Positions 1 to 64,000 of a stretch of DNA of 64,000 nucleotides are shown piece by piece. Position 1 is the stretch's first letter; every line of letters starts with the position of its first letter. This DNA is from an uncultured Planctomycetaceae bacterium (GTDB taxonomy: Bacteria; Planctomycetota; Planctomycetia; Planctomycetales; Planctomycetaceae), in assembly GCA_913031625.1 (NCBI GenBank), contig CAJWGB010000001.1, positions 52,533-116,532 of the forward strand, in the 5' to 3' direction. The position numbers were made by a program, and so were the translations under genes. The notes beneath the pieces are model-generated. The model was not told the origin of the DNA, made no database searches, and was given only the letters and a program-made list of their open reading frames with translations.

Positions 1-1
1 G

Positions 2-1258
2 GCCCTTTGCGATCCGGATGAGGGGCGACTGGGGTCTGCTCAGAAGCGATTCAACAAGGCCAAAGGATATACGGACCTCCGTAAACTCCTTGAGGACAGC
101 AGTGTTGATGCCGTTGTGGTAGCGACCACAAATCACTGGCACTGTCTGGCTTCGATCTGGGCAATGGAAGCTGGCAAAGATGTATACGTCGAAAAGCCTC
201 TCTCCCATAGTCAGTGGGAGGGTGAACAGACTGTGCTCGCAGCTCGCAAGTACAACCGCATTTGTCAGGTGGGAACGCAGCAGCGGTCAGACCCGATGCA
301 GGCGGAGATCAAGAAGTTCCTGCATGAAGATAAGGCACTTGGACAGATCCTGCATGCTCGAGTGAACCGTTACGGTGTGCGTGGCGCAATCGGTAAACGA
401 GACACGCCGCTGAAGATCAGCGATTCAGTCAACTACGATCTCTGGCTTGGACCGGCTCAGGACAAGCCGATTTTCCGAAACAAGCTGCAGTATGACTGGC
501 ATTGGGACTTCAACACGGGTTCCGGTGAAATGGGCAACTGGGGTGTGCATGTTCTTGATGACCTGAGAAACAATGTCTTCCAGGACTCAGTGCGACTGCC
601 ACAGCGTATCTTTGGTGGGGGCGGCCGAGTTGCATGGAACGACGCGGGTGACACTCCCAACGTACATTTTGTTGGCTTTGATACCGGGTCAATTCCTGTT
701 GTGATTGGTCTGACCAACCTGACTGCCGGCAAGGGCGGAAAGGGATCACCCCGACATCCGGGACCAGGCAGTGGCTACATCGCGTATTGTGAGGGAGGTC
801 GACTGGAAGGTCAGCGTGGCCGGGCAGCTGCGTTTGATAAGGACGGAAAGAAGATCAAAGATTTCAGAGGCAATAGTGGGGGCGGTCATCAGCGCAACTT
901 TATTGACGCAGTACGCAGTCGCAACATCAGCAGTCTGAATGCAGATGTGGAAGTGGGTCACCTGTCGACAGGCTGGTGTAACCTTGCCAACATCGCATTC
1001 CAGGCGGGGCGTCCGTTCCGGATGGAAGATTCCAATCAGTTGCCGAACCAGCATGGCATCTGGCAGGACCTTGTGAAGTCCATGCAGGAACATCTGGACT
1101 CCCATGATGTTGCCATTACGAGTGATCAGGTAAAGCTGAGTCCCGTCCTGACAATTGATCCTGAGACGGACCGCTTTACAGGTGCCGGCGCTGATGCGGC
1201 AAATGCATTCATCAAGCGCCAGTATCGGGCACCTTATGTCGTTCCCGAAATTGGATAG
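2..1258 (+). CDS. Gfo/Idh/MocA family oxidoreductase (5' partial; frame is open from position 2)
   Basis: Frame upstream of the track ORF reads ALCDPDEGRLGSAQKRFNKAKGYTDLRKLLEDSSVDAVVVATTNHWH. Family motifs DVYVEKP, QVGTQQRS, DLWLGPA and GEMGNWGVH are present. Confidence 0.9.
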   Translation, partial: ALCDPDEGRLGSAQKRFNKAKGYTDLRKLLEDSSVDAVVVATTNHWHCLASIWAMEAGKDVYVEKPLSHSQWEGEQTVLAARKYNRICQVGTQQRSDPMQAEIKKFLHEDKALGQILHARVNRYGVRGAIGKRDTPLKISDSVNYDLWLGPAQDKPIFRNKLQYDWHWDFNTGSGEMGNWGVHVLDDLRNNVFQDSVRLPQRIFGGGGRVAWNDAGDTPNVHFVGFDTGSIPVVIGLTNLTAGKGGKGSPRHPGPGSGYIAYCEGGRLEGQRGRAAAFDKDGKKIKDFRGNSGGGHQRNFIDAVRSRNISSLNADVEVGHLSTGWCNLANIAFQAGRPFRMEDSNQLPNQHGIWQDLVKSMQEHLDSHDVAITSDQVKLSPVLTIDPETDRFTGAGADAANAFIKRQYRAPYVVPEIG

Positions 1259-1406
1259 TTTGTTCACTCTCAATAGCCACAGTAGAACCATCCCGAAACC
1301 GAACCGGCGGATCGCCAATGCTGCGAATGACGTCTTTGCGAAGCAACCTCGATCGGTTTTCAGATGGCCTTTCGTCAGCCCCATCCGTTGCTCTGAAACG
1401 AGACCA

Positions 1407-3176
1407 ATGAGAATTTTGTTTGCCCTTTTTCTGCTCACCACCACTGTCTTTGGTGCACCCGGGGCCGAACGCCCGAATGTTGTGATTGTCATCACTGACG
1501 ATCAGGGCTACGGGGACCTGTCCTGCCACGGTAATCCGGTTTTGAAGACGCCTCATATTGATGAGCTTCATAAGGAAGCAGTGCGGTTGACGGACTATCA
1601 TGTGTCACCAACCTGTTCGCCTACACGCAGTGCATTTCTGACGGGTCACTGGACGAATCGGACGGGTGTCTGGCATACCATCATGGGCCGATCGATGCTT
1701 CGTGAGAATGAAGTCACCATGGGTCAGATCTTCAAGGATGCCGGATACGCAACAGGCATGTTTGGTAAGTGGCACCTTGGTGACAACTATCCATTTCGGC
1801 CTGAGGATCGGGGTTACACAGAGGTCATGCGACACGGCGGTGGCGGCGTAGGGCAGACACCTGACTACTGGGACAATGCCTATTTTGACGGGGCATACTG
1901 GCACAACAGTAAGCCGGAGCAGGTGCAGGGCTTCTGCACAGACGTCTTTTTCGATTATGCAAAGAGGTTTATTAGATCGTCAAAAAAGCAGAACAAGCCA
2001 TTCCTGGCCTACATCGCAACCAACGCGCCTCATGGACCCATGCATGCCCCTGAAGAATGGGCGGCTCCTTATGCGGACGTGAAGAACGTAGGCCTGCAGC
2101 ACTTCTTTGGAATGATTGCAAACATCGATGACAACGTCGGAAAGATGCGAAAGTTCCTCGCCGACGAAGGGCTTGCGGAGAATACGATTTTCATCTTTAC
2201 CACTGACAATGGTTCGTCGAGCGGCTGGCGTCTGTTCAATGCAGGTATGCGAGCCGGTAAGGGAAGTGAATATGAAGGTGGCCACCGCGTTCCCTTCTTT
2301 GTCTCATGGCCTGCGGGTGGCATCGGAGGTGGAGTGGATGTGGATTCGACAACTGCTCACGTCGATGTCGTTCCAACACTGATTGAACTCTGCGGCCTCA
2401 ACAGGCCCCGGAAAGTTCGCTTTGACGGAATCAGCCTGGGGTCTGTCCTTAAGGACCCGAAGACGGCCGGGCTGGCTTCAAGAATCCTCGTGACAGACTC
2501 GCAGCGTGTGAAGGATCCGATCAAGTGGCGTAAGAGTTCTGTGATGCAGGGCAAGTGGCGACTCATCAACGGTAAAGAACTCTATAACATAGGAGATGAC
2601 CCGGGGCAGAAGACAGACATTGCGTCACAGAATCCCGCCGTGGTTCAGCGTTTGAGTCAGTTCTATGAACAGTGGTGGGCAGATCTGGAGCCGTCCTTTA
2701 AGCAGAATGCAGCCATCTATCTTGGCCACCCGAAGGATAACCCGGCCCGCCTGACATCGCACGACTGGATCACAACCGGTTCGACCCCGTGGAACCAGGC
2801 CCATATTCGTAAGGCAACGAACGGTGACGGCAACACGGGGTTCTGGAACGTGCATGTTCACTCATCGGGCCGATACACCATTCGTCTGAGACGGTGGCCC
2901 GAGACTGCGGACCTTCCAATCAATGCGCCACTCGCTCCCGGTGCCCCGGTTCCCGGAACCAGGGCGTTCCGGACTACTCCTGGGGTCGCGATCTCACCGG
3001 TCAAAGCTGCTATCTCCATCGGAGATGTGAACGAAGAACAGAAGATTGACCCGTCCAGCAAAGAAGTCGTGTTCGATGTCGTCCTGAAGAAAGGGAGGAC
3101 TCGATTCACCGCACTGTTTACTACGGGAGACGGGGAAAAGTACGGCGCGTACTACGCATACGTCGAAAAGAAATAG
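1407..3176 (+). CDS. Arylsulfatase (formylglycine-dependent sulfatase, secreted)
   Basis: Signal-like MRILFALFLL from ATG 1407, followed by RPNVVIVITDDQGYGD, the CSPTR (CxPxR) signature, GKWHLG and DNIDDNVG/TDNG motifs. Confidence 0.93.
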   Translation: MRILFALFLLTTTVFGAPGAERPNVVIVITDDQGYGDLSCHGNPVLKTPHIDELHKEAVRLTDYHVSPTCSPTRSAFLTGHWTNRTGVWHTIMGRSMLRENEVTMGQIFKDAGYATGMFGKWHLGDNYPFRPEDRGYTEVMRHGGGGVGQTPDYWDNAYFDGAYWHNSKPEQVQGFCTDVFFDYAKRFIRSSKKQNKPFLAYIATNAPHGPMHAPEEWAAPYADVKNVGLQHFFGMIANIDDNVGKMRKFLADEGLAENTIFIFTTDNGSSSGWRLFNAGMRAGKGSEYEGGHRVPFFVSWPAGGIGGGVDVDSTTAHVDVVPTLIELCGLNRPRKVRFDGISLGSVLKDPKTAGLASRILVTDSQRVKDPIKWRKSSVMQGKWRLINGKELYNIGDDPGQKTDIASQNPAVVQRLSQFYEQWWADLEPSFKQNAAIYLGHPKDNPARLTSHDWITTGSTPWNQAHIRKATNGDGNTGFWNVHVHSSGRYTIRLRRWPETADLPINAPLAPGAPVPGTRAFRTTPGVAISPVKAAISIGDVNEEQKIDPSSKEVVFDVVLKKGRTRFTALFTTGDGEKYGAYYAYVEKK

Positions 3177-3209
3177 CCGGAGTTTCCGGCGCAGTTGAAG
3201 GAGGCATTC

Positions 3210-3491
3210 ATGCCGGATCTGGAGGATGGTGAAGCGGTGGAGATGAGAGGCTCGGCCGCAAAACCGAATTTGCTGGCCAATCCGGCCGGCGTCTGCTCCG
3301 GTCCGGCGTGGCGGAACCAGTCTCTGCCAATCGAGTAACGGACCTGTAAACACGTGGTGACTGTTCGTTATCGGCGCATTGGAGCCAACGGTCAGACGAA
3401 GGACAAGCAGTGTGATCCTGCCGAAAAAGCACCGTCGCACGCAGACAAACTGATTGCCAGCGAGACCGGAGCCCGGCACGAAGAGAAGTAA
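3210..3491 (+). pseudogene. Degenerate relic joining a SWIM-type zinc-finger N-terminus to a WGR-domain C-terminus, with internal TAA at 3336-3338
   Basis: Strong SD AAGGAGG (3198-3204), ATG 3210, reading MPDLEDGEAVEMRGSAAKPNLLANPAGVCSGPAWRNQSLPIE*RTCKHVVTVRYRRIGANGQTKDKQCDPAEKAPSHADKLIASETGARHEEK*. Not in the ORF track. Confidence 0.65.
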
Positions 3492-3539
3492 GGCTGACTC
3501 ATCGTTTGACGAGGCAGGTATTGCCACCAGAGGTGTTCT

Positions 3540-4754
3540 ATGGAGATTCAGATGAGAACCATTGCCGCTGTTGTCCTGTTGTCGTTCGCATGTTCGGCAG
3601 GCGACTGGCCGAACTGGATGGGAGCTGATCTCACCGGAATCAGCAAAGAGACAGGCTGGTCTGACAGGTGGCCGGAAGACGGTTTGCCCGAGGTCTGGAC
3701 GAAGGAAATCGGGATCGGATTTAGTTCTGTCAGCATTGTGGGCGGCCGGCTGTACACGATGGGGCACGATGACGGCAAAGAGACTGTCTGGTGCCTGAAA
3801 GCCGACTCAGGCGATGTGGTCTGGAAGCATTCCTATGACGCAGAACGGAACGGAAACCTCTACGAGGGCGGGCCCGGATCCACTCCAACAGTCGATGGAG
3901 AGTCTGTTTATACGCTCAGTGTGGACGGGCGTCTGCTATGTCTGAACCGAAACAATGGAACAGTGGAATGGGAACGATCCCTTCAGGTGGAACTGGACAC
4001 TCGATTACACGAGTGGGGCTACAACTCTTCGCCATTCATCATTGGCAACCGACTCCTTGTGCAGGGGGGCCGAGTCGCCTGCTTCGACAAACGCAATGGC
4101 CGCAAACTGTGGTTGTCTGAGCCACATCGAGCAGGATACGGATCTATCCGGGCATTCAAACACCAGGGCGAAATGCTTCTTGCAGGTCTTGACTGTGAGG
4201 GGTTGCGAGTGACTCGGTTGAACGACGGTTCCGAAGTCGCCTTTCACCCGTGGGAATCGCCATTCGATACCAACTCCACAACGCCGATTATCGTTAAGGA
4301 TACGATCTACATCTCAACAGGGTACAACGTGGGATGTGGGCTGTTTCGTCTGAAGGATGGAGAGCTCGAAGAGCTCTACACCAGTCGAAAAATGCGCAAC
4401 CATTTCAACAACAGCATTCTGTATCAGGGTCACCTGTACGGCATGGATGGGAATTCCAACCTCGGCCGAATTGTCACTCTGACATGTATGGATCACCAGA
4501 CAGGCGAGGTAAAGTGGAAGCAGCCGGGGTTCGGATGTGGGACGGTGACCGTGGCCAACGATCGGTTGTTGATTTTGAGTGAACGAGGGGACCTTGTGAC
4601 CGGCAAGGCGTCCCCCGATGGTTTTGAAGAAATTTCACGTGCTCGAATCCTTCATGGCCGTTGCTGGACTGTCCCCGTCCTGCTGGATGGTCGAGTCTAT
4701 GCCCGCAACGCTGAAGGAGATCTTGTCTGTGTCCAGCTTCCGGAGAAGAAATGA
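3540..4754 (+). CDS. PQQ-binding-like beta-propeller repeat protein (secreted)
   Basis: Signal peptide, DWPNWMG, and repeated propeller blades (STPTVDG, SSPFIIG, STTPII, WTVPVLLDGRVYAR). Confidence 0.88.
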   Translation: MEIQMRTIAAVVLLSFACSAGDWPNWMGADLTGISKETGWSDRWPEDGLPEVWTKEIGIGFSSVSIVGGRLYTMGHDDGKETVWCLKADSGDVVWKHSYDAERNGNLYEGGPGSTPTVDGESVYTLSVDGRLLCLNRNNGTVEWERSLQVELDTRLHEWGYNSSPFIIGNRLLVQGGRVACFDKRNGRKLWLSEPHRAGYGSIRAFKHQGEMLLAGLDCEGLRVTRLNDGSEVAFHPWESPFDTNSTTPIIVKDTIYISTGYNVGCGLFRLKDGELEELYTSRKMRNHFNNSILYQGHLYGMDGNSNLGRIVTLTCMDHQTGEVKWKQPGFGCGTVTVANDRLLILSERGDLVTGKASPDGFEEISRARILHGRCWTVPVLLDGRVYARNAEGDLVCVQLPEKK

Positions 4755-6115
4755 GTTTCGATCACACGAGGTCAGTTGTCTTTACTCTGCTGATCTCAGT
4801 CATTTCGATTGGAGTTGCTGACGACACGTCCTCTCCGAACTGGACGCAGTTCCGAGGGCATGAGGCCTCAGGGGTGGCCGAAGGATGGACACTGCCACGA
4901 TCATGGAATGTGGAAGATGGAACGAACGTCCTCTGGCGGACAAAGATACCGGGCATGGGGCACGCGTGCCCGGTTGTTTCCGATGCAGCCGTCTACATCC
5001 TGACCGCCGATTCCAGGGAACGTTCGCAGGACCTGAAAGTAGGGCTCTACGGAGACATTGCTCCGGCCAAAGAGGACTTCCCATTCACGTGGACTCTGTA
5101 CTGCCTGTTTGCGGGCGATGGTCGCGTATGCTGGAAACGCGATCTGCATACCGGGGTTCCTCTGATCAAGCGGCACACAAAAGCCAGTCATGCGAACTCA
5201 ACTCCCGCGACTGATGGCAACCATGTGGTCGTTCAGCTTGGATCCGAAGGGCTGTATTGTCTGAACCGTTGTGGTGATCTGCTGTGGCGGAAGGACTTTG
5301 GTGTTCTGGACTCAGGTTATTTTCAGGTGAAGCAGGCGCAATGGGGCTTTGCCAGTTCTCCCATCATCTGGCGCGGTCGTGTGTATGTGCAGTGCGACGT
5401 TCAGGACGACTCGTTCATCGCGTGTCTGGATGTCAGAACGGGAGACGAATACTGGCGGATCAGCCGCGACGATGTTCCGACATGGAGCACGCCCACCATT
5501 CATTCATTTGGCAAACGTAACCTGCTGGTTGCCAACGGTTTCAAACATGCGGCGGGCTACGATGCACTGACCGGCGACGAGGTGTGGAGTATGGGTGAGG
5601 GAGGCGACATTCCGGTGCCGACTCCCATCGTGGCCCACAATCGGATCTATTTGAGCAGTGCCCACGGCGGTACGGCGCCCCTGACCGCCGTCCAGCCTTC
5701 AGCACAGGGACGCCTGAACCGTCCAGCCGAAGCAGGCGACGATGAGATGCTGAGCTGGCATCATGCACGCGAGGCGACCTACATGCAGACGCCTATCGTT
5801 TACCGGGGGTTATTGTACGCCTGTCGAGACAGCGGTGTGCTGACTGTGTTTGATGCAGTCACAGGTGAGAAGAAGTACCGGCAGCGATTGGGCAGTGGCA
5901 CAGGGTTCACCGCGTCACCTGTTGCGGGCGATGGCAAGTTGTATTTCACCAGCGAGCAGGGTGACGTTTATGTGCTCGCAGCAGGTCCTGAGTATCGACT
6001 GTTGGCAAAGAACACCATGGGAGAGACCTGCATGGCAACGCCCGCATTATCGCGCGGGCGTCTTCTGGTTCGTGGCCGGGACACAGTCTTCTGTCTCAGA
6101 GAGACTGCGCCTTGA
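4751..6115 (+). CDS. PQQ-binding-like beta-propeller repeat protein (secreted)
   Basis: ATGA overlap with the previous gene. Motifs NWTQFRG, STPATDG, ASSPII, WSTP, TASPVAGDG and MATPALSRGRL. Confidence 0.88.
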   Translation: MSFDHTRSVVFTLLISVISIGVADDTSSPNWTQFRGHEASGVAEGWTLPRSWNVEDGTNVLWRTKIPGMGHACPVVSDAAVYILTADSRERSQDLKVGLYGDIAPAKEDFPFTWTLYCLFAGDGRVCWKRDLHTGVPLIKRHTKASHANSTPATDGNHVVVQLGSEGLYCLNRCGDLLWRKDFGVLDSGYFQVKQAQWGFASSPIIWRGRVYVQCDVQDDSFIACLDVRTGDEYWRISRDDVPTWSTPTIHSFGKRNLLVANGFKHAAGYDALTGDEVWSMGEGGDIPVPTPIVAHNRIYLSSAHGGTAPLTAVQPSAQGRLNRPAEAGDDEMLSWHHAREATYMQTPIVYRGLLYACRDSGVLTVFDAVTGEKKYRQRLGSGTGFTASPVAGDGKLYFTSEQGDVYVLAAGPEYRLLAKNTMGETCMATPALSRGRLLVRGRDTVFCLRETAP

Positions 6116-6338
6116 AAGTCGCCACGGAAAGGTACCTGCCTGGAACCTGCGGGCGATGCACAACGTCGTCCCGATGAAGGCAGGTGATTTTCCGCAAGAC
6201 TCTTCTCAAACAGATCTTGCCCTCGGAGTAGGGGAGAGCTGCGCTCTCGTTGCCTATGGCTAATCCCCCAGAGTGCTTGCCAGGCGTCCGATTCGGCCTG
6301 ATTGGCAAACCTCACTTCGCTCTCTCCGGCCCATACGA

Positions 6339-7250
6339 TCAGCTGAGTTCCTGCTGCAGGCATTCTTCAAACGTGTTTTGCTGGAACTCAAAGCCAGCAT
6401 CCTGAAGACGCCTGGGTATCACCCGCGTAGACGAAAGCAGCAGTGCGTTTGCCATTTCGCCCAGCGCGATACGCGCGGCGAATCCGGGCATCGGGAGGCA
6501 CGTAGGGCGCTTGAGGTGAGCTCCCAGGATCTTTGTGAAGTCGTGATTCGTGGTCGAGAGTGGGCCGACTGCATTTACGGGGCCACTGATGTCCGTGTTG
6601 TCGATGCAGAAACAAATCATGCGGACCAGATCCTGCAGGCCGACCCAGCTCCAGTACTGTTTGCCGTTGCCGACGATTCCGCCCAGGCCAAACCTGAACG
6701 GTGTCAGTATTTTTTTGAGTGCTCCGCCGTGAGGGCTGATGACAACCCCGATGCGCAGATGCACAACTCGCATGCCGAGGTCTGAAGCGCGAGCTGCCTC
6801 CTGTTCCCACTCGGCGCATACTTCTGCAAGGAAATCATCACCAGGTGTTGAGTCTTCTGTGAGCTCTTCATTTCCGCGACTTCCGTAGTATCCAATGGCC
6901 GATGCGCAGATGAAGTGTTTGGGACGCTTCTCCACGGCGGCAATTGAGTCCACAAGGCTGCGCGTTCCCTGAACTCGGCTGCTTCGAATCTCTGCTTTGC
7001 GTTCTTTGTTCCAGCGACCTTCGGCAATGTTCTTCCCGGCCAGATGAACAATGGTGTCGACTTCTTCGAGGCGAGCCGGATTGGCCAGGCCGGTGTCAGG
7101 GTGCCACTGAATCGTATCGCCCCAGCCGCCACGCGCGCTTCGGCTGATGCCAATGACCTTGTCACCGCGTTCATTCAATTGACTGACCAGCGCTCCGCCG
7201 ACGAGGCCGGTGGGACCGCTGACAGCAATGGTTTGAGAATCCTGTGACAT
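6339..7250 (-). CDS. TIGR01777 family NAD-dependent epimerase/oxidoreductase
   Basis: IAVSGPTGLVG Rossmann start, VHLAGKNI, SAIGYYG, DFLAEVCAEWE, RIGVV and GNGKQYWSWV. Confidence 0.92.
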   Translation of the reverse strand: MSQDSQTIAVSGPTGLVGGALVSQLNERGDKVIGISRSARGGWGDTIQWHPDTGLANPARLEEVDTIVHLAGKNIAEGRWNKERKAEIRSSRVQGTRSLVDSIAAVEKRPKHFICASAIGYYGSRGNEELTEDSTPGDDFLAEVCAEWEQEAARASDLGMRVVHLRIGVVISPHGGALKKILTPFRFGLGGIVGNGKQYWSWVGLQDLVRMICFCIDNTDISGPVNAVGPLSTTNHDFTKILGAHLKRPTCLPMPGFAARIALGEMANALLLSSTRVIPRRLQDAGFEFQQNTFEECLQQELS

Positions 7251-7453
7251 TTGCAAACTCCACTCAAACGAAGTCCTGTACGTTTTGTGATGTCCGAATG
7301 CATCACACTGCTTCTGTGCGCCGTCGCAGTTCTCCGCATCGCCGAGACCACGTTAACAGGCGTGCCTGATCATTACCGGATCCCACCGATGCTCAACCGT
7401 ATTTATCTGCTATTTGCGACGAATTCACTCAGTTCAGGTGCACGCGCGGACCT

Positions 7454-8551
7454 TCACTCCGCTGTGGGGGTGTTATCACTGACCTGCTTGAGTCGATAAT
7501 TCACGATCTGCGAAAAGTACCTGTTACCGTTGCGGTTATTGAATTGCTGTTCCAGTTCCCGGACTCGCCGTTCCAGCCAGTTAATGAGCTCTGGAACCGA
7601 GTACGGTGGGCCATCAGCTGCCAGCGGGCATTCATCGGTGAGCCGAATGGAGAGTTCTTCTGTTCCCTCGACAACAATCCGTCGCATCAGCGCCCAGGCC
7701 GCCAGCATGAACTCGAAACCGGACCGAACGGAACTGGCTTCAACCGCCCAGTGAATGTGTTTCTCAAAGAGGGATATTCCACGCGGCAGGTCACCGACAG
7801 CGGCGAGGTAACGGAGATGGTGCCCCACAAGTTCCACCTACTTGGGATTTCGCTGGATCTGTGGATAAGCGCGTCTGTGGATCTCCGCGGCTTCGTCCCA
7901 CTTCTTCAGGTCAATCAGCGGCCCAAGCGCGAAGGACGCTCCCCAGATATAAAATCCGTTAGTATCGGAGCCGGTGAGCATTGGGAGAACGGCCTCATAG
8001 GCCTGCTTCGGCTCGCCCAGTTGAATGTGGAAGTCCGTTTGAAACAGCCGCAGTGCATCTCCCTGCCATGCCGACCCCGGGTGCTGCTGCATTGTTGAAT
8101 AGAGTTCGCGAGCGAGGTCATGATCTCCCAGCCAGAGTGCGTTAAAACAGCGCCCCCGATACAGTGACCGGAGTCCAAGGCCGGACTCGCGAGTCTTCTG
8201 TTCCAGTTGGTCCATCAGCTGACCGATCTGCTCGCGGGAAATATTCGGAAAGCTCGCCACATAGGCGGCGGCTTCTTCCAGTCCGTTGATCAGCGCATCG
8301 GCTGGAAACTTTTCCGGATCTCGATCAACGGCCGCGACGCACCAGCTGAGCGCCACCATCATCCTGTCTGCTTCTCCCGCATGAAACGCGGCGCTGACAT
8401 AGGAGATGCGAGTGATGAACTGCAGCCATTCATCCTGAATCGAATCGGCCAGGCGAACAGCCTCTCCAAAGAGACCACTCTGGATGGGCCCATCCTCAAG
8501 TTCACTGGCTCTGTCGAACAGCGACTGGATCTGTTCAACGACGTCGCTCAC
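7454..8551 (-). pseudogene. Helical hypothetical protein interrupted by an in-frame TAG at 7838-7840
   Basis: Track ORFs 7838..8551 and 7454..7837 are in the same frame, separated only by one TAG (QRNPK*VELVGHHLRYLA). The start overlaps the proA stop (GTGA). Confidence 0.7.
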
Positions 8552-9804
8552 CTGATCTGCCCGCTCCCATGGACGACGTACTTGTAACTCATGATTTCCC
8601 GGAGACCGCAGGGCCCGCGTGCGTGGAAACGATCGGTGCTGATCCCAATCTCCGCACCGAGACCAAATTCGCCCCCGTCATTGAATCGTGTGCTGGCATT
8701 AATCATCACGGCGGATGAATCGACCATCGTCTGAAAGTAGTTCGCTGCAGCAAGGTCGTTGGTGACGATCGTCTCTGTATGTCCTGAACCAAATTCTCGG
8801 ATGTGATCAGCTGCCTGCTCGATTGAGTCGACGATTCGAACGGACAGAGTCAGCTCCAGATACTCGGTGGCGTAGTCTGCGTCCGTGGCAGGCCTGACGT
8901 TCTCAATTCCGTTGGCAGATCGATCACAGCAACGCAGTTCGACGCCTGCCTGTTGCAATTGTGCTGCGAGGTCTGGCCAGAATCGATCGGCCGCGTCTTT
9001 GTGAATCAGCAGGGTTTCCGCAGCATTACAGACACCCGGCCGCTGGCACTTGCTGTTGATCGTTATGGCAGTGGCCATCTGCTGGTCGGCATTCGCGTCG
9101 ATGTAGACGTGACAGATGCCGTCAAAGTGTTTGATGACCGGCATGGTTGCTTCTTTTGCGACTCGCTCAATGAGTGACTTTCCGCCACGCGGAATCGTGA
9201 CATCGATCAGATTGCCCCGTGAAAGGAATTCACCGACTGCAGCGCGGTCAGTTGTCTCGACCAGTTGCACGGCGTGTCGTGGCAGCCCTTCTTCGGCGAG
9301 ACAGTCGCTGAGAATTCTGTGCAGGACCGTGTTGCTGTGAAATGCTTCGCTGCCTCCACGCAGAATGACGGCATTGCCACTTTTGACGCACAGAGCGGCA
9401 GCATCCACCGTGACATTGGGACGTGACTCGTAAATGAAGAAGACTACGCCCAGCGGCACTCGAATCTTTGTCACCAACAGTCCGTTGGGACGACGGTTGC
9501 TGTTAATAATTTCTCCCACCGGGTCCGGCAGCTGCCCGATTTCCACGACAGCATCTGCCAGCGACTGTAGCCGTTCGGGCGTCAGCTTAAGGCGATCCAG
9601 CATTGCTGAACTGAGCCCCTTTTCTTCACCTGCAGCAAGGTCCCTGGCGTTCTCTGCAATGATTTCGTCGCTGTGACTGACAAGAGCCGCTGCGCATCGC
9701 CTGAGCCATGCCAGTTTCTGTTCACCCGTTGCGGAAGCCAGTTCTGTGGTCGCAGCACGTGCATTCTGAGCAACTGTATCAGCGTATTGAGAAAGGTCAG
9801 TCAT
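8548..9804 (-). CDS. proA: Gamma-glutamyl phosphate reductase (glutamate-5-semialdehyde dehydrogenase)
   Basis: Motifs [51 protein letters not shown] and [14 protein letters not shown]. Confidence 0.97.
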
Positions 9805-10082
9805 GGTTCGATGATTGTCTTAAGATGAACGGGCAGCGTCACAGGATTGGAGGCAGACCGAAAACCGATCCGAGTTGCTCCGCAAGCGCGGCATTTGCTG
9901 CGATCTGCACAACGGTACTGGGGCTGGTTCCAATCGACCATCCCGTCGAAACCTGAATCGTAATTGAGCAGGATGAAAGAGCTGGGGCTGCCGATCGAGG
10001 GTTCTTGACTGCGGTTTCGCATCCAGACTCTGATGATATCCATCCGGACACAGCAAAATCCCGAATGGGGAGCGCCGGGCGA

Positions 10083-10607
10083 TCAGAAATCCCAGTTTGT
10101 GTAGACGGCAGAGCGGAAATTCTGCCATTCGTCGCGCGAGCCGGAGTCATCAAGGGTTTTCGGTCGTTCAAACATGTCGCAGACCCATGTGTCCATACGT
10201 CTCAGGCGTTCTGCAAGGACGCATGCGATATTGGTCGCGATCATGTAACCAGCTTCCGGGCGTTCGGCGGCAAACGTCAGAAATTCTTCGCGCTTGTAGC
10301 AACACACTTTGAGGGGCGTTGCTGCGATGATCGAAGCCGAGTGTGGTGCATTTCTGACGAAGGACATTTCGCCGAACACGTCACCCGCGTTGAGAACTGC
10401 GAGGATTCGCTCACCCTGTTCTGAATTGCGGCTGACGATGCATTCGCCCGACAAAATGAGCCATAGTGCCTGGGTGTCATCTCCCTCCGTTAGAACCGAT
10501 TCACCGGGTGAAAATTCCCGATCCAGCAGACCTTCACAGATGCGGGCGGCATCCGGTTCATCCAGCCCATGAAATACCTGGAGTGTGGTCAGCTCAGTCG
10601 GGAGCAT
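10083..10607 (-). CDS. Cyclic nucleotide-binding domain protein (no HTH seen)
   Basis: cNMP fold pattern FSPGESVLTEGD, LWLILSG, GDVFGEMSF and PHSASIIA. Confidence 0.85.
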   Translation of the reverse strand: MLPTELTTLQVFHGLDEPDAARICEGLLDREFSPGESVLTEGDDTQALWLILSGECIVSRNSEQGERILAVLNAGDVFGEMSFVRNAPHSASIIAATPLKVCCYKREEFLTFAAERPEAGYMIATNIACVLAERLRRMDTWVCDMFERPKTLDDSGSRDEWQNFRSAVYTNWDF

Positions 10608-10652
10608 CTGCCCTGTCTTTCATCCGGATTCAATTGGAGCGGAAATGCAACG

Positions 10653-11882
10653 CTAAATTCCCGCGAGCACCGTCGCGCGGCCCACACGTCCGATGCCGAT
10701 CAGATACGCAGCGGACCTTAATGAAATATGCTTCTCGGTGGCAATGCTCCACATTTTATCGAATGCGGCAGTCAGCTTCTTTGACAGCTCATTGCGCGTT
10801 CGATCAAGGTCCCACTTAAAGTATTGCTGATTCTGAACCCATTCAAAATAGCTGACGGTCACGCCGCCCGCGTTAGCCAGGATATCCGGGAGAACAATGA
10901 TCTCTTTCGACTGCAGGATGTCATCCGCTTCCGGGTCCACGGGACCGTTCGCAGCCTCCACAATATAGGAGGCTCGGACGTTGCCCGCATTTTCCTTCGT
11001 CAGCACTCCGCCGAGTGCCGCCGGAATCAGGACATCCACTTCCAGCTCAAGCAGCTCTTCATTCGTAATCATCTTTTCCGTTTCGAACCCCTTCAGGGTG
11101 CCATGTTCCCGAACATACGCGATGGCGGCCGGAATATGAATTCCTTTGGAGTCATAGAAGGCACCGCTGATGTCGGAGATGGCCACGACACGCGCGCCGG
11201 CACTGTGAAGGTAGTCAGCTGCCCACGATCCAACGTTGCCGAACCCCTGGATTGCGATCGTTGATTCGCTGGCCGTTCGGTCAAACTTACCAAGCAGCGC
11301 TTCTGTCAAAAGCCCAACGCCTCGCCCGGTCGCCTCTTCGCGGCCATCCGCTCCGTGAAGCTCAAGCGGCTTGCCGGTCACGATTGCCGGATTGAATCCA
11401 TGAAACTTCTCGTACTGATTGACGATCCATGCCATAACCTGTGCATTCGTTCCCATGTCCGGTGCGGGAATGTCCTTGTCAGGTCCGATGACATCCTGAA
11501 GTTCATCGACGAACTTACGAGTCATGAGTTCCAGCTCATTTCCTGACAGGGATCGGGGGTCAACTGAGATACCGCCTTTGGCACCACCGTAAGGAATGTC
11601 GACCACTGCCGTCTTCCATGTCATCAGCGAGGCCAGTGCGAGCACTTCATCAGCATCGACTTCATGATGAAATCGAAGTCCTCCTTTCATGGGACCGCGG
11701 GCACTGTTGTGCTGCATCCGGAAACCCACGAATGTCGCGATGTCCCCATTGTCCATTTTCATGGCGACCTGAACTTTCACCTCTCGTTCCGGAGTCAGCA
11801 GCAGCTTCTGCATGTTGGGTGACAGATCCATCACGCCGGCGGCTGTCTGAAAGTAATGCGAAGCTGATTCGTATGCGCTCAT
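10653..11882 (-). CDS. gdhA: Glu/Leu/Phe/Val dehydrogenase, most likely glutamate dehydrogenase
   Basis: Motifs [55 protein letters not shown] and [15 protein letters not shown]. Confidence 0.92.
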
Positions 11883-11883
11883 G

Positions 11884-13068
11884 TCAGTGTTTTCCGGAAG
11901 GGTGACTCAGGCTTTGGTCTGACACCGTTGCTACGCCCGTGCTTTCGAATAACGCGGCAAATTGGGATGTCTTCAGGATTTTGGCGGCGATTTCACGGGC
12001 ATACAACGCATTGCCGTAGGCTGACAATTCGACGGACGCCGGAGAATACAACCGATCGGCCTGTTCGAACGACCGAAACGCGTTGGCTGGATCACAAAGT
12101 TCTACTTCATATTGCCGGCAGGCGGCATTTAGGATCTGTGACGGCAGGGTTTCAGCAACCGGCCACTGGGTGTCGGGAAGCTGATTTGCCAGATCAGAAA
12201 AGGATTCGCTTCCGGTCACCTGCCAGGGGACAGGAGAGGTTGTTACCAGAAGGGAAAAGTCCTGTTTCTTTGCCGCGTTCGCAAACCTGCGAAGCGGCCC
12301 GATGGCATGCTGAATTCTTAGCTTCAATCCATCAGCGTTGCCCAGAGTCCATTGATACTGTTCCGCCAGCGACCTTAATTCAGCTTCTGCATTCAATCCC
12401 TGCAGGGCAGTGCGCGCCAGCGCGGAATCTCTTACATGACGCACAAGCGGACCTGTTCCGTCCGCAAATTCATCCAACAGAGGGTTCGCGCAAACGGTGG
12501 CATGCTCTCCCGATACCAGTCGGCGTCGATAGATCGCGTCATCCGTCACGTCATTCATCCCAAAATGCAGAATGACAAGGTCCGGTTCGAGGCGATGCAG
12601 TTCATGTCGAAAGGCAAGCCACGAAAGCAGCGGGCTGTAACCCGGGATGCCTCCATTGATGACATGCACCTGACGCTGAGTGGCTCGTTCCAGAAACTGT
12701 TCCAGTCGTCCCGGTAACGATTCTTTACTGCCAACCCGTGCACTCAGGACGGTCTCGTCACCCAGAAAGAGGACTCGCAGCGCGTTTCTGCCGGTTCTGG
12801 AGTCGGGGGTCTGGCGAAGACCAAGCGAAGAGGTCTTAAACTCAGGGCCACCCAGCATCCGCAGTCGCGCGGAACGTTTCAGTTCGTGGTGGCGGGTTGC
12901 GGAGGGGACCAGTAACCGTTGCACGGCTGCATCTGCCTGACTGGTTACTGCTGGAGGTTTGGGCGGAGCAAGCCAGCCGAGCCCGACCTCCGCGACCACC
13001 AGCGCAAGCCCCAGCAGCAACACGGCCGCCAGGAGGTTTTTAAGACTGGTAGCAGTTCTTCGAAACAT
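11884..13068 (-). CDS. Membrane-anchored SGNH/GDSL-like protein, catalytic residues apparently missing
   Basis: N-terminal hydrophobic helix, then LFLGDET (block I), [10 protein letters not shown] (block II) and [10 protein letters not shown] (block III). SD GGAAGG lies before ATG 13068. Confidence 0.75.
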
Positions 13069-13170
13069 CGGATCCTTCCGCGAGAAGTGTATCTGATTGG
13101 GACCCAATGCAGAAAGGGCGAGTCTCGACTGAGACTCGCCCTTTGGTTCCGTTGCAGCAGATCTGTCGGA

Positions 13171-14679
13171 TCAGGCTGCCTTGCGTTCGGCGGTGTGAAT
13201 TTTCAGGTTTGATCCCGGACCCCCACGTGGCGGGTAGCCGTATTCTCTGAGTTTGCCGGACAGTGTTCTGAGGCCAATTTTCAGGATCTGAGCTGTTCGC
13301 TCTCGATTGCCGTTACAGCGGGCAAATGTCGATTCGATCAGCTTTCGCTCCATTTCGCGAAGCGTCATCCCGACACCTTCGACATTGCCTTCTTCGGCAG
13401 AATCATTCTGCAGCCATGGGCGAATGCTTTCGGCTCCGATTGCTCCACCCACTTCGATGGTGCAGGCTCGCTCAATCACATTCTGCAATTCGCGGACATT
13501 GCCCGGCCATGGGTGATTCTCAAGCAGCTGCAGAGCTTCAGTCGCCACCGAACGAGGGGGTCGGCCTTCCTTCAGGCTGATCTCACCGATGAAGTGTTCG
13601 ACGAGCAGAGGAATATCATTCTGTCGCACTCGCAGAGGTGGCGACTGCAGAGTAATTCCACTCAGATGCTGCAGCAGGTCGTCCCGAAAACGTCCTTCCA
13701 TCGCAAGGCGATTCAAATCACAGTGAGTCGCTGCGATAAAGCGAATGTTGGGCGACTCTGTCGTGCCATTCAGAATTGAAGTGGCTCGCTTTTCGAGGAG
13801 CAGAGCCAGTCTCTTCTGGAATGGCAGAGCCACGGTTTCCACATTGTCCAGCAGGATGGAGCCGCCATCGGCCATCTTGAGGTAACCGGGGAATCCTTCC
13901 GGACTCTCATCTCCAAACAGCTGGTGTTCCAGAGTCTCAACTGAGTGCAGGCTACAGTCGATTCGCAGGAATGGTTTTTCAGCTCGTCGGCTGCACCGGT
14001 GCAGTCCTTCTGCAATTAGAGTCGTTCCACTGCCGGCCTCTCCGCGAACCAGCACTGTGCGATCATCATCAGCAGCGATGCGAATGCTCTCCCGCAGAGC
14101 CTGCATAGCCGGTGTACTTCCAACAAGGTCCATCAGATTGCGGTTAAGCAACTGACGCTTCAGGTTTTCGTTTTCGCGAATCAGGTCGCTCTTATTGATT
14201 GCTGACAGCAGTGCTGCCCCGAAACGGGTTGCACTGAACGGTCGCTCAATCACATCGCATTCGAAGGTTGGAACCGTTTCGCGGCCCCAGCGTGAATCTT
14301 CTGAGACGATGCAGAGGACCTGTGCTGCTCGGGAGTGGCTGCGAATCGCAGCATGCACTTCCTGAATGCGTGACACATTGTCCGCATCATCAATGATGCA
14401 GATCTGAAACTCCTGACGACTCAGGTGAAACAGCATCGCATCCGGGCTGTCTGTTTCGCAGACGTTCATGCCACGTTTTCGGACATCGTCGGCCAACAGC
14501 TGACGAGCCCCAGGGCGTGGTGAGAACACCAGAACAGACTGAGCCGGAGCCGGTTCAGCAGGTGCGGTCGGTGGAGGTGCAAGTGATTCGGGAGCCGTGC
14601 TGTGTCCGGTTGGCGATGGGCCGGACGGAAAGCGGAGTATCTGCGGCTCATGATGAGTGCCAGACGCATACTCGTTCAT
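13171..14679 (-). CDS. NtrC/FleQ-like regulator (degenerate receiver, AAA+ domain, Fis-type HTH) with degenerate ATPase motifs
   Basis: VLVRGEAGSG, RFIAATH, PPLRVR, WPGNVRELQNVIERA and HTH NGNRERTAQILKIGLRTL. Confidence 0.88.
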   Translation of the reverse strand: MNEYASGTHHEPQILRFPSGPSPTGHSTAPESLAPPPTAPAEPAPAQSVLVFSPRPGARQLLADDVRKRGMNVCETDSPDAMLFHLSRQEFQICIIDDADNVSRIQEVHAAIRSHSRAAQVLCIVSEDSRWGRETVPTFECDVIERPFSATRFGAALLSAINKSDLIRENENLKRQLLNRNLMDLVGSTPAMQALRESIRIAADDDRTVLVRGEAGSGTTLIAEGLHRCSRRAEKPFLRIDCSLHSVETLEHQLFGDESPEGFPGYLKMADGGSILLDNVETVALPFQKRLALLLEKRATSILNGTTESPNIRFIAATHCDLNRLAMEGRFRDDLLQHLSGITLQSPPLRVRQNDIPLLVEHFIGEISLKEGRPPRSVATEALQLLENHPWPGNVRELQNVIERACTIEVGGAIGAESIRPWLQNDSAEEGNVEGVGMTLREMERKLIESTFARCNGNRERTAQILKIGLRTLSGKLREYGYPPRGGPGSNLKIHTAERKAA

Positions 14680-15175
14680 GATGTCCTCGACTTGAGCGGA
14701 TCGGAGAGAAGCGGAGAGATGACTTTGAATGAACGGTGCAGACCGCGTAGTTCACGTCCCTGTGAAAAACGTTCAAAGTCCCCCGAAGGGAAGAAGGGAG
14801 AAGAGAGAGGTTTTGAACTCAGAGTTGAGTTCGGTTTGAGAGGCCGAGTGATATCTGGATTTGTCTTTTTGTGTCAACACAGTTTTCTTTAGAAAAAATC
14901 CTTTTCGAACCCAGGGTTCCAACAAATTCCTGAAAGCCTCCGCCGTTCTGCCCACATTTCGTGATTTGACGCAGGTGACCGGCAGATTCTGCAGCAACAG
15001 GCATCGAGACAAACAGCCGATCACGCGGATCGCAATCGGGGAATCGCACGAGCTGACACTTTTGGCGCTGGAACCCACTGCTGGGATAAGTGCGGGCAAC
15101 CGTCTATCGGAAGTGAGATGCTCTGAACGACTGCGGGTGAGTCTGATCTGATGCAGATGGTGTACGACCGCGTTT

Positions 15176-15255
15176 GTCTGCCCAGTGTTTTCCGGTCTTT
15201 GAAGACACCCGCGAACCCGTTGAATGATTGAGTTTTGATTTAATCAACAGGGCCT
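15176..15255 (+). mobile_element. Partial second copy of a MITE-like element (right end)
   Basis: By-eye alignment to 21302-21382 gives about 64 of 81 identical positions. It ends in GTTTTGATTTAATCAACAGGGCCT, matching the terminal repeat of the 21.3 kb copy. Confidence 0.6.
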
Positions 15256-15378
15256 CAGGCGACATTTGTTTGATCAGGACCTCGCGACAAAACAGTCCGT
15301 GTCGGCCCTGATGATTCGCAATCCTCCCCAACGGAAGGCGAACTTAGGCGATTTGCCTGAGGCAACGAGGCCGAAGTT

Positions 15379-16338
15379 CTATATTTCCCAGCCAGCTTCC
15401 TTGAACAGGGGCACGTAGTGGTCGGGAATCCATAGCCGGTCTTCCGGATGTGGTACGGTGAAATATTCCTGCGGTGCGATCAGCTTTTTGCTGTCCGAGG
15501 AAAGGTCAATCAGGTGGCGGCCTGGAATTGACCGACGGCAAAGAAATCGCAGCTCAAAAGGCTCCAGCAGCAGGGGCGATGTCATGTCGAACAGGCCAAG
15601 GTGTTTCTCTCGGGCTGTCTGAACGCGTCTTCGAGCCCACGAAACCTCAGTGTCATTTTCTGCAAACTCACGCGCCGTGCCCGGGGGAATCACGGCCGCA
15701 CTAATTGATGCGGGGCGGTCAAACGGATTGACGTTTGGCCAGATAAAGTAGGGAAACGCCATGCCGCGTTCGAGCAGTCGCATGTTGTATGTGGGCGGCC
15801 GTGGGGTGGGTTCTGTACGCCGAGGCTGATTGCGATTGATGGTGCAAAGAAAACGTCCGTACGCGTCCATGACTTCGAATCCAAACCGCAGGTAGTACCC
15901 GAAACTGCTCAGATCCTGTCCCATAATCTCCATGTCTTTGGATACCAGGTTTCGAAACGTTTCGGTGGCACGGTCCGCGTGAGACTTGTGCTCTGTCCCG
16001 GGTTCGCCCGTCAGTTTGGCGAGAATGAATGATCTGAGTCCGTCTGGAATCTCGCCGTAAGGCCCCCACTTTGCATCAAAGGGCGACTTCAGGAACTCGT
16101 TCCAGCGAGGGTTGTCCATATTAACAAAGTTCAGCTTCGGTCCGGGAAACGCAAAGCTGACTTCAGGAGTATCGATCCCCAGCAGCCGCACGGCGATGTT
16201 GCCTTTGGCAGTGACGTTGATCGTGTCTCCATCATGAACCTGTTGAGCAACGGTTGCGGGAGCTCCGTCATAAAGCGATACGGTTGCAAGTCCCGTTGTT
16301 CTGTTGTTCTCTGAGTCGCTGCGAATAGCTTTCGGCAT
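15379..16338 (-). CDS. Thermonuclease (SNase)-family protein
   Basis: SNase motifs HDGDT, VRLLGIDTPE, DAYGRFL and NMRLLERGMA, plus A(REKHL)GLF. No signal peptide seen. Confidence 0.75.
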   Translation of the reverse strand: MPKAIRSDSENNRTTGLATVSLYDGAPATVAQQVHDGDTINVTAKGNIAVRLLGIDTPEVSFAFPGPKLNFVNMDNPRWNEFLKSPFDAKWGPYGEIPDGLRSFILAKLTGEPGTEHKSHADRATETFRNLVSKDMEIMGQDLSSFGYYLRFGFEVMDAYGRFLCTINRNQPRRTEPTPRPPTYNMRLLERGMAFPYFIWPNVNPFDRPASISAAVIPPGTAREFAENDTEVSWARRRVQTAREKHLGLFDMTSPLLLEPFELRFLCRRSIPGRHLIDLSSDSKKLIAPQEYFTVPHPEDRLWIPDHYVPLFKEAGWEI

Positions 16339-16611
16339 GTGTGAGCTCCGGTGAGGTGACTGCGTGCCGTCATCTTAGCTGTCCGCCTGTCGCGGGAACA
16401 AATGTGCCCGCCGGACACAGATTAATTCCGGCGAAACACAGAGTTGAGGTCGTCGATGTGCTTTCCGGATCAGCGAATCTGCAGGCGACAGGCCGAACAG
16501 ACTCGTTCATCGTGAGTCCGCCTGGTAGAGTCGGTCTGATCGTTGGCCGATCGGGACCTGGCTTGATGGCCTCAAGTCGATCCTCTGTTTCATCATTCAG
16601 AAAGACCTGCA

Positions 16612-17088
16612 ATGTCAGATCCGATAGATCCGATTCCGTCCGGATACGCTGGTGCGACTCCGTATCTGATCGTCAGAGACGGTGGCAAAGCGATCGATTT
16701 CTACACTCAGGTATTTGGTGCTGAGGAAGTCCTGCGACTGGCGTCTCCCGACGATGGTTCCATTGGTCACGCGGAACTGAGGATTGCGGGCGGCATTATC
16801 ATGCTGGCCGACGAAGTTCCCGATATGGACATTTTTGCTCCGCCGTCAGTGGGCGGAAGTTCTGTGGGACTGATGGTCTATGTTGAAGACCCGGATGCAG
16901 TGTTTGCTGCAGCTCTGGGTGCAGGTGCGACCCAGTTTAAGCCCGTCTGCGATCAGTTTTACGGAGAACGATCGGGGACGTTTGACGACCCGTTCGGCCA
17001 TCGCTGGACGGTGAGCTGCCGAATCGAAGAAATGAGCCACGAGGAGGTCAGGCAAAAGTTCGAGCAGCTTTACGGCGATGGGGGGTAG
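16612..17088 (+). CDS. VOC family protein (glyoxalase/PhnB-like)
   Basis: TPYLIVRDGGKAIDFYTQVFGA, HAELRI, DQFYGERSG and DPFGHRW. Confidence 0.92.
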   Translation: MSDPIDPIPSGYAGATPYLIVRDGGKAIDFYTQVFGAEEVLRLASPDDGSIGHAELRIAGGIIMLADEVPDMDIFAPPSVGGSSVGLMVYVEDPDAVFAAALGAGATQFKPVCDQFYGERSGTFDDPFGHRWTVSCRIEEMSHEEVRQKFEQLYGDGG

Positions 17089-17367
17089 AACAGGCAAAGC
17101 TGGAGGGAGCTCAACTCCATCAACGAGGTTACTCCAGCTTCTTCTGTGTTCGTTTGGGTGCGATGAGCTCACGATTCGAATTCATTGGTTAGCTCCGCAC
17201 GGACGTGAGAGTGAACACATGTATCTGTTGTGGCGATTTGCTGGGCTGAAGCGATCTGCTGCAGTGTGTCACTCTGACTGACTCAGGCTGACACATCTAT
17301 GGTGCCACCCTTGTCTGCGGCTGCAAAGAAGCCTTGTTAAACAGCTGTTTAGAAATTCTGAAAGTTC

Positions 17368-17383
17368 TGGCACCAAGTGTGCA
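17368..17383 (+). promoter_or_regulatory. Putative sigma-54 (-24/-12) promoter
   Basis: TGGCACCAAGTGTGCA fits TGGCAC-N5-TTGCA with correct GG/GC spacing and one mismatch. It lies in an AT-richer intergenic stretch. Confidence 0.5.
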
Positions 17384-17874
17384 ATTCTTATAGCTAAGGC
17401 CCTTGAATCGATTTACTCTTTTGATTCCCGAGAGGGTCAAATTATTGGGTCGGATCCGTCCGACTACTGAGCCTGCAAATTCATATGGAGATGACACGTT
17501 CTTCTCGATTCTCATCCGTGGGTTCAATTTAATTGGGGCGGTGTTCTTAACGAACGCCGCCTTTTTTCATGCGCTGGCAGCAGCGTTTGATATTGAGTGG
17601 TCCGTCGTGTCACGCCCGTGCGCCTGACGGTTAAACGAACAGGAGGTATCGGAGACCTTCGAGTGATCGCTTAACCGGAGACTGGCAGGGTCCCGCGCTC
17701 ATCCGTCGCCCTTTCACGGCTGTGTTTCGTTCCGACGGGCAAAAGACAGAGCACGACCTGAGGCGATTAGGCTAAGGCAATGAGAGCGCGGCTACTGATT
17801 CCTCCTATTGCTGAGATTCTCCACCCCACCTAAAATCCCGCCCTGTTCATTCGGTCACGTCGTTCGGACCCTGT

Positions 17875-19050
17875 TTGGTTCCTGAAACTGATTTCCGCTC
17901 TCGTCGCCCACCTCAACCTGTGACCGCCCCCTCAGACATTGTCGTCCTTGGCTCGACCGGCTCCATCGGCGTGAGCTGCATGGATGTCCTGCGTTCGCAT
18001 CCTGAGTCGCTGCGTCTTGCAGGGGCCTCGACGAATCGCCGAACAGAGGTCCTGGGCGAGCAGATCCGGGAATTCCGGCCAGACTGGGTGCACGTAGGAG
18101 ACAGCTCGGCAGCTGCGCAATTTGAATCGAATCTGGCGATCGATTCGCAGGAAATGCTCAATTGCGTGAGGTCAGCGGACGTCGTGGTTTCCGCCATCGT
18201 TGGTGCGGCGGGTCTTGAGCCCACATGGGCGGCTGTCGATGGTGGTGCTCGTGTTGCACTGGCGAATAAAGAGAGTCTGGTGGTGGCCGGACACTTGATG
18301 ACGGGCCGAGCAGCAGAGACGGGTGCCCAGTTGCTGCCCGTTGACAGTGAGCATTCTGCAATCTTTCAGGCGCTGCAGGCGGGGAGGCGTTGTGATCTGC
18401 GGCGAATTGTCCTGACGGCAAGCGGTGGGCCATTCCGGGGCTGGACACGAGCGCAAATGGAGGATGTCACTCCGGAAATGGCTCTGAAACACCCGACATG
18501 GGAAATGGGTCGCAAGATTACGGTTGATTCAGCGACAATGATGAACAAGGCGCTGGAAGTTATCGAGGCGCGATGGTTATTCGGTGTGGCAGCAGATCAG
18601 ATCTCCGTCGTCATTCATCCGCAGTCTTTTATCCACTCATTTGTGGAATATCGGGATGGATCGGTAATTTCTCAAATGTCACCGCCCGACATGCGTCTAC
18701 CGATACAGTATGCTTTGACGTTTCCCGATCGCGTGGATTGTCCCTGTCCGGACACGGACTGGACGACCCCGATGAACCTGGAACTGATTCCACCCGACCT
18801 CGAGGCATTTCCAGCCCTTCAGCTGGGTTTTGAGGTAGCGGCAGTCGGCGGGACGTCGGGCGCTGTTCTGAATGCTGCGAATGAAGTCGCAGTCGAACGT
18901 TTCCTGAACGGCGAGATTCGCTTTACTGACATTACGCGAATCTCCCGACACATTCTTGATCACCATACATTCGATGCCCAGCCAGATCTGACTCAGGTTT
19001 TAAGTCAGGACGCATGGGCTCGGGAGGAAGCACTTCGGTGGACACCCTGA
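17875..19050 (+). CDS. dxr: 1-deoxy-D-xylulose 5-phosphate reductoisomerase (start may be GTG 17920)
   Basis: Motifs VLGSTGSIG, ALANKESLV, LPVDSEH, LTASGGPF, ALKHPTWEMG, KITVDSATMMNK and NAANEVAV. Confidence 0.97.
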   Translation: MVPETDFRSRRPPQPVTAPSDIVVLGSTGSIGVSCMDVLRSHPESLRLAGASTNRRTEVLGEQIREFRPDWVHVGDSSAAAQFESNLAIDSQEMLNCVRSADVVVSAIVGAAGLEPTWAAVDGGARVALANKESLVVAGHLMTGRAAETGAQLLPVDSEHSAIFQALQAGRRCDLRRIVLTASGGPFRGWTRAQMEDVTPEMALKHPTWEMGRKITVDSATMMNKALEVIEARWLFGVAADQISVVIHPQSFIHSFVEYRDGSVISQMSPPDMRLPIQYALTFPDRVDCPCPDTDWTTPMNLELIPPDLEAFPALQLGFEVAAVGGTSGAVLNAANEVAVERFLNGEIRFTDITRISRHILDHHTFDAQPDLTQVLSQDAWAREEALRWTP

Positions 19051-21158
19051 TAACGGACCTCCTTACTTCTGACCTGCTGACCTTTGCGGCGATCGCCGAC
19101 ATCGGCAGTGTTGTCATCCGTATCGTCTCAGTGATTCTGGGACTCGGTGCTGTCATCTTTTTCCATGAGCTCGGTCACTTCGCCGTCGCCAAGTGGTGCG
19201 ACGTGCACGTTGAACGTTTCAGTATCGGCATGGGGCCGATTATCTGGAGCAGGCAGTGGGGAGAAACCGAATATGCCCTGTCGGTCTTTCCGATAGGCGG
19301 CTACGTCAAGATGCTTGGTCAGGATGATACGGATCCCAGTCAGATGACCAGCGATGAGATTGCCGAGAATCCTCGGTCCTATTCATCGAAGAAAGTCTGG
19401 CAGCGAATGGCCATCATTTCTGCCGGAGTCATCATGAACGTGATTACCGGCTTCCTCTTCCACGCTGTCGCGTACTACGACGGGCTCGTGGAAGAAGTCC
19501 AGATGATCGGCAACGTAGTTCCAGGCAGTCCTGCATGGAAACAGGGGCTGCGACCTGGAGACACGATCGAGAAGGTGAACGGCGATGATGTTCAAAACTT
19601 CTCAGAGATTCAGCAGGCCGTCATCCTCAGTGGTTCTGAGCTGATGATCGAAGGCAAACGTGCGGACGGCACGCCTTTCAGCGTGACGATTGTGCCGGAG
19701 ATGCACGAACTGGCTCAACAGATTGGTTGTGGTCCCACGCAGACTTCCACGATCTCGGAAAAGGCGGACAAAGATGGAATCATCGTCGTCGGCTCGCCCG
19801 CAGAGAACGCCGAAGGCGGACCATTTTTGCCAGGTGACCGCATCGTTTCCGTGAATGGCGAAGAGGTGAACTACCTGCATGAGGTCTCGTATTACGCGAT
19901 TCGCGACATGGCTGCAGATGCTGTGTACCAGATCGAACGCTATCCCACGCGAGCAGACGGAACTCTGGACAAATCCGCAGAGCCAATAGCTTTCGAGATT
20001 ACCGTGCCGTCGCGAAAGGCACGCAGTATTGGTCTGTGGATGGCTCCCGGAAAAGTAACTGCAATTGCCAACGATTCCATTGCCGCACAGGCCGGGTTGC
20101 AGCTGAAAGACCAGATCATCAAAGTTGACGATCTGGAAGTCGGCAAGATGATCGATCCGTTGATGCTTCCGGTTTACTTTGCACAGAAGGCAGGCGAAGA
20201 AGTCAAAGTGACGGTCAATCGACCGCGTGAAGGAGATAGTCCGGAAACAGTTGACCTCACTATGGAACCGTCCGACAGAGCTGGCTGGACTGAAAAAGCG
20301 ATCGGGCTGTATGACTCAGAAAAGGATGAAGTCACTCGGCAGATTGCTCTGCCACTGACCATCCCTGCGATCGGAGCCGGGTTCCAGATCCTGCCACGCA
20401 TCGCGAACATCGTTGAAGGCAGTGAAGCATTCAAATCAAAGAAGTTTCAGATCGGTCAGAAGATCTCAAAGATCACGCTGGAACAGCGAGGCAAAGACGA
20501 GTTTGTTGAAGACCGTCTTGGCAATACAGAGACGGCTACCATCAGTCTGGACTCCGCAGACTGGGAATCAAACTGGGCATGGGCCTTTCAGCTGATTCAG
20601 CAGGCACCGGCCCGAAAAATTCGAGTGCATGTTGAGGGCGATGAGAGTGCCGGCACAAAGGGCTTCGCCTATCTGTTTAAGAACGAAGAGCAGTGTGAGG
20701 ACCTGTATGTGCTGACACGAGGCATCGGCAGTTTTGAGTCGCTGCAGCGCGTCCGCGTGGCCACAGGACCAGGAGACGCAGTCTCACTGGGTTACCGAAA
20801 GACTCGCAGCAATCTGATCAAGATCTATCAAACTCTGACATCACTCTTTAGTGGTCGCCTTTCCATTCGCGCCTTCAGTGGTCCGGTTGGGATCGGCAAG
20901 ATCGCGTACAAACAGGCAGACAGCGGCCTTGCTAGTCTCTTTGACTTTCTCGGTTTCCTGAGCATCAATCTTGCCGTGATCAACTTCCTGCCGATTCCGG
21001 TTCTGGACGGTGGTCACATGGTGTTCCTGCTGTATGAAGGCGTGACTCGCCGAAAGCCAAACGAGAATGTTATTAAGTACGCGATCACACTGGGTCTGAT
21101 CATGATTGCGTCGCTGTTCGCTCTGGTCATGTACCTTGACCTGTTCGTGAACAACTAA
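19038..21158 (+). CDS. rseP: RIP metalloprotease (site-2 protease) with multiple PDZ domains
   Basis: HELGH zinc motif, FSIGMG, PIGGYVKM, AGVIMN, SGPVGI and NFLPIPVLDGGH. Conserved position directly after dxr, with GTG start overlapping the dxr end. Confidence 0.93.
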   Translation: MDTLITDLLTSDLLTFAAIADIGSVVIRIVSVILGLGAVIFFHELGHFAVAKWCDVHVERFSIGMGPIIWSRQWGETEYALSVFPIGGYVKMLGQDDTDPSQMTSDEIAENPRSYSSKKVWQRMAIISAGVIMNVITGFLFHAVAYYDGLVEEVQMIGNVVPGSPAWKQGLRPGDTIEKVNGDDVQNFSEIQQAVILSGSELMIEGKRADGTPFSVTIVPEMHELAQQIGCGPTQTSTISEKADKDGIIVVGSPAENAEGGPFLPGDRIVSVNGEEVNYLHEVSYYAIRDMAADAVYQIERYPTRADGTLDKSAEPIAFEITVPSRKARSIGLWMAPGKVTAIANDSIAAQAGLQLKDQIIKVDDLEVGKMIDPLMLPVYFAQKAGEEVKVTVNRPREGDSPETVDLTMEPSDRAGWTEKAIGLYDSEKDEVTRQIALPLTIPAIGAGFQILPRIANIVEGSEAFKSKKFQIGQKISKITLEQRGKDEFVEDRLGNTETATISLDSADWESNWAWAFQLIQQAPARKIRVHVEGDESAGTKGFAYLFKNEEQCEDLYVLTRGIGSFESLQRVRVATGPGDAVSLGYRKTRSNLIKIYQTLTSLFSGRLSIRAFSGPVGIGKIAYKQADSGLASLFDFLGFLSINLAVINFLPIPVLDGGHMVFLLYEGVTRRKPNENVIKYAITLGLIMIASLFALVMYLDLFVNN

Positions 21159-21248
21159 CCAGGTTGCACGAGATAGCAGCGTGATACAGGCCCGCAGTGT
21201 CAGCATGGGAGCGATTCGCTTTCTTGCGCTCCGGGTTAGTGTTGGCTA

Positions 21249-21382
21249 AGGCTCTGTTTAACAAATCAAAATGGGCCTGTGCAGGACAGGGTTAAGAGGA
21301 CGACTGCCCACTGTTCTTCGGTCTTTGAGCAGGCCTGCAAACTCGCTGAATGATTCCGTTTTGGTTTAATCAAACGGGGCCT
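21249..21382. mobile_element. MITE-like non-autonomous element (~134 bp) with imperfect terminal inverted repeats
   Basis: Left end AGGCTCTGTTTAACAAATCAAAA versus reverse-complemented right end AGGCCCCGTTTGATTAAACCAAAA (18/24). A homologous copy lies at 15176-15255. Confidence 0.6.
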
Positions 21383-21463
21383 GGGCGATAAGGACATTTG
21401 GGAAACGCTGTGGTTCACCAGATCGCCAGACTCAGATGACCGCATGTGAGTCTCTTTGGGCCT

Positions 21464-21500
21464 GTTTAACCGGAAGCCGCAGGCACACGCGGGCTTCCGG
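21464..21500. repeat. Dispersed palindromic repeat, copy 1
   Basis: Stem CCGGAAGCC...GGCTTCCGG (21470-21500). Positions 21464-21491 match 60839-60866 at 23/28. Confidence 0.5.
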
Positions 21501-21537
21501 CCATACGAAGGGTCTCCGGGTGACCCTTTGAAGGGAC

Positions 21538-21654
21538 GTCAGGTTTCAACCTGACAGGAGCGATCCCGGAACATTGATTGTCAGCAACACGGAGCACAGG
21601 CAAGTCCGTTTCAGGTGGCGGCCAGACGGAGGTAGCGTCAGATTGAAACCTGAC
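21538..21654. repeat. Inverted pair of REP-like palindromes (REPIN-like doublet)
   Basis: GTCAGGTTTCAACCTGAC (21538-21555, itself a hairpin) and GTCAGATTGAAACCTGAC (21637-21654) are 17/18 identical in inverted orientation, with an 81-nt spacer. Confidence 0.6.
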
Positions 21655-21709
21655 CTGGCTGAGCTTCCGTGAGTCTCGGGATGCTTCCTTAGTTCGTTGT
21701 GGAGTGGCC

Positions 21710-21743
21710 AAAGAAAAAGGGCCGGCGTTGAATGCCGGCCCTT
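21710..21743 (-). terminator. Rho-independent terminator of the HTH/acidic-repeat gene
   Basis: Perfect 10-bp stem AAGGGCCGGC/GCCGGCCCTT with a 7-nt loop, followed by a U-rich tail on the minus strand, about 25 nt after the stop codon. Confidence 0.85.
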
Positions 21744-21767
21744 CGGGAGTCAATTTGTCAGGAAGGC

Positions 21768-23807
21768 CTATTTCCCAAACATGCCGCCGACCATGTCGAG
21801 CAGGAATGAGGTTGATTCCTGACCCTGTGTCCACATCCACATGGATCGAACAAGCTCGACACCGACAAAGGCACAGGTTGCTGCCAGCAGTGCTCCGAAT
21901 GTCACGAAGGTAGTCCACATGCCACCCCACGGACGATCCTGAACCATCCAGCCTGCAGGAGCAGCCGCCCCTGCTGCCTGAGAGAAGTCGCCTCCGACCT
22001 GGCTCTCGCCGGATTCAAAGCCATCATCATCATCGTCGTCATCGTCGGCGTCCCAGACGTTATCCATCTCGTCGCCTTCGAAGTCTTCGTCGAAGTCTTC
22101 GCCGTCGAATTCGTCTTCGTAGCTGTCATCGCCGAAGTCATCTGCTCCGGTGTCAGACAGATCAAACTCTTCGCCCTGAGTGTCTTCATCGAATGTCAGA
22201 ACGCTGGTCTCGGTGCCATCGAAGTCGTCGTCGTCATCGAGGCCGGCGAGTTCAAACTCACTGTCTTCTCCCACGACTTCGTCCGGCATATCCATCTGCA
22301 TGGTGCCCGCTGTGTTACCCAATGCAGCAGCTCCGGGAATCGCGGCCATTGGCTGAGTGCTCTGAACGTCTGCGTCCAGGGAGATGCCGCTGTCATCGTC
22401 TTCAAACAGAGCAATGCCACTGTCAGGAGCGTCCAGCGTGATGCCGCTGTCGTCGTCAACATCGAGTGTGATGCCACTGTCGTCGCCGAGGGTTGCTCCG
22501 CTGTCCAGTGCTTCAAGGTTGATCCCACTGTCGTCCACGTCAAGGCTGATACCGCTGTCACCTGCGTCGAGCGTGATTCCACTCTCGTCTGCGTCCAGGA
22601 CAATGTCTCCGCCCGCTTCGAGTGTGATGCCACTCTCGTCCTGGTTGATCAGTTTCAGGTCGCTGTCCTGAGGCAGCGACATGGCTACGGTTGCACCCTG
22701 GTCGAATGCGGGTGGGGCATCTGCCAGCCGAATGTCACTGTCTGTGCGATCCAGCCCGGCGAGTGCGACGTCACTGTCGCTGTCTTTTGCACCGGATGCC
22801 GGAGAATCAACAAGGTGCACGTCACTGTCCGAGTCCACTTCAAGCACGACATTTGAATCATCGCCACCGCCAAGTGCCACGTCGCTTGCTGAGTCGAGCC
22901 CCATGACTTTGGAGTCGTCTGCCAGACGAAGATCACTGTCCGCATCGACACCTGTCAGTTCTGCCAGAGAAGCGCTGCTGTCGTCGCCGGTTGAAAGGCG
23001 AACATCGCTGTCTGAATCGGAGAGCGATCGAGGCTCGTCTGCCGAGTCATCGCTAAGCACAGAACCGCCGGCCATCAGGCGAATGTCACTGTCTGTAGCG
23101 CCGGCGTTGCTCAGCGCGATATCGCTGTCAGTGTCGAGTCCCTGAAGCAGATGAGAGCCCTCATCCGAGCCTGCGGAAGCTGCTGGAATTCGGACATCGC
23201 TGTCTGAATCACTCCCGGGGGGCAGGCTGGAGCTGTCACTCGATTCGCGACTCGGCAGACCAGACAGATCAATATCCGGATCGGTTCCGCTCTGGCCGGC
23301 ACTGGGAGATGGGGCAGCACCTGTAAGTCGAACATCACTGTCCGAGTCGTAGTCGCCTTCTCCCTCGCTGAAGTCGAGTACACTTGTCCCCGCAAGGTCT
23401 TTGTCTGAATCGTCCGTCAGCTGAATGTCGCTGTCCGTTGACGGAGAAGAATCTGAAATCGCGTCGTCAGCAGACAGTCGGACGTCACTGTCTGAAGAAC
23501 TCAGATCAACACCGTCGACCATCTGAACATCGCTGTCCGAGTCTGAGTTTACCAGCTGGATGTCACTGTCTGAGTCACCGGAATTCGCTTCGTCACCCAG
23601 GAAATCTTCGTCGAACATCGGGATATCCGGCGACGAATCAACCTGTTGCGATCGGCCGTACTCCTCAATGTCCGCTTCAAGGAACTTCCAGCTGCCCTGG
23701 TCTGCGAAACCACGGACCTGTCCCTGTTCCCGCACGGCTGAAAGTTCGTCTGCGGAAAGACCCAGACGTTCAGCTGCTTCCTCGAGGGTGATGTACTTCT
23801 TAGCCAT
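21768..23807 (-). CDS. Helix-turn-helix (excisionase/MerR-like) protein with a long acidic repeat region and C-terminal transmembrane helix
   Basis: N-terminus YITLEEAAERLGLS...GSWKF, central DSD(I/V)xL and DSGIxL repeats, C-terminal hydrophobic WTTFVTFGALLAATCAFVGV. Confidence 0.85.
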   Translation of the reverse strand: MAKKYITLEEAAERLGLSADELSAVREQGQVRGFADQGSWKFLEADIEEYGRSQQVDSSPDIPMFDEDFLGDEANSGDSDSDIQLVNSDSDSDVQMVDGVDLSSSDSDVRLSADDAISDSSPSTDSDIQLTDDSDKDLAGTSVLDFSEGEGDYDSDSDVRLTGAAPSPSAGQSGTDPDIDLSGLPSRESSDSSSLPPGSDSDSDVRIPAASAGSDEGSHLLQGLDTDSDIALSNAGATDSDIRLMAGGSVLSDDSADEPRSLSDSDSDVRLSTGDDSSASLAELTGVDADSDLRLADDSKVMGLDSASDVALGGGDDSNVVLEVDSDSDVHLVDSPASGAKDSDSDVALAGLDRTDSDIRLADAPPAFDQGATVAMSLPQDSDLKLINQDESGITLEAGGDIVLDADESGITLDAGDSGISLDVDDSGINLEALDSGATLGDDSGITLDVDDDSGITLDAPDSGIALFEDDDSGISLDADVQSTQPMAAIPGAAALGNTAGTMQMDMPDEVVGEDSEFELAGLDDDDDFDGTETSVLTFDEDTQGEEFDLSDTGADDFGDDSYEDEFDGEDFDEDFEGDEMDNVWDADDDDDDDDGFESGESQVGGDFSQAAGAAAPAGWMVQDRPWGGMWTTFVTFGALLAATCAFVGVELVRSMWMWTQGQESTSFLLDMVGGMFGK
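22380..22640 (-). repeat. Degenerate coding tandem repeat (~27-30 nt period) encoding (D/E)SGIxL units
   Basis: Recurrent plus-strand ATGCC(G/A)CTGTC(G/A)TC-like units corresponding to nine SG(I/A)xL peptides. Confidence 0.7.
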
Positions 23808-24461
23808 GTTACGAATGACTCCTGGCGGAGGTCTGCCAACCGGGTGATTAAATGCTGACAGCCGATCAAGTCAGATGTCAGAGAGCGTATCAGTGGGGAA
23901 ACTGAGAAACACACGCGGAGTCAGCGGAGGATTGCCAGGCAACTCATAACGCAGATTGTTGACGTATCTTCTCGAGCTTTCCCAATTCTAAATCTCAAAA
24001 TAGTGGATGCAAGTTCTTTGTCCTGTCACCCCGGCCAGCCCTCGACCGAGGCCGATCAATCCATCAATCGCCGGTGCCGCCCTGTTGGTTGTTATTCTGA
24101 AACAACCGTTCGAATCCTGATAATTGCTGCAGCCGGACTCCTCACGAGGGATATTCTGCCGCCTGGCGCATGACACGTGGGGTGAAATCGGCATGCATGG
24201 TTTCCGTACTTAAGCCCTCCGTAAACCGGGAGGCTTCTGCCAGTTCTGCCGATTCCTGCGAACCATTCTGCAATTCCTGCCGATCTTTTCCAGACCAACA
24301 TCCCTGAAGTGCCTCAGATCGCTGTTACGCCCCCCATTTCGGCGCGGCTGAGTTATTAAAATGGGTGCACAGGCCCTGCCTGTGTATGACTCAGACTGAC
24401 GTGCCAGAGAGAGCCAATGGAATCCAGCGTCGCAGACGCTGACCTTCCGGAAACGCTGCTG

Positions 24462-26015
24462 CTATTTGGATTCAGCAGCCGCACTGGCAAGGTGCCGGCC
24501 GGCAAGGCGACCACTCGTCATCGCCCATGCGATATGTAGCCCGTGTCCCCAAAGGATCTGGCCTCCGAGGCCCGTCTGCCCGACTGCATAGAGACCCCTG
24601 ATTGCTTCGCCATTCTCGTCAAGGACTTCGAACCGCTGACTAATGGCGGCTCCTCCCTCAGTTGTTGTGAACCATGAGCGAACGGGCCCCATGAGCACCC
24701 AGTCTTCTGATTGCTCAGGGAAGGCGTCTGCAGCTGACCGTTCCAGTGCTGAAGCCGGGATCCCATGAACTGAGGCCACACGTCTGAGAGACCCCTTTAC
24801 CGTTACATCAGGCCGCAGTCGCAGGTAGTCATGGACGTAGGCATAGGCGATTCTGGGGGCGGTTGAGACGAAGCACGGCCACGCGGAGTATTTCCGGATC
24901 AGCTGTTCATTCAGGAGCAGAAAGGCGTCGCCGGCAGGCTGTGCTGCCACTTTCAACTCTCGCTCGGGTGTTTGCCGCTCGTCACAGAATCGCAATCCCT
25001 CACGATTCACAAGAATCGCTCCATCGTCAAACAGGCTGTCTTCGGGGTGCTGCCACGTCACCAGCAATCGTTTTGTCATGGCACGCACCAAACCGTCTGG
25101 CACCAGCGGCAGCAGCCACCTTGACAGTCGATTCATCAACGAGCCTGCCGGAAGTCGTGTCAGCAGGGACCCCCGTTTAGAAACCACAAATCGGAGCTCC
25201 GGTCCGTATGTTATCCCCATGTTCGTAAGGCTGCCGCCTGCGGCTTCCACCATTCGATGACCATCTCCTCTGGCGTGTGGGTTAATGCCCTGCACGTGCG
25301 AGTATTCTGTGCCTTTGAAACGAGCGATCAGGTCAGGGGCTGAGGCGTAGTCGCCGGCCGCGAGCACCACGCCGCGAACGGCGGATACTTCGTGCAGTGT
25401 TCCGTTGTAGTGAACTCGAACACCGATGACTCTTTGATCCGCATCCTGAATCAGCGACTGGACATCTGCGTTTTCACGCAGCGTTCCACCGAACCGGGTC
25501 AGCTGGGAGCAAAGTGTTGCGATGTATGCTTCCGCACGCGGTACGACGTTGTGCATTCGGGGAACCCGGTTGGGCGGTTCCGGGACAGGCCCGTGAAACG
25601 TCAGGCCCATGCCCATCAGCCATTGCAGCGTTTCGGCCGCATGCTCCAGAAAGAACTCCCGCAGCTCATGATTGTTGTGAGCTTCAATCTCCTGTGGCGC
25701 AAACCGCCCCGCGTCAATCGCATGGTCAGTGACACTGTCGTTGATATCGGCGCTGGCCTGGAGACTCGTTCCAGCGGCGGTAAACGACCCGACAGCGATT
25801 CCGGTTGTGCCTCCGGACCGGGCCTGCTTTTCCAGTACGAGAACCCGTGCTCCATTTTGAGCCGCGCTCACCGCTGCCGCCAGGCCGCTGCCTCCTGCTC
25901 CGACAACGATGATGTCGAACTCTGTGTCCAACCCGATTTGCCCCACATGCACGGCGCCTGATGTGTTTTCAGCCTCGGCTCTGGCCGTTTGTTGCGAACT
26001 ATTTGTCCGCCGCAC
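24462..26015 (-). CDS. FAD-dependent oxidoreductase (FAD_binding_2; fumarate reductase flavoprotein/3-ketosteroid dehydrogenase-like)
   Basis: DIIVVGAGGSGLAAA...VLEK..GGTT, VVLAAG, GDGHRM, TTEGG and GLYAVG. The start codon is uncertain. Confidence 0.85.
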   Translation of the reverse strand: MRRTNSSQQTARAEAENTSGAVHVGQIGLDTEFDIIVVGAGGSGLAAAVSAAQNGARVLVLEKQARSGGTTGIAVGSFTAAGTSLQASADINDSVTDHAIDAGRFAPQEIEAHNNHELREFFLEHAAETLQWLMGMGLTFHGPVPEPPNRVPRMHNVVPRAEAYIATLCSQLTRFGGTLRENADVQSLIQDADQRVIGVRVHYNGTLHEVSAVRGVVLAAGDYASAPDLIARFKGTEYSHVQGINPHARGDGHRMVEAAGGSLTNMGITYGPELRFVVSKRGSLLTRLPAGSLMNRLSRWLLPLVPDGLVRAMTKRLLVTWQHPEDSLFDDGAILVNREGLRFCDERQTPERELKVAAQPAGDAFLLLNEQLIRKYSAWPCFVSTAPRIAYAYVHDYLRLRPDVTVKGSLRRVASVHGIPASALERSAADAFPEQSEDWVLMGPVRSWFTTTEGGAAISQRFEVLDENGEAIRGLYAVGQTGLGGQILWGHGLHIAWAMTSGRLAGRHLASAAAESK

Positions 26016-27615
26016 CGCCCAGTGTCACCGTAATTTTATATTGGTTCTGCAGGTGAGTATGTGCCTGGCTGGCGTAGCGGTCTTTGGGGTAATTGCGGCA
26101 TACCTGCTGAAAGGTGCGGATTGCCGACTCTTTTTTGCCCGCCTTTTCGTAGGTGTAGCCAATCTGAAGCATTGCCCATGGCGCTGATTTGGGAGCCCCA
26201 CCAACAATCTGGTTGTATAGAATGACGGCTTCGTTGTATTCCTTCAATGCCCGATGGCAGGACGCCATCTCCTGATAGTTCGTCGGGAAGTTGTTGCACT
26301 GACGGTAGAAGCCGATTGCTTCCCTGTACTTACCCGCGTACCGATGGCAGGTGGCGATCTGCCACATCCATTTCTCTGTATTCTCCGGGTCGCTCTTCAA
26401 CAGTTCGGTATAGACGGCAATTGCTTCCGGATACTTCTTTGCGTCGACCCATGTGCCTGCGATCTGAGCTGTCCACTGAGTGGGATTCTCCGTGTCGGCC
26501 GCCACGTTCTTCTGATAGGCAGCAACGGCAGCCTGATAATTCTGCTGCTGACGGTAACTCTGAGCCACCTGATTCTGGCCCTCAAGGCGGTCTTCGAACT
26601 TCTGAAACTGCTGACGTGCGGCGTCCCACCGATCTGTTGTCTTGTACCAGTTTCCGAGTCGCAGCAGAGTTTCATCGGACGCACCAAACTTCTTCAGGAT
26701 GTCGTCATAAATCTCCCGGACCTTCTGCTCACGCCCGGATACCGCCTGCAGATCAACCATCGCGTAATACTGACTCCTTGCCAATTGCTTTTCCTGATCC
26801 GTGGTGCCGATCTCCGGCAGATGAGTCCGAATCCATGTGACTCCAGTGTCGATGACCTGCAGACCACGCTTCTGAGTTTTGTCGTCTTTCAGCAGACGCC
26901 CGGCGGCGCTCCCTGCGTAAGCACGAATCTGTTCCGGCATCTGCTCTTCCGCGTAGGTTGATTCAAGGGCATTAATACCGTCTTCGAATGAACCAAACTC
27001 GAAGGACCAGGTTGCCAGTTGCTGGGAAGCCTGCACACAGATATTTTTTGCTTCCTTGCTGCGCGTTGTCTCGAAGGTCAAACGCTTCCAGAGTTGAACG
27101 CGCGCCTTTTCATCCCTGCTGATCGTGGTCAGATCAATCAGATCGACTGTGGCATAAACAGCAGCCAGGTGTTTTGGATAGTCTTCAAGGACCAGTTGAT
27201 ACGCTTTCTTTGCTTTGCGTATTTCTCCAATATCCTTGTAAGCCTGCCCGATAAAGTAAGTTGCCGCAACCGCCTCGGGAGCATCCGGCCAGTAGTCAAC
27301 GACAGACTGAAAGCCCTCTTTGATCGCCGTGTTGTGTTTCTTCAATTGAACCTGACAGAGACTCCACTTGAGTTGCGAATATGCCGCCCCCTCACTTGTC
27401 TCGTACAACGTCAGGAACTTTTCATACTCAGCCGCTGCCACCTTGTAGTTCTTCTCTCGGTAGTACTTCTCCGCGATGTTCAACTGGTAACGCTCGACCT
27501 CTCGCAGTTTGGCCCAGCGGTCGAGGGATAGTTCGTCAAGCCGATCAGCCCCCGCTGGAGCGGCAGCAAACAGGCTAATCGCGAGAGCAGCAGGCAGTAC
27601 TTTGGCAACGTTCAT
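25999..27615 (-). CDS. Secreted tetratricopeptide repeat protein
   Basis: SD AAGGAAG before ATG 27615, signal peptide MNVAKVLPAALAISLFAAAPAGA, and many TPR helices (YKVAAAEYEKFLTLY, AMLQIGYTYEKAGKKESAIRTFQQV). Confidence 0.88.
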   Translation of the reverse strand: MNVAKVLPAALAISLFAAAPAGADRLDELSLDRWAKLREVERYQLNIAEKYYREKNYKVAAAEYEKFLTLYETSEGAAYSQLKWSLCQVQLKKHNTAIKEGFQSVVDYWPDAPEAVAATYFIGQAYKDIGEIRKAKKAYQLVLEDYPKHLAAVYATVDLIDLTTISRDEKARVQLWKRLTFETTRSKEAKNICVQASQQLATWSFEFGSFEDGINALESTYAEEQMPEQIRAYAGSAAGRLLKDDKTQKRGLQVIDTGVTWIRTHLPEIGTTDQEKQLARSQYYAMVDLQAVSGREQKVREIYDDILKKFGASDETLLRLGNWYKTTDRWDAARQQFQKFEDRLEGQNQVAQSYRQQQNYQAAVAAYQKNVAADTENPTQWTAQIAGTWVDAKKYPEAIAVYTELLKSDPENTEKWMWQIATCHRYAGKYREAIGFYRQCNNFPTNYQEMASCHRALKEYNEAVILYNQIVGGAPKSAPWAMLQIGYTYEKAGKKESAIRTFQQVCRNYPKDRYASQAHTHLQNQYKITVTLGGAADK

Positions 27616-27617
27616 GA

Positions 27618-28958
27618 TCACTTCCTTTTCTGTCGTGATTCCAGCCATTTGCTGTATTCTGCGTGTGCATAAAAGATCACGTTGGTGCCCAGCTGATAAC
27701 AGGCTTCGTAAATCTCCGGAGCAACACCTGAATGGTCATCGGTCCATGCATCCCCGATGTCACCGGGGTGATAGTAGCAGACGAGTCGTCCGTCCACGCG
27801 CCACCCCAGTGCGTCTTTGCCTCCGTGAGGAGCAACGTAGGGAAGGAACGGTATCTGGAACGGGACGCGGTGAATCTGATCGTCGAGAGGTACACGGCTT
27901 GGCCGAACGTTCGGCAACACGCGTCTCATCATGCCGACAAACTGATTATGAAAGCCGGCGCTGCCGCCGTTGTCACCAAAAATCATACCATGCTTGTCGA
28001 GCAGATACTCCCGCAGAATCCTGACCTCATTGTCGGACAGTGAGATGCTCTTCTGCCCAGTCAGGTAAACCATGGGAGGACTCTTCTCAATTGGGAAGTT
28101 CTTCAGCTGCGCGATTGTTCGCGACTCCGTGCGTTTGGCGACCTTCTGCTGTGTTCGAACCCCGTACTCGATCAGCATGTTGACATCTGCACCGATTCCG
28201 AAGTCCTGGTCCCAGTCACCGCCGGCGTACTCAAGACGAATAAATCGCACCATTCCGGAATTCGTGCCGCCCGCAAATCCGGCCCCTTTGCCTTCGCCGT
28301 AGCCCACTTTGTAGGCATGCTCAGTGATCTCCATCAGCTGCAGCTTCACCTCATCGATGGGTGGGACTTTGAAACTGATGGGACTGAACGAACTGACAAT
28401 GAACTTCTTGCGAATAATCTTCTGAACGCGGACGGTCTGAGCAATCGTCATCTGCTGTCCACCGCCCGCCGGCATCTCATAGGCCTCACTGCAGCCGCCA
28501 ATCCTCGTCAGCAGCAGGAAGAGCAGGAAAAACGTTGCGGTGTACGTGGACAGCATGGCAACCGACTGATTGAGCCGCTGATTCTTTCGACCGTAGTACC
28601 ATGCGCGTGGGTCGAGCGGATGGCTGCCTGGAATGGCTTCATTCTTCGGCTTCGGTCGCCAGACGGGTCGGTCGGGCAGGCCCGCTACCCAGCGGCGCTG
28701 AAAGAAGTGGGCCCCCTTCTCGAGCACCCAGATAACCCAGAGCAGACCTATGATAAAAGCGCCCGAGGTTCCCAGGCGAGCCGCCCATGTCCGCATGACG
28801 GGCCAGTCCACCCAGCCGAAGAGAAACTGACAGACCTGCCAGACGACGAGGAATCCGACTGACAGTGACAGACAAAGACGCACGCCCGGACGTCTCAACT
28901 GGGCCCGGACTTCCTGGCGGCCGTCGGAGACAGTCTGGTTGTGGGCGATCTCGGTCAT
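27618..28958 (-). CDS. Membrane-anchored DUF4159 domain protein
   Basis: Three N-terminal hydrophobic segments, then C-terminal DUF4159-like FIRLEYAGGDWDQD, PMVYLTGQ, YLLDKHGMIFGD and QLGTNVIFYA. Confidence 0.75.
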   Translation of the reverse strand: MTEIAHNQTVSDGRQEVRAQLRRPGVRLCLSLSVGFLVVWQVCQFLFGWVDWPVMRTWAARLGTSGAFIIGLLWVIWVLEKGAHFFQRRWVAGLPDRPVWRPKPKNEAIPGSHPLDPRAWYYGRKNQRLNQSVAMLSTYTATFFLLFLLLTRIGGCSEAYEMPAGGGQQMTIAQTVRVQKIIRKKFIVSSFSPISFKVPPIDEVKLQLMEITEHAYKVGYGEGKGAGFAGGTNSGMVRFIRLEYAGGDWDQDFGIGADVNMLIEYGVRTQQKVAKRTESRTIAQLKNFPIEKSPPMVYLTGQKSISLSDNEVRILREYLLDKHGMIFGDNGGSAGFHNQFVGMMRRVLPNVRPSRVPLDDQIHRVPFQIPFLPYVAPHGGKDALGWRVDGRLVCYYHPGDIGDAWTDDHSGVAPEIYEACYQLGTNVIFYAHAEYSKWLESRQKRK

Positions 28959-29060
28959 CAGTCCTGCCTGGCGCGTCTTTTTACGCCCCTTTCACTATCG
29001 TCCATTTGCCGGCCTGCCTGATGCCGGCCTGTTGTTGATCCACCGTCTGGCGTTACGTCG

Positions 29061-29546
29061 CTATTCGATTCCGTCCAGAAGATTATCCAGTTTGTTGTCC
29101 AGGGGGTTCCTGTCCGGAGGTGCCGTTTCTGTCTTATCAATGCCCATCGCAGCCGCAGCTCGTTCTACGTCTGGTTTGTTCGTATCAGAATCTGACGCAC
29201 TCTGATCGGCCGCAACAGCAGGTTGTTGGTCATTCTGGTTCTCTTCTGTGGGCTGATCATTCTGAGCAGTCTGCTCTGCCTGCTGTTCATCGGCCAATGC
29301 CCAGGGGCCGATCGTGAAGGCACAGAGCAGAATCAGTGTTCCAGCCGTTGCGATTGAAATGCCCCGCACAAGACTGCTCTGTGCGACGATCCCCATCACC
29401 TCCTGTGGACTCCGGCCCTTGAGCCGGCCGAGGAACTCGCGCAGTTCTCCAACAGATGCGGTCGTGTTCTCCCGCAGCGACTGGTAATCCTGCATCGCCC
29501 CGGCGGAGGGCTGCTGACTTTCGAAATGGTCTTTGGAACTATCCAT
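29061..29546 (-). CDS. Single-pass membrane hypothetical protein with Gln/Asp-rich linker
   Basis: SD GAGGA before ATG 29546, TM GISIATAGTLILLCAFTIGPW, low-complexity EQQAEQTAQNDQ linker, and C-terminal NPLDNKLDNLLDGIE. Confidence 0.75.
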   Translation of the reverse strand: MDSSKDHFESQQPSAGAMQDYQSLRENTTASVGELREFLGRLKGRSPQEVMGIVAQSSLVRGISIATAGTLILLCAFTIGPWALADEQQAEQTAQNDQPTEENQNDQQPAVAADQSASDSDTNKPDVERAAAAMGIDKTETAPPDRNPLDNKLDNLLDGIE

Positions 29547-29556
29547 TTGTCCGTCC

Positions 29557-29964
29557 TCAGTTCTTTTCTTCTTCCACGATATGAACCAGTTTGCCACCGG
29601 CTTCACTAACTGCCTCAATGACCGGCTCAAATCGCTGAGCCAGAGTCTCCTGATGAACTTTCAACAACACCGTTCGTTCATCCTCCGAAGGGTTCTCCGG
29701 AATCAAATCTTCGATCAGATTCGAAAGCTCCGAGATCCCAACCTGCTGTCCATTGAGATACAGCTTGCTGTCTTTATCAATCAGGACGCTGATCACAGAG
29801 TGTCCAGCTGTCTGCAGGTTCTCTACTCGGGAGGGCGTCCACTGCAGGTGGCTATCGTCATTTGCGCGGGCCAGAATAACGAAGAAGATGAGCAGGTTAA
29901 ACGCAATATCCCCCATCGCCATGCTGGGCACCTGAGCTCTGGTTTTGCGTCTGAGTGTTTTCAT
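29557..29964 (-). CDS. exbD: ExbD/TolR family biopolymer transport protein
   Basis: TM segment MGDIAFNLLIFFVI with the conserved Asp, then periplasmic ISVLIDKDSKLYLNG and VIEAVSEAGG. Confidence 0.85.
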   Translation of the reverse strand: MKTLRRKTRAQVPSMAMGDIAFNLLIFFVILARANDDSHLQWTPSRVENLQTAGHSVISVLIDKDSKLYLNGQQVGISELSNLIEDLIPENPSEDERTVLLKVHQETLAQRFEPVIEAVSEAGGKLVHIVEEEKN

Positions 29965-30015
29965 GATTCTCGATTGTCACGGGCTCGCGGAATGTCCTGC
30001 GAAATCCACGACTGT

Positions 30016-30444
30016 CTAGGGGACCTGTACTTCTCGTTCTTCTTCCAGCTGGAGTGTCACCACCCCCCCGGCATCCTCGATGACCGACGTGATGTGGATC
30101 CAGTGATGATAGGGAGTGTCCTTGTCGCTCTTGACGACGACAATTCTGTCTTCCGGTTTGCTGCGACCTGACAACAGTGACTTCAATCGCTTTGGCAACT
30201 GTGACCACTGTGACTCGGGCAGAGCTTCACCGTTCAACAGTACGGCTGTCCGCTTCATCGCCACTTCAATGTTGTCCTGCTGTTGATTTTCTTCCACAGT
30301 CTCCGCACTGGGCAGCGTTTGAGGCCGACCGGAGTCCGGCTGAATGGAAGCACAGACCAGGAAGAAAACGATCAGATTGAATGCGATGTCGCCCGTTGCA
30401 TGCGAAGGAGGCTCAACGAGAACTCGCGTTCGGCGTCCCCGCAT
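30016..30444 (-). CDS. exbD: ExbD/TolR family biopolymer transport protein
   Basis: TM segment TGDIAFNLIVFFLV with the conserved Asp, then VVVKSDKDTPY and VIEDAGG. Confidence 0.85.
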   Translation of the reverse strand: MRGRRTRVLVEPPSHATGDIAFNLIVFFLVCASIQPDSGRPQTLPSAETVEENQQQDNIEVAMKRTAVLLNGEALPESQWSQLPKRLKSLLSGRSKPEDRIVVVKSDKDTPYHHWIHITSVIEDAGGVVTLQLEEEREVQVP

Positions 30445-30446
30445 AG

Positions 30447-31358
30447 TCAGGCTCCCGCCTCAGCGTCCATGGGACCACTTTCCAGAGCCGTCTGAATCGT
30501 GACGCCCTCCACCAGTTCAGTCGCACTTTCTTCCACGTCCAGTACAAAGCGATCGATGATGCTCGTAAAATAGTTAAACGCCATGAAGGCCGGGATCCCA
30601 ATGATCAGGCCGAATGCTGTTGTCAGCAGAGATACTTTGATACCGCCCGCGGCCAGCTTGACGATGTTTTCATTACCGAAGTTGGTGTCGATGTTATCGA
30701 ACGAGACAATCATCCCGGCGACCGTTCCAAGGAACCCAAGCATTGGTGCCACACTGGCAATCGTTGCCAGAATCGGCAGATGGCGTTCAAGGGCCGCCAC
30801 AACATGGACGTTGTAGTCGTCCATCGCTTTGACCACCTGTTCACGAATGCGATCGACATCGTAATTCAGTCGTCGGAGCACAAAGAATTTTCGCAGGCCG
30901 GAGCTGAGGATCGCCGGTACGGGGCCTTCTTCCCGATCACACAGCTGCAGTGCATCTTCAACTTTGTCCTGGATCAGCAGGTCATGAACCTCCTGGCGGA
31001 TCTGAGAACTGTCGGTCGCGACCATCTTCAGGCTGCGATACCGTTCGATAATCACGCCTGCGCCAACTATTCCGAGAATCAAAATGGGCCACATGAAGAT
31101 TCCGCCTTCGATCAGCAGGCCAAGTGCGCCGGAATGCAGGATCTCATCAAGGACACCACCTCCGAGCGACTCGTCTTCGGCAGCAGGAGGTGGCGACTCT
31201 GGCTCAGTCTCTGAGTTTTCACCCTGGTCGTTCTGCTCGGCCCCGTCGTTGTTCTCCGACTGCTCCGGGCTCGGTTCATTGGAATCCGATGTTTCGTCCT
31301 GAGCAATGACGGGTAACGCCAGGACCAGTAAGAGAGGAATAAGTAACAACGTCTTCAT
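30447..31358 (-). CDS. exbB: MotA/TolQ/ExbB proton channel family protein
   Basis: LATIASVAPMLGFLGTVAGMIVSF and GIKVSLLTTAFGLIIGIP, preceded by a signal-like start and acidic extension. Confidence 0.92.
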   Translation of the reverse strand: MKTLLLIPLLLVLALPVIAQDETSDSNEPSPEQSENNDGAEQNDQGENSETEPESPPPAAEDESLGGGVLDEILHSGALGLLIEGGIFMWPILILGIVGAGVIIERYRSLKMVATDSSQIRQEVHDLLIQDKVEDALQLCDREEGPVPAILSSGLRKFFVLRRLNYDVDRIREQVVKAMDDYNVHVVAALERHLPILATIASVAPMLGFLGTVAGMIVSFDNIDTNFGNENIVKLAAGGIKVSLLTTAFGLIIGIPAFMAFNYFTSIIDRFVLDVEESATELVEGVTIQTALESGPMDAEAGA

Positions 31359-31416
31359 ATGATTGCGATCTATCGTAACCTGCGGACCTCTGGTGGCCGG
31401 GTCAATTCATGAGTGT

Positions 31417-34400
31417 CTACTGGTCTTCCACGGACCGGGCTTCTGCTTCGAACTGCTGCAGCATCTCCGGCAGTGCAAGACGTCCACGTGAGTAGCGAGC
31501 GGATTCGCTTTCAGGGAAGTCCCAGCGACAGCGGTTGTACCGGCGGAATGCTTCGCGGTCATCCTTCGCCATGCGATAGCTTTCGCCGGACCAGAACAGA
31601 GCATCTGCTGCGAGGTCGTCCTCAGGGAACAGTTTTGAGAACCGGTCGAATGCCAGCCCCGCATCTTTGAACTCTTCGGCCTTGTAGGAACACTGACCAA
31701 TTCGGAATGCGATCCGGGCTGCATGCTGGTGCCCCTCAAATCGTTCAAGGAACTTCTCACCGACCTGTGCTGCGATGTCGTACTCTTCTGCTTTATAGAA
31801 GTGGTCGCAGATGCGAATCATGACGCTCGCGATCAGCGGGCTCCGAGGATAGGTGGCTGCCAGCGTAACGTAGGCTTCCAGTGCTTCATCGAAGTCGCCG
31901 GACTCTTCGTAGCTTTGAGCCAGCTTATACTGAGCGTCCGCTGCCAGTGGGTGATCCGGGAACTGTCTAACAATCATCTCGTACGAATCGATGGCCTCCG
32001 GGTAACTCGCCAGCTCCTGAGCAAACTGTCCCAGTAGATACGACACTCGAGGAACGTATTTCGGATCCGGGTAGTCCTCCATCACCTCACGCAGGATGCG
32101 TCGACCGGCATCAAGGTCGACTCGTTCTTCTTCGCTGCGACCCAGTTCACGGTGACTCTTGAACAGCTCAAAATAGCTTTCCGCGATATGGAACCTTGTT
32201 TCTACCGCCAGCTTTTCGTTGTTGAACGTCTTGCTGAATGCAGCCACAAGGCCATCTGTTCCAATGACAACCGGGATGTCTTCGCTGAGTTCCAGCGTAC
32301 CGCTTTCGGAACTTGCCGCAGAATCCACGTACGCCACGTGCAGGGTGTCACCAAAGTAACATTCGATTTCCGGTTCCCCGGGCTGCAGGTTGCCGGCAGT
32401 AGGTTCTTCACTGGACTTCAATGCGAACGAGCCGGTAAAGACGCCACTGTGAACCAGAGTCTCTACAAGTGTGACGGTTTCTTTCTCACCGAACTCAGTT
32501 GTCACGATCAGGTCGACGCTGTCGCGTTCGTCGGACGAATCCTGATCCGCATCGGTCACGACGAGATAGAGTTTCTCACCAACGTGCAGCTGAGTGATCG
32601 GTTTGTCGTAGTCTCGATCGGTACATGCCAGGACGCCGTTGGATATCAGCCGGCCTGCATCATCAACCGGTTGAGGTTTGTCATCAGTGCGGACCTCATC
32701 CAGGTAACTCGCAAGGATCTCGTCCCTGCCAGTTACGTTCAATACGCGAGTGACAAGACTGTCGTCCAGCATGACGCCTTCCTCTTCGTCTTCCATCACG
32801 CCTCCGCCGATGAGCCCGCGCGGCATGTCCGGAGTGACAGGAACAATCTCCGGGCTGGTCTTGCTTCCCAGCTGAAGAACGACCTGACCGATAAATCGAC
32901 CTTCCTCCAGTGCCCAGTCCGACGCACCCGAATTAGGCACATCCGAAAACGCGCCCGAAATCACACACCGCACATCAGCCGTGGCACCATCACTGGTTGT
33001 CACAGAAACGACGACTTCACTAAGGCTGTCTTTGGCTGCATCCGGGTCAATGACCTCCACTGTCAGGGGCGCCTCAAACGCGACGCTGCTGACGTCCGCT
33101 TCTTCAGGACGCTCATGATAGGTCACTCGAACAGGACCGTTTCGTCCTTCCGAAACAGGGATCGCGCGAGACTCCAGAAACTGAACTTTCGCATCCGTAG
33201 GCTCGTTCACGTAGACGACGTCTTCGCGAGGGACCGAGTGCCCCGGAAACGTGTTCTGCTCATCGTAATAGCGGAGATAGATGCGATCACCGCGTTTTAC
33301 GGTGAGCTTACCCTCTTCGACCTTCGCGGAAGTATCGACCTCTTTGGTGAAGATGCCGGAGTACTCTTCCGTTTCAGTGGCAGCAAACTGAATGGGCTCG
33401 CCATCGTTGACGCTGACTTCAAACAGCACCTGATCGGGCGAGGATGTCTGGTCGCGGTCGTAGTCCACAATCTCAACGATCAGTCGTTCCCCTGGATCGA
33501 CTCGCTTCAGGCGTTTGCGAACATTGTTGACAGCCCCATTGCCACCACGCACAAAGGTGTAGGCAATCGGACTGACTTGTGCATCGAAGTAGGTCGCCTG
33601 AAGTCGGTCCGTCAGCAGCCGACTGCCTCCCGAATTCGCCTGCGTGACTTCGTCGGTGTAAGTCGCGTTAACGATGTCTCCGCCGGCAATTTCAAGAACA
33701 TCGTTCTGAGAGAGTGCCAGTACATCGGCTTCCGTTGGAATGTAAGGCTTCTCAATGTCGTCGCCGGAGATCTCCACATGGCTGACTGCCACGGCTTCTC
33801 CAAGATACTCTTCGATCAGGAATCGCGTGTAACGAACGTTGACGGGCTCAAAACGGAATTCCCATGCGTCTTCCGTGACAACCGTGCGACTGCCCTGGGC
33901 CGGTCGCAATTCGACGCCGGCAAGGCCCATCAGGCCGCCGCCGACAATCTCATCGGGCTGAATTCCAATCTGGAGTTCGCCATCGCTGTCCACAATGACT
34001 GTGCCCACGCGATCCTCCTGAAACTTCTGCCAACTGCCCGTGTTCGTCACTGTGCCTTCGAGAGTGCTTTCGCCGACGCTGAGTGTAAAGCCTGAACCTC
34101 CGCCGCCTCCGTGAGACCAGTTGAACCAAACGTCATAGACACCTGCCGGGACGTTTGAGGTCCATGTGGCGCGGTCCTCAAGGTCCTGCCATGAACCAAG
34201 AACCTGCATTTCACCCTGTTCCGTTACCCCGAACTGTTCTGTCTTCTTCTGGAGTTCCACATCTGCGAGTTGCAGTGTTACAGCCGGCGCAGCTGCCGCA
34301 GCCTCATCAAGTTCGATTTGTGCCGCGGGCTGCGTGAGATCAAAGTCTGAGGACAGGAAGGGGCTCAGTGCGATTCGCTGCTGATTCAGGTCAGACCGAG

Positions 34401-37400
34401 CACGACTGACAGCAAGTCGGTTCGTGTTCGGGTGGGCTGACGCAAAGAAAGTCAGGTCGTGCACGCCCTGTTCCAGCCAGACATCAACCGTCTGATTTCC
34501 CTGAATGACACTACGTTCCAGTTGACCATTGATGGCAATCGCCGTCCGGTAACCCTGAATCGAAAACCGGACAGCACCCGGTCGCGGCTGCACAAATTTT
34601 CCGTACCAAATCATGGTCACGTAACGAGGAGCATCCTCTTTGTCTTCCGGCCGAACCCACTCAAGGTGTCCGTCTTCAACTGCACCGGACTCCATGGGCT
34701 CCCCGGCAGCGAGGCTTAATACCTGCTGCCATGTCGTGTAGGACGTTGTGTTGGAATCATACAGCCGGTACGACATCTGCCCGTAGTCTTCTGCCACCGG
34801 CAGTGCTTCCGGAACGGCCGGGTGTCCGGCAACGCGATACCAGAATTCTCCGTCGTAGCTGGCCTGCAGTGCGGCTCGTACAGGCCGATTTTCGAGCTCT
34901 TCCGGAACGCTGAATTTCGCTCGCGAAATGGACCGCAGGTCCTTCATGTCCACGGTGAGAGATTTGGGGGTTGCTCCGTCCGGTTCACTTTGCCAGTACG
35001 AATTCGGATCCTTGTCGATCGCCATCAGTGGGCTGTGATCGATGGCCGTATCGCTCGCCAGAGCCCCGGCAGGAAGCTCGCCGCTCTTTGCCGTGCCCTC
35101 AAAGATGCCGGAATGTGGATCTGTCTCCGTCAAACTGACCTGAACCTGGTCCCCACTGTCAGCAACCAGTTTGGCCACGATGGTGTCGCGCTCGTCACCC
35201 AGATCCCGGTCTGCATCCTTCACACGAAGGTAGATTGGGTTGCCAGGCTTGATTTGATTCGACGGTCGACGGTCTGCCTGCCTCTGAGACGCCTGTTCAC
35301 GCTCCCGTGCTTCACGCTCCAGTCGCTCACTAAACGTCTCTTCTTTCTCATCAATAATTAAGCTGCTGGCGATCTTGAACTCGGCATCGGCTGCGATCCG
35401 AATCTCAACGTCCGAAAGCGGAACGCTTTTGAATTCCGACTTGAACTTTTCCGGATAGTCGCAGCGAATGACATCATTCCCCGTCAGCTGCAGGATTCCG
35501 TCTCCCTTTGCGACTGGTCCCAGCAGCGTATCGACGTCTGCCCGGAAGACGCCTTTGCCAGCGCCGCCGCTGCTCAGGTAAATCAACTCTTCGTCATTCC
35601 CCGGTTCCGTTCGTACGATCACAGGCACGCGGTTGTGTCCGCGACTGATTCCAAGGTCGCTGTCCTGCACCACAATGGACAGCGGCAGGCCGGGTGCGTG
35701 TTGCCGTTTGCTGACGCGACCGAGTCGCCCAACAGTCATCAGCAGCTGCAGCTGATCCATATAGCGTTCTTCGTCACCGTAAACCTCTGACAGGCTGAAG
35801 AGAGCTTTGTTGGCGAGGTCAATGCTGGGGACTCGTTCCAGAACATTGCGAAAGATCTTTCGTGCTTCATCGTTGTCACCACGACGGTGAGACAGGACCC
35901 CACGCAGAAACTCGGCTCGAACAATAATTTCCGGATCGCGACTGTTGGCCAGCTTTTCAAAGACGGTTTCTGCCTGGTCGTAGACCTTCTGGGCCATGTA
36001 CGTCTCACCGATGCCAAACTCTGCTTCCACAGCGAAAGGTGACTCGGAGTACCGATTCATGACAGTCGTGTATTCACTTCGAGCAACGTCAAACCGCTTT
36101 GCGCTGTAGAAGTTCTTTGCGAGCAGGAACTGGATTTCCGCTTTGGTCGCATCCTGAATGGACTCTGATTCACTGTTCTTGATGATCCATGTTCGCAGCG
36201 TGTCTTCTACCTTGTTGTGATTCTCGTCGCCGCCGGCTGCCATCAGGTTGTCACAGACAAAGATCAGCAGGTCGACCGGGACTTCCAGTCGGTGCTGGTC
36301 GAAGAGGTCCTTGTTAGCCAGCCACGTTTCCAGGGCCAGGTTCTCATCCCCCAGTCGCAGATATAGCGCTGCTCGCAACAGTGGAGCGATCGGGCTGGAT
36401 TCGTCGATCGTCAGGCCGACTGTGCCAAGGCGTGTGTAACACTGACCAATCATGGCCCGGCCCTGTTCTTTCCGGGACTCGGTGGCAGCTGAGATGTTCT
36501 CGAGCATGCCGGTCAGCAAAGTGGCTGCGATGCTGTAGTCTTCTCGGGTAATTGCTCTCTGAGCAAATGGCACCAGCTGATCCCAGCGGTGTGAGTCGGG
36601 CGCAACTTTGCGAGTGACTCGTTGCCATGCCAGAGCCCGCTCCATCGGCTTTTGCCCTTCCAGCTCTTCCAGGAGCATGAGCTCACCCTGTGCAGACGGC
36701 CAGTCGACCTGCATGTCACGAATAACAGTTGCCACACGCGCGATATCTGCGGGCGTGTTCTCTTCCTCCGGTTTGGCCCGATAGGCCTCGTTGCTGGTGC
36801 GGAAGCTATAGAGCATATTGCTGAGGCTGGTTGGGTCAGCATCCCATGTTTCGAATGGGCGATCATCGGCACGCTTCCGACTCTCTCTCAGAGTCTTTTC
36901 GAACTGATCAAGGTTGCCGGCTCGCAGCTGACTGTCGGCCAGCCACATGGCGTAGCGACCGTGGTTGGGTGTCGATCCGGCAAAGAACTTCTGAGCAAAG
37001 GCTGCTCGCCGGGCTGGATCCTCCAGTTGCTGAAATAGCTGACTGGCTGAGTCGCGTGCCTCGGTGAGATTTTGTTTCTGTTCCGATGTTTCCTTCCAGA
37101 TGGCAACCGCTTCGTCGTGTTGTTTCAGTTTCTCAAACAGATTCCCGACACCTGTCATCCCCTGATATTCCTTCCCATGCAGTTGATGGGACTTTCGAAT
37201 GTAGGCAACAGCACGACGGACAAGGTCTGCGTCTTCGTTTCGATCAGCGACTGACAACAGACGTCGCCAGACGTCCTGGTTATTAGTCGGCGGATCGACG
37301 GACATCATTGTGAGAGCCGCCTCTTTCGCGACTTCCGGCGGCGAATAGTCGGAAGCGGCCTGAAGATAGCGATACCGATATTCGAAGTTCTCGGGATACA

Positions 37401-39147
37401 TCTTTACGAGTCGGCTATACCACGTCGCAGCTGTCCCTCGCTGGTCGCCCTTCGCGTAGTGCTGGTGGTAATAGCCATGGTCCCACAGCACGTACCGTTG
37501 AAGGTCCTTCGGCATTGAATTGAACAGGCGGGGCTCCAGGAGTTGTGTTCGAATCTGAGCGTCTCGCGCGTCGTATGGGCCGCGTTTGATCTGCTGCACC
37601 AGAGAAACGACCGGATCTTTGTCATCCTGCTGCAGTCGAGCCTGAACCAGATCAGCGCGCGCCTTCAGGTCCTTGTTGCGACGAGCATTCTTGGCCCAGT
37701 TCCCGGGGTACTGCCGGAAGTTCGACCAATGGATGTGATTCCGTCGTGCAGTGGCGATCAGATTCAGGTCATTCCGGAATTCTCCATCTGACTCCGCGCC
37801 ACTCAGCAGGAATGAAATCGCGTTCCATGCGTAACCGTCGTTGGTCGGAGACTTCTGCAGAAACTCGCGCGCCATCTGCTTCGCTTTCGCATTATCTTTC
37901 ATGCGGTCGCGATACACGGAGAACGCCAGCTGATACCGCAGAACCCAAACGGCTTTCGGATTCTTTGCAATGGCTTCCCGCAGTGCCTTTTCTGTGTCCT
38001 GCAGCTGGGCAGGTTCCGAGCCATTCAGCTGAATGAACAGTGAGGCTGTGTTGTGGGCTTCCGGCGCAGCGGACAGCAGTGTTCGAAACAGCTGGAGTGC
38101 CCGCGCCTGATTCTTGTCGCGATTCCATGCAACGGCCAGCAGAGCAACTCGCTCGTAACGGTCATCGCGGTTCTTGTAGCGATTCAGATACTCCTTCACG
38201 ACCGGTTCGAGCTGACCTGCAGGAAGGGCTGCATCATACATTCGCTGAATCTGGTAGTAGTGTGCCGACTGGTCGTCCCGGATCTTCCGCGCCTGCTTCA
38301 GCATCTCAGCGGCGTTTGAGTGTTGCCCCGTGTAGCCATAGTTGTCCGCCATGGTGCGAAGCACTTCGCGTTTTTCTTCAGCATCCCGCAGCAGACCGGA
38401 TCGCAGCAGTTTGTTGCCGACCGTATTGGCTTCTGCCCACTTGCTGATTCGTCGCCATTGAGCATACGCCCTCAGACCCGCACGTTTGGCATAGTCATCC
38501 TTCGGGAGTCGGTCGAACATTTCCTCAGCCAGCGTGGCTTCCAGCGCGATGCCATCGTTGCCACTCTGTGAATACAGACGGCAGGCATGCTCGGCAAACT
38601 TTCGTCCCTGCGGATTGGCCTGACGCTGCCAGCGTGACTGATAAACCTCAGCGGCATCCTGATTTTCACCCAGCTTTTCGAGAATTGCTGCCAGTCGTTC
38701 TTCGACAGAAGCTCCTTCTGCCGCTTTGGAATACCGACTGAGAAACTGTCGGGCGATGACTGTGAATTCACGATTCCGTGAAAGTGCCTCCAGGCCATCC
38801 ATCAGCTGCAGCATCACTGTGGGGTGACGTGGATGAGACGGATGGGCGGAAACAAATCGCTGGCTCGATCGCACGAGGCCGAACACCAGGCCGTTGTCGT
38901 AATAAAGATTGGTGAGACGAATCAGGACATCACCGGCTTCCGGAGCCGTGTCTTTGTACTTCCCAAGTTCCGCCTCCAGGGCAGACGCCTGCTGAGAGAT
39001 CTCGTCAACGGTATCGGTGGAGTCTTCCTGCGCGACAGCAGGCAGTGTAAGACCGACAGTACATACGGCAACAGCAGCGGCACAGCGAAGAATCGACTGC
39101 GTTCGTGCAGCGCAGAATGCGGTCGAGGAGAATTGGAAGTGCTTCAT
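31417..39147 (-). CDS. Giant (2576 aa) secreted TPR protein with repeated Ig-like modules and discoidin (F5/8)-like, PA14-like and CBM6/35-like domains
   Basis: Sec-like signal ending PAVAQE, long helical/TPR N-half, five 'D.D...ET...SG.F.G...GD.I...Y.D'-type modules, and a C-terminal TPR run. The start overlaps the upstream stop (TAATG). Confidence 0.88.
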   Translation of the reverse strand: MKHFQFSSTAFCAARTQSILRCAAAVAVCTVGLTLPAVAQEDSTDTVDEISQQASALEAELGKYKDTAPEAGDVLIRLTNLYYDNGLVFGLVRSSQRFVSAHPSHPRHPTVMLQLMDGLEALSRNREFTVIARQFLSRYSKAAEGASVEERLAAILEKLGENQDAAEVYQSRWQRQANPQGRKFAEHACRLYSQSGNDGIALEATLAEEMFDRLPKDDYAKRAGLRAYAQWRRISKWAEANTVGNKLLRSGLLRDAEEKREVLRTMADNYGYTGQHSNAAEMLKQARKIRDDQSAHYYQIQRMYDAALPAGQLEPVVKEYLNRYKNRDDRYERVALLAVAWNRDKNQARALQLFRTLLSAAPEAHNTASLFIQLNGSEPAQLQDTEKALREAIAKNPKAVWVLRYQLAFSVYRDRMKDNAKAKQMAREFLQKSPTNDGYAWNAISFLLSGAESDGEFRNDLNLIATARRNHIHWSNFRQYPGNWAKNARRNKDLKARADLVQARLQQDDKDPVVSLVQQIKRGPYDARDAQIRTQLLEPRLFNSMPKDLQRYVLWDHGYYHQHYAKGDQRGTAATWYSRLVKMYPENFEYRYRYLQAASDYSPPEVAKEAALTMMSVDPPTNNQDVWRRLLSVADRNEDADLVRRAVAYIRKSHQLHGKEYQGMTGVGNLFEKLKQHDEAVAIWKETSEQKQNLTEARDSASQLFQQLEDPARRAAFAQKFFAGSTPNHGRYAMWLADSQLRAGNLDQFEKTLRESRKRADDRPFETWDADPTSLSNMLYSFRTSNEAYRAKPEEENTPADIARVATVIRDMQVDWPSAQGELMLLEELEGQKPMERALAWQRVTRKVAPDSHRWDQLVPFAQRAITREDYSIAATLLTGMLENISAATESRKEQGRAMIGQCYTRLGTVGLTIDESSPIAPLLRAALYLRLGDENLALETWLANKDLFDQHRLEVPVDLLIFVCDNLMAAGGDENHNKVEDTLRTWIIKNSESESIQDATKAEIQFLLAKNFYSAKRFDVARSEYTTVMNRYSESPFAVEAEFGIGETYMAQKVYDQAETVFEKLANSRDPEIIVRAEFLRGVLSHRRGDNDEARKIFRNVLERVPSIDLANKALFSLSEVYGDEERYMDQLQLLMTVGRLGRVSKRQHAPGLPLSIVVQDSDLGISRGHNRVPVIVRTEPGNDEELIYLSSGGAGKGVFRADVDTLLGPVAKGDGILQLTGNDVIRCDYPEKFKSEFKSVPLSDVEIRIAADAEFKIASSLIIDEKEETFSERLEREAREREQASQRQADRRPSNQIKPGNPIYLRVKDADRDLGDERDTIVAKLVADSGDQVQVSLTETDPHSGIFEGTAKSGELPAGALASDTAIDHSPLMAIDKDPNSYWQSEPDGATPKSLTVDMKDLRSISRAKFSVPEELENRPVRAALQASYDGEFWYRVAGHPAVPEALPVAEDYGQMSYRLYDSNTTSYTTWQQVLSLAAGEPMESGAVEDGHLEWVRPEDKEDAPRYVTMIWYGKFVQPRPGAVRFSIQGYRTAIAINGQLERSVIQGNQTVDVWLEQGVHDLTFFASAHPNTNRLAVSRARSDLNQQRIALSPFLSSDFDLTQPAAQIELDEAAAAAPAVTLQLADVELQKKTEQFGVTEQGEMQVLGSWQDLEDRATWTSNVPAGVYDVWFNWSHGGGGGSGFTLSVGESTLEGTVTNTGSWQKFQEDRVGTVIVDSDGELQIGIQPDEIVGGGLMGLAGVELRPAQGSRTVVTEDAWEFRFEPVNVRYTRFLIEEYLGEAVAVSHVEISGDDIEKPYIPTEADVLALSQNDVLEIAGGDIVNATYTDEVTQANSGGSRLLTDRLQATYFDAQVSPIAYTFVRGGNGAVNNVRKRLKRVDPGERLIVEIVDYDRDQTSSPDQVLFEVSVNDGEPIQFAATETEEYSGIFTKEVDTSAKVEEGKLTVKRGDRIYLRYYDEQNTFPGHSVPREDVVYVNEPTDAKVQFLESRAIPVSEGRNGPVRVTYHERPEEADVSSVAFEAPLTVEVIDPDAAKDSLSEVVVSVTTSDGATADVRCVISGAFSDVPNSGASDWALEEGRFIGQVVLQLGSKTSPEIVPVTPDMPRGLIGGGVMEDEEEGVMLDDSLVTRVLNVTGRDEILASYLDEVRTDDKPQPVDDAGRLISNGVLACTDRDYDKPITQLHVGEKLYLVVTDADQDSSDERDSVDLIVTTEFGEKETVTLVETLVHSGVFTGSFALKSSEEPTAGNLQPGEPEIECYFGDTLHVAYVDSAASSESGTLELSEDIPVVIGTDGLVAAFSKTFNNEKLAVETRFHIAESYFELFKSHRELGRSEEERVDLDAGRRILREVMEDYPDPKYVPRVSYLLGQFAQELASYPEAIDSYEMIVRQFPDHPLAADAQYKLAQSYEESGDFDEALEAYVTLAATYPRSPLIASVMIRICDHFYKAEEYDIAAQVGEKFLERFEGHQHAARIAFRIGQCSYKAEEFKDAGLAFDRFSKLFPEDDLAADALFWSGESYRMAKDDREAFRRYNRCRWDFPESESARYSRGRLALPEMLQQFEAEARSVEDQ

Positions 39148-41423
39148 TATCCACCTGCCTGCGAAAGGGCTTCGGAGATTTTTTTGGCGTCGCTGGCGAG
39201 GCTGCTTTCCGGGTAGTCGGCGATCAGCTGATCGAACCGAACCCTGGCTTCCGTTTTGCGCCCCATGCGATAAAGGCAGCGACCATAATTGAACAGAATG
39301 ACGTCCAGAAAGCGGGCGTCCGGGTAACTGGACAGAACCGTCTCAAAGGTATCCACGGCTCGTGAATAGTCCTTCTGGCGATAGTAGTAGTTGGCCATCT
39401 GGGCGACGGCTTCACCGACGCGGCCGCTATCCGGGAACTGATCGAAAACCTTCTTGTATTCCTGAAAAGCGCGGTCGTGGAGCTGAGTCGCGCGAGCTCC
39501 CTCAGTGCCATCCGCCATGGCTGTGTAACACTCGGCAATGCCGAACTGAGCTTCACCGCGCAGCTGACTGGACTCCATTCTCACCAGACGGGAAAACACG
39601 CCGATCGCGCGATTGAGGTCTCCCTGCCTGCGAGCCACCTCCGCCAGCTGCAGCAGTGCATCATCGACGAAGCCACTATTGGGGAAGTCACGCTGAAGAC
39701 GCTGAGCCATTGCGGCGGCCAGTTCGAGGCGGTCCATCTCGAAATAAATGCGCCACAGCTGCACGTAGGTTTCTTCCAGCAGGCGACCACCCAGCTGTTG
39801 CGCTTCAGACATGATCTCCTCACACAGCACCAGAGCCTGGTCGTACTTCACGTCTGCGTTGTCTTTGAGCCCAAACTCCTTGTAGCGATTCCCGATGTTT
39901 GTCAGGGCGTCTGCCGTCTTGAGTCGCGTGCGCACGCGGAGTTCTCGGTCAGAGATTCGCGAACGCGTGACACGAACACCGCCCAGATTTCCTTCGATGC
40001 AGCGAGCATCCACCTGAGTGACCTTCGGGGCATCTGTTGTGTTGAGACTGTCTTCGTAAACCAGGCGAACGAAGTCGCCCGGCAGAGCCTGCAGCGTATC
40101 GTCATCAGAAATCGTCTCTTCGCTGCGAATCAGCTGCACAGTCGCTCGAAACACGCCCGTATGAACGGCGTCATCGCCCACCACGATTTCGGGAGTGTCC
40201 TCTTCCGGAGCCGATTCGTCCTTCGACTTATTGAAATTCTCCAGCTGTTGTTGAATCTGAGCTTCAACCAGTCGAATCTCAACGCGATCCACAACGCGGT
40301 AACGTTCGATCTCGGGAAGATCTTCAGATTCTGCATCTTCTGCCTGAGCCAGAGCGATCGCTTCGGCTTCCAGCTCTTCGTCCGTTTTTGCCCGATGGAC
40401 TTCGACGAATGCTGAGATCTGATCCGCCTTGTCTGTGACATCACGATCCGCGTCGGCTGTCTGAATGTTAATCGCTTTGCCAAGGACGACTCCCTGTAGC
40501 GTTTCGCTGAAGGCTCCATCCATAATTGATGTGACTGCGTCGCCAACAACACTGACTTCATGTTTCACTTCACGGTTGAATTGCTTGTCGGCTGTGTGTT
40601 CGTCGACATAGGTCACGCTGACGGAATCATCACCGCGAATTTCGAGAGTGCCGTTGCCAGGCACAGGGCGCCCCAGTCGAGTCGCCACACTTCCAAGAAC
40701 GATTCGTACGTTGCGGCCCACGGGAAAACACTCTACCAGCTCGATGTCTCCGCTGGCCGCCTCGCAGCGAATTTTGACATGGCGACCGGACTCCAGAGCG
40801 GCGAGGTCTGCGTCTTCGATTTTGACGAACAGTCGCTTGCCCGCTTCGACTTTTCTAATTTGACTGTCTTCGGAAGACAGGGCAGTGCCCACCTTTTCCA
40901 GGGCAGCGATTGCCCGGCTGTAGTGCCCCAGCTGAAAGTGCCCGAGACCGATGTAGTAGTACGCCTGATTGACGTGTTCACTCACCGGGAACTTCTCGAT
41001 GACATCCCGCATCACCTGAAAGCATTTTCCGAAGTTGCGGGCTTCGTAGAAGCACATGCCCATTTTCAGAGTGGCCTCGGCTCGCTGATCTTCATCTCGG
41101 TTTTCTTCCGAAGCGACGGACTCGTAGTGCACACGAGCCTTCTCAAAGGAACGATCTCGCTCAAGGAAGTAGTTCCCCAGCCGCATATGCGCAAGGAATC
41201 GAACCCGGCTGCGCGGATAACGTTCGATAACTGACTCCCAGACTTCCACCGCCTTGGCGGTTTCTTCTGCCTCCAGTCGAGCATCACCGGCTTCGACCAG
41301 CTTGCGCGCGGCTCGGTCTTCAATCAGTGAGCCGCGAGGAGGTGGAGATCGAGGAGTCTCCTGAGCGGAGAGGGGACACAGGACCAGCAACGCCGGAATG
41401 GCGAGGAGTGTGGTGAGTCGCAT
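39147..41423 (-). CDS. Secreted TPR protein (758 aa) with two Ig-like modules
   Basis: Signal MRLTTLLAIPALLVLCPLSAQE, N- and C-terminal TPR runs, and central VKIEDADL...GDDSVSVTYVD and IQTADADRD...GDFVRLVYED modules. Confidence 0.88.
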   Translation of the reverse strand: MRLTTLLAIPALLVLCPLSAQETPRSPPPRGSLIEDRAARKLVEAGDARLEAEETAKAVEVWESVIERYPRSRVRFLAHMRLGNYFLERDRSFEKARVHYESVASEENRDEDQRAEATLKMGMCFYEARNFGKCFQVMRDVIEKFPVSEHVNQAYYYIGLGHFQLGHYSRAIAALEKVGTALSSEDSQIRKVEAGKRLFVKIEDADLAALESGRHVKIRCEAASGDIELVECFPVGRNVRIVLGSVATRLGRPVPGNGTLEIRGDDSVSVTYVDEHTADKQFNREVKHEVSVVGDAVTSIMDGAFSETLQGVVLGKAINIQTADADRDVTDKADQISAFVEVHRAKTDEELEAEAIALAQAEDAESEDLPEIERYRVVDRVEIRLVEAQIQQQLENFNKSKDESAPEEDTPEIVVGDDAVHTGVFRATVQLIRSEETISDDDTLQALPGDFVRLVYEDSLNTTDAPKVTQVDARCIEGNLGGVRVTRSRISDRELRVRTRLKTADALTNIGNRYKEFGLKDNADVKYDQALVLCEEIMSEAQQLGGRLLEETYVQLWRIYFEMDRLELAAAMAQRLQRDFPNSGFVDDALLQLAEVARRQGDLNRAIGVFSRLVRMESSQLRGEAQFGIAECYTAMADGTEGARATQLHDRAFQEYKKVFDQFPDSGRVGEAVAQMANYYYRQKDYSRAVDTFETVLSSYPDARFLDVILFNYGRCLYRMGRKTEARVRFDQLIADYPESSLASDAKKISEALSQAGG

Positions 41424-41449
41424 GGAAGTGAGCAGTTCAGGAAGGAAGA

Positions 41450-41479
41450 CGAACGGGACCGTCTAAGCCGGTCCGTTCG
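41450..41479 (-). terminator. Possible weak terminator/processing hairpin between DUF1501 and the TPR genes
   Basis: CGAACGGGACCG / CGGTCCGTTCG stem with one bulge, followed by pyrimidine-rich TCTTCCTTCC on the minus strand. Confidence 0.35.
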
Positions 41480-41597
41480 CAGTTGGTTTTCCAGGCATCC
41501 CGCCTGTGAATACTGCCTGAAGTTTCAGGCAGCTGCCCCTCCTTCCCTGAGTGTGCTCATTCGAACCACGCGGGGCATCTGTGTAACAATACGGGAA

Positions 41598-42857
41598 TCA
41601 GGCGAACAGCTCGGACACAACCTCACCGCCATCAACCAGTTTCATTGGTCGGGCCAGACGTGTGATTACTTCCTTTTCCGGGTCGATTCCCAAAGCGTGA
41701 CAGAAGGTCGCGTGCAGGTCGGCGACCTGAACAGGACGCTGGTCTGGCTGCTCGCCGTTTTCATCAGAAGAGCCAATGACCTGCCCTGCCGCAGTTCCCC
41801 CGCCGGCAACAAAGCAACTGAAGACGGCCGGATAGTGGTCACGACCGGCATTCATGTTGATACGCGGCGTACGACCAAACTCACTGAGCATAATGACCAG
41901 TGTCTTTTCCAGTTTGCCGGACTCAGCAAGGTCTTCAATCAGTGATGCCAGCGCCGGGTCCATGACTTCGCCATGGTTCCTCATCGCGGGGAAGTTCTGG
42001 CTGTGTGTGTCGAAGCCGCCACGATTGACCTGGACGAATCGAACACCGGTTTCCACAAGCTGTTTCGCGACAAGGGCACCACGACCAAACGCCGTGTCAC
42101 CGTATCGGTTCAGCGTGGCCGTCGGGACTTTGTCCAGTTCGAATGCCTGCAAAGCAGGGCTTCGCATCAGCCGAACAGCATCGTTGATGGATGTCTGTGT
42201 CGCTTTGAGCGCTTCGTTGCGATTGCCGGTTGCAAACCGTTTGTTGAAGCGAGCCAGTCGATCAAGGCGAGCATTGCCGCGTTCCTGAGTGATTCCTTCC
42301 GGGAAGGACAGGTAGGGATCTTTGTCGCCGGGGCCACCGACGAAATAGGCTTCGCATGACTGACCAAGGTAGCCGGCTCGAGGAGCACGTCCGGAGATGG
42401 AAACATAAGCCGGCAGGTCACCCATCTTTTCCTTTTCATGAGTGACGATCGATCCAAATCCAGGGTGAATCAGATTCCCGGACTGGTTGTAGCTCGTCTG
42501 CAGGTTATAGGTTGCGCGGCCATGAGCTCCCTGAGTTCCGGCAATGGAACGAATCAGTGAGCAGTGGTGCATCTGCTTTGCGAGGTTCGGAAAGATCTCG
42601 GACAGCTGGATGCCGGGGACGGAAGTCTCAATGGCTTCGAACTCTCCCTGAGTGGGACGCCCGGGTTTGGGGTCCCAGGTATCGATATGCGACATACCGC
42701 CACCATTCCAGAACAGAATGACGTGTTCTGCTTTGGGAGCGTGAGAGGTGCCTTCCATCGCCAGCAACTGACGCAGAGGAAACCCGAGGAAAGTTGCTCC
42801 GGCAGCCATTCCGCCGATCATTGCCCGTCGGCTCATTTGGTGTTCAAGGCCAGACAT
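41598..42857 (-). CDS. DUF1501 domain protein (Tat-like leader)
   Basis: MSRRAMIGG, ILFWNGGGMSHIDTWDPKP, GVRFVQV, GGFDTH and SEFGRTPRIN...GRDH. Confidence 0.93.
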   Translation of the reverse strand: MSGLEHQMSRRAMIGGMAAGATFLGFPLRQLLAMEGTSHAPKAEHVILFWNGGGMSHIDTWDPKPGRPTQGEFEAIETSVPGIQLSEIFPNLAKQMHHCSLIRSIAGTQGAHGRATYNLQTSYNQSGNLIHPGFGSIVTHEKEKMGDLPAYVSISGRAPRAGYLGQSCEAYFVGGPGDKDPYLSFPEGITQERGNARLDRLARFNKRFATGNRNEALKATQTSINDAVRLMRSPALQAFELDKVPTATLNRYGDTAFGRGALVAKQLVETGVRFVQVNRGGFDTHSQNFPAMRNHGEVMDPALASLIEDLAESGKLEKTLVIMLSEFGRTPRINMNAGRDHYPAVFSCFVAGGGTAAGQVIGSSDENGEQPDQRPVQVADLHATFCHALGIDPEKEVITRLARPMKLVDGGEVVSELFA

Positions 42858-42924
42858 GTGTGACTCCTTGTAGTTCCGGTTGAGTGGTTGCGGCCGGTGA
42901 GGCCATGGTGGGTGTTAAAGTCGG

Positions 42925-45081
42925 TCAGGGAAGGAAACGAAATTCGTCGCAGTTCAGCAACAGCCATCGCAGGTCAGCCATGCCTTCCAGCTGGCTGTTT
43001 CCTTCATTCACAATCGTCAGTGCTTCTGCCTGTTCTTCGGCAGTGGGAAGTCGTGTCAGAATTTCCTGATAAGCCAGCTGAACAGCCGCCTGTGGATCGG
43101 CATTTTCGCCAATTAGCAGCTGGTGAACCGGTTCAAGACTGCCGACTCGCGAGGCTTCGTGCGTCAGTCGTCCGTTCAGCATCATCAGTGCCTGCCGCAT
43201 CGAGGGGCTGTTGTCACGATGCTCGCCCAGCTGCGTTCGGTCGGTTTGACCAAACACTCGCAGGAAATGCTCAGGCGCAGCGGGGGATGCCATGCGAAAC
43301 GATGAGGAGAACTTAGGGTTATCATCCACAGTCGTTTTCACGAATCGGTCGATGAACTCAACATTACGGCGTTCCTGGTCTTCCTGCTGCATTCGCATGG
43401 CTTCGAGTTCTTCGCGGGACATGACCTGCATCTTTTCGATGCTGACCGATTCCTGACCTGCTGACTGGGACTTCTTCAGAACAGAATCGAAGTCGAGTTC
43501 GATGGCAGACTCGAGGTTGTACGATGGACGGCCATCGGGTGTCTTCGCCTTCATCTCCATTTTGGGTTCGGAGTTGCCTGCTGCCAGACTGCGGTCTTCA
43601 ACAACGGCTTCCGCCTCTTCCATTTCTTTTGCGACACGTGACTGCTGCCACATGACTCGCAGGTTCTGGCCGGCTGCGTGTTTGACTTCAAACAGATGCC
43701 CGGCAGTCACGATGCTGTCGTAAATGACTTCACTCGGCATTCGCCTGGCGGCTGTGGCCGCAAACGCTTCTTCGAGTTCCGCCTGTGTGGCTTCATCGAC
43801 GCCACGAGCATGTGCTCTCTGGTAAGGCTCACTGGCGATAATTGTCCTGATCAGAGATTTCAGGTCGTACCCTGACGCGACGAACTCCTCAGCGAGAAAG
43901 TTCAGTGTCTTTGGATGCGTCGGAGGATTGCTCTCACTGAAGTCATCTACCGGTTCCACAATTCCTCGTCCAATGAGGTGTCCCCATACGCGGTTTACGA
44001 ATGCTCGGGAGAAGTAGGTATTCCTGGGGTCAGTGACGAGGTCTGCCAGTTCGCTGCGTAACTCACTTTCGGACGCCATGCCTGCATTGATCTTCAGTCG
44101 TCGAGCATCTCGCTTGGCCTCTGACGCCACATCGAATGAATTCTCTCTGCCGCCTCGTGCCGCCTTGTCGACCTTGTCGTCCAGAGCGGACAGAATGTCA
44201 TCAACGGATGGCCCTTTGGGTTGGCTGTCAGTGCTGCTGACGAGCGAGTCGCGAAGACGATCCAGTCGCTGGATGTATTCCGCGTCAGAAGACTTAGCGA
44301 GTGTAAACAGAAACTGTGGCTTCAACGGTTTTCGTTCTGCGTCGTCAGACATACCTTCCGGCGGCCACAGAACGGTCGACTGACTGGTGTCTGTTGTGTA
44401 GATCGTGTTGGTGAATCGAGTTTCCATACGACGGGTTTTGCCGAAGTAGGCTGCCAGGGAGTAGAAGTCCTTCTGAGTCCACTTGTCGAAAGGATGATCG
44501 TGGCACTGTGCGCACGCGACTCGGATTCCCATAAACACCTGAGCGGTTGCGCCGGCCAGAGCCATTGGGTCAGCATTATCACCGAGAATGAATCCGACTT
44601 CCGGAGTCGCCCCCGCCTTGCCGTTGGCAGAAATGAATCGATAGGCAAGCTGGTCGTATGGCGTGTTTTCTCTCACTGCCTTATGAACCCAGGCAATAGC
44701 AGCGGACCCTCCATCGGCGTTGGAACGCAGCCGCAGCATGTCGGCGTAGAAGACGGTCCATGTGTCTGCAAACCGTTCTGACTCGAGCAGCTTCTCGACA
44801 ATCTCAGCCCGCCGGGTTGTCGCATCCAGCTTTTCGAATGCGCGGATTTCGTCCAGTGTGGGAATTCGACCGATCAGATCGACGTAGACGCGACGCAGAA
44901 AGGCATGGTCATCAGCAATTGGTGCCGGCTGCTGGCTGAATCCGTTCTCCGCGTTTTCGCTTTTCAGAACGGACGAGAGCTGCTTCGCAGTTTCTTCGCC
45001 GGGCGAAGTCGGAATGACCGTAACCAGAACCGCCATCAGGGACAAAAACGAGGCAGTACGACGAATGAAGGGTCTGACCAT
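42925..45081 (-). CDS. DUF1549/DUF1553 domain protein
   Basis: FLRRVYVDLIGRIPT, CAQCHDHPFDKWTQKDFYSLAAYF, VNRVWGHLIGRGIVEPVDDF, QALMMLNG and ILTRLPT. Confidence 0.92.
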   Translation of the reverse strand: MVRPFIRRTASFLSLMAVLVTVIPTSPGEETAKQLSSVLKSENAENGFSQQPAPIADDHAFLRRVYVDLIGRIPTLDEIRAFEKLDATTRRAEIVEKLLESERFADTWTVFYADMLRLRSNADGGSAAIAWVHKAVRENTPYDQLAYRFISANGKAGATPEVGFILGDNADPMALAGATAQVFMGIRVACAQCHDHPFDKWTQKDFYSLAAYFGKTRRMETRFTNTIYTTDTSQSTVLWPPEGMSDDAERKPLKPQFLFTLAKSSDAEYIQRLDRLRDSLVSSTDSQPKGPSVDDILSALDDKVDKAARGGRENSFDVASEAKRDARRLKINAGMASESELRSELADLVTDPRNTYFSRAFVNRVWGHLIGRGIVEPVDDFSESNPPTHPKTLNFLAEEFVASGYDLKSLIRTIIASEPYQRAHARGVDEATQAELEEAFAATAARRMPSEVIYDSIVTAGHLFEVKHAAGQNLRVMWQQSRVAKEMEEAEAVVEDRSLAAGNSEPKMEMKAKTPDGRPSYNLESAIELDFDSVLKKSQSAGQESVSIEKMQVMSREELEAMRMQQEDQERRNVEFIDRFVKTTVDDNPKFSSSFRMASPAAPEHFLRVFGQTDRTQLGEHRDNSPSMRQALMMLNGRLTHEASRVGSLEPVHQLLIGENADPQAAVQLAYQEILTRLPTAEEQAEALTIVNEGNSQLEGMADLRWLLLNCDEFRFLP

Positions 45082-45339
45082 GAGGAAGGCCTCTGATTCA
45101 TTCAGAAGGTGGGAAATACAACAAGAGAGGAGCTATATTGTCCATAAATGTGCAATAAACGCCAGTTCACATTGGGATTGAGAGGAAAAACAGCAGGGCT
45201 GCAAATACTGACTTGTGATACGCCCCGCAGGCCCCCATTCCCCCCGTTATGTCGTTTCGTTTGTGACCCTGGATTTTGTTACAATATCCAGAATTGAACG
45301 CTCCCCGATAACGTCCGCCCCATTTCCACAGGATTTTCA

Positions 45340-45885
45340 ATGAAAACTCTGTTTGCCTCCATCGCCGTTCTTCCCCTGCTCGGCCTGCTTTCCGTCAGCG
45401 TTCCGTCTGGAAAAGTGAGCGTCAAAGGCGTCCATCTCTGTTGTGGAGGATGCCAATCCGCCGCCAAAGACGCCTTCGATGGCCTGAAAGGTGTTTCGGG
45501 CATCTCGGTGGACCTCAACACCAAGGTCATCAGCTTCACGGTCGACAAGACAGACAAAGCGGAGTCTGTGCTGAAGACCCTGGCAGAAGCCGGCTTCTAT
45601 GGCACTGCCACCATGGATGGTAAACCTGTGAAGTATCCGGATTCCGGTGCGAAGAAGGGGGCCAAGTCCAATTCACTCACACTGATCGGTCTGCATCTGT
45701 GTTGCACTTCCTGTGTGACGGGTTCTCAAAAAGCGCTGCAGGGCGTCTCCGGTGTCAGCCTGATCGACATCGACCGAAATGAGGGCACCATCAAACTGAC
45801 GGGTGATGCGATCAGTCACGAGGCAGCCGTCGGCGCACTGCACAAAGCCGGCTTTGCCTGTTCGATTGCCAAAGAGAAAAAGTAG
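45340..45885 (+). CDS. Secreted tandem heavy-metal-associated (HMA) domain protein
   Basis: Signal peptide and two ferredoxin-like repeats carrying HLCCGGC and HLCCTSC. Confidence 0.8.
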   Translation: MKTLFASIAVLPLLGLLSVSVPSGKVSVKGVHLCCGGCQSAAKDAFDGLKGVSGISVDLNTKVISFTVDKTDKAESVLKTLAEAGFYGTATMDGKPVKYPDSGAKKGAKSNSLTLIGLHLCCTSCVTGSQKALQGVSGVSLIDIDRNEGTIKLTGDAISHEAAVGALHKAGFACSIAKEKK

Positions 45886-46424
45886 ACGCCACCCGGCGTG
45901 GACTGGATTCAATACATCGAGGCTGCCTACCTGTTCGAAGCCCTCACTCATCGCACAAATCCAGACTCTGTCGGATTGTGCGGCAGGCAGCCACACTCGG
46001 CGTAGCGGCCTTTGCCAACCATCAGTGTGCCCGTCGCTCCAGAATGCGGCCACATATGTTTGGTTGCATGGGTATGACTGAGGGCCCTGAGCCTCCGGCG
46101 TCAGCCAGATCTACTTTGCGTTCGGTGACACACTGGTATCGCGGACGGCCACTTCTTTGTTACCAGCTTCCCGTTGAAATGCAGAGACGGGTAAAGCGCA
46201 GTCCCTTTGATGGAGGACCGTGGGCGCGCACCTCGCAGATTTCCGATGGTTCGGCTTCATCGGGCGTGCAGGGCCTGCCAACAAACAGGCGACAGACTGC
46301 TGATTCGCATTTTTCTGACTTTCAGTGAACGAAGTCGGCAGCCCTGCACTCCAAGTACGGAAGAGCGGTTCTCAGGACGCTCGCAGTTCCGACAACTTAC
46401 CGCCTGCCGTTCGGGAATTCGACC

Positions 46425-49400
46425 ATGATTCGTGACGCCATTCACCTGACTGTTGCCACTGTCGTGTTGCTGTTGTTACTTGGATGCGGGAGTGGACAGC
46501 CTGACGAGGCTGTTGAACGGGCGGCGACGAATGACATGCCCCAACTGATGCCAGCAGACGCCGCCATCGGAAACATCGCGGTAGATGACAGCGAACAGGA
46601 TATGGCTCTCGACGCTAATGTGAGCGACGAATACGAGTCTGAAGCAATCGGAGAAATAGCTAAAAGAGAAGCGGCCAGCGAACAGTCAGACGAGAAACCC
46701 AAAGCGGAACGAGCCACGACATGGAAGCGGTCTGTCGTCCGAGCAAACACATCACGTCTGATGATCGGGGATGAAGAAGAGTTGCCACTGAGCGGTGTTC
46801 ATGCGGATGTCCGAATCGATGGCTTTCGTGCTCGTGTCCTGCTCGACTGTTTCTTCTTCAATGATCGCAATCAGCAGTTTGAGGGCACATTTCAGCTGCG
46901 GCTGCCTAATGGCGCGTCGCCTTATTTCTGCGCATTCGGTGAAACCCAGTGGAGTGCGGCAGACCAGGTGCCGGAACCTGTGAGAATTCCTGAAGCAGAC
47001 AATTGGGCGGCTCCTTCACCGGAAGAGATTCTGTTGGCCCGAAACGACTCATGGAAGCAGCCAAAAGTTGCCCGGATGGTTCCCCGAGAGAAAGCAGCGT
47101 TTGCGTACAAGGAGACAACTCGCCGCCAGATTGACCCGGCACTAATGGAATGGAGTGGCGCGGGCGTCTTCAACTGCCGCGTGTTTCCACTGGCCCCTCG
47201 AAAGCTGCATCGCATTGTTGTGGGCTACGATGTGGACCTGATCAAGATCGGTGACCAGTGGGAGTTTCGGCTGGATCTGCCCGATACAACGAGCAACTAC
47301 CACGTTGATCTCGCAGTGGCTGGAGATCAGGGAATCGATATTACTCCCGCTACCGAGGTGACTGTGCGGCAGGCCCATACAGTGGCTCACATCAGCAATC
47401 CGGAAACATCGTCCATCAAAGTTCAGCTCAAGAACTGGGGGCACACAATGCTGGTGGGGAGCGAGCAGTCAACCGGGCCCTGGTTTGCCTCTCGGTTCAG
47501 TCCTGAACTGCCGAGCGATGCTGGCAGGACTTCGGATCGCGCCATCTTCATGGTGGACGTCTCTCTCAGTTCGAACCCGGATAAGTTCAACATCTGGCTG
47601 AGCATGCTGGATGCAATCCTTGCCAACAATCGCGAACACCTGAAAGAGTACGCCGTTCTCTTCTTCAATGTAGAGATTTTCTGGTGGCAGGACGGGTACG
47701 TCGCGAACACGGAGGAGAACGCCGCCGCACTGAAGAAATTCTGCCAGACACTGGCGCTGGAGGGAGCGACCGATGTGGGAGCTGCGTTGACAGAGGCGTC
47801 CAAACCGGGCTGGGTACAGGAGCCGAATGGTAAGGCAGGAGACCTCTTCCTGCTCAGTGACGGAGCAGCCACATGGGGAGAGTCAGATCTGTACGCGATG
47901 TCCGCCATTCTGAAAGAGTCATTTCATCGACTGTTTGGATATTCCACCGGAATGGCTGGGACTGATGGACGCATCCTTGGTCACCTTGCTCGTGAGTCCG
48001 GCGGAGCCGTGTTTTCGGTTGTCAGTGAAGCGGAAGTGACAGCGGCGTCGACGGCACATAAGGCAAAGCCATGGAAGCTGATTGGTGCCAGCATCGACGG
48101 TGGGTCCGATTTGCTGCTCGCAGGCCGCCCTCAGTTTGTGTATCCAGGCCAGAGCCTGCTCGTGGCTGGACGCGGCTCGCTCGATCTGGCGGATGCTCGA
48201 ATTGTGCTGGATCTGGAACGCGACGGTGAGCGAAAGAAGATCGAAACACTGGTCACATCAATCGTGGATTCAGACCTGACCTCTCGAATCTATGGGCAAA
48301 TAGCAGTGAATCAGCTGGAAGCGTTTGATAGTGCCACACTCGATCAGTCGGAAGCCTATGCCCGGCACTTTCGAGTCACTGGCAAGTCCTGCTCTCTGCT
48401 GATGCTGGACACCGAAGAAGACTACGAGCGATTCAACATCAAGCCGGAAGAAGACGCCTATCTTGTCAAATCCACCGTAGCGCACGACATCGTCCAGTCG
48501 ACACTGGATGCAATCGGAGCAACACTCGGCAACCCGAAGACGGCATTCCTGAACTGGCTGGACCGTCTTGAACAGACGCCGGGCATGACCTTTCAGCTGC
48601 CTGCGGCAACTCGCCTGGCGATCGAATCGATGCCGGAAGCAGCCTTTCGTGTTCCCTCACGCCCGCTGACGTGCAAAGTAAGACGGCATGACCAGTCATC
48701 CGGATCAATTCTGGAAGCTCTGGCGAACCGGACACTGGACTACGACATGATGACGGCTGAGTCTGATCGTCGACTCAGGAACTTCAGTCCAGACGATGCA
48801 CTCAAAGCACTCAGCACGCTTGTCGAGAATCGTCCGGGGGATTCCGTCCTTGCCAGAGATGTTGGGTACTCAGCCATGGACTGGGGGCGATCTGATCAGG
48901 CCTATCAGCTGTTTTATCGAGTGACGCAGTCGCGTCCCTTTGAACCGCAGACCTACCATGCCATCGGTCGCTGCCTGACAGAACTCGGCATGACGGATCT
49001 GGCGATTGCATGGTTCGAGATTGCCATGAATACACAGTGGGATGCTCGCTTTGGCGAATTCCATCGGATCGCCGGCATGGACTACATGCGTCTGCTGCGA
49101 CAGGTGGAACAGGGGGCTCTCAAAACGTCTGTGCCCGATTTCGTGACAGCTCGAGCGAAGACAGTCGGGGCTGCCTCCATTGGCTCGCAGACAGATCTCG
49201 TGGTTGTGATTGCATGGAACACAGACCGCACGGACATCGATCTTCATGTGATAGAGCCCACTGGTGAAGAGTGTTTCTATGGCCATAACCGAACCCGGAT
49301 CGGCGGCCGAATGACTCAGGATGTGACTCAGGGTTACGGACCGGAAATGTATACGCTGGCAAATGCAAAAAGCGGAAAGTACGACATCCGAGCCACATTC

Positions 49401-49553
49401 TTCGGCTCCGACCGAAACCGAGCGAGTGCTCGCACCAAGGTCTATGCCACGATCATCAAGGGCTGGGGCACAGAGAAGGAAGTATTCACTCGAAAGGTGA
49501 TTACGCTGCATACCCAAAAGGAAAAAATGCCCATTGCCACCGTTGGCATCTGA
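46425..49553 (+). CDS. Lipoprotein with VIT-like, vWA-like, TPR and C-terminal DUF2135/YfaP-like domains
   Basis: Lipobox LLLGC, VIT-like EGTFQLRLPNGA, MIDAS-like DVSLS with LLSDG, and C-terminal VVIAWNTDRTDIDLHVIEP...DVTQGYGPE. Confidence 0.75.
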   Translation: MIRDAIHLTVATVVLLLLLGCGSGQPDEAVERAATNDMPQLMPADAAIGNIAVDDSEQDMALDANVSDEYESEAIGEIAKREAASEQSDEKPKAERATTWKRSVVRANTSRLMIGDEEELPLSGVHADVRIDGFRARVLLDCFFFNDRNQQFEGTFQLRLPNGASPYFCAFGETQWSAADQVPEPVRIPEADNWAAPSPEEILLARNDSWKQPKVARMVPREKAAFAYKETTRRQIDPALMEWSGAGVFNCRVFPLAPRKLHRIVVGYDVDLIKIGDQWEFRLDLPDTTSNYHVDLAVAGDQGIDITPATEVTVRQAHTVAHISNPETSSIKVQLKNWGHTMLVGSEQSTGPWFASRFSPELPSDAGRTSDRAIFMVDVSLSSNPDKFNIWLSMLDAILANNREHLKEYAVLFFNVEIFWWQDGYVANTEENAAALKKFCQTLALEGATDVGAALTEASKPGWVQEPNGKAGDLFLLSDGAATWGESDLYAMSAILKESFHRLFGYSTGMAGTDGRILGHLARESGGAVFSVVSEAEVTAASTAHKAKPWKLIGASIDGGSDLLLAGRPQFVYPGQSLLVAGRGSLDLADARIVLDLERDGERKKIETLVTSIVDSDLTSRIYGQIAVNQLEAFDSATLDQSEAYARHFRVTGKSCSLLMLDTEEDYERFNIKPEEDAYLVKSTVAHDIVQSTLDAIGATLGNPKTAFLNWLDRLEQTPGMTFQLPAATRLAIESMPEAAFRVPSRPLTCKVRRHDQSSGSILEALANRTLDYDMMTAESDRRLRNFSPDDALKALSTLVENRPGDSVLARDVGYSAMDWGRSDQAYQLFYRVTQSRPFEPQTYHAIGRCLTELGMTDLAIAWFEIAMNTQWDARFGEFHRIAGMDYMRLLRQVEQGALKTSVPDFVTARAKTVGAASIGSQTDLVVVIAWNTDRTDIDLHVIEPTGEECFYGHNRTRIGGRMTQDVTQGYGPEMYTLANAKSGKYDIRATFFGSDRNRASARTKVYATIIKGWGTEKEVFTRKVITLHTQKEKMPIATVGI

Positions 49554-49727
49554 TCATCTCTGCCGAGTACGCTTATGGCGGACGTGCATTGGGGCGAGTG
49601 ACGCGAGGCCTGGCATAATTAACCCCGGCTTTGTCAGTCGCTGACTTCGGCAAGGTGACCGGATTATTGCGTTGGATGTGCGTGGCCCCTGGTCCGGCTC
49701 ACATTAACACGAAATTGGAAGCTCACC

Positions 49728-50114
49728 ATGAAACTGATCCCCCTGCTAATCATTCTGGCCGTTTGTTCTTCCGCTTCGCTTGCCGGAACGGGCTATGAGG
49801 TAACAAGTAAGGATGGCGACAGGACCGTGACATATATGGTCAGATTCGGCGGCGGCAAACTGTTCGAACAGTACACAGCTTATGACCCGGATTCTAAGTC
49901 TTTTGTTTATCTCACGTGGCCTCGCAGAGGGGGCAAGCCTCCGGTGCCCGCTGCAAGGATCTGGGATCATGAAAGCGGACGCACAATTGAGCTATTTCAG
50001 TTTCCCAAAGTAAAGCACCCGCTCCCCGTCATTCCAGACATTAAGGCGATGAAGGTATGTCCGAAGACAGGAGACAAAGATTTCAAAGCTGTCCGCAGGC
50101 TGGCCTACGACTGA
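49728..50114 (+). CDS. Small secreted hypothetical protein
   Basis: ATG after a GGAAG SD, signal peptide MKLIPLLIILAVCSSASLA, and protein-like composition. Confidence 0.75.
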   Translation: MKLIPLLIILAVCSSASLAGTGYEVTSKDGDRTVTYMVRFGGGKLFEQYTAYDPDSKSFVYLTWPRRGGKPPVPAARIWDHESGRTIELFQFPKVKHPLPVIPDIKAMKVCPKTGDKDFKAVRRLAYD

Positions 50115-50285
50115 TCGCTCTTTGTAAAGCAGCCAGTAGCCGGGTCTCCGGCTGACGACCCATCCTGCGAGCGCGGCCGTTTTTGACAGCGGATCCAGTT
50201 TCCGGGTATCCTGTGAAGGTGCTCACGACCGATGAAAATAGTACAGGCGTGCCATTAACGGTCGTTCGCCGACGGGAGTGTAGTT

Positions 50286-51683
50286 GTGCTGACGTTGTTG
50301 GGAGCAAACCAGTCCACCGACTGCAGTCGACAGACTCGCCGCAGTTTTCTGCAGGTGGGAAGTCTGGCTCTGGGAGGACTCTCTCTGCCGTGGCTGCTGC
50401 AACAAAAGGCCACAGCAGCCGAAGCCGGTACTTCCTACGTCCGCGACAAATCGATTGTGATGGTTTTTCTCAGTGGCGGTGCCAGCCACATCGAGACGTT
50501 TAATCCAAACATGAACTCACCTGCTCCGTTCTGCAGCGTGACAGGAGAAGTGAAGACATCGATTCCCGGCCTGACGCTGGGTGGCACCTTCCCGATGACT
50601 GCTCGGAGCGCGAATCATGCCACTCTGGTGCGCTCGTTCACGCATCCGATCGGTGGTCATGTGCAGGCCATTCGCCATGTCCTCTCAGGAGGCACCGATG
50701 GACGCGGCGAAGTGAAAGAGGGCTACGGTATGGGGGCCATCTATTCACGGATTCGGGGCACCAATCACGAACAGACCGGGATCCCGACTAACGTTCTGCT
50801 CACCGGGCCTGAAGTTGACGGACAGTATCGCAGCGAACGGGGTCGCATGCAGCGAGGTTCGTCTCCGGGAAGTCTGGGGCCAGGCTGCTCACCGTTTGAA
50901 CCGAACGGCAAGGGGCCGGCTGTCGATAACATGCAGCTAAGCCTGCCTCCGGCGAGATTTTCTGACCGCCGTCACCTGTTGCAGCAGGTCGATCGGCTCA
51001 AGCGGAATCTCGATCAGATGCGGGAACTTGCGGGACACGATCGCTTTACTGACCAGGCGGCCGAATTGCTGCTCAACGGAGCCAGTGAAGCGTTTGATCT
51101 TTCCAGGGAGAGTCCCCATGTCAGGGAACGCTATGACACCAGCCAATTTCGGATCGGCAAGAAGGTCTTCCGAAACGCCGACATTGGTACACAGTTTCTT
51201 ACCGCGCGTCGGCTCCTTGAGGCGGGCTGCGGCTTTGTCACCGTACACAGTGCCGGCTGGGACATGCACGCTGACGGCAACAACCCCGGGATCAGCACGG
51301 GTCTGGAGATGCTTGGGCGGCCGCTGGATAAGGGGTTGTCTGCGTTTCTCGAAGACCTCAATCAGCGCGGGATGCTGGATGATGTTCTCGTGATTGTGAC
51401 AGGCGACTTTGGCCGAACGCCGAAGATCAACAATCGCGGTGGCCGCGATCACTGGACGCGACTGTGCACGCTGGCATTCTTTGGTGGCGGAGTCGGCAAC
51501 GGTCGAGTCGTGGGTGCGTCAGATCGGACAAACAGTGAACCGGACGGGACAGCATTCCGGTCGGAGGACCTGCGAGCGACCGTTGGCCATACGCTGTTTG
51601 ATATCGGACTGCTGCGGCTTGATCCGGCTGTTCCCGGTGAGCTGTCAACTCTGCTGCAGGCCGGCACTCCAATCGTGGCGTGA
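50286..51683 (+). CDS. DUF1501 domain protein
   Basis: RRSFLQVG, VFLSGGASHIETFNP, ARRLLEAG, GWDMH and TGDFGRTPKINNRGGRDHW. Confidence 0.93.
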   Translation: MLTLLGANQSTDCSRQTRRSFLQVGSLALGGLSLPWLLQQKATAAEAGTSYVRDKSIVMVFLSGGASHIETFNPNMNSPAPFCSVTGEVKTSIPGLTLGGTFPMTARSANHATLVRSFTHPIGGHVQAIRHVLSGGTDGRGEVKEGYGMGAIYSRIRGTNHEQTGIPTNVLLTGPEVDGQYRSERGRMQRGSSPGSLGPGCSPFEPNGKGPAVDNMQLSLPPARFSDRRHLLQQVDRLKRNLDQMRELAGHDRFTDQAAELLLNGASEAFDLSRESPHVRERYDTSQFRIGKKVFRNADIGTQFLTARRLLEAGCGFVTVHSAGWDMHADGNNPGISTGLEMLGRPLDKGLSAFLEDLNQRGMLDDVLVIVTGDFGRTPKINNRGGRDHWTRLCTLAFFGGGVGNGRVVGASDRTNSEPDGTAFRSEDLRATVGHTLFDIGLLRLDPAVPGELSTLLQAGTPIVA

Positions 51684-51986
51684 CCACGGCTGCAACGCAT
51701 TCGATTTAGGTTCAGTGCTTCCCTGTGCAGCGATGCCCCTCGCACGTCAGGAGATTGCATCCGTCGTTGTCACTGGTTGCCAGGATTAGCTTTGCTGCAG
51801 GAAGTGCGTTTGATTAGCGGAAGTACGCAAGGACTCCGGCCGAACCGCCTTCCGAGTTCGAATTGAGCAATCCATTAGCCAACTTGTAAGTGTGCTCGGC
51901 CGGGCGGCTCGCGCTGCTCTGCTATGAAGCTGTCACCAGATAGCCGAAGGCCGGAGGCATCGGGGGTTAACGAGTGGTCAGACCAC

Positions 51987-52017
51987 AAAAAAAAACGGGG
52001 AAGCCATGCTTCCCCGT
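51987..52017 (-). terminator. Rho-independent terminator of the DUF3500 gene
   Basis: Perfect stem ACGGGGAAGC/GCTTCCCCGT with a 3-nt loop, next to a run of nine A on the plus strand (U-tail on the minus strand). Confidence 0.88.
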
Positions 52018-52044
52018 CAAGTCGATTTCAATTGTGCTCTGTCG

Positions 52045-52998
52045 TTAAGACTTATGAGCAATATTGATATACGCGTGTACGTGTGGAGCGCCTCGGAAGT
52101 GCCACACGAAGGACGGACCTTCGACGCGCCAGATGTCCCACGTCTTGTCTGAACCGAGATCCCCCTGGGTGTAGAAGGCCATGTGCAGAGCATCGACCCC
52201 GCCGCTTTCCTTGACGATCTGCATGACTTCTTTGCGGTCTTCTTCACGGTAAGGAGCCAGCAGGAACTGCAGTGCAGAGTGAACCACTTTCTTCTGGTCG
52301 TCCTGCAGATCGCCCACAGCGATTCCCGGGAACTTCCCGCCTTTGCCCTGAATCTGGACGGCCGCTTCTTTCGGCGCCTTTGTCGTGACAAGTGCCTTCT
52401 TTGCCTGTTCCGCATCAAGTGATTTGAAGACTTCGTTTGTCTTCTTTGTCTGCGGGTAGTACAGGTTTGCCTTTACGTCTTCGTCTCCGTGACCGTATAC
52501 GATCGGGCCACCAAAGGCAGCTTTGTCGACGGAGTTACCATCGGCTCGAATCGTCAGGTGACGTCCTGTCAATTCGAATTCGAACTTGCCTTCTTCCGGA
52601 TTGCCAAAGACGGCCACCGCGTAATAGTCCATACCGCCGTCGTCTTCTTCCATCTGCTTTATCAGAGTCTTGTAGCCTTCCTTGCTGGTCAGACCACGGA
52701 CCACCTGATCGATGAGCATCTTCTGTCGGTCTGAGTAAAATCCAAACCCAATCTGCTCTTCGGTGATGTGCCAGTTGGCATTGATGCGGCTGCGAAGTTT
52801 GTGATTGAAGTCGAAGCAGACTTTGGACTTCTGAGCATCTGACAGCGATTTGTAGAACTCGCCCACTGCGGTTTCGGCGGCACCGTTTGTTGATGGGCCG
52901 GTGAACAGACCCGCAGACAGGTGGGTTGTGCCGAGTGCAGCAAGCGCTGAGACGCCGCCGACTGCCTTGACAAAGTTACGGCGTGATTGTTGTGTCAT
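52045..52998 (-). CDS. DUF3500 domain protein (Tat signal)
   Basis: MTQQSRRNFV twin-arginine leader, YAVAVFGNP, TGRHLT, FGGPIVYGH and WRVEGPSFVWHFRGAPHVH. Confidence 0.85.
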   Translation of the reverse strand: MTQQSRRNFVKAVGGVSALAALGTTHLSAGLFTGPSTNGAAETAVGEFYKSLSDAQKSKVCFDFNHKLRSRINANWHITEEQIGFGFYSDRQKMLIDQVVRGLTSKEGYKTLIKQMEEDDGGMDYYAVAVFGNPEEGKFEFELTGRHLTIRADGNSVDKAAFGGPIVYGHGDEDVKANLYYPQTKKTNEVFKSLDAEQAKKALVTTKAPKEAAVQIQGKGGKFPGIAVGDLQDDQKKVVHSALQFLLAPYREEDRKEVMQIVKESGGVDALHMAFYTQGDLGSDKTWDIWRVEGPSFVWHFRGAPHVHAYINIAHKS

Positions 52999-53197
52999 GA
53001 TTGAATTCCTGAGGAAGGATTGATCGTGCAGGACCAATCATTATAGACAGCGCCTTCCTTCAACAGCAACGAGCACGCTGGAAACCCTGTCGGTTTGGGA
53101 TGGTGGATTCTGTGGTGCGCCAGCGTTAAGCTCTTTTCACTGCCAATCGAACCTGACGTTCGTGTCTTCTCACCTGCTCACTCTACAGAGGTGTCTT

Positions 53198-56100
53198 GTG
53201 ATACGTCGCATTGCGGTCCTGTCCTGTGTCCTTCTGCTTTCCTCCGTCTCAGCTCAGCTCAAGCTGCAGCCAGGCGACCATATTTCTTACATCGGAAATA
53301 CGACTGCTGACCGAATGCAGCACCACGCATGGCTGGAGACATACCTGCATGCTTTGCATCCGGACCACGAACTAACGTTTCGGAATCTGGCTGTGCCCGG
53401 GGATGAGCTGAAGAGTCGACCTCGGGAAGATAACTTCGGCAGCCCTGACCAGTGGCTGTCCAAGAATAAGACAGACGTCGTTTTTGCATTCTTTGGCTAC
53501 AACGAAGCACTGAAGGGGACGGAGGCGATTGACGGATTCCGACGTGACCTGGCAGACGTCATCAAGGCCATGAAGGGGCAGAAATACAATGGTAAATCAG
53601 CGCCTCGCATTGTCATGTTCTCGCCCATTGGTCACGAGAATCTGCAGGACCCTAACCTGCCTGACGGCTCGGAGAACAATGTCAGACTGAATCTGTATAC
53701 AGCTGCAATGCGGTCTGTATGTCAGGAGCAGGGGGTGGCGTTTGTAAATCTCTTTGATCTGACGCAGCAGTTGTATTCTTCCAGCGAAAAGCCGCTGACA
53801 ATGAATGGCATCCACCTGCTTGACCACGGCAATGAAGCGGTTGCACGAGAGATTGTTAAACAGCTTCTCGCCAAAGAGGCGCCCGCCGCTGATAGTGTCG
53901 GCAAACTTCGGGAAGCGGTGCAGGAGAAGAACTACTATTGGTTCAACCGCTACCGAGTCGTGGACGGATATAACGTGTTTGGTGGCCGTTCGAGGCTGGC
54001 ATGGTTTGGGCAGTCAAACGCCGACGTGATGATGCGTGAGATGGAAATCTTCGACATCATGACAGCCAATCGTGATGCCAGAGTCTGGGCGGTTGCCGGT
54101 GGTGGCGACCTTGAAGTCAAAGATGACAATATCCCTGAAGAACTGGTCGTCAAAAGTAACAAGAAGGGCGACCTGCCCGATGGGAGTTTCTCGTATCGCA
54201 CTGCCGAAGAGGGACTCAAGCTCATGAAGCTGGACGAGGGCCTCCAGGCCAATGTCTTTGCTTCCGAGGAGATGTTTCCTGAATTGATCAATCCGGTTCA
54301 GATGGCGGTTGATACCGACGGCCGACTGTTTGCTTCAGTCTGGCCGAGTTACCCGCACTGGAACCCCACGAAGCCGCGAACTGACCGTATCGTCTGTCTG
54401 CCCGATGACGATGGTGATGGAGTGGCTGATCGGTGTGTGATTTTTGCAGATGGACTGAACAGTGTCACTGGCTTCGAATTCTGGGGCGGTGGCATGATTG
54501 TTGCCGCTCTGCCGGAACTCTGGTTCCTGAAAGACACGGACGGTGACGACAGGGCTGACGTAAAGATTCGTCTGTTGCAGGGCCTCTCAAGCGCTGACTC
54601 TCACCATTCCGCCAATGCAATGGTGGTTGGTCCGGATGGCTGGGTCTACTGGTCGCGAGGGATCTTTAATGTGGCGGCGATGGAAACACCCACGACGACC
54701 TATCGCTCTGGTCGATCCGGAGTACATCGTTTCAATCCGCGGACCTTTGAGATGGAATTCCACTTCCCGATTGGTCCCAACCCTCACGGCGACATTTTTG
54801 ATCAGTGGGGATTCCAGTTTGCGAATGATGGCACCAGTGGCACCGGCTCTTATGTCAACATTGGCAAAGGGATCGGGAACAAACAGTGGTTCCGTAAAGA
54901 GTGGCGACCGGTGGCAGCCACCGGCATTCTGTCGAGCAGCCACTTCCCGGAACGTCATCAGGGCAACTTTCTTGTCTGTAACTGCATCGGCTTCCTTGGG
55001 ATTCTGCAGCACGAGGTGAAGTACAACGGAGCCGACATTACTGCTGAAAAAGTGCCGCCGCTCCTGGATTCGAAAGATCCCAACTTCCGTCCGACGGACG
55101 TCGAAATCGGAGCCGATGGGGCTCTGTATGTGTCTGACTGGGCGAACGCTCTCATTGGTCACATGCAGCACAACATGCGAGACCCCAACCGAGATGCCAG
55201 CCACGGTCGCATTTACCGAATCACGGCCAAAGGCCGGCCGCTGCTGAAGCCCGTCAGACTCAAAGGCAAGCCGGTCACAGAAGTCTGTAAGGCGTTTTAT
55301 GCTCCTGAAAACAGCACTCGGTATCGCGCCCGGCTGGAGTTGAGTGGTCGGGAGTCTGCGTCAGTGACACGTGACGTAAAAGCATGGGCGTCTGTCCTGA
55401 ATGTGGAAGAGCCCAAAGATGCTCAGGCACTTCTCGAATGCCTCTGGGTTCTCGAAGAACATCGTCGCCCGGACCTCGGTCTGCTTGGAAAAGTGTTCCT
55501 TGCAAAGGAGTCCCGAGTCAGAGCTGCTGCGATTCGTACGCTTGGCCACTGGGCCAGACTGACGCCCGGTGGCAGTGCACTGCTGGTGGCCGCGGCGCGG
55601 GATGATTCTGCCCTGGTTCGTGCAGAAGCTCTGAAAGCGGCCGTTGAGTTTCAGGCTGTCGCAGCAGACGTAGACCTGAAGGCGACACTCAATAGTCCTC
55701 GACTGACGGCCATTTTTGAAGCCGCCGTCCGTGACAAGGATGAAGAACTTATCACCGTGCTCAATTATGCAAAGGGACAGATCAATGTGGATCAACTGAT
55801 TAATCAGGCGATCGCCCGGAAGATTCCACTGTCGAAGGCGGCGTACGGATATGCACTGAACACCGCCAGTCCAGCGGACCTGTTGAAGCTGCAAGGAACA
55901 CCGGAGCTGTATACGGCAATCCTGAGTCGTCCGGGTGTTCCGGAACAGTTTGTCAGGGAGGCTGTGAATGGCCTTGCCAAACTAAAAAAAGCCTCTGTCA
56001 GCAGTGTTCTGGTTGACGCCATCACAGAGATGGATGGTCAGTCTCAAACTGCGACGATTAGTGGCCCCGGAAGAATTCTGGCCGCTCAGCCGAATGCTGA

Positions 56101-58132
56101 TCTGAAACAGGTGCAGCAGGAGATTGAAGCTCTGGCAACCAGGGGAGCAACCGAGGAAGGCAGGCAGATAGGCTACGCGGCGTGGGTCGCAGCGGAAGGA
56201 AATGGAGCTGCTGCGTTATTTTCTGCCTCCCGCTCCAAGGACAGCCTCAGAGACTTTCTGGCCTCAGTCCCGCGAATCCCGGAGGGTGAATTGCGAGCCG
56301 GACTGTATGCCGATGTCCGTGCCCTGATGTTCGAACTGCCTCCAGGACTCGAACCGGAGCCCGTTAACAGTGGGCAGACGGAACCAGGGATTCACGTGGA
56401 CTACTACTATCCAGCGGCCGGCAATGTTGCGATAGAAACTCTGGAGCGAATGACTCCCAAAGACAGCGGAGTCGTCCCGGAAATCATCATGAATGTCCCG
56501 CAGCGCAAAGATGCTGACAAATTTGCTCTGAAGTTCTCGGGCATGATCAGCGTTCCGAAGTCCGGGCGATATACATTTTCAATCGCATCAGACGATGGTT
56601 CGCGAATTTATCTCGATGGAAAACTGCTCGTCAACAATGACGGGCTGCACGGAATGGTTGAGAAGAGCGGCAGCGTTAATCTTGCGGCCGGAGCTCACGA
56701 CCTTGTTGTGACCTATTTTGACAACGGTGGAGGCGATGGACTCAGTGTTGCATGGGCCGGGCCGGGATTTGGAAAGCAGAAGATCGCCAAAGAAGCACTC
56801 TCACTCAGCGGTGGATCTGAAACGATTCACGATGTGGCGATCCGGGCACTCGGCGCCATTCCTGGAAACGAAGCAGGCCTGTTTAATGACCTCGCTGACC
56901 TGTTGAAGGCCGGTCGAAATCAGTCATCTTCGGTGGCCGTACTATCCGCCATTCCGCAGGATCAATGGGTTCAGACGCGGATTCCGGGCCTGGTTGACAA
57001 CCTGATTGGCTACCTGAGTGAGATTCCAGCACGGTACCGCACGGGGGCCAGCGCCACTGCTGCGATTGAGCTGACTAAAGCCCTCAGCACGAAGCTTTCG
57101 GCAGATGCCGGGGCGGACGCCCTGGAACGCCTGCAGAATCTGGACGTGCGAGTCATCGCCCTCGGCACAGTGCCCGCTCGCATGCTGTACGACAAAGAGC
57201 GGATTGTTGTGGAAGCAGGTAAGCCGGTTGAGTTTCGGTTTTCCAATACCGATCACATGCCGCACAACTTTGCGATCGTTGAACCGGGCTTCCTGCAGGA
57301 AGTCGGTGAACTGGCCGAGAAGACGGCGCGGGATGCAGGAGCCAAAGAACGGCACTTTATTCCTGAATCTGAACGAATCATTCTTGGCAGCCGACTCCTT
57401 GAGTCCGGCGAAAAACAGGCGATCAGCTATACGGCACCCGCTGAACCGGGAATCTACCCCTATGTCTGTACCTACCCCGGCCACTGGAGACGAATGTTTG
57501 GTGCGATGTACGTCGTCGAGAGCCTTGAGCAGTACAACGCAGACCCGGTTGCCTATTTAAAGGAGCATCCAGCTGAAGCAAAAGATGAACTCCTGACGTA
57601 CCTTGATCGGAACACAGAATGGAAGCTGTCCGACCTTGCAGGTGATGTGATGCATCTCGGACATCGCAGCAACAGTTTTGACGTCGGGGAGAAGCTGTTT
57701 TCAGTCGCGAGTTGTATTGGCTGCCACAGGATGAATGGCAAAGGAGCCAACGTCGGGCCGGATCTGACGAAGCTGCCGGCCGAGTATAAGCCGGTGGACG
57801 TTCTGCAGCACATTCTTGATCCGTCGAAGAAGATCGACAGGAAGTATCAGTCGAATCTCATCGTGCTGAAGTCAGGAAAAGTCGTGGCTGGACTGGTTGT
57901 AAAGGAAGACGACACCAGCCTGCACGTGCTGGACAATCCAACCGCTCCTGATCGCATTCGTGTGATCGCGAAGGACGAGTTGGAAGAGCGGGAGGTCAGT
58001 GAAGTCAGCATCATGCCGAAGGGTGTGTTGAACAAATTGACACGTGAAGAGATTCTTGACCTGCTGGCGTTTGTGGTTTCGAGGGGCGATAAGAAGAGTG
58101 ACCTGTTCAAAGCCCATCATCACGGAGAGTGA
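53198..58132 (+). CDS. PVC-type multidomain heme-binding dehydrogenase-like protein: SGNH-like, beta-propeller, HEAT, PA14, cupredoxin, cytochrome c
   Basis: GNTTADR/MNGIH (SGNH-like), FASEEMFP...NPVQMA and FRPTDVEIGADGALYVSDW (propeller), SDDGSRIYLDG (PA14), HN...CTYPGHWRRM (type-1 Cu), and CIGCH...SIMP (heme c). SD-supported GTG at 53198. Confidence 0.88.
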   Translation: MIRRIAVLSCVLLLSSVSAQLKLQPGDHISYIGNTTADRMQHHAWLETYLHALHPDHELTFRNLAVPGDELKSRPREDNFGSPDQWLSKNKTDVVFAFFGYNEALKGTEAIDGFRRDLADVIKAMKGQKYNGKSAPRIVMFSPIGHENLQDPNLPDGSENNVRLNLYTAAMRSVCQEQGVAFVNLFDLTQQLYSSSEKPLTMNGIHLLDHGNEAVAREIVKQLLAKEAPAADSVGKLREAVQEKNYYWFNRYRVVDGYNVFGGRSRLAWFGQSNADVMMREMEIFDIMTANRDARVWAVAGGGDLEVKDDNIPEELVVKSNKKGDLPDGSFSYRTAEEGLKLMKLDEGLQANVFASEEMFPELINPVQMAVDTDGRLFASVWPSYPHWNPTKPRTDRIVCLPDDDGDGVADRCVIFADGLNSVTGFEFWGGGMIVAALPELWFLKDTDGDDRADVKIRLLQGLSSADSHHSANAMVVGPDGWVYWSRGIFNVAAMETPTTTYRSGRSGVHRFNPRTFEMEFHFPIGPNPHGDIFDQWGFQFANDGTSGTGSYVNIGKGIGNKQWFRKEWRPVAATGILSSSHFPERHQGNFLVCNCIGFLGILQHEVKYNGADITAEKVPPLLDSKDPNFRPTDVEIGADGALYVSDWANALIGHMQHNMRDPNRDASHGRIYRITAKGRPLLKPVRLKGKPVTEVCKAFYAPENSTRYRARLELSGRESASVTRDVKAWASVLNVEEPKDAQALLECLWVLEEHRRPDLGLLGKVFLAKESRVRAAAIRTLGHWARLTPGGSALLVAAARDDSALVRAEALKAAVEFQAVAADVDLKATLNSPRLTAIFEAAVRDKDEELITVLNYAKGQINVDQLINQAIARKIPLSKAAYGYALNTASPADLLKLQGTPELYTAILSRPGVPEQFVREAVNGLAKLKKASVSSVLVDAITEMDGQSQTATISGPGRILAAQPNADLKQVQQEIEALATRGATEEGRQIGYAAWVAAEGNGAAALFSASRSKDSLRDFLASVPRIPEGELRAGLYADVRALMFELPPGLEPEPVNSGQTEPGIHVDYYYPAAGNVAIETLERMTPKDSGVVPEIIMNVPQRKDADKFALKFSGMISVPKSGRYTFSIASDDGSRIYLDGKLLVNNDGLHGMVEKSGSVNLAAGAHDLVVTYFDNGGGDGLSVAWAGPGFGKQKIAKEALSLSGGSETIHDVAIRALGAIPGNEAGLFNDLADLLKAGRNQSSSVAVLSAIPQDQWVQTRIPGLVDNLIGYLSEIPARYRTGASATAAIELTKALSTKLSADAGADALERLQNLDVRVIALGTVPARMLYDKERIVVEAGKPVEFRFSNTDHMPHNFAIVEPGFLQEVGELAEKTARDAGAKERHFIPESERIILGSRLLESGEKQAISYTAPAEPGIYPYVCTYPGHWRRMFGAMYVVESLEQYNADPVAYLKEHPAEAKDELLTYLDRNTEWKLSDLAGDVMHLGHRSNSFDVGEKLFSVASCIGCHRMNGKGANVGPDLTKLPAEYKPVDVLQHILDPSKKIDRKYQSNLIVLKSGKVVAGLVVKEDDTSLHVLDNPTAPDRIRVIAKDELEEREVSEVSIMPKGVLNKLTREEILDLLAFVVSRGDKKSDLFKAHHHGE

Positions 58133-58239
58133 CAACATCTGTTTGTCTTGCGGAAAACTACCTGCCGTCGTCGAGCGACGTTTTGCATCGACTGCAGGTT
58201 TTCGGCAGGCACTTTCTGTGACTCTTCGGACGCAGCCCT

Positions 58240-58956
58240 TCACTCCCCTTTTTTGGAAGCGAGGTAGCGTGCGATGACTTTGTCCGGGTTTTGCTGAAAG
58301 GCCTGCAGGCAGCCTGTGCAGCAGACATACCAGGTGTTGCCCTTGTGTGAGACTGCGATTGTTCCACGGCCACCGGTAACAACACATTCTCTTCTGGAAG
58401 ATTCGGTCTGGGCCAGACTGGTCCCACTGCGTGTGTAGCCAATTTCCGCGGTCCTTCGAAAGGCACCCTGAGCGGACGTCTGGCGTTCAAATAGAATCGT
58501 GGTTCGCTTTTCGCTGAGCTGTCGAATTGTGCAGCGATGAGAGACTCCTTCTCTGTCGGGCTTCGAAACAAAGATCCGAAGCTTCGAGGATTGTGCCTCC
58601 GAGCTGGGTTTGGGTCTGAACAGGAGCTTTTGATCTCCCGTGTCCTGTACCAGCTGCAGATTGCCATCCTCGATCTGAAATGTGAGCGAACGGAACCGCT
58701 GGCCGTCTTTGGCAGTTGCCTTAATAACAGCCTGACCATCGGCGAATCCCCATCCCCAACTGGTCTTCTCTGACCATGCTCCCTGTCGTGAGCCGCGTTT
58801 CAATTGGCCGACCCCGCGCCACTCGCCAATGAGTCCGTTGAATGGCCGAAGCTGGTTCGGGATTTCAATCGGGTCCGTGGTCCTTTTGGATTCATCTTCG
58901 TCTGAAAAGGCAATGACCACAGGGACAGTGAGGAGCAGTAAGAGAATGCGTGCCAT
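58240..58956 (-). CDS. Secreted hypothetical protein with C-terminal YHS/TRASH-like Cys motif
   Basis: Signal peptide, beta-rich core, and C-terminal CVVTGG...WYVCCTGC. Confidence 0.72.
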   Translation of the reverse strand: MARILLLLLTVPVVIAFSDEDESKRTTDPIEIPNQLRPFNGLIGEWRGVGQLKRGSRQGAWSEKTSWGWGFADGQAVIKATAKDGQRFRSLTFQIEDGNLQLVQDTGDQKLLFRPKPSSEAQSSKLRIFVSKPDREGVSHRCTIRQLSEKRTTILFERQTSAQGAFRRTAEIGYTRSGTSLAQTESSRRECVVTGGRGTIAVSHKGNTWYVCCTGCLQAFQQNPDKVIARYLASKKGE

Positions 58957-59182
58957 CGGTTGGATCGTCCTGTGACATGAGTATTTCAGTGCAAATTCCG
59001 GCCTGTCATAACCAGAACAACATGAATAACCGGCCCGGGATGCAAGTCCTCGCGGATGCGCGGGTGGTTTGGACCATGACGAAAATCATACCAGTCCGAT
59101 ACTGACAGTGACACACTGGGCCCTGCGTGGTTACGGGTGTCGTCTCTGGATGAAATGGCTCCACTGTCCCATGGAGGGGATT

Positions 59183-59926
59183 ATGGTGCCTGTGACCCGA
59201 TTCTGTTTTTTAGCCGCCCTGAGTTCACTGGCGATTATTGTTAGTGGCTGTACCACGGTGAGCCAAAAGCTGACGTCCATGACGCGAGGGCCAATTCTGC
59301 GCCCGTCTGCGCCTGCAGACAGCTGTGGTGTCGAAGACTCTGATACGGCTTCGTCTGGCGCTGCCGGCAATTCCATGCAGGGATACGCTGCCGGCAGCAA
59401 CTGCCGTGTGGACAGCAAAGGGCGTCGCATTCAGGCGACTCCATGCCACTTTGAAGCCTGCATGGTGCCTCGTGAACTGCGCAAGACGGCACTGCCGGAG
59501 TATCGAGTTGAGCCTCCGGACGTCCTGTTGATTGAGGCGGTCAACAATCTCCGGCCGGCTCAGTCTCCGATCCTCGCTGGCGAGCCGCTGATCATTCAGG
59601 TGGATGGAACGATTCCCCTGACTCCGGGCGCCCCCAAAGTAAAGCAGCAGTTCAAGACGATCGACACTCCCAACACTCAGGTTCCCCGTCCAGCCACCAG
59701 AATGTGGACCACCGGACATGTGGCTGGCTTTAGTGTTCCGGGTCGTCAACCGCAGGGTCAACAGCAACCGGGAATCGGTGGGCTCTCTGCCCCTAGCATA
59801 CGAAATTATGGTGCCAACACCCTTCCCGGCACTCCAGGGCGGATCTTTCGAACCGGCGGGTTCGGTGGTTCTGCCTATCAGTATTCTCAACCGTCCTACG
59901 GAACGCAGGGCACACAGGGATTCTGA
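59183..59926 (+). pseudogene. Truncated/fused polysaccharide export (Wza-like) lipoprotein
   Basis: SD GGAGGGG, lipobox IVSGC and PRELRKTALPEYRVEPPDVLLIE. After FKTID (~59665) the sequence switches to a low-complexity Gly/Gln/Pro tail with no export/SLBB domains. Confidence 0.55.
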
Positions 59927-59974
59927 TTCTCAATCAATCGTCTGATGCACACCCCTCACACTGGATAGACGAAT

Positions 59975-60731
59975 ATGATCAACCTGTCCCGGATTATTCG
60001 CGATGGAGGCAGAATCGTTGCCACCTCAGCGTTGCTGCTGGCATCGAGCTCCGTCGCCGACCTTTGTTGTGGCCGCGCGGACCGTCCCCAGATTTCACCC
60101 GCCTGTCATCCGACATGGGGATATTACCAGACGTGCTGGCGACGGTTTCCGCCATTGGAACCTTGTGTTGGCTGGGGAGACACGTGTGACGTCTGCCCTC
60201 CTCAGGGAACCGTCATTCATCAGGGGCAGCCTGTCCAGGGGCCTGTTCGTATCATTGGGCCGCAACTGCAGACGCATCCTCATATGAAGATGGGCCAACC
60301 CCCCCGTCATTCTGCAGCCATTTGGTGGGGGTGGAGCTGTCAATCAGATACCACCTGGAGCGATTGTTATTCCTCAGAGTCAATCGCCTCAACCAACTCC
60401 TCAGATTGCGCCTCTGCCGGAACTTCAGGGAACTCCGGGCCTTGTCCAGCCGCCGGGCAAACTGCCCATTAACCCAGTGCCGCTGAATGAGTCTGCACTG
60501 CCTGCGGCACCGCCTCTGCAGCAGCAGTCATTTCGATACCAGCATCCACGCATTCAACAGATGGGGCATGGCAAATCGTCTTCGGTTGGCGGACACTACA
60601 TCGGCCATCAGATGAATGTTCAGCAGCCTCGACGATATCCCACGGGAACGTGGCAGGCCCCTGTTACCCCGGAACCTGAACCACAGGACAACTCCTTCAC
60701 CGGCCGCCTCAAGCGGTGGTTTAGACGATAG
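59975..60731 (+). pseudogene. Secreted Cys/Pro-rich hypothetical protein split by a frameshift at a C7 tract (60299-60305)
   Basis: Removing one C joins ...MKMGQPP to an open frame VILQPFGGGGAVNQIPPG...RLKRWFRR that contains track ORF 60477..60731. Confidence 0.65.
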
Positions 60732-60838
60732 CTGCACCCTCGTTGCCCGGGGTGCACTGAAGCTCCGCCCTCGTTGTCTTAGGCCAATCGTCTCAGGTCG
60801 GGTTCCGCGGTGCCTCAGGTCGATTTTCCCCCCGGTTC

Positions 60839-60866
60839 GTTTAACCGGCAGCCGAAGGCGCGCGTG
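60839..60866. repeat. Dispersed repeat, copy 2
   Basis: GTTTAACCGGCAGCCGAAGGCGCGCGTG matches 21464-21491 at 23/28. Confidence 0.45.
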
Positions 60867-61084
60867 ACGAGCTCTGAACAGCAGCGTAGCTGCGCGAGTG
60901 TTTAACTGCGGGTACCAGCCCGCGGACCGGCTCGTCCGACATGAACTGAGAGCCGTGAAGCGACGACAGGCTGACTGTCAAACTCTCTGCAGCGTGGATG
61001 AACAGCTTCATTCGGTCAGCAGCGATCCAGAGTCGGGTCAAAACCTGCCCCGCCTCCTGACCACAGTCGCGTGTGTGTGATCTC

Positions 61085-61684
61085 TTACTCCGGCGTCGCG
61101 CCTTTTGACTTCATGTAGTCGGTGCGAATCTTTCGCAGCTGCTTCCAGATCTCGGCCTTTTTAGCCTGCGGAGAAACACAGGCAAACAGAAACTGTTTTT
61201 CGTCGCCTGTCCACGTGCGAATCTCCATGTTCAGCGTCTGAGTTTTCTGCGTTGCGAACGGCTCCACCCATTTGAGTTTTGCCGTCCATTGTCGAGGCAT
61301 ATTCTTCAGCTTCTGCTTTGGTTCGACCTTCTTCAGTTCGATCGTGAATTTGTCGAATGCCAGTTCCGGTGTCTTGTCCCGCAACACAGCTTTTGAGAGC
61401 CCGCGATAGTACTTCAGCAGCTCTTCCTTCAGAGCTTTCTCAGTCAGGTTAAGGTCCTGCTGAAACTCAAATGCGAAGGCATAGCAAAAAAATGAGTTGG
61501 ATTCGGCTTTCATCATGCCGGGGGCAAATCGAATGTGCTCGACACCCTTGAGACTCATCTTTGGTGCGAATCCGGTCGGCAGAGGAATGGTCTCCCCACC
61601 CCAGCCCGCGGGAGCCTTCAGGCCCGGCTTTTCGTCAGCAGCGGCGGCTCCACACAAAAGCAGACACAGCAGTAATCGCATCAC
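61085..61684 (-). CDS. Secreted hypothetical protein
   Basis: Signal peptide MMRLLLCLLLCGAAAA and protein-like ETIPLPTGFAP...EHIRFAPGM. Confidence 0.75.
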   Translation of the reverse strand: MMRLLLCLLLCGAAAADEKPGLKAPAGWGGETIPLPTGFAPKMSLKGVEHIRFAPGMMKAESNSFFCYAFAFEFQQDLNLTEKALKEELLKYYRGLSKAVLRDKTPELAFDKFTIELKKVEPKQKLKNMPRQWTAKLKWVEPFATQKTQTLNMEIRTWTGDEKQFLFACVSPQAKKAEIWKQLRKIRTDYMKSKGATPE

Positions 61685-61806
61685 AGCCCCTTCATTTTGA
61701 TGAGCAGGCGAATAATCCGAACGTCAGAAGAATTCCCCACCGTACATCAGTATAAACGCAGTCACTGAATCTGTAATTCCCGATCCTGACGACGGCTGAT
61801 GAAACG

Positions 61807-64000
61807 ATGCATATGACTCGCCCTGCAACCAGTCCTGCCACCGATGCCCCGGATCACAGACGCAGCAAGTGCCGTGCTTGCGAAGCAAATCGAATCGGTT
61901 TTCGGATTACCTTCAGCATTCTTTCTGCTGCAGTCAGTCTGGCACTTCTGACAGAGATTTCATCCGCTCAAACTCCCCAGGTCTATCGAGATCGTGTGGA
62001 GCCACATTGGTTCGCGGACAACACAATGTTCTGGTACCGCGTCCGTCTGCCGCGGAATCAGTCAGAGTTTGTACTCGTCGACGTGCAGAAGCGGACACGT
62101 GTGGCCGCTTTTGACCACGCTGCTGTCGCTCAGGCGATGTCCAAAGAGACCTCGAAGCAGGTGACTGCTGGCCGATTGCCAATCCAGACCCTTGAGTTCA
62201 GCAGCGATGGCTCATCAATCACTTTGAAGGGGCGTACAGAAACATGGCATCTTGATCGAATGTCAGGAGCCATTTCTTTGGCTTCGAAACAGAGCCAACG
62301 GCCAAAGGAGACTGCTTTCTTTATGCCGGCACGCAAGTCGATCGATCGCGGTGGAGATGTGGAACTGCAACTGGTCAATCAACTCAAAGAGAACGTGCAG
62401 TTGATCTGGATGGGACGCGATGGAAACCCGGTCAGTTATGGCAGGGTCGACGCGGGTGCCGAACGCACTCAGCATACGTTTGTCGGGCACATCTGGCTGT
62501 TGAAGTCTGAGGGAGGCAAGTCTCTTGCCTGTTTTGAAGCATTCCCCGGCCGCAATGAAATCGTAATTTCCGAGGAGGCGCTGGAGAAGACGAAGACGAT
62601 TCGCCCTCAGTCGCCCAAACCCGCTCCGCCCAGGCGCACCCGGCCCGGCAGAGCTCCCGCGCCTCGTGTCGCGTTTTCTCCTGATCGAAAGTTCTCAGCA
62701 GAAGTCCAGGACCACAACCTGCATCTGGTTGTGAATACAGGAGGAGATTCGCGAAACGTGCAGCTTTCGTCGGATGCCACAGAAGAAAACTCATTTCAAA
62801 AAGATGCTTCTCGAGCGCGTCTGGTGCAGATGCAGTATGGACTGCAGGACCCACCCTCGACGCTTCCAGATGTCCGCTGGTCACCAAAGTCCGAGGTGGT
62901 TGTCGCCTTCCAGACCAAACGCGTGCCCGAACGACGCGTCTATTACGTGGAGTCTACTCCTCGTGATCAGTTGCAGCCGCGCCTTCAGAGCTATCCGTAC
63001 GCGAAACCAGGTGACCCGATTCCCGTGTCGTGGCCTCGTCTGTTTCGACTGCCGGACGGAGACGAGATACCCGTTTCCCGTGACCTGTTTCCGAATCCGT
63101 TTCAGTTGAGTTTCCAGCGCTGGAGCGATGACGGCGAGCGATTCTACCTGCTGTACAATGAGCGTGGTCATCAGAACGTACGAGTCCTCGAGGTCAACAC
63201 GGCTGATGGTGCTGTTCGCGCCATTGTTGACGAACACAGTTCGACGTTCATTCAGTATTCGGACCGCGGAAAGTTCGTGATGGAATGGCTGCCGGATAAC
63301 CAGTTATTGTGGGCCAGTGAACGATCCGGATGGAATCACCTTTATCGCTACGATGTGGCAGACGGGAAGGTGATAAACGCTGTCACTTCCGGTGACTGGA
63401 ACATGAAGCGGATTGAGCGGATTGATCGTGACCGAAAGGTAATCTGGTTCTACGCAGTCGGCGTGAAAAAAGACCAGGACCCGTACCACGAACACTTCTG
63501 TTGTGTGAACTTCGACGGCTCCGGTTTCCAGGTGTTAACCGAAGGTGACGGGACACATCAGGTGCAGTTTTCACCAGACCGAAAGTACCTGATTGATCGC
63601 TGGTCGCGAGTGGATCACCCCCCTGTGACAGAACTCCGCACGGTGGAGGGCGCGGCCGTCGTGACACTTGAAACGGCAGATGCATCGGAAGTCAAAGCAG
63701 TCCGACCTTTGCCAATTCGGTTTACTGCGAAGGGGCGTGATGGTCAGACAGACATCTGGGGAATCATTCATTTGCCTTTAAACTATGACCCGGCGCGAAA
63801 GTATCCAGTTGTTGAGAACATTTACGCCGGGCCGCACGATCATCACGTTCCCAAGGCCTTTCGGACACGCTGGCGTCATCAGCACCAGATTGCGGATCGC
63901 GGAATCATCGTGGTTCAGATTGATGGAATGGGAACTGGATGGCGGTCTAAGAAGTTTCACGATGTTTGCTACAGGAATCTCCGGGACGCCGGGTTCCCTG
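61807..64000 (+). CDS. S9 family peptidase with DPP-IV N-terminal domain (3' partial; absent from the track because it has no stop)
   Basis: Frame reads YRDRVEPHWF, ERSGWNHLYRYD, VTSGDWNM, YPVVENIYAGP and IVVQIDGMGTGWRSKKFHDVCYRNLRDAGFP to the window end. Confidence 0.88.
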   Translation, partial: MHMTRPATSPATDAPDHRRSKCRACEANRIGFRITFSILSAAVSLALLTEISSAQTPQVYRDRVEPHWFADNTMFWYRVRLPRNQSEFVLVDVQKRTRVAAFDHAAVAQAMSKETSKQVTAGRLPIQTLEFSSDGSSITLKGRTETWHLDRMSGAISLASKQSQRPKETAFFMPARKSIDRGGDVELQLVNQLKENVQLIWMGRDGNPVSYGRVDAGAERTQHTFVGHIWLLKSEGGKSLACFEAFPGRNEIVISEEALEKTKTIRPQSPKPAPPRRTRPGRAPAPRVAFSPDRKFSAEVQDHNLHLVVNTGGDSRNVQLSSDATEENSFQKDASRARLVQMQYGLQDPPSTLPDVRWSPKSEVVVAFQTKRVPERRVYYVESTPRDQLQPRLQSYPYAKPGDPIPVSWPRLFRLPDGDEIPVSRDLFPNPFQLSFQRWSDDGERFYLLYNERGHQNVRVLEVNTADGAVRAIVDEHSSTFIQYSDRGKFVMEWLPDNQLLWASERSGWNHLYRYDVADGKVINAVTSGDWNMKRIERIDRDRKVIWFYAVGVKKDQDPYHEHFCCVNFDGSGFQVLTEGDGTHQVQFSPDRKYLIDRWSRVDHPPVTELRTVEGAAVVTLETADASEVKAVRPLPIRFTAKGRDGQTDIWGIIHLPLNYDPARKYPVVENIYAGPHDHHVPKAFRTRWRHQHQIADRGIIVVQIDGMGTGWRSKKFHDVCYRNLRDAGFP

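Follow-up and report, generated by a model that had tools for sequence, protein, structure and literature searches.

Ten co-oriented genes on the minus strand of a marine planctomycete, spanning positions 25999-45081 of the window (the whole 64-kb stretch of DNA analysed), may represent, with about an even chance, a single Tol-like envelope system, driven by the proton motive force, anchored in the inner membrane and extending across the periplasm. Its most likely role, judging from the absence of Tol-Pal and the presence of CpoB-like modules, would be to link peptidoglycan and outer membrane to the energised inner membrane, keeping the envelope intact and remodelling it as cells grow or bud. 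Planctomycetes contain neither pal nor a tol-pal locus (PMC12204202, supplement), and the cluster may replace the missing Tol-Pal. All ten ORFs were confirmed at the following coordinates:

42925..45081, minus strand: DUF1549/DUF1553 (PSCyt2+PSD1) protein, 718 aa; Pfam E 2e-40 and 6e-50; N-terminal signal/anchor
41598..42857, minus strand: DUF1501 protein, 419 aa; Pfam E 2.6e-102; Tat-like 'SRRAMIGG' N-terminus, read from the sequence
39147..41423, minus strand: secreted TPR protein, 758 aa; TPR families, signal peptide, CpoB/YbgF-like C-terminal TPR module
31417..39147, minus strand: giant secreted TPR protein, 2576 aa; Pfam/NCBIfam
30447..31358, minus strand: ExbB/TolQ-like channel subunit, 303 aa; PF01618 (MotA_ExbB) E 3.5e-26
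30016..30444, minus strand: ExbD/TolR-like subunit 1, 142 aa; PF02472 E 1e-14
29557..29964, minus strand: ExbD/TolR-like subunit 2, 135 aa; PF02472 E 4.8e-15
29061..29546, minus strand: small single-pass protein, 161 aa; no Pfam family
27618..28958, minus strand: polytopic DUF4159 membrane protein, 446 aa; PF13709 E 1.8e-29
25999..27648, minus strand: secreted TPR protein, 549 aa (from 27648) or 538 aa (ATG at 27615); TPR families, CpoB-like TPR modules

The original prediction had described ten co-oriented genes with tight junctions and these domains, all of which was borne out by the ORFs and the Pfam comparison. A TAATG stop/start overlap at 39147 joins the 758-aa TPR gene to that of the giant; 2 bp separate the ExbB and ExbD1 genes (30445-30446), and 2 bp (27616-27617, TGA-tc-ATG) precede the last TPR gene, provided that it starts at 27615, while a 10-bp gap (29547-29556) is obtained when the ATG at 29546 is taken as the start of the small gene. 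The remaining intergenic gaps range between 51 and 174 bp, and a weak terminator-like hairpin sits between the DUF1501 and TPR758 genes. A domain scan, covering the larger ORFs of the 64-kb window and part of the mid-sized ones, revealed no TonB_C, TonB-dependent receptor (TBDT), TolB or Pal domain; the predicted absence of a TonB/TBDT/Tol-Pal partner holds for the ORFs scanned. At the end of the cluster, a FAD_binding_2 gene (24462-26015, same strand) overlaps it by 17 bp; this neighbor is not kept in relatives. A second DUF1501 gene in the window, at 50286-51683, is a paralogue.

Synteny was evaluated in 80 species-representative Planctomycetota loci, referenced to the DUF4159 gene. A core composed of giant TPR, ExbB/TolQ-like, ExbD1, ExbD2, small single-pass, TM-DUF4159 and TPR genes is syntenic in most of them. 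The small gene adjoins the DUF4159 gene, between it and ExbD2, in 64/67 loci, and the TPR549 gene directly follows the DUF4159 gene in 61/75; adjacency to the DUF4159 gene was found for ExbD2 (62/64 loci), ExbD1 (58/60), ExbB (49/56) and the giant (42/51). Of the 9 loci with a visible upstream side, 8 carry the DUF1549/1553-DUF1501-TPR758 head, a cyclically permuted version included. DUF1549/1553 orthologues (49-57% identity) head the cluster in loci L085, L086, L091, L092 and L093, and come behind the last TPR gene in L009/L022, the permuted loci; DUF1501 orthologues (65-73% identity) invariably accompany the DUF1549/1553 gene beside the cluster; orthologues of the 758-aa TPR protein (60-69% identity) are encoded directly upstream of the giant in L084-L086 and L091-L093, and L087/L090 contain a 28% relative. 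The ten-gene order is identical in L092 and L093, despite a giant at only 48-50% identity, every gene is retained in the cyclic permutation of L009/L022, and clean splits occur at differing junctions in L085/L091, L086 and L013/L026. Diverged versions with the same parts, at 27-39% identity, were found in L087/L090 and in the Akkermansiaceae locus L089. Sequence comparison places the cluster in Planctomycetota and, in diverged form, in at least one Verrucomicrobiota genome.

The neighbourhood is more than chance, since dozens of species-level genomes retain the synteny. The genes, with the DUF1549/1553-DUF1501 pair and each of the three TPR proteins among them, are co-conserved as one unit despite rearrangements and in distant lineages. 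A chance juxtaposition of independent operons (DUF1549/1501 pair, TPR genes, ExbBD module) is suggested by the 174-bp and 102-bp gaps, by the hairpin, by the genomes in which the cluster is split, and by the occurrence of at least one DUF1501 paralogue in the window and of DUF1501 genes near the cluster in related loci. It is nevertheless very improbable: high-identity orthologues of every gene remain linked despite permutation and a divergence of the giant down to 27%, and the split points vary by lineage, yet all modules persist where contigs allow.

The ExbB/TolQ-like protein features a signal peptide, an acidic periplasmic extension and three TM helices. Its best NCBIfam model is TolQ (102 bits, cut-off 221), versus 68 bits for ExbB, and a PDB search gave E 2.6e-14 for TolQ versus 1.5e-9 for ExbB; by these sequence comparisons the channel subunit is nearer to TolQ. 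The pore residues T212, T246, T247 and P256 are invariant among the 60-61 orthologues aligned, while the position equivalent to TolQ Glu173 is occupied by Val in the cluster and by V, E or Q among orthologues. ExbD1 and ExbD2 form separate orthologous groups, with a cross-identity of about 30%. Both contain TM Asp19 within 'GDIAFNL', and the claim that both keep this residue was fully upheld, as it is invariant in 65/65 ExbD1 and 71/71 ExbD2 orthologues. These alignments indicate that the motor parts retain residues required for ion-driven function.

Similarity to TIGR02795 (tol_pal_ybgF, cut-off 90 bits) was detected in the 758-aa protein (118 bits), in the giant (134 bits) and, just below the cut-off, in the 549/538-aa protein (83 bits), whose signal peptide follows Met12; on this profile evidence all three TPR proteins contain CpoB/YbgF-like TPR modules. 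None of the three sequences, on inspection, contains a canonical lipobox. A map of the giant, drawn from Pfam/NCBIfam, composition profile and AF2, comprises a signal peptide (residues 1-40), a helical TPR-like solenoid (~40-1150), a beta-sandwich domain array (~1150-2300) and a CpoB-like TPR module (2300-2576). The AF2 model of residues 1141-2320 is nearly all beta (pLDDT 79), and its best Foldseek matches are S-layer, alpha2-macroglobulin, PorU and CBM-like domains. The carbohydrate-binding-type domains originally proposed are weakly indicated: a beta-sandwich array is predicted, but the F5/8 type C match is below threshold (23.8 bits, cut-off 28.2). Most of the 113 homologues of the giant, including those of cultured Anatilimnocola spp., are 2,400-2,660 aa long; some homologues carry precomputed F5_F8_type_C and CBM-type matches, and JGI and NCBI annotate the protein as 'TolA-binding protein' or 'YbgF'.

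Two membrane proteins encoded downstream of the ExbD genes are candidate connectors, because of the architecture and conserved ends of the small protein and the extreme conservation and last TM helix of the DUF4159 protein. In an alignment of 65 sequences, the small protein is made up of a conserved cytoplasmic helix ('ELREFLxxLKGRSPQEVLG'), one TM helix devoid of His, a variable acidic/Ala/Pro linker (about 60 aa) and, at the C-terminus, a conserved peptide ('AMGIxETKxADPxxNPLDxxLDxLLDG'), a layout which makes it a candidate TolA/TonB-like connector. The DUF4159 protein, previously taken as crossing the membrane once, turned out to contain three TM helices, the last one conserved with an invariant Ser-Tyr-Phe face, followed by a near-invariant juxtamembrane segment (~154-234) and the DUF4159 domain (238-446). 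Its homologues are 59-74% identical across Planctomycetota, and 200 clusters (50% identity) were found at E<=1e-30. Since loop 81-132 has a net charge of +7 and C156/C420 are invariant, the C-terminal domain probably faces outward; its periplasmic location is a prediction resting on the positive-inside rule, and crude TM counts give an ambiguous 4 or 5 helices for FHA-fused relatives. Numerous His, Asp and Cys residues of the domain are invariant, and the protein shows clusters of invariant H, D and C ('PFLPYVAPHGG' and 'YYHPGDIGDAW.DDH'). Foldseek comparison of the AF2 model gave the DUF4159 protein 4i66 as best match (E 3.6e-9); class I GATases come next, with no vWA among the best 50 matches, and the modelled fold is GATase1-like, not vWA. 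Neither candidate contains the SHLS/His helix motif of TolA/TonB or, in Pfam and NCBIfam, a TolA/TonB C-domain.

According to the proposed Tol-like mechanism, a TolQ-like pentamer embedded in the inner membrane would enclose a heterodimer of ExbD1 and ExbD2, and proton flow via the invariant Asp/Thr site would power a conformational or rotary cycle. Work would be handed to the two partners encoded directly downstream, the small protein acting as a relay through its TolA/TonB-like layout (cytoplasmic helix, TM, flexible linker, conserved C-terminal peptide) and the DUF4159 protein as a second one, through the Ser-Tyr-Phe-faced helix and the adjoining segment. Both could grip the three secreted proteins via their CpoB/YbgF-like modules. 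The 2,576-residue giant would be long enough to cross an enlarged periplasm, its array of about 1,150 residues touching a wall or outer-layer polymer, and the DUF1549/1553 protein and the Tat-exported DUF1501 protein may be a conserved periplasmic accessory. The lack of the SHLS/His motif and of a TolA/TonB C-domain in the connectors, the variability at the Glu173-equivalent position and the failure to identify an outer-membrane partner or a canonical lipobox in the TPR proteins count against a Tol-like reading; the invariant His/Asp/Cys of the DUF4159 protein are also compatible with an enzyme.

Alternative readings attribute other tasks to the motor. In ExbB-ExbD1-ExbD2-TonB systems, known for example in Xanthomonas and Bacteroidota and common in other phyla, one ExbB and two ExbD paralogues (Pfam MotA_ExbB/ExbD) are likewise encoded in an operon; the cluster might similarly energise outer-membrane import, with the small protein, TonB-like in topology, as a degenerate TonB. 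One form would be 'selfish' uptake of high-molecular-weight polysaccharide, captured by the giant and processed by the DUF1501 protein (sulfatase-like superfamily), as the F5/8 type C, CBM-type and CBM-like matches of the giant and its homologues suggest; how planctomycetes take up polysaccharide is described as unknown (PMC6474216). We regard Ton-like import as unlikely, though the strongest competitor: the larger ORFs of the window encode neither a TonB C-domain protein nor a TBDT, no CAZyme or sulfatase loci adjoin the cluster in the relatives inspected, and the carbohydrate-binding evidence is under family thresholds. A Tol-like system is preferred over a Ton-like one because NCBIfam and PDB both rank TolQ first and because all three TPR proteins match tol_pal_ybgF, two of them above cut-off.

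Rather less probable is a surface-translocation or assembly machine, moving periplasmic and surface proteins for gliding, adhesion or the formation of a surface polymer or appendage. The Myxococcus Agl-Glt gliding motor and Nfs, its spore-coat paralogue, serve neither import nor Tol-Pal, and combine one TolQ-like and two TolR-like subunits with large TPR proteins and single-pass proteins whose N-domain is cytoplasmic and whose periplasmic linker is of low complexity. The analogy, drawn in the original prediction, stands for subunit composition and TPR proteins, but no Glt-specific component was found: Pfam/NCBIfam scans revealed no outer-membrane barrels (GltA/B/H/K), GltF, GltI or cytoplasmic platform (AglZ-type) proteins, DUF4159 is not a Glt part, and the faint matches to GltJ (E 0.005) and GltE (E 3e-4) score far under cut-offs and fall within TPR or low-complexity stretches. 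A Tad pilus locus comes after the cluster in L090, where the DUF4159 protein and the Tad ATPase alike contain FHA domains, but this adjacency was seen in one locus only. Gliding has been speculated for related vWA loci (PMC12204202), yet the cluster is present in planktonic marine Planctomycetaceae and in many lineages not known to glide. Marginally less probable again, the DUF4159 protein would be a motor-regulated enzyme or sensor, a TPR-scaffolded periplasmic hydrolase/transferase acting on wall material, rather than a passive transducer. Its identity level across families, with clustered invariant H, D and C residues, the GATase class I fold relatives and the FHA fusions, suggestive of phospho-regulation, point this way; against it, no catalytic motif of known GATase1, DJ-1 or ThuA families was identified, a sequence search against solved enzymes gave no match, and the sole structural relative, 4i66, has no known function.

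Compared with Tol-Pal (TolQ-TolR-TolA-TolB-Pal-CpoB), the preferred Tol-like system shares a channel subunit whose best-matching characterised relative is TolQ, TolR-like proteins with the TM Asp, CpoB/YbgF-type modules and a single-pass protein whose periplasmic linker is long and flexible. It differs in having two TolR paralogues, in lacking TolA domain III, TolB and Pal, in matching TolQ/TolR equivalog models far under cut-off, in carrying its CpoB-like modules inside proteins of 538-2,576 aa, and in its DUF4159 and DUF1549/1501 components, without Tol counterpart. The closest published item is a set of PVC loci proposed in silico (TPR-tolQ-tolR-tolR-membrane-anchored vWA transducer; type example Tichowtungia aerotolerans), whose transducer combines a vWA C-domain with a SHLS/His helix and for which no phenotypes are reported (PMC12204202, Mol Biol Evol 2025). 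Both sets encode, in this order, a TPR protein, one TolQ-like, two heterologous TolR-like and two membrane-anchored proteins, are distributed in PVC bacteria and lack the TolA/TonB C-domain. The cluster, compared by description with the Tichowtungia locus, differs in its transducer candidates, a 161-aa connector without globular domain and a polytopic GATase1-like DUF4159 protein, neither with the SHLS/His motif, in its three TPR proteins, which include the 2,576-aa giant and its array of beta-sandwich domains, and in the linked DUF1549/1553-DUF1501 pair. The term 'undescribed' needs qualifying: related loci had already been noted in silico, and no experimental characterisation was found in the literature searched.

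Signs of expression in situ are provided by metatranscriptome contigs on the ExbB gene (31044-31194 and 31251-31401) and on the small gene (29042-29192). RB12055/RB12053 of Rhodopirellula baltica, possible ExbB/ExbD orthologues, are induced by salt stress (PMC2754498).

Ten consecutive ORFs were read on the minus strand of the window, between 25999 and 45081. Their Pfam assignments are, in gene order, DUF1549+DUF1553, DUF1501, TPR (758 aa), TPR (2,576 aa, hereafter the giant), MotA_ExbB, ExbD (ExbD1), ExbD (ExbD2), a 161-aa protein without family (hereafter the small protein), DUF4159 and TPR (549 or 538 aa). The tight junctions quoted in the original prediction are real, and include a TAATG overlap at 39147, the arrangement TGA-tc-ATG at 27615-27620, and gaps of 2 bp after ExbB and 10 bp after ExbD2; the ORF, domain and junction readings thus bear out the ten-gene cluster. 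Cleavable-looking signal peptides, ending in A before Q(E/D) or before D, are found on the three TPR proteins and on ExbB, and the N-terminus of the DUF1501 protein, SRRAMIGG, is Tat-like. The possibility that the TPR proteins are lipoproteins was rejected, as a canonical lipobox is found in none of the three.

Promoter and terminator scans of the cluster returned no more sites than found in shuffled sequence, so that operon boundaries are not definable from such sites. In metatranscriptomes, the region is represented by three short contigs only, which reveal expression of ExbB and of the small gene and provide no evidence of co-transcription. A contig observed in one run only (X27) bridges positions 31914 and 40344 by way of 33 letters without a match, probably through misassembly between TPR-coding stretches. 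Two genes border the cluster:

24462-26015, minus strand: FAD_binding_2 oxidoreductase, 517 aa from GTG, sharing 17 bp with the end of the last TPR gene, which has the same orientation
46425-49553, plus strand: VIT (vault inter-alpha-trypsin) domain protein, 1,042 aa, divergent from the cluster head

The former was found beside the cluster in no relative inspected, and the latter is not kept there in the related loci L085, L086 and L091-L093.

The host is a marine Planctomycetaceae MAG, present in many seawater metagenomes; among the named genomes of the collection, a Fuerstiella sp. MAG is closest to it. The DUF4159 protein of the window has 919 relatives in a large database, and the best 120 of the 919 are 59-74% identical to it, an unusually strong conservation for a membrane protein annotated as hypothetical. 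When one genome was scanned for each species, a DUF4159 relative was detected in 229 genomes, 80 of which were examined as loci; all 80 are from Planctomycetota, namely Planctomycetaceae, Pirellulaceae, SH-PL62-like genomes and one Phycisphaeraceae. Adjacency was counted by comparing the window proteins with the 80 loci by tblastn, using only loci with enough flank.

Table. Genes adjoining the DUF4159 gene in related loci.
Small gene: 64/67 loci
ExbD2 gene: 62/64 loci
ExbD1 gene: 58/60 loci
ExbB gene: 49/56 loci
Giant gene: 42/51 loci
Downstream TPR gene: 61/75 loci

Among further loci, reached by way of the giant gene, the order of the ten genes is identical to that of the window in two (L092, L093), despite giants at 48-50% identity. 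Elsewhere the cluster is split or rearranged. It ends cleanly after ExbB in L085 and L091, and after ExbD2 in L086; matching second halves, starting at ExbD1 or DUF4159 behind a divergent gene, are found in L013 and L026. In L009 and L022 the order is cyclically permuted, to ExbD1-ExbD2-small-DUF4159-TPR549-DUF1549-DUF1501-TPR758-giant. The DUF1501 and DUF1549/1553 copies adjoining these clusters are 65-73% and 49-57% identical to those of the window, respectively, and are therefore orthologues rather than random members of expanded families; the pair is missing in place only in Anatilimnocola (L084). The same parts are kept in far diverged versions, where identity falls to 27-28% for the giant and to 34-39% for the DUF4159 protein. 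L087 and L090 contain the giant, two TPR proteins, ExbB, two ExbD, the small protein and a DUF4159 protein with an added N-terminal FHA domain, and a locus from Akkermansiaceae (Verrucomicrobiota; L089) contains the giant, ExbB, two ExbD, the small protein and DUF4159. Since all modules persist through permutation, splitting and deep divergence, the cluster is considered a single functional system, and this persistence is the main evidence for it.

Several features of the related loci were recorded in addition. FHA and YscD-like domains are found at the N-terminus of the DUF4159 protein in L090 (13000-22313) and L087 (20366-22600). A Tad pilus locus follows the cluster in L090, where the Tad ATPase and another protein also have FHA domains, which hints at shared Ser/Thr-kinase control. 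Small mobile or selfish genes are inserted inside the L087 and L091 clusters, which are unbroken, and a further pair lies upstream of the former:

L087, 17893-18377: VapB-like antitoxin gene and neighbouring small ORF, between the TPR genes and ExbB
L087, 366-686: BrnT/BrnA pair, upstream of the cluster
L091, 7300-7965: Uma2-family endonuclease gene, separating the giant gene from the 788-aa TPR gene

The cluster encodes channel and partner subunits of the MotA/TolQ/ExbB - MotB/TolR/ExbD superfamily of ion-driven motors. ExbB matches PF01618 with 91.9 bits (cut-off 22.9), and both ExbD1 and ExbD2 match PF02472 with 55-56 bits (cut-off 25.4). In about 60 ExbB orthologues the Thr of TM2 and two Thr and a Pro of TM3 are invariant; T212, T246 and T247, all invariant, align with the TolQ pore Thr positions, and the position of TolQ Glu173 is occupied by Val in the window protein and by V, E or Q in other orthologues. 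Among solved structures in the PDB, TolQ is matched with an E-value of 2.6e-14, versus 1.5e-9 for ExbB. Asp19, a protonatable residue of the single TM helix within GDIAFNL, is invariant across all orthologues of both ExbD1 and ExbD2, which form separate orthologous groups with a cross-identity of about 30%; a sequence search of the PDB with ExbD1 gave no match. These subunits would form a 5:2 motor, in which ExbD1 and ExbD2 make up a heterodimer. A R. baltica microarray provides a lead only: a 319-aa ExbB-family gene and the ExbD next to it (RB12055/RB12053; PMC2754498) were induced by salt stress. The two are candidate orthologues, and the 319-aa length fits the extended ExbB of this cluster.

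Two cluster proteins are candidates for the output of the motor. The small protein lacks a Pfam family, yet 65 orthologues align. It consists of a cytoplasmic helix of conserved sequence (ELREFLxxLKGRSPQEVLG), a single TM helix, a linker that varies in sequence, spans some 60 residues and is enriched in Ala, Pro, Thr, Glu and Gln, and a 35-aa end peptide, acidic and conserved (AMGIxETKxADPxxNPLDxxLDxLLDG). The layout is that of TolA and TonB, but a peptide takes the place of the globular C-domain; by analogy with TPR domains binding C-terminal peptides, it may dock into CpoB-like TPR modules. The DUF4159 protein has three TM helices. Its 81-132 loop, with a net charge of +7, should be cytoplasmic, which would place the C-terminal two-thirds of the protein outside. 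C156 and C420 are invariant, as are Ser132, Tyr139 and Phe143, on one face of the last TM helix. Residues 154-234, which follow this helix, are nearly invariant across families but modelled by AF2 at a pLDDT of 30-40 (below 50), as would be expected for an 80-residue segment folding on a partner. In a 50%-clustered library, 200 clusters were found at E<=1e-30, and nearly all matches run from the last TM helix through the DUF4159 domain, with N-termini of variable length, absent at one extreme and over 1,000 residues long at the other. Hydropathy-based TM counts are crude, and inconsistent for some homologues. The last TM helix is immediately followed by an invariant GGC, which is lipobox-like but internal. 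The motif NPLD occurs in two conserved places, a recurrence which may be a coincidence:

28600-28615, minus strand: DUF4159 protein, loop before the last TM helix (NPLDPxAWYYG)
29070-29110, minus strand: small protein, C-terminal peptide (NPLDxxLDxLLDG)

The giant is helical from about residue 40 to 1150 and almost all beta from about 1150 to 2300 (AF2 pLDDT 79), with a CpoB-like module at its end. Foldseek describes the beta region as chains of Ig-like, macroglobulin and CBM-like sandwiches, with matches to a Nitrosopumilus S-layer protein, bacterial alpha2-macroglobulin, PorU and the CBM-like domains of RsgI; a repeated motif, VxDxDxD … ET…SGxFxG, marks several of these domains. Scores on TIGR02795 (tol_pal_ybgF) are 118 bits for the 758-aa, 134 for the 2,576-aa and 83 for the 549-aa TPR protein, against a cut-off of 90, and denote the module only, the host proteins being far larger than CpoB.

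Membership of the Tol-Pal, Ton and Agl-Glt systems fails in each case on defining components. TolQ is still the nearest relative of the channel subunit, whose score on the TolQ model TIGR02796 (101.8 bits) is above that on the ExbB model yet far under the equivalog cut-off of 221; the two ExbDs score 28 and 17 bits on the tolR model TIGR02801, against 127. The CpoB/YbgF module is shared with Tol-Pal. No match to TolA/TonB C-domain families, TolA domain III and TonB_C included, is present in any cluster protein, and neither a TolB beta-propeller nor a Pal lipoprotein was found in the cluster, the larger window ORFs scanned or the related loci inspected. Absence of pal and of the tol-pal locus from Planctomycetes is reported (PMC12204202, supplement). 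Ton-like uptake is one rival reading; glycan binding by the giant is possible, its one carbohydrate-binding family match being under threshold. Against such uptake, the larger window ORFs scanned contain neither TonB nor a TonB-dependent receptor, no such receptor is found in the flanks of related loci, and the SHLS/His TM motif is missing, with no His in either the small protein's TM helix or the last one of the DUF4159 protein; an unlinked receptor may lie elsewhere in the genome. Surface transport of the Agl-Glt/Nfs kind is another rival; the Agl-Glt components (GltA/B/H/K barrels, GltD/E/C TPR proteins, GltG/J, GltF, GltI) are not recognized in the cluster, NCBIfam scores being all sub-threshold (GltJ 16 bits vs 450; GltE 19.8 vs 225). 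The original prediction of a proton-motive-force-driven envelope machine, with no TonB, TonB-dependent receptor or Tol-Pal partner in the window, has good support from the comparative data.

The closest published work is a 2025 in-silico study of PVC transducer loci (PMC12204202), which states that their phenotypes are not known. Window and relatives share with these loci the synteny of TPR, tolQ-like, two tolR-like and membrane-anchored transducer genes. Unlike them (the Tichowtungia locus being known by description), the window cluster has no C-terminal vWA fold and no SHLS/His TM helix, the last TM helix of the DUF4159 protein having S132, Y139 and F143 but no His; its further parts are the giant, two additional TPR proteins and the DUF1549/1553-DUF1501 pair. 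For the DUF4159 domain (238-446), Foldseek matched the AF2 model to 4i66, a DUF4159 crystal structure, and then to class I glutamine amidotransferases; a profile search of PDB sequences gave no match. A vWA nature of the domain was rejected on fold, with no vWA in the Foldseek top 50 and no VWA Pfam match. A further rival reading is that the motor regulates an enzyme. No published characterisation of the DUF4159/DUF1501/DUF1549 cluster, or of a planctomycete TolQ/TolR/ExbD, was found in the literature searched. An anti-phage defence motor of the Zorya type was also considered and rejected, nine cluster proteins having no PADLOC match.

The mechanism which we favour, taken as a whole, a Tol-like link of the inner membrane to wall or outer membrane, is about evenly balanced between right and wrong, and its biological role is less certain. 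A TolQR-type motor would pass force through a transducer pair, made of the 161-aa connector and the polytopic DUF4159 protein, to a periplasm-spanning scaffold of 2,576 residues, which would link the inner membrane to wall and outer membrane. That the cluster is a PVC-specific functional replacement for Tol-Pal, required for the integrity of the envelope or for budding and division without FtsZ, is a tentative reading, and rather unlikely. If it is true, one DUF1549/1553-DUF1501 pair would be placed in a functional context for the first time; Pfam assigns no function to these families, and DUF1501 is present in at least two copies in the window.

Planctomycete cells possess peptidoglycan as well as an outer membrane. 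The cluster bears on open questions of their biology, such as envelope cohesion, remodelling in budding and the uptake of whole polysaccharides, and is of real interest because it does so and is testable in culturable planctomycetes. It is a concrete candidate, conserved phylum-wide, whose ion-driven motor appears functional and whose DUF4159 protein, at 59-74% identity between families, is one of the best conserved hypothetical membrane proteins encountered. It would tie three families of unknown function (DUF4159, DUF1549/1553, DUF1501) to a specific machine, and broaden the known range of Tol/Ton/Agl-type 5:2 motors by a candidate output module whose C-domain is not TolA/TonB-like.

Other genes of the window were noted:

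1155-3176, plus strand: sulfatase
3540-4754 and 4751-6115, plus strand: two tandem BamB-like PQQ_2 beta-propeller genes
21768-23807, minus strand: 679-aa protein with N-terminal HTH_17, long acidic Ser/Asp-rich repeats and a C-terminal hydrophobic helix
50286-51683: second DUF1501 gene
52045-53037, minus strand: DUF3500 gene
53162-58132: 1,656-aa protein with GDSL lipase, DUF7133, HEAT, PA14, cupredoxin and cytochrome c domains

The region 50286-58132 is typical planctomycete 'dark matter', and the layout of the 679-aa HTH_17 protein is unusual for a DNA-binding protein.
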